Source: an uncultured virus (IMG/VR IMGVR_UViG_3300027704_003386) (lineage: Duplodnaviria > Heunggongvirae > Uroviricota > Caudoviricetes). Taken from it: a stretch of 20,000 bases of DNA. The stretch lies in the IMG/VR virus record IMGVR_UViG_3300027704_003386. One strand, 5' to 3'. A program made the translations under genes and the position numbers. Of this stretch, positions 1-20,000 are shown piece by piece. The notes below the pieces were generated by a model. That model was not told the origin of the DNA, ran no database searches, and saw only the letters and a program-made list of their open reading frames with translations. How positions within the stretch are numbered: position 1 is the stretch's first letter; every line of letters begins with the position of its first letter.

Positions 1-1709
1 ATGTATTCTACTGTCTTAGCTGGTTGGATAAATATCTGACCTACTAATTGGTTTCTGTCAACTACGTCTGCAGTGTTGTTTGTGTCATCCATTACTACTC
101 TGAAAGCGTAAAGACCTTGTCTTTGTACTACTGATTCTAAGTAAGGATTAACTTGCGATAAGAAAGCGTTTCTAGTTTGGATAGTATTCTGTTCGAATAT
201 TAAAGTTTTAGAAACATCTCCTACAAATTTCTTAAGTGAAATTAATAGTCTTCTCACGTTTACTCTATCAAGAGCTGATTTTTTCTTTTGTAAGGTCTTT
301 TGACCGAATACTGAAATACCAGATCCTGGGAACGTTGCAATTGGGTTAATGTTATTTGTATAAAGAGTATCTCTTTGAGTTCTCGTTAACTTTCTTTCTG
401 CTTGTATAACATTTCCAATACCTCCTCTAGTAAGACCTGCTGGTGCGAACCAAGGTGCTGCTGCTCCATCTGTAAAGGCATATACTCCTGGAATAACTGT
501 CGAAGCAGGTATCCATACGTTTCTACCAGACTCAGATTGAGTCTGTAACCAAGGCCAGTAAGTAGCTGCATACGAACTATTAATTGTATTTGCTGCTGCT
601 GTTGCATTGGATACTGTTGCTCCATATTGCTCTACATCTACTACTGCGATACAATCTCCTCTTGTCTCTGCTAAAGAGATAATAGAATCAATCGGTGCTT
701 TGTGAGTAGCGAAGTCATATATTAAACCTGGTGCTGATATAACGTTAAATACGTATTCGTCTTTGTTGTTTAATATTGAAATAGCATCTGTATAGTTAGG
801 ACCTGTTAATCCTTGAGTATCTAGATTAGATATATCTCCATTAAATTTCATTGCTCTATGTGAAGAAGCTTCTAAACCAGTTGCTCCAAAGAAAGAACCA
901 GAAGATTTAGACGGTAGAGATCCTGAATAAGAAAAGCCATCAGATGCTACTCCTACTGTTAGTCCGTCATTACCTAAGTAATCTATTGTCTTGTTTGCTA
1001 CTGAAGCGACTCTAATATAATTTGATCTTGTAACATATTCTCCTGATGATATTACAAAAGTAGCACCGTCTCCATCTGTTGTCTTGGATAGTGTTTGGTT
1101 ACCAATTTGTCTTTCTATGTAATTAGAAGAATTCGGGTCTAAAGAAACGTTATTAAAAGTTTCTAGTACAATTTTATTTTTTGTATTATCGTCTCCACGT
1201 CTAATTATAAGGCTAAATTCACCTACTTTAGTATTAACGTTAGATACTTCCCATCTTAGGTTGTCAGCTGAACCAGTTACTAATGAACCATCACTATTTT
1301 GGTGAGTTGTTCCTGTGCCTGCTTCTGCATTGTAAATTGTACCTCTACCTAGAGTAGTTAAGGTAAAAGGGTTAGTAATTGATGCTGTCTGTGCTGTTAT
1401 AGTAGTATTGGTTGCTGATGTAAATGAACCAGTTACTACTCTAGTAATTACCGCTGTGTTACCGCCTTGGTTAAAATAAGATTTAACTGCAATTGAAGTA
1501 AGGTATTCGTAGTTATTAGAGCCAGATTTAAGAGTCGTACCAAAAAGTCTTTGGTATTGACCGTATGATGTTACAAGTGTAGGAACTTCTACGGGTCCTT
1601 TTACCGATGGACCAATGAACGCTGCTCCAGCTTCTACTGGGGATGGTGCGATAAATGATACATCGTTTTCGCGTGCTAGTACACCTGGTGAGATTAATGC
1701 TTCTGCCAT
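1..1709 (-). CDS. Phage contractile tail sheath protein (3' end runs off the window; absent from the ORF track)
   Basis: Hand translation from ATG at 1709 gives an open frame to the window edge: MAEALISPGVLARENDVSF...AAFIGPSVKGPVEVPTLVTSY...YFNQGG...SSYAATYWPW...PWFAPAGLTRG...NPIATFPGSGISVFGQKTL...ALDRVNVRRLL...DRNQLVGQIFIQPAKTVEYI. These are hallmark tail-sheath N-terminal (SPGV) and C-terminal motifs. Confidence 0.95.
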   Translation of the reverse strand, partial: MAEALISPGVLARENDVSFIAPSPVEAGAAFIGPSVKGPVEVPTLVTSYGQYQRLFGTTLKSGSNNYEYLTSIAVKSYFNQGGNTAVITRVVTGSFTSATNTTITAQTASITNPFTLTTLGRGTIYNAEAGTGTTHQNSDGSLVTGSADNLRWEVSNVNTKVGEFSLIIRRGDDNTKNKIVLETFNNVSLDPNSSNYIERQIGNQTLSKTTDGDGATFVISSGEYVTRSNYIRVASVANKTIDYLGNDGLTVGVASDGFSYSGSLPSKSSGSFFGATGLEASSHRAMKFNGDISNLDTQGLTGPNYTDAISILNNKDEYVFNVISAPGLIYDFATHKAPIDSIISLAETRGDCIAVVDVEQYGATVSNATAAANTINSSYAATYWPWLQTQSESGRNVWIPASTVIPGVYAFTDGAAAPWFAPAGLTRGGIGNVIQAERKLTRTQRDTLYTNNINPIATFPGSGISVFGQKTLQKKKSALDRVNVRRLLISLKKFVGDVSKTLIFEQNTIQTRNAFLSQVNPYLESVVQRQGLYAFRVVMDDTNNTADVVDRNQLVGQIFIQPAKTVEY

Positions 1710-1737
1710 GTTTTGTATGTTAAAATTATGAGTCTAT

Positions 1738-1804
1738 TATAAATATCGTCTATATATCGAAAACAGCCTAAAATAACTAATGACTCTTTTACTAATATAA
1801 ATAT
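1738..1804 (-). promoter_or_regulatory. Two copies of ATATTTATA (coding strand) upstream of the sheath gene; candidate late promoter
   Basis: Plus-strand TATAAATAT at 1738-1746 and 1796-1804, within the 114-bp gap between the 83-aa ORF and the sheath ATG. The function is inferred. Confidence 0.45.
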
Positions 1805-1823
1805 GTTTTAATTAGCGTAAAAG

Positions 1824-2075
1824 TTACTCAATAGTATTATATTTTCCATTCTCTAAATCTAACTGTCCTTTACCGTAAGTCGATTCTAGTAATTCAGCTA
1901 ATTCCACCTCTTTATTCTTTAAGTGCTTGTGTATATTTTCAGCTTGTTCTTTTCTTTCTTTTAGTGTAATTTCCTGTACGTATAGGTTACCGAAATCTTG
2001 TTGTAATTTTCCTTGATCTATCTGTAATTGTTTGATTTGTGCTATTATTGGTTTACTTACTATAAAATCCGGCAT
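1824..2075 (-). CDS. Small coiled-coil phage protein, function unknown
   Basis: 83 aa with a heptad-like Q/L/E/K-rich helix ending in YGKGQLDLENGKY. It has an A-rich leader (AATAAACA-ATG) and lies on the same strand as its neighbours. Confidence 0.8.
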   Translation of the reverse strand: MPDFIVSKPIIAQIKQLQIDQGKLQQDFGNLYVQEITLKERKEQAENIHKHLKNKEVELAELLESTYGKGQLDLENGKYNTIE

Positions 2076-2114
2076 TGTTTATTAATTTAAATTGGTTTAA
2101 AACTCTTTTGTTAT

Positions 2115-3035
2115 TTAACATTGGTTGCTATGGTAGTGTTCTTCTTTATCTTCTGTTAAGATAGGATTGAACCAGAAGTCATATACTTTTGTTGCCCAGT
2201 GTTTATGTGCTTTTTCATCGTAGTGATGATCTTTTGCATGTTCAGAAATCTTCATATCTGGGTTTTGTTTCATATGTCCATAAAAAGACCTATCGTGATC
2301 TAAAAATGCATAGTGGTATTTACTATCTTCTCTATACATCCTTAATAGGTTTATATAAGTTTTTTTAATCGGGTGGTGAGCATAGGCTTTAGGAATATAA
2401 TCAAAACCGGGTAAACTATTTATAGTATTTCCATGATACTTTTGTATATTTAAACTTTTTAGCCAGTGATTCATACTTACTATCTTCTGTAGCATAATAT
2501 AGTCACTGAATAAGTTATCAAATAACATAACTTTTGCTTTTTTTAATTCACTTAAATTTAGTATATACTCAGGAGTTAAATTTTCTAAGCGATTAGTATC
2601 CAACGCAGGTGATAATGATATGAGTGAGTTATGTGGGTAAAGTTGATCCAGACCTTCAGGTTTACTTTCGTCTTTAGGAACGTATACTTCATACCTATCT
2701 ACACCACTCCAAAATAATATTACAATAATATCTTCTGGTAGATATTTCGGTTTCCTAGATTCTGCGTTTTTACCTTGTTCCGGTACTGAATCAAAATCTT
2801 TTTCTTCTCCTAGTATAACATTATCAATAATCCAATCTTGAGTGGTTCTGAAGATAGTGTCATTACTAGCGCCGGGTTGGGCAATATTTACTACCTCTTT
2901 TGTTTTCAATAGGTCTCCTAAGTGTTTAGGCCATGCTTTATGGTAACAATTTGGTTGATAAACATATTCCATTTCTGAGCCTGCAGTATGACTGCATCCA
3001 TTTACTAATAAAATCTTATTCTTAAAATCCTTCAT
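2115..3035 (-). CDS. SGNH/GDSL-like hydrolase or acyltransferase (DUF6071-like)
   Basis: Block I-like LVNGCSHTAG, WP, block II-like NIAQPGASN and C-terminal DHHYDEKAH (His block). Abuts the upstream gene with a 0-bp gap. Confidence 0.7.
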   Translation of the reverse strand: MKDFKNKILLVNGCSHTAGSEMEYVYQPNCYHKAWPKHLGDLLKTKEVVNIAQPGASNDTIFRTTQDWIIDNVILGEEKDFDSVPEQGKNAESRKPKYLPEDIIVILFWSGVDRYEVYVPKDESKPEGLDQLYPHNSLISLSPALDTNRLENLTPEYILNLSELKKAKVMLFDNLFSDYIMLQKIVSMNHWLKSLNIQKYHGNTINSLPGFDYIPKAYAHHPIKKTYINLLRMYREDSKYHYAFLDHDRSFYGHMKQNPDMKISEHAKDHHYDEKAHKHWATKVYDFWFNPILTEDKEEHYHSNQC

Positions 3036-6000
3036 TTATTCTATTACGATATTAGGTAGTTCAATAGGCGGTACTCTACTCTGTGTTAATGTTACCGGTC
3101 TATCCTTTTTACGGTACATTTCATGTATTGTAGGTTTAGTAATTACTTTGTCTACTTCTACTGAGGTTATATTACCCTGAAGTTCAATAGTATCTTGAAA
3201 ACTTAAATCTCCGTGTTCATTATCTCTTTCCCATTTAAGTATATCTTCCATTTTAGGAGTTTGTCCTTTATGTTTAAACTTATGATATAGGTTAAATTTA
3301 AATGTACCGTCTGATTCTACTCTAACTTCCATACTACTTGCATAATTTGTTGCAATACTCCCCCAAGACATAATATCTTTTTCTGGTTCAAAATTTATTA
3401 CCAGTTCAAAAGAGTTAAATATTCGGTAAAGACCATATATAACTGAAAAGTATTCATTAGAAAGGTAAAGACTCTGAGCTGAGTATGATGGAACTTCTTT
3501 AATAAGAGCAAAATTTAAGTTATCCTCTTGGGGAATATAATCTGGATGTTCAAAGTTTCCTAAGGTCTTAAAGGTGTAGCAATCTTGGATATCACCATGC
3601 CTTTGAGAATTACTTACTTTGCTTTCAGTAAATGCATTGAGGATTTCCATCCAGATATGAAACATTTTAACTCTTATAAATCTTGTCATCTTAGTATTAC
3701 GGTAACCTGTGGTATACCAATCCCCTAAAAATTGATTATCCCATACTTTCTCTTTCCAAGCTATATCGTAAATTGCAAACCTTTCCTGTAAGTCACTTAA
3801 AGCACTTGGGCCACATCCCATACCAGGTGATAGTTCATGTATACTGTTTCTTGTATTATATATTAGTATATTACTATGGTAGTAGTCAATGTACTCCTCT
3901 GTTGGGAAACCAATTAACCAGTTTACATGTGTAAATATAGTGCCGGTATTGTAAGTATCCCTAAGGTTATTTTCTATTTCCCATATTTGTATTTTCTTAC
4001 GCATATCGTTTAAGACCTTCTGGCTGCCTGATTCTACTCCGTAGCTAAGTGCTGTACATCCAGATTTTGCTACCGTATCTAAAAACTCTTTATCCATTCT
4101 ACCGTCACATCTGCTATAGCTATTCCACCCTATATTTAAATTATTAGCTATAATAAGATCGACTAACTGTCTAAAACTTTTAATATTTCCATTAACAAGA
4201 CTGTCGACGAACCAAAAACGTTTAACACCGTAGTTCTCTACGTGGTGTTTCATTTCTTCAACTGTACGTTCTGGTGCCATTGATCTAAATTTCCAGAAAT
4301 AAGTCTCTGCGCAGAAGCTACATTGAGCAACGCATCCTCTTGAGGTTTCTATGCTAATACCGTCTTGATGTAGGTATGAAGTAAGGTCATAATCTTGAAA
4401 ATCAGCATAAGCTTGATCATCAAGGCTTAGTCTACTATCTGTGCTACCTATAGTTTTACCCATTAGTGGAAGGGTCTCTTTAAATACTTCATTATCTAAA
4501 AATTCTAAGAAACTTTCTTCTGATTCTCCTTTAAAGAAGTAACTAACGTACTTAGCAAATTGAGTTTTCATCATGTTCTCTTCTGTGGCTACTGCGGGTC
4601 CTCCTGCTATAATAATGACGTCTGGGTCTAATTCTTTTAATTTTTCTATTAGTACTAAACTAGCATTGGCATTAGTAGTATATAGACTAAGGCCTATCAT
4701 AGTAGGTTTATCAGAAAGCATTTTAACTGCTGCTGCGTGTAGGTACTCCTCAATTTCTTTTAATAGGTATTCATTAAAAAACCATTTGTCTTCCCAAAAG
4801 AAAAACTTCTCTGAAGCCCAGTAGTCTTGACCTGTTCTTTTGAGTAAGTTATGATATAACTGTACATTTAAGTCATATACCTTACATGCATACCCTCCTT
4901 TTCTTGCAGCTCCTACAATTTTAGAGAGTCCATATGGAGGAAAAATTACTCCCCAGGATGGGCAGATTGTAAAGACTAACCTTTCTTTACCGTTGCTTGG
5001 AGTAAAATCTCTGAGAGCTACAGGTTCTTCAAAATCGTGGTACTTTACATTACCGGGACGTCCAATATGAGCTGATGCATGCCCTAGAGAATCTTTTTTC
5101 TCTTTATCAACCTTCATTATGTGTTTAACTATAAGTTGATCCCTGTCTCCAGATAAATTTTCTAAAGCATTTGTTCTTTTTAGTTCGTTTTCATCAAAGA
5201 CTGGTTCATCTAGATATTCAGATTCGGGAGTAAACCCTGTTAATATTGTATCATGTGGTAGATGTCTTTGTAGTATATAGAAACTTTCTTTTAATTTTTT
5301 TCTTGTTACAAAGGTATTAGTAAAATCTGTAGCATAAATATTAGAAATATTAATAAATGCATTTTTACTTTCAATCTTACTAGTTAATTCTGTCGGGTCG
5401 TTAATTAGGTCGATCGTAGTAAATTCAACATTTGCTGCCCTAAAGGCTTTAAGGTACTCTACTGTCTTCTCTATACCTCCAAAATGTTTATAACTTTCGT
5501 TAATGTTATTATGGAAATCCTCAGTGAATGTTTCTTCTGGTAAGTATGCGAATACTTTCTTACCTGATATTTGAAATTGAGACCTATGTTCAAAAGTTCT
5601 AATTAGTTCCTCTATATCTGTTTCAGTAGAATTCTTTATTAATTTAATCCATTCTAAACTTTTACTGTTAAAATCGTAGATAATTAATTTTCCGTTTTCC
5701 CTTAAGAGGTTACTTTTAAATGGTTCTAAAAATTTTAATCCTGCTGCTGGAAGTACAATGGTATTGTAAGTCCTATCTGGATGTTTATCAGATAGTACCA
5801 TATTCTCTGAGTTTGTTAACCAGATTTGATCTTTAACATTAGACCCTAGAGCAAGAAGTTTTCTCTGGTTGATATTAAGTGAAGGATCTGTAGTCTTATT
5901 ATTTAAGCATTCTAAAAATTTATCTGAATTGCTTTCAGGGTAGTAGTACGTTCTTTTATTTCTTATTTTTTGGGACCAATTCAGTACGTCAAAGTTATTT

Positions 6001-6572
6001 TTTATACTCTCACTCAGGATATTCCATCCCTGTTTGGAATGGGACTGTTTTTCTTCTTTACCTGTTCCCTTGATCCACAGAGGAGTGTAGTCGTCATGAA
6101 AATTCTCTACACTTCTTTGTATAACAGGAAGTATACTGCTGTTCATACCCCATCCTCCGTAAAGAGGTTTATTACTTTTAGACCAATTCTCTGTATTAAC
6201 TAACACAAATTGATGGTGTATTTCATACCAATGCTCTTTCCACTCTAAGATATGGCCTGCAACCATATAATTTGGATTATTGTTTATTTCATTATTTATA
6301 TCAAATATTATAGTACTATCAAAAATTCTTGCTCCTGCTGCTATAAATAAGATATGGTCATACTTTTCATGTAGTCTCTGGAGTCCTATATCAATGCTTT
6401 GGTGAATTTCAATTTTAAAGGGAGTACTACAAATTGTATTCAGTCTTTGGATATAGAACTTAGTAAAATCAACCATTTTATCAGCTAGATCAAAATTAGT
6501 TAATGTATCTGCAGGGAAGATACAAATTCCTATCTTGTTTGTGTTTTCAAATGTATCTTTAATATAGTCCAT
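3036..6572 (-). CDS. Multidomain fusion: N-terminal GT-A-like and Rossmann-like regions plus a cobalamin-binding radical SAM enzyme (class B methyltransferase-like)
   Basis: B12-binding domain motifs PPYGLSKI, MIGLSLYTTN and IIAGGPAV; radical SAM motifs IETSRGCVAQCSFC (about 4311-4334), FVDS, GVESGSQKVL and LIGFPTE. The N-terminal ~460 aa assignment is tentative. Confidence 0.85.
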   Translation of the reverse strand: MDYIKDTFENTNKIGICIFPADTLTNFDLADKMVDFTKFYIQRLNTICSTPFKIEIHQSIDIGLQRLHEKYDHILFIAAGARIFDSTIIFDINNEINNNPNYMVAGHILEWKEHWYEIHHQFVLVNTENWSKSNKPLYGGWGMNSSILPVIQRSVENFHDDYTPLWIKGTGKEEKQSHSKQGWNILSESIKNNFDVLNWSQKIRNKRTYYYPESNSDKFLECLNNKTTDPSLNINQRKLLALGSNVKDQIWLTNSENMVLSDKHPDRTYNTIVLPAAGLKFLEPFKSNLLRENGKLIIYDFNSKSLEWIKLIKNSTETDIEELIRTFEHRSQFQISGKKVFAYLPEETFTEDFHNNINESYKHFGGIEKTVEYLKAFRAANVEFTTIDLINDPTELTSKIESKNAFINISNIYATDFTNTFVTRKKLKESFYILQRHLPHDTILTGFTPESEYLDEPVFDENELKRTNALENLSGDRDQLIVKHIMKVDKEKKDSLGHASAHIGRPGNVKYHDFEEPVALRDFTPSNGKERLVFTICPSWGVIFPPYGLSKIVGAARKGGYACKVYDLNVQLYHNLLKRTGQDYWASEKFFFWEDKWFFNEYLLKEIEEYLHAAAVKMLSDKPTMIGLSLYTTNANASLVLIEKLKELDPDVIIIAGGPAVATEENMMKTQFAKYVSYFFKGESEESFLEFLDNEVFKETLPLMGKTIGSTDSRLSLDDQAYADFQDYDLTSYLHQDGISIETSRGCVAQCSFCAETYFWKFRSMAPERTVEEMKHHVENYGVKRFWFVDSLVNGNIKSFRQLVDLIIANNLNIGWNSYSRCDGRMDKEFLDTVAKSGCTALSYGVESGSQKVLNDMRKKIQIWEIENNLRDTYNTGTIFTHVNWLIGFPTEEYIDYYHSNILIYNTRNSIHELSPGMGCGPSALSDLQERFAIYDIAWKEKVWDNQFLGDWYTTGYRNTKMTRFIRVKMFHIWMEILNAFTESKVSNSQRHGDIQDCYTFKTLGNFEHPDYIPQEDNLNFALIKEVPSYSAQSLYLSNEYFSVIYGLYRIFNSFELVINFEPEKDIMSWGSIATNYASSMEVRVESDGTFKFNLYHKFKHKGQTPKMEDILKWERDNEHGDLSFQDTIELQGNITSVEVDKVITKPTIHEMYRKKDRPVTLTQSRVPPIELPNIVIE

Positions 6573-7236
6573 TGAATGTTGTATTTACAGCTTCTGCCAT
6601 AATATTAGGATTAACCTCCCCATGGAGTATTAAGTGTATTCTTTCTTGGTCTGTATTATTATATACTGCGTGTATGTTACCTATATCGGGGAATACACCT
6701 CTTCCTTTTTTAAAAGGTACAACTCCATAGTCTTCAAATACAAACTCACATCCTTCAGGATTGTTTAAAGCAATATTAAAAGGGCCGAATATTCTAGTTT
6801 TACCGTCTTTATGTGGCATAATGTATCCTCCTGGTGCTAATTTCATTAACCTTACTCTTTCGTATGTTATAAAATTTAAGTTTTTAATAAACTGTGTTAT
6901 TTTTGGTACATATTTACAGACATCTGTCCAAGTATAATTTGCCTCCTCTATACTTTTAAATCCATATCTATCATAGTTCTCAGTTTTATCATAAGATATA
7001 CCGTGTAGTGTACAAGATTCCCAACCTTGATGTGAGTAAGAACCTTTTGAATCTTTTGCTCTATGGCTTGTCCAGAATTTACTAGGTAGCTCTATTGCTT
7101 CCTTTTCTAAAACATCAAAGTCATCTTTGAAATCTAAAAAAGCATAGGGCCAGTCTGATTCCCATACATTATTAGGTATATGTTCAGGTCTCCATATTTT
7201 TGTATGGTTTTCAGTGTAGAATTTACTTCGGATCAT
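6559..7236 (-). CDS. Aspartyl/asparaginyl beta-hydroxylase-family 2OG-Fe(II) oxygenase
   Basis: RVRLMKLAPGGYIMPHKD (HxD) ... HAVYNNTDQERIHL (distal His and the 2OG-binding Arg), typical of the double-stranded beta-helix oxygenases of this family. Confidence 0.85.
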   Translation of the reverse strand: MIRSKFYTENHTKIWRPEHIPNNVWESDWPYAFLDFKDDFDVLEKEAIELPSKFWTSHRAKDSKGSYSHQGWESCTLHGISYDKTENYDRYGFKSIEEANYTWTDVCKYVPKITQFIKNLNFITYERVRLMKLAPGGYIMPHKDGKTRIFGPFNIALNNPEGCEFVFEDYGVVPFKKGRGVFPDIGNIHAVYNNTDQERIHLILHGEVNPNIMAEAVNTTFNGLY

Positions 7237-8254
7237 ATAAGTTAATTTGTTTAATACCGGTTACTTTAGTCCAAACCTCTTTGTTCCATTTTGTTTTAAT
7301 ATTTTCACTATCATCTAAAGCCGGGTAAGAGGGGCCTACAGGTAAATGCCATTTTTTAATATCTGGTTCATAATCGGTAAAGGTATTATCTAATATAATA
7401 CGGCCTAACTTATATCTACCTAAAGATAATTTATAATAGTCTTCAATTGGTACTTTATCCTGTACTGATGGTTTTAATGTGAGGTACCATGTATAAAAAC
7501 TCTCTCTTATAGAGTCCGACATATCTGGGCCAAAGTTTAACCAAGTCTCTGGAGCGAATCTTTCTTGAATTCTTATTTCATCTCGATCAATAACATCCCA
7601 GTCGTTTTCAGGTGCTACTGATAAGTAGTCTTTACCTAATGTGTTGTAACCTGTATAGAGTCCTCCCCATTCGAAACTATCACCTAAAAATAACTTATCT
7701 AGTAGGGTAACTGGTTCAAACTTACCTACTGGTAAAAAATCATATATGCAACTAAAGTTAGGAAATTTATGTTCATCACTATGAATAGCTGTTTCAATCA
7801 TATGAATAAACTCATTTAAATTAAGAAAAGCTTCGTGTAGTTCCATACTCCAGTAGTAGTAGACTCCACTAACTTCATCTTTGCCTTTTTCTTGTAGTTC
7901 CTCTATCCTATCTCCGTATACCTCAAACTCTTCATGTAAAAAGTTTAAAACCGTATTATCCAGTTCTTCTACGTTTGTAAATATAGGTAATTTACTATCG
8001 TATTCTGAATTTAGAGTTGTGTAGTTCTTATTAATGAATACTAGTATTTCATTAATTTTTTCCATTAGTTTACCTATATTATCAAAATCGTTATTGGTAA
8101 TTCTAGTTTTTATTTCTAAATCTTCCTCTAATGATTCTTGAGTCATTTTAAACCATCTATCCACAATAGGGTTATTTGGGAATAGGTAGTATGATAATAT
8201 TAATGGAGAATTATCTTCGGTTTTAAATTTTATTTTTATAATCCTATTTGGCAT
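7223..8254 (-). CDS. Hypothetical protein, possibly metal-binding (His/Glu helical motifs)
   Basis: 343-aa ORF overlapping the next gene by 14 bp. Motifs LNFLHEEFE, LHEAFLNLNEFIHMIE and LYTGYNTLGKD; no family recognised. Confidence 0.75.
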   Translation of the reverse strand: MPNRIIKIKFKTEDNSPLILSYYLFPNNPIVDRWFKMTQESLEEDLEIKTRITNNDFDNIGKLMEKINEILVFINKNYTTLNSEYDSKLPIFTNVEELDNTVLNFLHEEFEVYGDRIEELQEKGKDEVSGVYYYWSMELHEAFLNLNEFIHMIETAIHSDEHKFPNFSCIYDFLPVGKFEPVTLLDKLFLGDSFEWGGLYTGYNTLGKDYLSVAPENDWDVIDRDEIRIQERFAPETWLNFGPDMSDSIRESFYTWYLTLKPSVQDKVPIEDYYKLSLGRYKLGRIILDNTFTDYEPDIKKWHLPVGPSYPALDDSENIKTKWNKEVWTKVTGIKQINLYDPK

Positions 8255-8265
8255 AACTTTTAATT

Positions 8266-9255
8266 TTATTTAAGTTCTGAATGAAGTTTTGATTTTGAAA
8301 TAAACATATCTGTAGCACAATGGCATATGTCTACATTACAGGTGACAGCTTTAGTTGGCCATTGGACCTCTTGAGGGTTATCTAAATGACCTATGATGCC
8401 ACCTACTATACAGTTTCCTCGTTCTATATGACCAGTAGTACCTATAAAAAGACTTTCTAGACCTATATTACATTTCCAGCCATTAAAGTTTGTAAGTCCT
8501 TGATTTATCCATTCAACAGGACTAATATTATCAGTATCATAAGCTGTATCATTTTCATCAATTAAAAGAGCTTTCATCGCTGGACTAGAATCTACCTGAG
8601 TTTCCATTCTTCCAAACTGACTGCTTTTAATATCTCCAAACCATTCTAACTGCTCCGGTGAGTAATCAAAAGCATATTTAGCTACCCCTTTATATGGAGT
8701 AACTTTTACACTTTCATAAGAAATTGTAGGGTTTTTTGATAATCTTTTAATAAGAGCTTTTGATTTATCCCACAGTTTAGGGTCTGCATGCATCATAACT
8801 CTAACGGGTGAAGTACTTATAGGGTTTGTAGTTAATACTTTTTCTATAAATTCTTGATCGTTAGTATACTCCGGATGGTAAGAGTAAGCAATATAATTTA
8901 AGTCATGTGCTATTTTTTCCATATACTTAACGGGTTTTACTCCGTTAGTGGTTATACCCACGGTGTTTCCTGAGTCTTTAATCATTCGAATAAATTCTGG
9001 AAAGAAAGGAGACATGGTTGGTTCTCCTCCGGAAACACTCCAATGTGAAGATTTATACCTGTTTATTACCGTCCGAATAAACTCTTTAGCATTTAGCCAA
9101 TCGTAGTTATGGTTAGTCCCTGCATAAAGTGATGGAAGGCAGTAGGTACATGCATTACTACATATATTATTCATCACCCAAGTGACCTGGAGGGTGCTAG
9201 GTTCTAAATTAACAATCTTCTTAAGGGGCTGTAATGCTGATTCTGTGCTTTTCAT
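8266..9255 (-). CDS. Radical SAM enzyme with C-terminal twitch/SPASM-like auxiliary Fe-S domain
   Basis: CSNACTYC (CxxxCxxC), SGGEPT and TTNG; C-terminal CNIG...GHIERGNC...CNVDICHC. Confidence 0.9.
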   Translation of the reverse strand: MKSTESALQPLKKIVNLEPSTLQVTWVMNNICSNACTYCLPSLYAGTNHNYDWLNAKEFIRTVINRYKSSHWSVSGGEPTMSPFFPEFIRMIKDSGNTVGITTNGVKPVKYMEKIAHDLNYIAYSYHPEYTNDQEFIEKVLTTNPISTSPVRVMMHADPKLWDKSKALIKRLSKNPTISYESVKVTPYKGVAKYAFDYSPEQLEWFGDIKSSQFGRMETQVDSSPAMKALLIDENDTAYDTDNISPVEWINQGLTNFNGWKCNIGLESLFIGTTGHIERGNCIVGGIIGHLDNPQEVQWPTKAVTCNVDICHCATDMFISKSKLHSELK

Positions 9256-9265
9256 ATATTATATA

Positions 9266-10573
9266 TTAAGACTGTGGGCCGTGATCAACTTCTCTTCTTG
9301 CATCTTTAAATATTCCCATATCATCTAATTCTTTAAATGCTTCTTTTCTATTTAAATTTCTTAATTTATCTATATTTTCCAAGTAGTCATTAAATTGATT
9401 TAATAAGTGAGAATGGTCTTCCTCATTCATTAAAGCACAAAGTCCTTTTATACTATCTAAATTAATCCTATCTCCATAATCTAAGATAAAATTTTCTAAT
9501 TTCCTAGTAATTTGTCTTTTTACTCTAGGAGGAAATATTTTTGGAGATAAGTATTGAGGGTAATGTAGTATACCTGTATGTATAATATCAGCTATATTAT
9601 CTTTACTTTTGTAATCTGCGATCCTCGGTAAATCCATATCTAAAAGCCACTTAACAAACTCTGGTATATAGTATATATTTAAAGCTTGGACTGTGTATAA
9701 TACTTTAAAGTGTATATTAGGTGGTGCATTATCATTATACTTCTTTAAGTTGCCCACTACGGTATCATGTAATGATGGGTACCTAACATATTTGTTAATT
9801 CTATCAATACCGTCAAAAGATAGAAATAAGTCTACCCTTTTAAAATGTTTCCATAGCTCTAATAATTCAGTATCGTAAATAGTTCCGTTAGTATGGTAAT
9901 TTACTTTAATATTTTTAGCTGTTCCTCTCTTTACTAACTCTTTTATAATAGCTTTATGTTCTTTTATAAGTAGGGGTTCACCTCCAGCAAAAATCATCTG
10001 TCTCATTTCCCCACTTGCTTCGTAGAAACTTTCTAAAAACTTTGGATTTTTATACCATTCAAAAGAATCTCTATCTACTTTTTCTTTCGATTGCCATTCG
10101 TATTTAGCTCCGGTTTTAAGTGTACCCGATAATATTTGTGCTTCTTTATACCATTTACTACTATCTTGAGGTCTACACATTACACACGCTAGGTTACATG
10201 TATTTCCTAATCTAAAATCAACTGTATATACATCGTTATCTATACTGCCGTCTTCTTTTGTATCCTCTATTAAAGAATCTATGTGCTCCTGGCCAAGTGT
10301 GTCTCGCCAAAACCTATTTTCATGTAATCTATGACTTCTAAGTCCTGCTGCTTCTTCTTTATAGCATGCAGTACATGCGTGGAATTGCTTTCCTTCCTGT
10401 AGAGCTAATCGTGCGTCTTTAAAGTAGTCTGAGTTTCTAACTTCATCTACTGTCTGTGTATTAAGGTTTGTTTTCTCTCCACCGGGTTTAGCAATACAGC
10501 ATAGCAGACCAGTACCATCGGTATAGGTAGCTAAATGAACCCAGGGGAGTATACAAAATGTTTGGTTTTTCAT
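9266..10573 (-). CDS. Radical SAM enzyme with N-terminal twitch domain (paralogue 2)
   Basis: N-terminal FCILPW...DG...CC...CTACYKEE; core DFRLGNTCNLACVMC, FAGGEP, HTNGT and SFDG...YVRYPS. Confidence 0.9.
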   Translation of the reverse strand: MKNQTFCILPWVHLATYTDGTGLLCCIAKPGGEKTNLNTQTVDEVRNSDYFKDARLALQEGKQFHACTACYKEEAAGLRSHRLHENRFWRDTLGQEHIDSLIEDTKEDGSIDNDVYTVDFRLGNTCNLACVMCRPQDSSKWYKEAQILSGTLKTGAKYEWQSKEKVDRDSFEWYKNPKFLESFYEASGEMRQMIFAGGEPLLIKEHKAIIKELVKRGTAKNIKVNYHTNGTIYDTELLELWKHFKRVDLFLSFDGIDRINKYVRYPSLHDTVVGNLKKYNDNAPPNIHFKVLYTVQALNIYYIPEFVKWLLDMDLPRIADYKSKDNIADIIHTGILHYPQYLSPKIFPPRVKRQITRKLENFILDYGDRINLDSIKGLCALMNEEDHSHLLNQFNDYLENIDKLRNLNRKEAFKELDDMGIFKDARREVDHGPQS

Positions 10574-11889
10574 TACAGGACGCTTTTTACGTAATTTTTT
10601 TCTAAGTATGATGACAATTCAGGACATGCATCCGAAAATTTCTGTTTCCTGTGGTTATCTAGTGACTTAGTATATTTTAAAAACATATTAATTTTTTCTT
10701 TATTATGATCTCCTTGCTTTCCGAGAATATTTAGTGCTGTCTGTATACCTGCTTTAGTAGACCCGTGCATGTGAGTTTGATCTATTTTGTCCCATATATT
10801 CCATAACTTATCTCTAGCTTGCTTTCTTATTTCATAAGGAAGTATTTGTACATCTAGAATAGTAGGGTGAGTATTTAAAAGTACATCAATAAATACTTCT
10901 CTATGGTAGTTATATTTAACTTCTTCAACATATTTAACTACCTCTCCAATATTAAAAATATTATATGTCTGTAGTACAGGTGTAGCACCTAAATTTACAT
11001 TAGGTAGTTTAGCATATTTTTCAAATACAGCTGATACTGCTGACCATTTAGCAGGGTATCTAATGTAGTCATTCATTGCTCCGTGGCCGTCTAAGCTACC
11101 GTTTATATCTACTTTATCAAATTGAGATATATAACTCAAGAACTTTTTATTCAAATTAGTACAGTTAGTATTAAAAAATAAGTGAATATCTTTTCTATCA
11201 CGATCCAAAGCATACTTTAAAAATTCAGTATTACCTTTTATCATAGTTGGTTCTCCACCTGTAAAGTAAACCTTTTTTAAATCAGGAATATAAGAAATAA
11301 TATCTGACCAAAATAAATCTGCTTCAAACCATTCTGATCTTTTTGCTATTTCTGGTGCTTTATTATTGTAGTCAAATTTAATAGCTTCTTGATAGTCTTC
11401 ATCCTTATCCCAGAGTTCATACTGTTCTTTTTCTATCTGCGAAGAATTATAAGGGTTACACATTCTACATTTAAGATTACATAGAGTACCTAATTTCAAA
11501 TCTAAGTAAACTGGATTATCAAATAAGTTATAGTTGTTCTCTATAGCTTGCTGCACTAATTTCCTCATCTGAGGTCTTCCTAGTTTGCCAAGCCATTCAT
11601 CAGTCATATTCTGTCTAAATGATCTTTCTCCTACTTTTTCCTGGTAGTAGCAATGAGAACATCCTTCGTGTTCTTCGCCGTTAATTAACTTCTCTCGAAC
11701 ATCTCTAAAAGTTTGTTCATTCCATACTTGTTTTGGTGATTTTTTATCTAAAAAAACCTGTTTATCATCCTTATCTTTAATAGTGCCTCTCTGTATACAG
11801 CAGAACCTATAAGCTCCATCAGCGGCGGTTGTTAGGTTTACGAAAGGCATTGCACAAAACGTTTCAGAACCAAAATAACTTTTCTTCAT
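10573..11889 (-). CDS. Radical SAM enzyme with N-terminal twitch domain (paralogue 1)
   Basis: N-terminal FCAMPF...DG..RFCC...CSHCYYQE; core DLKLGTLCNLKCRMC, FTGGEP, NTN and SLDG...YIRYP. TAATG 1-bp overlap with the next gene. Confidence 0.9.
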   Translation of the reverse strand: MKKSYFGSETFCAMPFVNLTTAADGAYRFCCIQRGTIKDKDDKQVFLDKKSPKQVWNEQTFRDVREKLINGEEHEGCSHCYYQEKVGERSFRQNMTDEWLGKLGRPQMRKLVQQAIENNYNLFDNPVYLDLKLGTLCNLKCRMCNPYNSSQIEKEQYELWDKDEDYQEAIKFDYNNKAPEIAKRSEWFEADLFWSDIISYIPDLKKVYFTGGEPTMIKGNTEFLKYALDRDRKDIHLFFNTNCTNLNKKFLSYISQFDKVDINGSLDGHGAMNDYIRYPAKWSAVSAVFEKYAKLPNVNLGATPVLQTYNIFNIGEVVKYVEEVKYNYHREVFIDVLLNTHPTILDVQILPYEIRKQARDKLWNIWDKIDQTHMHGSTKAGIQTALNILGKQGDHNKEKINMFLKYTKSLDNHRKQKFSDACPELSSYLEKNYVKSVL

Positions 11890-11905
11890 ATTAATAAATA
11901 TCCTC

Positions 11906-13321
11906 TTAAAATTTAATGTTTAACATCTTAGCCCAAGGTGTTAATTTTTCTTCGTTTATGAATTCATATTTTAGCTGTTTAATACCGTCGCCCTTATAAT
12001 TTATTTTACCTTGCTGCATTTCAAGTACATACCTACGTTCATTAGCTGCTGATGTATCTCCTTTTTTAAATTTACCGTCCACTATACCTTCATCATCATG
12101 AGGTAAACATCTCATTTTACCATCTTTTCTATAAGGTAGTATAGAGTTAGGTACTTTTATATCCTCTTTTTTTAATTCAGCATTAAATACTTCTACGTCT
12201 TTTAGTCCTTCAGAGAAATCATAATCTAATATTAAATTATTTTCAGGTTTTATTTTATGTATGTTTTGTACCTCTTCTGGGGTTAGTGCTCGGTTCCAGG
12301 CAAATACTTTTGCTATATCTCCTTTAAAGTACTTGTACGTACTATCCTCAGGTTGAGAAGGAGATGTACCTAAATAGAAATTATTTGATCCGTAGCTTTT
12401 AAGTTTACCGTCGTATTTAAAAGGAGAATGACTTCCCTGTCCTGCTCTTGCATCGATTTCACTACCGTTTAAGTAAAAATGAGACATACGAGTTTCATCG
12501 TCTATAACTGCAGTAACCCAACTCCAATGTTTATCGTACCTTTTTACCCACATGTAATTATGTTTATTAAAAGAATTCCAATATGTTAAAGTTACAGCTT
12601 TAGAGTTATTAAACGAAATACCATAGTCATACCCCGGCAGTCTAAATATAGGGTATTCTATATAGTTAGCTTTACTATCTCCTATGAGAAAAACTTTATT
12701 TTTAACAGGTTGTTGAAAACTTCTAACAAGTACAGAAATTGTATGAGCTTTAGAGGTTAGTCCTTTATGCTCTCTTTTATAAGGTATTTTTGCGTAACTA
12801 TTTTCTCCTGTGAATGAAAGATATGAGTTACCCTTTAAGTCTGCATCTAACCAGGTATCATTAGTAAGACCTTCTAGATGACATCTCCAAAACAAATCAT
12901 CATCTTCCATACCCCAGTCCCAATATCCGTTAGAATATCCGTTAGTAGCTTCTAAATGTTCTTTTGTAAAAATTACTGCTCCTCCAAAATATTCATGGTA
13001 CTTTAATTTATATCCCATTTGAGATATCTTAGTAGCTATATGTCTAGGTCCTTCTGTAGGGTAAGAATAATCAGCTCCTTCTTCTGGTATCATATCTATA
13101 TCGTGGAAAACTACATAATCACACCCGTCTTCTATAGCATGCTTAGCAGCTATATTCTTAGTAGCTCCTCTATTAAAAAGTTTATCATCTACCTGATGAC
13201 AGAAGTACATCTGAAACTCTATTCCCTGTTCTTTTAAGTACTTTCCTACTTTAGGTACAAACTCATTAAGGTGTAGCTCTCTATTTCTGTATGGTACACA
13301 AACTCCTAACTTATGTTTCAT
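11906..13321 (-). CDS. GT7 (beta-1,4-galactosyltransferase-like) glycosyltransferase with internal LamG/ConA-like domain (paralogue 2)
   Basis: VPYRNR, FNRG, FHDIDMIP, YFGG and NGYSNGYWDWGMEDDD; LamG region (LSFTGENSY...FYLNG...YFKGDIAKVFAWNRALTPEEV); GT7 tail GKMRCLPH...DGIKQLKY. Confidence 0.9.
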   Translation of the reverse strand: MKHKLGVCVPYRNRELHLNEFVPKVGKYLKEQGIEFQMYFCHQVDDKLFNRGATKNIAAKHAIEDGCDYVVFHDIDMIPEEGADYSYPTEGPRHIATKISQMGYKLKYHEYFGGAVIFTKEHLEATNGYSNGYWDWGMEDDDLFWRCHLEGLTNDTWLDADLKGNSYLSFTGENSYAKIPYKREHKGLTSKAHTISVLVRSFQQPVKNKVFLIGDSKANYIEYPIFRLPGYDYGISFNNSKAVTLTYWNSFNKHNYMWVKRYDKHWSWVTAVIDDETRMSHFYLNGSEIDARAGQGSHSPFKYDGKLKSYGSNNFYLGTSPSQPEDSTYKYFKGDIAKVFAWNRALTPEEVQNIHKIKPENNLILDYDFSEGLKDVEVFNAELKKEDIKVPNSILPYRKDGKMRCLPHDDEGIVDGKFKKGDTSAANERRYVLEMQQGKINYKGDGIKQLKYEFINEEKLTPWAKMLNIKF

Positions 13322-14742
13322 TAGTTTACTAATATATGGTGATAATTATCTAAAGAATCTTTACTAATAACTTTATACCCGCAAGTAGTTAGACCATCTT
13401 TATGATAACCGGTTCCTGATTTATAATAACTATCTAAATACTTAAGTTGGTTATTCCTACTAGACCAACTTACCCAGTACCCATCTTTATATCCATTTTC
13501 TGTATGAGGTAATACTTCAAATCTACCTTTTCTTCTGAAAGGTATTGGTCTTTTGACGTCTGGTGTTTTATGAATATCTACTTGTTCACAATTTACTACG
13601 GTTCCGTTAGCAGATTTTTTTAAATCTATAAGCTCCCCAGAATCTACAAATTTACAGTCGTAATATGATGATAAACTCAAGCCTGATTCTAAGCCAAATA
13701 AACTCCTATTGGTATTATTTCCTAACTGTAGGCATTCCCTTTCTGTTAAATCTGTATTATAAGTAGCAAAAGTATCTATATTTCCTTTAAACCAGTTTCT
13801 TCTTTCTTCCCTATTGGGATCTCCTACTCCTAAGTAGATATATTTTGACTTCCTTAAATTTGATAGTTTATCAAATGCATTTTCTCCAACTAGTTCTCCA
13901 TTAATGTACATCTTAACAGTAGGTGGCATAAAATCATCAGTATTTTCATTGAGAGTTTTACTTCTTACAGTAATTACAGCATTATATCTACCTGCTCTTA
14001 ATCCTTTTGTAGGTAAAGATATAGACTCTAAATTCTTTTTCCAAAACTGAAATGTCAAGTCAAAAAAGGAATTAACAGTTAAAGTTGTATCAAACCCTGG
14101 TATGCTAAATATTGAGTTGTTATCTGAGATTTGATGCTGATTAGTATTTATTTCATCGTAACTAAAAGATACGAATATAGAAAAATTTCTTGAACTATTC
14201 AACTTGTTAGGTATTGCAACATAACTATCTTCACCATTAAATTCTAATGCTGTTGCTGCTCTTGCTTTTTGTACTGTTTCATTACCGTCTAATGCAATAT
14301 GGTTTTCCAAACAACGGAGCAGTAGGTTATCATCTTCAAATCCCCATCCTTGGTATAAGTTGGTATACCCGTTTATTTGTTTAAATATACTTACAGGAAA
14401 AAGAGTCACACCACCAAAGTATTCATCAAAGAGTGTCCTAGATACTCCTTGAGGTAAATCCAAATCGGTAATTAAGTGAAGAGGTTTATCCGAGTAGCTA
14501 TAGTCGACATCTATGGGCAACATGTCTATATCGTGAAATACTACATAATCACAACCTAGTTTCTCAGCTTCTTTGAATCCTATATTTAAAAGCCTTCCCC
14601 TATTAAATTCTTTCTTACCTTGTTGGTCGACTATAATTAATTCAAAGCTAATATCAGTAATATACTGATTAATACTTTCTCTAAACTTAGTTAATTGGTC
14701 TGGTCTATTTCTATAAGGTACAATTATACCTAATTTATGCAT
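13321..14742 (-). CDS. GT7 (beta-1,4-galactosyltransferase-like) glycosyltransferase with internal LamG/ConA-like domain (paralogue 1); start corrected to 14742
   Basis: MHKLGIIVPYRNR aligns with MKHKLGVCVPYRNR of the paralogue, so the true start is the ATG at 14742 (8-bp overlap with the upstream gene) rather than 14787. Motifs FNRG, FHDIDMLP, YFGGV and GWGFEDDN; LamG region (LEFNGEDSY...MYING...FKGNID); tail GRFEVLPH...DGL. Confidence 0.9.
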   Translation of the reverse strand: MHKLGIIVPYRNRPDQLTKFRESINQYITDISFELIIVDQQGKKEFNRGRLLNIGFKEAEKLGCDYVVFHDIDMLPIDVDYSYSDKPLHLITDLDLPQGVSRTLFDEYFGGVTLFPVSIFKQINGYTNLYQGWGFEDDNLLLRCLENHIALDGNETVQKARAATALEFNGEDSYVAIPNKLNSSRNFSIFVSFSYDEINTNQHQISDNNSIFSIPGFDTTLTVNSFFDLTFQFWKKNLESISLPTKGLRAGRYNAVITVRSKTLNENTDDFMPPTVKMYINGELVGENAFDKLSNLRKSKYIYLGVGDPNREERRNWFKGNIDTFATYNTDLTERECLQLGNNTNRSLFGLESGLSLSSYYDCKFVDSGELIDLKKSANGTVVNCEQVDIHKTPDVKRPIPFRRKGRFEVLPHTENGYKDGYWVSWSSRNNQLKYLDSYYKSGTGYHKDGLTTCGYKVISKDSLDNYHHILVN

Positions 14743-14965
14743 TCTTTTTAGACTTAGACGGTTTAGACTTAGTTGTTGAAGCTTCATCTATGTACTGCTC
14801 TTTCCAGAGACTAAGATACCATGCCATTCTATCTCCCCAGCCTTCTTTGTCTATTTCTTCAAACCACATAGTTAGGCTATCTAAAGATAAGGATATTTTT
14901 TCTAGGGCTCTAACTTTACGTTGTTCTAATACTATATCGTCTGCTTTTTTGTCTATTTTACTCAT
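14735..14965 (-). CDS. Small Trp-rich helical hypothetical protein
   Basis: 76 aa with an ATGA 4-bp overlap with the upstream gene and an 8-bp overlap with the downstream gene, consistent with translational coupling. Confidence 0.75.
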   Translation of the reverse strand: MSKIDKKADDIVLEQRKVRALEKISLSLDSLTMWFEEIDKEGWGDRMAWYLSLWKEQYIDEASTTKSKPSKSKKNA

Positions 14966-15804
14966 ATTTTAACTATTTTATTTGTTAATGTACTCCATTT
15001 AGAGTAGGTAGAATAACCAATATACGAACTTTCAATTAAGTTCTCAACTAAATACTCCGATTTTTTTAAGTCGAATTTCATATCATTATCTGCTATTGCA
15101 TCATACATATCTCTATACTCATACCAATGTTTGTAGTTATCTTGCATTTTAGAACACCATAGTAATCTTTCTAAAATAGTAGAATCCCACTTAAAATGAT
15201 GAACCTGTGTAAAGCATTCTTCTACAGGCATTCTTTTAGGGTGAGTTATCCCCCAACTGTTACTACCGTTATTAAAATCAGCGTAATGTTGTCCATCCGT
15301 TACATCTTGATACCCTTTCATTAAAGTTACTTTATTAGGACAGGCTCCAGACATTGGATATCTAAAAAAACCGGCATTAGGAAATAACTTATGAATATCC
15401 GTATCTCTCGGTACTTTGGGGAAAGTACCATTAGTACCTATTCTATCTAAGAACCCTCCTGTGACAAAGTCATATCCTTTGTTATCACAGTGTTTCACTA
15501 TACTTTCAACTGTGTCTGGGTATATTTGTAGTTCATCGTCATCAGCTACTATCCACCAGTCATTTGGACGGGACCTTTTTACTTCGTTATAAATCTTAGT
15601 TACTTGATACCAGTTAAATTTATCATCAACTACAACCTTATATGGTTTAATATTTAACTCTTCTAATTCATTCAGAACTCCAATATGCTGACGATCGGTG
15701 TAAACACAGAGATATATCTTATCAACCATATTCTCGTAATGCTTTAACATATGCGGTAATATGGGGGTATTGTACCCGACTACTGTAACTAGGTTAATCT
15801 TCAT
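14962..15804 (-). CDS. GT-A glycosyltransferase, Glyco_tranf_2_4/GT2-like
   Basis: ILPHMLKHYENMVDKIYL...DWWIVADDDEL (DxDE-type motif)...K...GQH...VHHFKW, the layout typical of this family. Confidence 0.8.
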   Translation of the reverse strand: MKINLVTVVGYNTPILPHMLKHYENMVDKIYLCVYTDRQHIGVLNELEELNIKPYKVVVDDKFNWYQVTKIYNEVKRSRPNDWWIVADDDELQIYPDTVESIVKHCDNKGYDFVTGGFLDRIGTNGTFPKVPRDTDIHKLFPNAGFFRYPMSGACPNKVTLMKGYQDVTDGQHYADFNNGSNSWGITHPKRMPVEECFTQVHHFKWDSTILERLLWCSKMQDNYKHWYEYRDMYDAIADNDMKFDLKKSEYLVENLIESSYIGYSTYSKWSTLTNKIVKI

Positions 15805-16699
15805 ACCAATCTCCTCCTGCTGCGTCTAATGTTTCTCCCGGTACTTCATTCAATAAAAAATCACCGTAAGTGTTTTCATCCCAATCTCCATCAAAAAAAT
15901 GTAGTATATACTGGTTAGGGCTATTCTTATGTATTGGGTTTCCTCCTCCTTTTTCATACCAATCAGCGTCAGTATCTACTTCGTAGAAGTAAACTGTAGG
16001 GGTCGTAAGTATATTAGAAGTTGCTGCATAATCATCTGCATCTAACATACCACTTATTTGTTTATTCATTTCTTGATATAGCTTTAATGAAAAAGTATGT
16101 ACCCCAAAAGAATTTAATATGGTATTACCTTTTCTTTTAAATCCTAAGTCTAAAATCTCTAAAAATAACCTGTATTCTTTTTTGGCAAAAATTACTGCGT
16201 TATTTAATTTAGGTATAACTAAACCGTATTTGTTATAGTGGTACTCGTATACTGTCTTTTCTTGACCTACAATAATATCATAAGAATTCTGTATTTTAAG
16301 TTCTGGAGCTATATGCCAATCGGAGAAAGGGTAGTCATCTCTTACTATAGTAGTAAGGTTTAGAAATTCATCTAAATCTCTTTTTATAACTGTATCCATA
16401 TCTAAATATAAACCCCCATAAACATAAAGTATCATTAATCTAGCGCAATCTACTTTTTTAATTACTCCTGTTATTGTCTTATATTCTTCTAATCTTTCAG
16501 GAAAATGTTCCTTTATCAAAGTAAGAACAGTAGTTTCGTTCCATAATGTATACCCCCAACCTTTTTTATCGCAGAAGTCTTTATGGCTATTAGAGAACTC
16601 TATATAATCTTTATTTCCTATGCATCCTATTCCGTAATTGCTATCTGGTTTCTGAAACCAAATTTGATGTATGTGTTTATTAAAGTTTTCAATTAACAT
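15794..16699 (-). CDS. GT32-like glycosyltransferase (Gly_transf_sug, OCH1/capsular polysaccharide synthesis-like)
   Basis: KHIHQIW...WGYTLWNE...KVDCARLMILYVYGGLYLDMD...NNAVIFA...ILHFFDGDW. Confidence 0.88.
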   Translation of the reverse strand: MLIENFNKHIHQIWFQKPDSNYGIGCIGNKDYIEFSNSHKDFCDKKGWGYTLWNETTVLTLIKEHFPERLEEYKTITGVIKKVDCARLMILYVYGGLYLDMDTVIKRDLDEFLNLTTIVRDDYPFSDWHIAPELKIQNSYDIIVGQEKTVYEYHYNKYGLVIPKLNNAVIFAKKEYRLFLEILDLGFKRKGNTILNSFGVHTFSLKLYQEMNKQISGMLDADDYAATSNILTTPTVYFYEVDTDADWYEKGGGNPIHKNSPNQYILHFFDGDWDENTYGDFLLNEVPGETLDAAGGDWYED

Positions 16700-17633
16700 T
16701 ATAGAGTGGTTTTAAATTATCTAAATACTGAGGGAAGTTATCTTCTAACATTTTTTTATGTCTTTCTAAATAAAGTATTAAATTATTAGAACTATGTCTA
16801 TTAAAGTTTACTGTTTCTTCTTTTAGTTGGTGTTTAAAAGACCAGGTATGATCAAACCCTATTGACTGTACTAATGGATTATCATCTATAACAGTCCATG
16901 AATCTCTAATTTCTTTTTCTAAAGGTAAAAATTTAAGGTTACTAAAGGTACCCCATTCTATATTTTCAGTTTTCATCATCATCATTAGTAGACGTTGATC
17001 AGCAAATAAATACTGTACCTGAGATAGATGAGGATCCTGTACATTATTTAATAGTTCAAACTGCATTGCTTTATCAGCATATTTCTTTTTAAATTCTGGG
17101 TTATTAAAGTATAGGATGCTTGTGTTACATACTTCATCATCCCAATTCCAATCGTCATCATATTTAAATCCTTCTACTTTTAATTTATCTTTATCAGGGT
17201 AGTAGTAGGGATTAATTTCTTCTAAGTGTGCAAATCTAACATCAGCATCCCATAGTTCGTCAGGTATAGGGGTGTATATTAAATTATCATGATCTAAAAG
17301 AACGAATGGACATTCTAACTCTCCTATTAACCAGGTTTTAAAGGCAGTCCAGTTATTAACTGAGTTAATATTTAGTTTGTTGAACTGTTTAGTTTTACTA
17401 GTATCTATTTTATCCCAGTATATATCATATCCTAATTTTTCTAAGTAACTCTTAAATGTATCATCTGTGTATAAGTGTATTTCACCAATATGTTTTTTAT
17501 ACATTAGTGCTGATAATATAAAGTGTAAGAGTTCAAAATTAAACATAGAGTATGTTTCCATACTTTCTTTTGTATGGTGTCCTGCTGTTCCTGTTAATAC
17601 AGGGTTAGACCAATAAGCATGTACTCCTATCAA
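16689..17633 (-). CDS. DUF6734-like putative nucleotide-sugar transferase (paralogue 2); TTG start
   Basis: VHAYWSNP...FILSAL...LYTD...WTAFK...PFVLLDHD (DxD)...NTSILYF...FADQRLL...FDHTW. The TTG start overlaps the TGA of the upstream gene (TTGA). Confidence 0.7.
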   Translation of the reverse strand: MIGVHAYWSNPVLTGTAGHHTKESMETYSMFNFELLHFILSALMYKKHIGEIHLYTDDTFKSYLEKLGYDIYWDKIDTSKTKQFNKLNINSVNNWTAFKTWLIGELECPFVLLDHDNLIYTPIPDELWDADVRFAHLEEINPYYYPDKDKLKVEGFKYDDDWNWDDEVCNTSILYFNNPEFKKKYADKAMQFELLNNVQDPHLSQVQYLFADQRLLMMMMKTENIEWGTFSNLKFLPLEKEIRDSWTVIDDNPLVQSIGFDHTWSFKHQLKEETVNFNRHSSNNLILYLERHKKMLEDNFPQYLDNLKPLYNVN

Positions 17634-18487
17634 TTTTTAAGTTCTTTTAAAGGTTCTAAGTTTAACTCTGGTTGGTTTTTTAATATGTTATAAAGTGTTT
17701 TATACTCTTTAGTATTCTTGTCTTTTCTGATTATAGGCTTATCCATCCAGTAGTGCTTAAAGTATAGTTCGTGATTAGGAGGTGCTATAATACCTTTCTC
17801 TGTTGCTCTAAATACCTTAGTTTCGCATACCCATTCTTGTTTCATTAGAGTAGTATACTCTACTCTATGGTAATCTAATAGGTGTCTCAAGGTAAGTTGC
17901 TCAGCAAAAATAAGAAAAGTAGAATTTGGAGCTTTTAATTTAGTAAATCTCTCCATCATCTCTAAACTAAATTGAGCATAACTATTTGCGAATTTATAAT
18001 CAGGAAAGTAACAAAAGCTACAATTTATCGCTTGGGGTACAGGTCTAGATATCATATCTGATATTTCTGCTATAAAAGGATCGTTTGCTGTAGGATAGTA
18101 CATTGTTCCGTCTTCTTTATGAGTAAAGACAGGTTTATCGTTTAACATTTCTGATATGTTCTTATATATCAAGAAATCATTATCCATTACTATAGTTGGT
18201 TCTTTTATATTCCTTAGTACTTCTAATTTACTAGAAGCCCAAAATACACTCTTGTCAATAAAGGTATTTATTGCTAGATTTTTTACTTCATCCCAAAGGT
18301 CTAAAGCATTGAGTGTTTTAAGAAAGTCTTTTGTTGATTTATCGCAGTATAGTATACAAGTATCATTAGGATGATTCTTCTTATATAAAAAAACAGAGCT
18401 CAATAGTAATAAACTATCAAGCTTAGTATAAAAGAGATGTTTCTCTTTATCTGTCTTTATGTTCTCTAATACCCACAGTACTTGCAC
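17630..18487 (-). CDS. DUF6734-like putative nucleotide-sugar transferase (paralogue 1); GTG start, first gene of the operon
   Basis: LLSSV...LYCD...WDEV...FWASSK...PTIVMDND (DxD)...NCSFCYF...FAEQLTL...FKHYW; same motif order as 16689..17633. Confidence 0.7.
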   Translation of the reverse strand: MQVLWVLENIKTDKEKHLFYTKLDSLLLLSSVFLYKKNHPNDTCILYCDKSTKDFLKTLNALDLWDEVKNLAINTFIDKSVFWASSKLEVLRNIKEPTIVMDNDFLIYKNISEMLNDKPVFTHKEDGTMYYPTANDPFIAEISDMISRPVPQAINCSFCYFPDYKFANSYAQFSLEMMERFTKLKAPNSTFLIFAEQLTLRHLLDYHRVEYTTLMKQEWVCETKVFRATEKGIIAPPNHELYFKHYWMDKPIIRKDKNTKEYKTLYNILKNQPELNLEPLKELKN

Positions 18488-18514
18488 AACCTATTGTTTT
18501 AACTATTATAACCA

Positions 18515-18546
18515 TTAATATACGAAATTTACTGCTTACTTACAAA
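18515..18546 (-). promoter_or_regulatory. Bacteroidota-type sigma70 promoter-like element for the modification operon
   Basis: Minus strand reads TTTG (18546-18543), a 20-nt spacer, then TATATTAA (18522-18515). The Bacteroidota consensus is TTTG-N19-21-TAnnTTTG, so the last two bases mismatch. It lies 27 bp upstream of the GTG. Confidence 0.5.
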
Positions 18547-18549
18547 TTA

Positions 18550-18999
18550 TTATGTAAATTCTGCGTAAAATACTGTAGTACTTGTTTGTGCTGCTGCATT
18601 CAAGGTAAGAGTAGTACCAGTTTGAATTTGTGATCCTCCTGATCCACCAGCTCTCCATCTAACAAAAGTTTTAGGGTATGCTGCTGTTTCGTCTGCAGTA
18701 AGTGTTAAGTTACCTTCATCTAAATTACAGTTTTTTAATGCTACTGTACCTGTCTGATCTGCTAAAGCATAACTTCCTGGTCCTGCTACATCTACATATC
18801 CTCCAGATGATACCTGTATTGATCCATAAAACCAATTATTGTCTCGTATCTCACTTGCAGCAGTTGGGTTACTGTTGCTCGGTGAGGCATCTGCCAGTGC
18901 ATCATTCATAGTTACATTCGAATCTGAGCTAATATTATTTGCCCATGTATCAAAAGAGCTAAAAGAAATGTTTGTTGTTCCGTATGTTTGTACTGCCAT
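18550..18999 (-). CDS. Small Ser/Thr-rich putative virion (tail-fibre tip/adhesin-like) protein with C-terminal InlB-B/Flg_new-like beta repeat
   Basis: 149 aa with 37 Ser+Thr and structural-protein composition. C-terminal LTLTA...Y..TFVRW...TTLTL...VFYAEF pattern; located just downstream of the tail fibre. Confidence 0.65.
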   Translation of the reverse strand: MAVQTYGTTNISFSSFDTWANNISSDSNVTMNDALADASPSNSNPTAASEIRDNNWFYGSIQVSSGGYVDVAGPGSYALADQTGTVALKNCNLDEGNLTLTADETAAYPKTFVRWRAGGSGGSQIQTGTTLTLNAAAQTSTTVFYAEFT

Positions 19000-19001
19000 G
19001 T

Positions 19002-19547
19002 CTAATCTTTTATTATTTTATCTTTAGGAAATAACTTACCTAACTCGGAAGCTAGATGTTTATAAGAAACCTTTGTTAAATTATCAATAATTGAGGAGTC
19101 TATTACCTCTCTTACTTCTTGTTTATCTCCTACTTTTACATTTTTCTTTTCTTCTACGGTACGGTAAAGAGTTAACTCTTCTCCTTCTTCATTGAAGCTT
19201 ATGTAAGGTACTTCTCTTTTAAAACTCTGTTCTTCATAAACTGGAACAGTAACTTTCTTTTTAGTAGCTATTGGAAACTTATAGAGATTAACTATCTCTT
19301 TTTCTTCTCCGTCCTTACTATTATCATAGCAAATTACTTTTGAAGATACTAGACCAATAGCATTATTATAAGGCTCTGATGTATATTGTCTGTTCATATC
19401 TTTCCCAAACTTTTTGTTTAGCCAAGATGTTGTAGTGAATCTAATTTCACTTACAGACCTGTTTATTTTCCACGTATCAATACGTATGTACAGTTCATCA
19501 GTAGGTCCAGAACTTGTTTCTAATTCGCAACTTATTTTTAATCCCAT
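19002..19547 (-). CDS. Hypothetical protein, putative tail-fibre-associated or assembly factor
   Basis: 181 aa directly downstream of the S74 tail fibre (15-bp gap); function inferred from position only. Confidence 0.7.
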   Translation of the reverse strand: MGLKISCELETSSGPTDELYIRIDTWKINRSVSEIRFTTTSWLNKKFGKDMNRQYTSEPYNNAIGLVSSKVICYDNSKDGEEKEIVNLYKFPIATKKKVTVPVYEEQSFKREVPYISFNEEGEELTLYRTVEEKKNVKVGDKQEVREVIDSSIIDNLTKVSYKHLASELGKLFPKDKIIKD

Positions 19548-19562
19548 AACGTTTAATGTATA

Positions 19563-20000
19563 TTAATTACAATTACACTTATCTACTTTAGCAGATAATT
19601 CTTTAACTGCTTCTATTAATACTGCTGTTAATTTTACATAATCAACTGCTAAATATCCATTGTCTCTTTCATGAACTAACTCTGGGTATACAGCTTGTAC
19701 TTCTTGTGCTTTAACTCCAATGTCGTGTCCTTCTTTGCTTACTATTTCTTCAATTCCTTCTTTCCAATCGAATTCGTATCCACCTATTTGGTTTACTTTA
19801 TCTAAAGCTCCTGCTAGTGGTGCAAAGTTTTCTTTTAGTCTTTCGTCAGAAGAATAGTATGCTGTAATATCTCCAGTTGCTCTAATCTCTCCTGTTGTAC
19901 CAGATGCTGCTGTACCTACTCCAAAGCTATCAAACCGTACGTCATCGTCAGTATCTAAGTTTAGATCTCCTAATGTCTGATCTGCTGTTGCAGAAGATTC
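19563..20000 (-). CDS. Tail fibre/spike protein C-terminus with peptidase S74 intramolecular chaperone (5' part outside the window; absent from the ORF track)
   Basis: Hand translation: ESSATADQTLGDLNLDTDDDVRFDSFGVGTAASGTTGEIRATGDITAYYSSDERLKENFAPLAGALDKVNQIGGYEFDW...DIGVKAQEVQAVYPELV...YLAVDYVKLTAVLIEAVKELSAKVDKCNCN*. Contains the SDxRLK autocleavage motif, GxxAQE and the coiled-coil end; TAA at 19563-19565. Confidence 0.93.
   Translation of the reverse strand, partial: ESSATADQTLGDLNLDTDDDVRFDSFGVGTAASGTTGEIRATGDITAYYSSDERLKENFAPLAGALDKVNQIGGYEFDWKEGIEEIVSKEGHDIGVKAQEVQAVYPELVHERDNGYLAVDYVKLTAVLIEAVKELSAKVDKCNCN

Follow-up and report, generated by a model that had tools for sequence, protein, structure and literature searches.

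Between a tail fibre gene and the tail sheath gene of an uncultured marine phage related to Flavobacterium phage immuto, ORF calling on the window (the whole 20,000-nucleotide stretch that was analysed) yields 14 closely spaced minus-strand ORFs at 2115-18487, here termed the island (Table 1). They encode six GT-A-type glycosyltransferases and four radical SAM proteins, of which one is B12-type; the other four products are an Asp/Asn hydroxylase, an SGNH-like protein and two proteins without an assigned function. As an observation, the island of the preliminary description is real: 14 co-oriented genes with junctions overlapping or at most 16 bp apart, the placement between fibre (S74 C-end) and sheath (Phage_sheath matches), six GT-A/DxD-type proteins (two DUF6734, one Gly_transf_sug, one Glyco_tranf_2_4 and two GT7), four radical SAM enzymes with one B12-dependent, and a 2OG-Fe(II) hydroxylase (Asp_Arg_Hydrox match) were all recovered. 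A possible seventh GT-like domain was not, as neither residues 1-600 of the 1178-aa protein nor the 343-aa protein matches any GT family. The interpretation that went with the observation is, as a whole, partly supported.

In the direction of transcription the junctions are -4, -11, -11, -4, -53, -1, +16, -1, +10, +11, -14, -14 and 0 bp; a start of the first GT7 gene at the in-frame ATG at 14740-14742, which is likely the true one, would cut the 53-nt overlap to 8 nt. Co-orientation is uninformative and not special in this genome, because 219 of its 227 ORFs share one strand, and with 136 of 218 junctions genome-wide at 16 bp or less tight spacing is common. The island's 13 consecutive tight junctions make up the second-longest run in the genome, the longest (16) being the genome's other sugar cluster, which has a CMP-sugar synthetase fusion and further GT2 genes.

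The complete fibre ORF has 654 aa (genome 81559-83523); it is at once the upstream flank of the island and the first member of the conserved block described below. Its neighbour p181 has no match in Pfam, PHROG or NCBIfam. In p149, for which no counterpart was found in the immuto genome, N28 is at least 90% conserved and mostly followed by x-S/T (alignment A2), and N-x-S/T density is 2.7 per 100 aa (genome 90th percentile, 1.68); it is a candidate both for an accessory protein of the fibre and for a glycan acceptor. At the other end the sheath is 63% identical to that of immuto. The ORF directly upstream of the immuto sheath gene shares 42% identity with p83, which clustering places in 33 of 78 loci.

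Table 1. Features of the window, in order of position
Feature	Position	Strand	Basis
Tail sheath, downstream flank; ORF extends beyond window	3..1709	-	Phage_sheath_1, Phage_sheath_1C; PHROG 23 E 6e-72
p83, backbone gene before sheath, outside island	1824..2075	-	immuto homologue, synteny
DUF6071, SGNH-hydrolase-like putative esterase/acyltransferase	2115..3035	-	PF19547 32.2 bits vs cut-off 27
1178-aa fusion, domain X (~1-600) + B12-binding radical SAM (~603-920)	3036..6572	-	Pfam B12-binding, Radical_SAM
Asp/Asn beta-hydroxylase-family 2OG/Fe(II) oxygenase	6559..7236	-	PF05118 50.2 bits vs cut-off 22.6
p343, orphan protein	7223..8254	-	ORF only
Small radical SAM, 329 aa, variable cargo	8266..9255	-	PF04055 E 5.5e-11; PHROG 13987
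N-twitch radical SAM b (NF033640)	9266..10573	-	NCBIfam 370.6 bits vs cut-off 170
N-twitch radical SAM a (NF033640)	10573..11889	-	NCBIfam 351.9 bits vs cut-off 170
GT7-LamG b, B4GalT-type catalytic domain split by LamG/pentraxin-like jelly-roll	11906..13321	-	profile, AF2 fold
GT7-LamG a, beta-1,4-galactosyltransferase-type, LamG inserted	13321..14787	-	Glyco_transf_7N, Glyco_transf_7C, Laminin_G_3 over cut-offs
p76, small charged conserved protein	14735..14965	-	position, conservation
GT2-type Glyco_tranf_2_4 (GT2_4), strongly conserved core gene	14962..15804	-	PF13704 27.0 vs cut-off 27.5
Gly_transf_sug (DXD), Och1/GT32-like	15794..16699	-	PF04488 E 2.4e-12
DUF6734 b, second GT8-like paralogue	16689..17633	-	PF20508 43 bits vs cut-off 27
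DUF6734 a, GT-A of GT8-like fold	17630..18487	-	PF20508 24.9 bits, under 27-bit cut-off
p149, Ser/Thr/Asn-rich beta-type protein	18550..18999	-	weak Ig_7 match
p181, conserved fibre-companion, no known family	19002..19547	-	position, conservation
Tail fibre C-end, Peptidase_S74 intramolecular chaperone	19563..20000	-	PF13884 E 5.8e-18; PHROG tail-fibre families

Enzymes of the island

Both GT7 enzymes are complete animal-type beta-1,4-galactosyltransferase folds interrupted by a LamG insert. For paralogue b the profile retrieves B4GalT1 (E 6.1e-48) and B4GalT7 (E 1.4e-44) from the PDB, and its AF2 model (pLDDT 91) aligns by VIA with B4GalT1 (Z 27.9, rmsd 2.0, 215 aa over model 1..471) and, at about residues 164-396, with the LamG domain of PAPP-A (Z 21.6). 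An invariant DxD and the G137/D140 columns are common to a and b (alignment A1). The most conserved island gene is b; searches with it gave 286 viral stretches and 1649 protein clusters, and no match among GenBank phages. The AF2 model of DUF6734 protein a (pLDDT 94.4, pTM 0.92) has glycogenin as its best Foldseek match (E 4.7e-7), together with UGGT, LgtC and LARGE1; D102 and D104 are invariant, and protein b is 21% identical to a (alignment A3). (The folds of glycogenin, LgtC and UGGT are all GT8-type GT-A.) Protein-directed enzymes are among the nearest folds, namely B4GalT7 (38-39% identity), glycogenin and UGGT, which favours the fibre-protein reading given below; for DUF6734 the likeness is distant (TM about 0.4-0.5), which weakens that point. 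The GT2_4 protein falls just below the Pfam cut-off; its orthologues match PF13704 in 32 of 32 scanned (best E 1e-8), with D88 and D90 invariant and a mean column identity of 73%. For the Gly_transf_sug protein, phmmer against the PDB gives an initiation-specific alpha-1,6-mannosyltransferase (E 5.5e-4).

CxxxCxxC is present in each of the four radical SAM proteins (at 137 in N-twitch a and at 32 in the small enzyme). The two N-twitch proteins share 25.8% identity; across 172 sequences C7, C26, C67, C70, C126, C130, C133 and GGEP 197-200 of b are invariant, and a has four N-terminal Cys that are invariant in the family alignment. In a bacterium (G102), members of this family lie inside an ABC-type O-polysaccharide cluster with WbsX, a TylF-type methyltransferase, RmlC and RmlD as neighbours, one copy being fused to Wzt plus the carbohydrate-binding Wzt_C, and in another genome (G173) a copy adjoins a GT2 gene and an NDP-sugar epimerase gene. 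Among cellular contexts of the family only the surface-polysaccharide cluster of G102 is informative, which speaks against a virion acceptor. The small radical SAM belongs to no specific family; every NCBIfam match is far below cut-off. In the 1178-aa fusion the B12-binding (37.7 bits, cut-off 32.1) and Radical_SAM (52.1, cut-off 29.5) matches are clear of their cut-offs, and the best NCBIfam matches, rSAM_ocin_1 (a RiPP C-methyltransferase family; 118 of the 282 bits required) and PhpK (110 of 600), are below theirs. Domain X (residues 1-600) has no PDB or GT-family match; it is fused to the hydroxylase in one distant phage (L041) and adjoins a hydroxylase and a B12-radical SAM in another (L044).

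The hydroxylase, 40% identical to the C-terminal domain of the 635-aa L041 fusion, scores 16 bits against an LpxO model with a cut-off of 500. That the terminal protein is SGNH-like, as had been proposed, is moderately supported by its DUF6071 score above the Pfam cut-off, by invariant G13, S15, N58 and H271 among 16 relatives, and by four weak PDB matches, three of them SGNH/GDSL-type. Neither p343 nor p76 has a match in Pfam, PHROG or NCBIfam, and for p343 the Atlas gave no usable match (own model pLDDT 0.32).

Recurrence in related viruses

Of 286 viral stretches, 80 loci were retained and compared; they were picked by GT7-LamG similarity, so that the presence of GT7-LamG in 80 of 80 is by construction, and many of the absences of other genes are contig ends. 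The order fibre, p181, p149, DUF6734, GT2_4, p76, two GT7 enzymes, one or more N-twitch radical SAMs, variable genes and sheath is constant, the sheath standing at its end. GT2_4 is present in 75 of the 80, p76 and N-twitch radical SAM in 76 each, DUF6734 in 62, p181 and p149 in 59 each, and a fibre homologue precedes the block in 55; p181 always lies between the fibre gene and p149, and p76 is always immediately upstream of the first GT7 gene. The glycosyltransferase front half is therefore a widely conserved cassette, not private to the phage here, and its recurrence in other viral loci is new. GT7-LamG b, at 57-74% identity across loci, is about as conserved as the sheath (53-78%).

The conserved core of the relatives includes a methyltransferase (Methyltransf_24, cluster c4), whose slot is taken here by DUF6734 b and the Gly_transf_sug gene, the latter present in only four loci. 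In their variable slot relatives have UDP-Glc/GDP-Man dehydrogenase, NDP-sugar epimerase/dehydratases, DegT aminotransferase, nucleotidyltransferase, GDSL or DUF6071 genes, and the back half here (small radical SAM, 343-aa protein, hydroxylase, B12-radical SAM fusion) is lineage-specific variable cargo. Linkage to tail genes, which the preliminary description had proposed to check, recurs in these loci, and the island is not a unit that only this phage possesses. The earlier statement that nucleotide-sugar biosynthesis is lacking holds for 2115-18487 and fails for the rest of the genome and for the same slot in relatives.

What is built, and on what

The product of the island is most likely an unusual sugar decoration bearing chemical edits, and its probable site is the phage's own fibre proteins. 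Our best guess (rough probability 0.45) is a soluble glycan-building and -editing module inherited with the tail-fibre genes and having a virion fibre protein as acceptor. The front half (GT8-like DUF6734, the GT2-type and the two B4GalT-type enzymes, whose acceptor lid would bear the lectin-like LamG insert) would assemble an oligosaccharide from nucleotide sugars, with the second DUF6734 and the GT32-like enzyme as additions of this phage. The N-twitch enzymes would then edit sugar C-H bonds via a 5'-deoxyadenosyl radical with help from an auxiliary Fe-S cluster, possibly by oxidation, epimerisation, deoxygenation or similar, and the private cargo (small radical SAM, hydroxylase, domain X/B12 fusion and SGNH-like protein) may add hydroxylation, methylation and acyl chemistry. 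The likeliest acceptor would be a structural protein of the same block, the S74 fibre, p181 or p149, glycosylated in the cytoplasm before assembly. What the analysis shows are the folds, motifs, synteny and solubility and the tie of the radical SAM family to glycan clusters; the sequence of the steps, the radical chemistry and especially the acceptor we infer. If true, the host-recognition apparatus would end up with a coat of glycan that varies. Glycosylation of mycobacteriophage capsid and tail-tube proteins, treated in part of PMC12619734, is a precedent. This reading draws on the glycosyltransferase identities, the tail-gene linkage across loci, the sheath-like conservation of GT7-LamG b, the sugar enzymes of relatives and the lack of membrane segments. 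Elsewhere in the genome, genes for nucleotide sugars, SAM synthetase, flavodoxin-fold and FNR-like proteins and an IscA-like Fe-S protein fit it too.

Tailoring of a RiPP-like peptide or protein, or production of a soluble metabolite such as a free glycoside, with the glycosyltransferases adding a few sugars at most, is improbable. The sugar enzymes in the relatives' variable slot and the N-twitch genes in an O-polysaccharide cluster indicate glycan chemistry instead, six glycosyltransferases point to a real glycan, and specific RiPP-maturase models are all far under their cut-offs. The best matches of the B12-radical SAM fit such tailoring, as does the joint travel or fusion of domain X, hydroxylase and B12-radical SAM in distant phages; in eukaryotes, moreover, the Asp_Arg_Hydrox family acts on proteins or peptides. 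The island and its flank include small ORFs of 76 and 83 aa, but p76 does not look like a RiPP precursor because it has no Cys; p83, a backbone gene common to immuto, also lacks Cys, and both resemble charged helical proteins.

A serious rival, though a doubtful one, is remodelling of the host envelope, in which the soluble enzymes act at the cytoplasmic face on undecaprenyl-linked intermediates of O-antigen, capsule or S-layer glycan and the host's own transporters export the altered product, blocking superinfection or adsorption of progeny to debris. No credible membrane segment occurs in any island protein or conserved cluster, which bears out the earlier claim of no obvious membrane protein and supports the soluble cytoplasmic line for building and tailoring a glycan. 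This fails to exclude host-glycan remodelling, because cytoplasmic-face O-antigen and capsule glycosyltransferases are also soluble, and the N-twitch contexts in G102 and G173 and the second sugar cluster fit it. Tail-module position alone is weak evidence, since T4-like marine phages are known to gather unrelated cargo in their fibre modules. Against remodelling, the island has no membrane segment and lacks an initiating phosphoglycosyltransferase, flippase, polymerase, ligase and ABC exporter; in dozens of phages it is fixed in a structural block beside fibre genes instead of lying with early or host-takeover genes; phages with sheaths only 53-78% identical should have different hosts and therefore different host glycans, yet GT7-LamG b is about as conserved as the sheath; and the investment is large for a lytic phage. 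Published work already describes hypervariable glycosyltransferase/radical-SAM regions in the fibre modules of marine myophages; passages of PMC7029224 read them as modifying the host O-chain, and a host-surface role is favoured in parts of the pelagimyophage and cyanophage papers (PMC7029224, PMC12801897). Regions of this kind are known, while no enzyme of the island is a characterised one.

That the glycans are built on modified bases of the phage genome, the other alternative raised earlier, is very unlikely. Radical SAM enzymes do occur in some thymidine hypermodification pathways. Phage glycosyltransferases able to assemble glycans of several sugars on DNA are also known (Pyle et al. 2024, as cited in part of PMC12619734). 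However, a separate 7-deazaguanine module at 124-138 kb (QueC, QueD, QueE-like, FolE, QueF and formyltransferase) matches the fdPreQ1 pathway shown for immuto, a phage with modified DNA but without the island; the whole genome, searched in all six frames, yields no thymidylate-synthase-like hydroxymethylase, as had been said of that hallmark (the control matched 10 of 14 genomes); and neither the LamG inserts nor the link to the fibre would make sense for DNA.

Promoter and terminator scans stayed at chance level and lend no support to late expression, a point against the fibre-protein reading. Eight island genes are touched by contigs from RNA libraries of two studies, a weak hint in favour of that reading.

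Gene content and genomic setting of the island

All ORFs of at least 140 aa in the window are on the minus strand and, in the direction of transcription, a tail fibre end is followed by two small proteins, the 14 genes of the island, a further small protein and the tail sheath (Table). Every gene junction within 2115-18487 is either an overlap or a gap of at most 16 bp, the lone 53-nt overlap being reduced to 8 nt if an in-frame ATG is used. CxxxCxxC is present in all four radical SAM proteins, and D-x-D in all six glycosyltransferases of the island. A preliminary description of this DNA, which had proposed a glycosylation and radical SAM operon acting on virion proteins, is borne out by family, fold and synteny annotation as to the reality of the feature and the way in which it was described. 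Its gene list holds for enzyme classes and packing, with the exception of a 'possible seventh glycosyltransferase-like domain', for which no support was found in either the N-terminal region of the 1178-aa protein (domain X) or p343.

Table. Features of the window in order of transcription, with the number of loci, among the best 80 of 286 relatives, in which each was found
Order	Feature	Position	Strand	Assignment	Loci (of 80)
1	Tail fibre, C-terminal end	19563-20000	-	S74 intramolecular chaperone	55
2	p181	19002-19547	-	small, no family	59
3	p149	18550-18999	-	small, no family	59
4	DUF6734 a	17630-18487	-	DUF6734	62
5	DUF6734 b	16689-17633	-	DUF6734	
6	Gly_transf_sug protein	15794-16699	-	Gly_transf_sug (DXD)	4
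7	GT2_4	14962-15804	-	Glyco_tranf_2_4	75
8	p76	14735-14965	-	76 aa	76
9	GT7-LamG a	13321-14787	-	Glyco_transf_7N + Glyco_transf_7C + Laminin_G_3	80
10	GT7-LamG b	11906-13321	-	Glyco_transf_7N + Glyco_transf_7C + Laminin_G_3	80 (by construction)
11	N-twitch radical SAM a	10573-11889	-	radical SAM (pair of 435/438 aa; NCBIfam NF033640, 371 and 352 bits)	76 (N-twitch)
12	N-twitch radical SAM b	9266-10573	-	as preceding	as preceding
13	Small radical SAM protein		-	radical SAM, 329 aa	1 (same phage)
14	p343	7223-8254	-	orphan, 343 aa	1 (same phage)
15	Hydroxylase	6559-7236	-	Asp_Arg_Hydrox	1 (same phage)
16	Domain X/B12-radical SAM	3036-6572	-	1178 aa; residues 603-920, B12-binding radical SAM enzyme	1 (same phage)
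17	DUF6071	2115-3035	-	DUF6071	4
18	p83	1824-2075	-	83 aa	
19	Tail sheath		-	tail sheath	35

An IMG/VR virus record of 177,020 bp, rated complete by CheckV, holds the window on its minus strand at 83,086-103,085. As 219 of the 227 ORFs in the genome are on one strand, co-orientation of the island genes is not informative. Genome-wide, 136 of 218 same-strand junctions (62%) are at most 16 bp, and the island's 13 consecutive tight junctions form the second-longest run, the longest (16) being that of a second sugar-gene cluster at ~159 kb. The structural backbone is of T4 type (Gp23, Portal_T4, prohead protease S77, gp19 tube, gp25 and Terminase_6N) and is collinear with that of the closest cultured relative, Flavobacterium phage vB_FspM_immuto (sheath 63%, capsid 69%, tube 76% and baseplate hub 68% identity); the host of this immuto-like lineage is probably among the Flavobacteriia. 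In immuto the last fibre gene and the sheath gene are only ~2.4 kb apart, with a lysozyme gene and small ORFs in between, and while p83 and the sheath have counterparts there, the stretch from the S74 fibre end through DUF6071 has none.

When 186 other ORFs of the genome were annotated with Pfam, the second sugar cluster (stretches L016:8331-19795 and L017:10792-12471, genome ~159-172 kb) was found to have a GT1 gene, three GT2 genes, an NDP-sugar epimerase/dehydratase, a Methyltransf_24 protein, an HMGL-like/CMP-cytidylyltransferase fusion, an MptE-like (Maf-type) protein and a 2OG oxygenase; a UDP-Glc/GDP-Man dehydrogenase lies apart from it, at ~138 kb. Also encoded, by Pfam, are a SAM synthetase, an IscA-like Fe-S assembly protein, a flavodoxin-fold protein and an FNR-like reductase, and, with them, a serine hydroxymethyltransferase (L015:13731-14681, L017:13678-14007 and L008:6270-8898), all plausibly in support of the phage's six radical SAM genes. 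The phage has GroES and GroEL homologues of its own together with Hsp20 (L015:9165-11133) and, near the left genome end, adjoining DUF6580 and DUF5074 proteins (L008:10187-11718).

Fourteen DNA sequencing runs from eight studies (2017-2025; marine, seawater and sponge metagenomes) contain at least 99% of sampled words from 9000-18990, all 14 being flagged as possible sources of the assembly itself. Among RNA data, four libraries from two studies yield contigs that are identical or nearly identical to the window over the sheath, from the fibre through p181 to p149, and over parts of eight island genes. They hint only weakly at transcription of the island and allow no inference on its level or timing: the matches are assembled contigs whose depth cannot rank genes, uncovered parts of the island are uninterpretable, and DNA carry-over is possible. 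Regulatory signals are not above expectation (the T4 late motif TATAAATA with 5 matches against 6.2 expected, sigma-70-like sites with 84 against 89.8, and terminator-like sites with 4 against 7.0), and so do not help to place operon borders or the timing of expression. Contigs from three RNA runs join 16385-16406 to 19601-19621, skipping 3194 bases, but at this 16406>19601 joint no more than 21 letters match per side and the ends beyond are loose; it is uninterpretable and probably due to a related phage or to a short motif in common. In two RNA libraries of one study (X16 and X17), long fibre-p181-p149 contigs end at 18465-18513, within the 62 bp that precede the first DUF6734 gene or slightly beyond, and a terminator-like hairpin is present at 18423-18397 on the minus strand; transcription might be attenuated within 18397-18565, where structural genes give way to enzyme genes.

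A conserved cassette and its lineage-specific cargo

Relatives of GT7-LamG b were confirmed on 286 IMG/VR viral contigs, of which the best 80 were kept (57-74% identity, full length; two being the same phage) and searched by tblastn with the window proteins, many of the absences in the resulting counts (Table) being due to the end of a contig. When the 78 other loci were clustered de novo and their gene orders mapped, one order recurred, that of fibre, p181, p149, DUF6734, a cluster termed c4, GT2_4, p76, two GT7-LamG genes, N-twitch radical SAM, variable genes, p83, sheath and tube. Cluster c4, present in 65 loci, is a Methyltransf_24 methyltransferase whose position is occupied in the window by the second DUF6734 gene and Gly_transf_sug. 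The front half of the island is a widespread, conserved cassette tied to tail-fibre genes. In relatives, the variable stretch holds up to six N-twitch paralogues (236 copies across 74 loci), a UDP-Glc/GDP-Man dehydrogenase in 21 loci, NDP-sugar epimerase/dehydratases, a DegT aminotransferase, a nucleotidyltransferase, GDSL and DUF6071 proteins and several unknown families. A single-protein scan with p181 gave matches only in the same phage.

The synteny survey for which the preliminary description had called has in this way been run, and links glycosyltransferase genes to structural and tail genes in the loci kept. Its '16-kb operon' is divided by the gene-order maps into a conserved glycosyltransferase cassette and lineage-specific tailoring cargo. 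Similarly, the reported lack of nucleotide-sugar biosynthesis is accurate for the window but does not extend to relatives, in which sugar-nucleotide genes are found in the same slot.

Glycosyltransferase and radical SAM cassettes of varying content are accordingly found among fibre genes, with the front half fixed and the back half variable, and such cassettes, as a hypervariable region in the fibre module of marine T4-like myophages, are already published (PMC7029224, in the part available). In pelagimyophages and cyanomyophages, the portion of that work which could be consulted (Zaragoza-Solas et al. 2020) places a hypervariable 'host recognition' region inside the tail-fibre module, where glycosyltransferases, radical SAM cassettes and LPS-type sugar genes are gathered; GT8 is the glycosyltransferase family most represented, an Asp/Asn beta-hydroxylase is common, cassette gain or loss separates close relatives, and the function proposed, on the host O-chain, is speculative. 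The phage considered here is likewise a T4-like marine myophage with glycosyltransferase, radical SAM and sugar cassettes in its fibre module. It differs, on the same partial text, in its immuto-like lineage and in a front half that is fixed and strongly conserved instead of hypervariable, and the GT7-LamG and N-twitch enzymes are not described in the sections available. A T4-like environmental genome with 12 radical SAM genes is also on record (PMC5332604, excerpt). As far as the literature search reached, there is no published account of the cassette as a conserved unit, of GT7 split by LamG, of an association between NF033640 and glycan clusters, or of the module of domain X, hydroxylase and B12-radical SAM enzyme; none of the island enzymes has been studied so far.

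Within the cargo, the 1178-aa protein has, at ~603-920, the predicted layout of a class B (cobalamin-dependent) radical SAM enzyme, B12-binding domain (PF02310, 37.7 bits against a cut-off of 32.1) and then radical SAM domain (PF04055, 52.1 against 29.5; C747-x3-C-x2-C). It falls in no named subfamily, all 24 NCBIfam models listed being below cut-off and the closest, the RiPP C-methyltransferase rSAM_ocin_1 (118.2 against 281.85 bits) and PhpK (109.8 against 600), far under theirs. Its N-terminal ~600 residues, domain X, match no family and no PDB entry, and in the Atlas only viral hypothetical clusters (score 0.88), which is a lead only. On a distant phage contig, however, domain X is fused to an Asp/Asn hydroxylase 40% identical to that of the island (L041, 16017-17924), and in L044 (17891-21350) it adjoins a hydroxylase and a B12-radical SAM gene, both contigs having arrays of five to nine radical SAM genes; the fusion and the adjacency point to domain X, hydroxylase and B12-radical SAM as a linked sub-module moving between distant marine phages. 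The hydroxylase itself matches PF05118 (50.2 bits against 22.6, profile positions 3-152 of 157), found no match in a search against PDB and, at 16.3 bits against a cut-off of 500, is not the lipid A hydroxylase LpxO. DUF6071, with G13, S15, N58 and H271 invariant in 16 sequences (consensus GDSWT...GxSND...HP), appears to have an SGNH-like Ser/Asn/His pattern; in the block scheme of that superfamily we take the conserved Ser to be block I, the Asn block III and the His block V. Its PDB matches are weak (E 0.021-0.64), three of the four having SGNH/GDSL-type names (an acylhydrolase, a GDSL lipolytic protein and an acetyl xylan esterase) and the fourth being uncharacterised. No usable match to p343 was found in the Atlas, and it remains an orphan.

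Glycosyltransferase and N-twitch radical SAM families

The two GT7-LamG proteins match Glyco_transf_7N (63.5 and 62.1 bits, cut-off 27) and Glyco_transf_7C (69.6 and 50.3 bits, cut-off 23), and a profile built from 70 sequences of both paralogues finds B4GalT1 (E 6.1e-48) and B4GalT7 (1.4e-44) over its first 152 positions, with a second, weak matching stretch near the C-terminus. In the AF2 model, made for paralogue b only (pLDDT 91.0, pTM 0.79), the best Foldseek match is B4GalT7 (E 8e-14, 35-39% identity, rmsd 1.6 Å), with B4GalT1 also found; by VIA-align, 215 of 272 residues superpose on bovine B4GalT1 178-398 (Z 27.9, rmsd 2.0 Å), spanning model residues 1-471, and ~160-396 superpose on PAPP-A LamG and pentraxin folds (Z 18-22). 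Since the second span lies inside the first, the catalytic domain is evidently complete but split by a jelly-roll domain, a variant architecture when set beside the contiguous catalytic domain of all solved GT7 members; the split is presumably near the mobile acceptor lid of B4GalT1.

Across the same 70 sequences there is no variation at D74, D76, G137 or D140, and conservation reaches 90% or more at E139, D141, D142 and H408. We take D74/D76 to be the metal-binding DxD and the G137-D142 region to be the acidic catalytic stretch after W-G and, these residues being invariant or nearly so, both paralogues look catalytically competent. Likeness to animal B4GalT1 and B4GalT7 (CAZy GT7; PDB 1tvy, 2ae7, 4lw3 and 4irq) is at Z 26-28, rmsd ~2 Å and 28-39% identity, and extends to the DxD, the acidic G-x-E-D-D stretch and the Tyr before FGG. 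Unlike the animal enzymes, GT7-LamG proteins have a ~230-residue LamG/pentraxin-like insert in the catalytic domain, are without membrane anchor or stem, and are viral and cytoplasmic. Division of the enzyme by a lectin domain is an architecture new to GT7, a family on which most work has concerned animals. The cassette is abundant: public metagenomes have 1,649 GT7-LamG protein clusters at 90% identity (E <=1e-5), the best 120 of which have the same three Pfam domains and, as the sole name given, 'hypothetical protein'. None of 50,697 GenBank phage records has GT7-LamG, and no cultured phage among them has the cassette.

The AF2 model of DUF6734 (pLDDT 94.4, pTM 0.92) has a GT-A fold, with glycogenin (E 4.7e-7), LgtC (5.2e-6), UGGT and LARGE1 as best Foldseek matches at probability 1.0, though TM is no higher than 0.4-0.5 and identity 10-14%; neither D102 nor D104 varies. 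The low TM, together with a DUF6734 profile that has no match among PDB sequences, makes any relationship to GT8 distant, and on the model the DUF6734 proteins would be GT8-like GT-A enzymes, remote relatives of glycogenin and LgtC. GT2_4 of the window is just below the Pfam cut-off, yet PF13704 is found in all of 32 scanned orthologues, and D88 and D90 do not vary; a search against PDB gave no match. Gly_transf_sug weakly matches an Och1-type mannosyltransferase.

The N-twitch proteins score 370.6 and 351.9 bits on NF033640 (N_Twi_rSAM, radical SAM proteins with an N-terminal twitch domain; cut-off 170) over model positions 1-397 of 398, and C7, C26, C67 and C70, C126/C130/C133 and GGEP are invariant in 172 distinct N-twitch sequences taken from the phage loci, in keeping with the CxxxCxxC motif and the N-terminal Cys set, for a putative auxiliary cluster, of that family. 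In the phage arrays, with up to six paralogues, identity within one locus has a median of only 21%, a value suggesting old, functionally diverged copies and not recent duplicates. In cellular genomes the family is over cut-off in none of 14 controls and in 3 of 401 Pseudomonadota, one of the three being a 1.2-Mb MAG in which two contigs have ten copies between them; a scan of genome contigs with N-twitch b gave one locus only, in the same MAG. The N-twitch-bearing contigs of this 'Gammaproteobacteria' MAG (G001, contigs 3 and 12; L142-L150) are of 36% GC, and its N-twitch genes are probably phage DNA binned into it.

Informative cellular contexts number two, both glycan clusters. The first, in bacterial genome G102, has a WbsX glycosyltransferase, a Methyltransf_23 and a TylF-type methyltransferase and three N-twitch genes, with RmlD and RmlC nearby, and on contig 19 (L158:8579-11143) an 854-aa fusion of Wzt ABC ATPase, Wzt_C carbohydrate-binding domain and N-twitch radical SAM enzyme is a natural 'Rosetta stone' that links the radical SAM family to polysaccharide export. 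In the second, G173, an NDP-sugar epimerase/dehydratase, a GT2 and one N-twitch gene adjoin prophage recombination genes. These contexts are the best evidence that the N-twitch family acts on sugars or polysaccharides. The parallel has limits, for in G102 the N-twitch genes, with TylF, WbsX, RmlC and RmlD, are embedded in a Wzm/Wzt O-polysaccharide cluster, whereas the phage island is without Wzm/Wzt, initiating transferase or membrane component. No reaction is known for NF033640, and the literature search found no paper naming NF033640, DUF6734 or DUF6071 and none on a phage radical SAM system with a twitch domain.

Candidate acceptors of the glycan and parallels elsewhere

The island is a glycan build-and-tailor island, and the acceptor to which the evidence points most is a structural protein of the phage virion, at a probability of roughly 0.45. 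Favouring this are the fixed position behind fibre-p181-p149, a conservation of GT7-LamG b comparable to that of the sheath (57-74% against 53-78% identity), the lectin-like insert on the acceptor side of GT7, and the fold likeness to protein-directed glycosyltransferases (B4GalT7, glycogenin and UGGT). No membrane segment is present in any island protein or conserved cluster of relatives, and the island has no initiating transferase, flippase, polymerase, ligase or exporter. Counting against a virion acceptor, lipid-linked host glycans are likewise served by soluble glycosyltransferases, and the cellular context of the N-twitch family is surface polysaccharide; modification of a host envelope glycan, which is tentative here and on balance somewhat unlikely, is also the published reading of such regions, in terms of the host O-chain, in the portions available of PMC7029224 and PMC12801897. 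As to which virion protein, p149 is Ser/Thr/Asn-rich with an N-x-S/T at N28 that is mostly conserved, a feature that is not decisive. Separately, in the structural region, a 1815-aa protein (L012:2798-8245, genome 70798-76245) with 16% Ser, 13% Thr, 9% Asn, 43 N-x-S/T sites and no Pfam family is another possible acceptor.

A peptide or small molecule as target is improbable. The RiPP cluster, a candidate of this type, was rejected: all maturase models are below cut-off, p76 and p83 are without Cys or leader/core features, no plausible precursor was found, though a cryptic one may exist, and sugar-nucleotide genes occupy the same slot in relatives. Hypermodification of DNA is very improbable, as the genome has a separate 7-deazaguanine module and no thymidylate-synthase-like hydroxymethylase (PF00303 has no match in six frames of the 177-kb genome, the control matching in 10 of 14 genomes), and immuto modifies its DNA yet is without the island. 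Glycosylation of the hydroxymethyl-pyrimidine type was set aside on the missing PF00303 hydroxymethylase, and PF12851 (Tet/JBP) is uninformative, as it matched neither the genome nor the control. The 7-deazaguanine set (L014:7037-19339 and L015:3260-4165, genome ~124-138 kb) comprises QueC, a QueE-like radical SAM enzyme, QueD/PTPS, FolE, QueF and a PF00551 formyltransferase like immuto's DpdN, and matches the immuto pathway, which makes fdPreQ1 DNA (PMC10516641, excerpt). No DpdA was found for the module: PF01702 (TGT) has no match in the genome, and the 258-aa ORF between QueC and the QueE-like gene matches nothing in GenBank phages. A carbamoyltransferase gene (L014:9690-11351) is inside the set.

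Tailored glycans on virion proteins have precedents. In the chlorovirus PBCV-1 and mimivirus, soluble glycosyltransferases, sugar-nucleotide enzymes and methyltransferases build such glycans on capsid or fibril proteins with no need of host membrane machinery. These are eukaryotic giant viruses with enzymes unrelated to those of the island, and we know of no radical SAM tailoring in them. Mycobacteriophage systems, as set out by Freeman et al. in 2023, reportedly have few glycosyltransferases and no radical SAM enzyme, hydroxylase or LamG-split GT7. What the island shares with mycobacteriophage virion glycosylation is the linkage of phage glycosyltransferase genes to structural genes. Mycobacteriophage glycosyltransferases decorate the phage's own capsid and tail tube C-termini in the cytoplasm (PMC12619734 and PMC12801897, both as excerpts); those are siphophages with a Gram-positive-type host, and for the island virion glycans are a hypothesis.

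A more specific version of the virion-protein reading, unlikely when taken as a whole, is that the island writes radical-edited glycans on the receptor-binding apparatus of the phage. The B4GalT-type enzymes would dock via their LamG insert on folded fibre, p181 or p149 and, once docked, glycosylate the fibre protein in the cytoplasm, and each N-twitch paralogue would then edit a different C-H bond on the protein-attached sugars. If true, this would give the N-twitch family its first known reaction and be the first case of a glycoprotein whose glycans are tailored by radical chemistry after attachment, and swaps of radical SAM and tailoring cassettes would be a form of host-range or defence-evasion diversification parallel to fibre-tip swaps. 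A glycan on fibres would give marine host recognition a carbohydrate layer ignored by sequence-based host-range prediction; one on the host would mean that lytic marine phages remodel cell surfaces at large scale.

Distant N-twitch homologues are present in six GenBank phage records at E <=1e-3 (none at E 1e-10), and in three of these, Vibrio phages K566 and K567 and Ralstonia phage RsoM2USA, they cover 93-95% of the query at 20-21% identity. A sheath-like gene and an NDP-sugar epimerase lie upstream of the homologue in RsoM2USA, and in K566 radical SAM genes are interleaved with GT8 genes, the arrangement in K566 and K567 being rSAM-GT8-rSAM-rSAM. Distant arrangements of radical SAM and glycosyltransferase genes are present in cultured Vibrio jumbo phages, in which the question of virion versus host is approachable.
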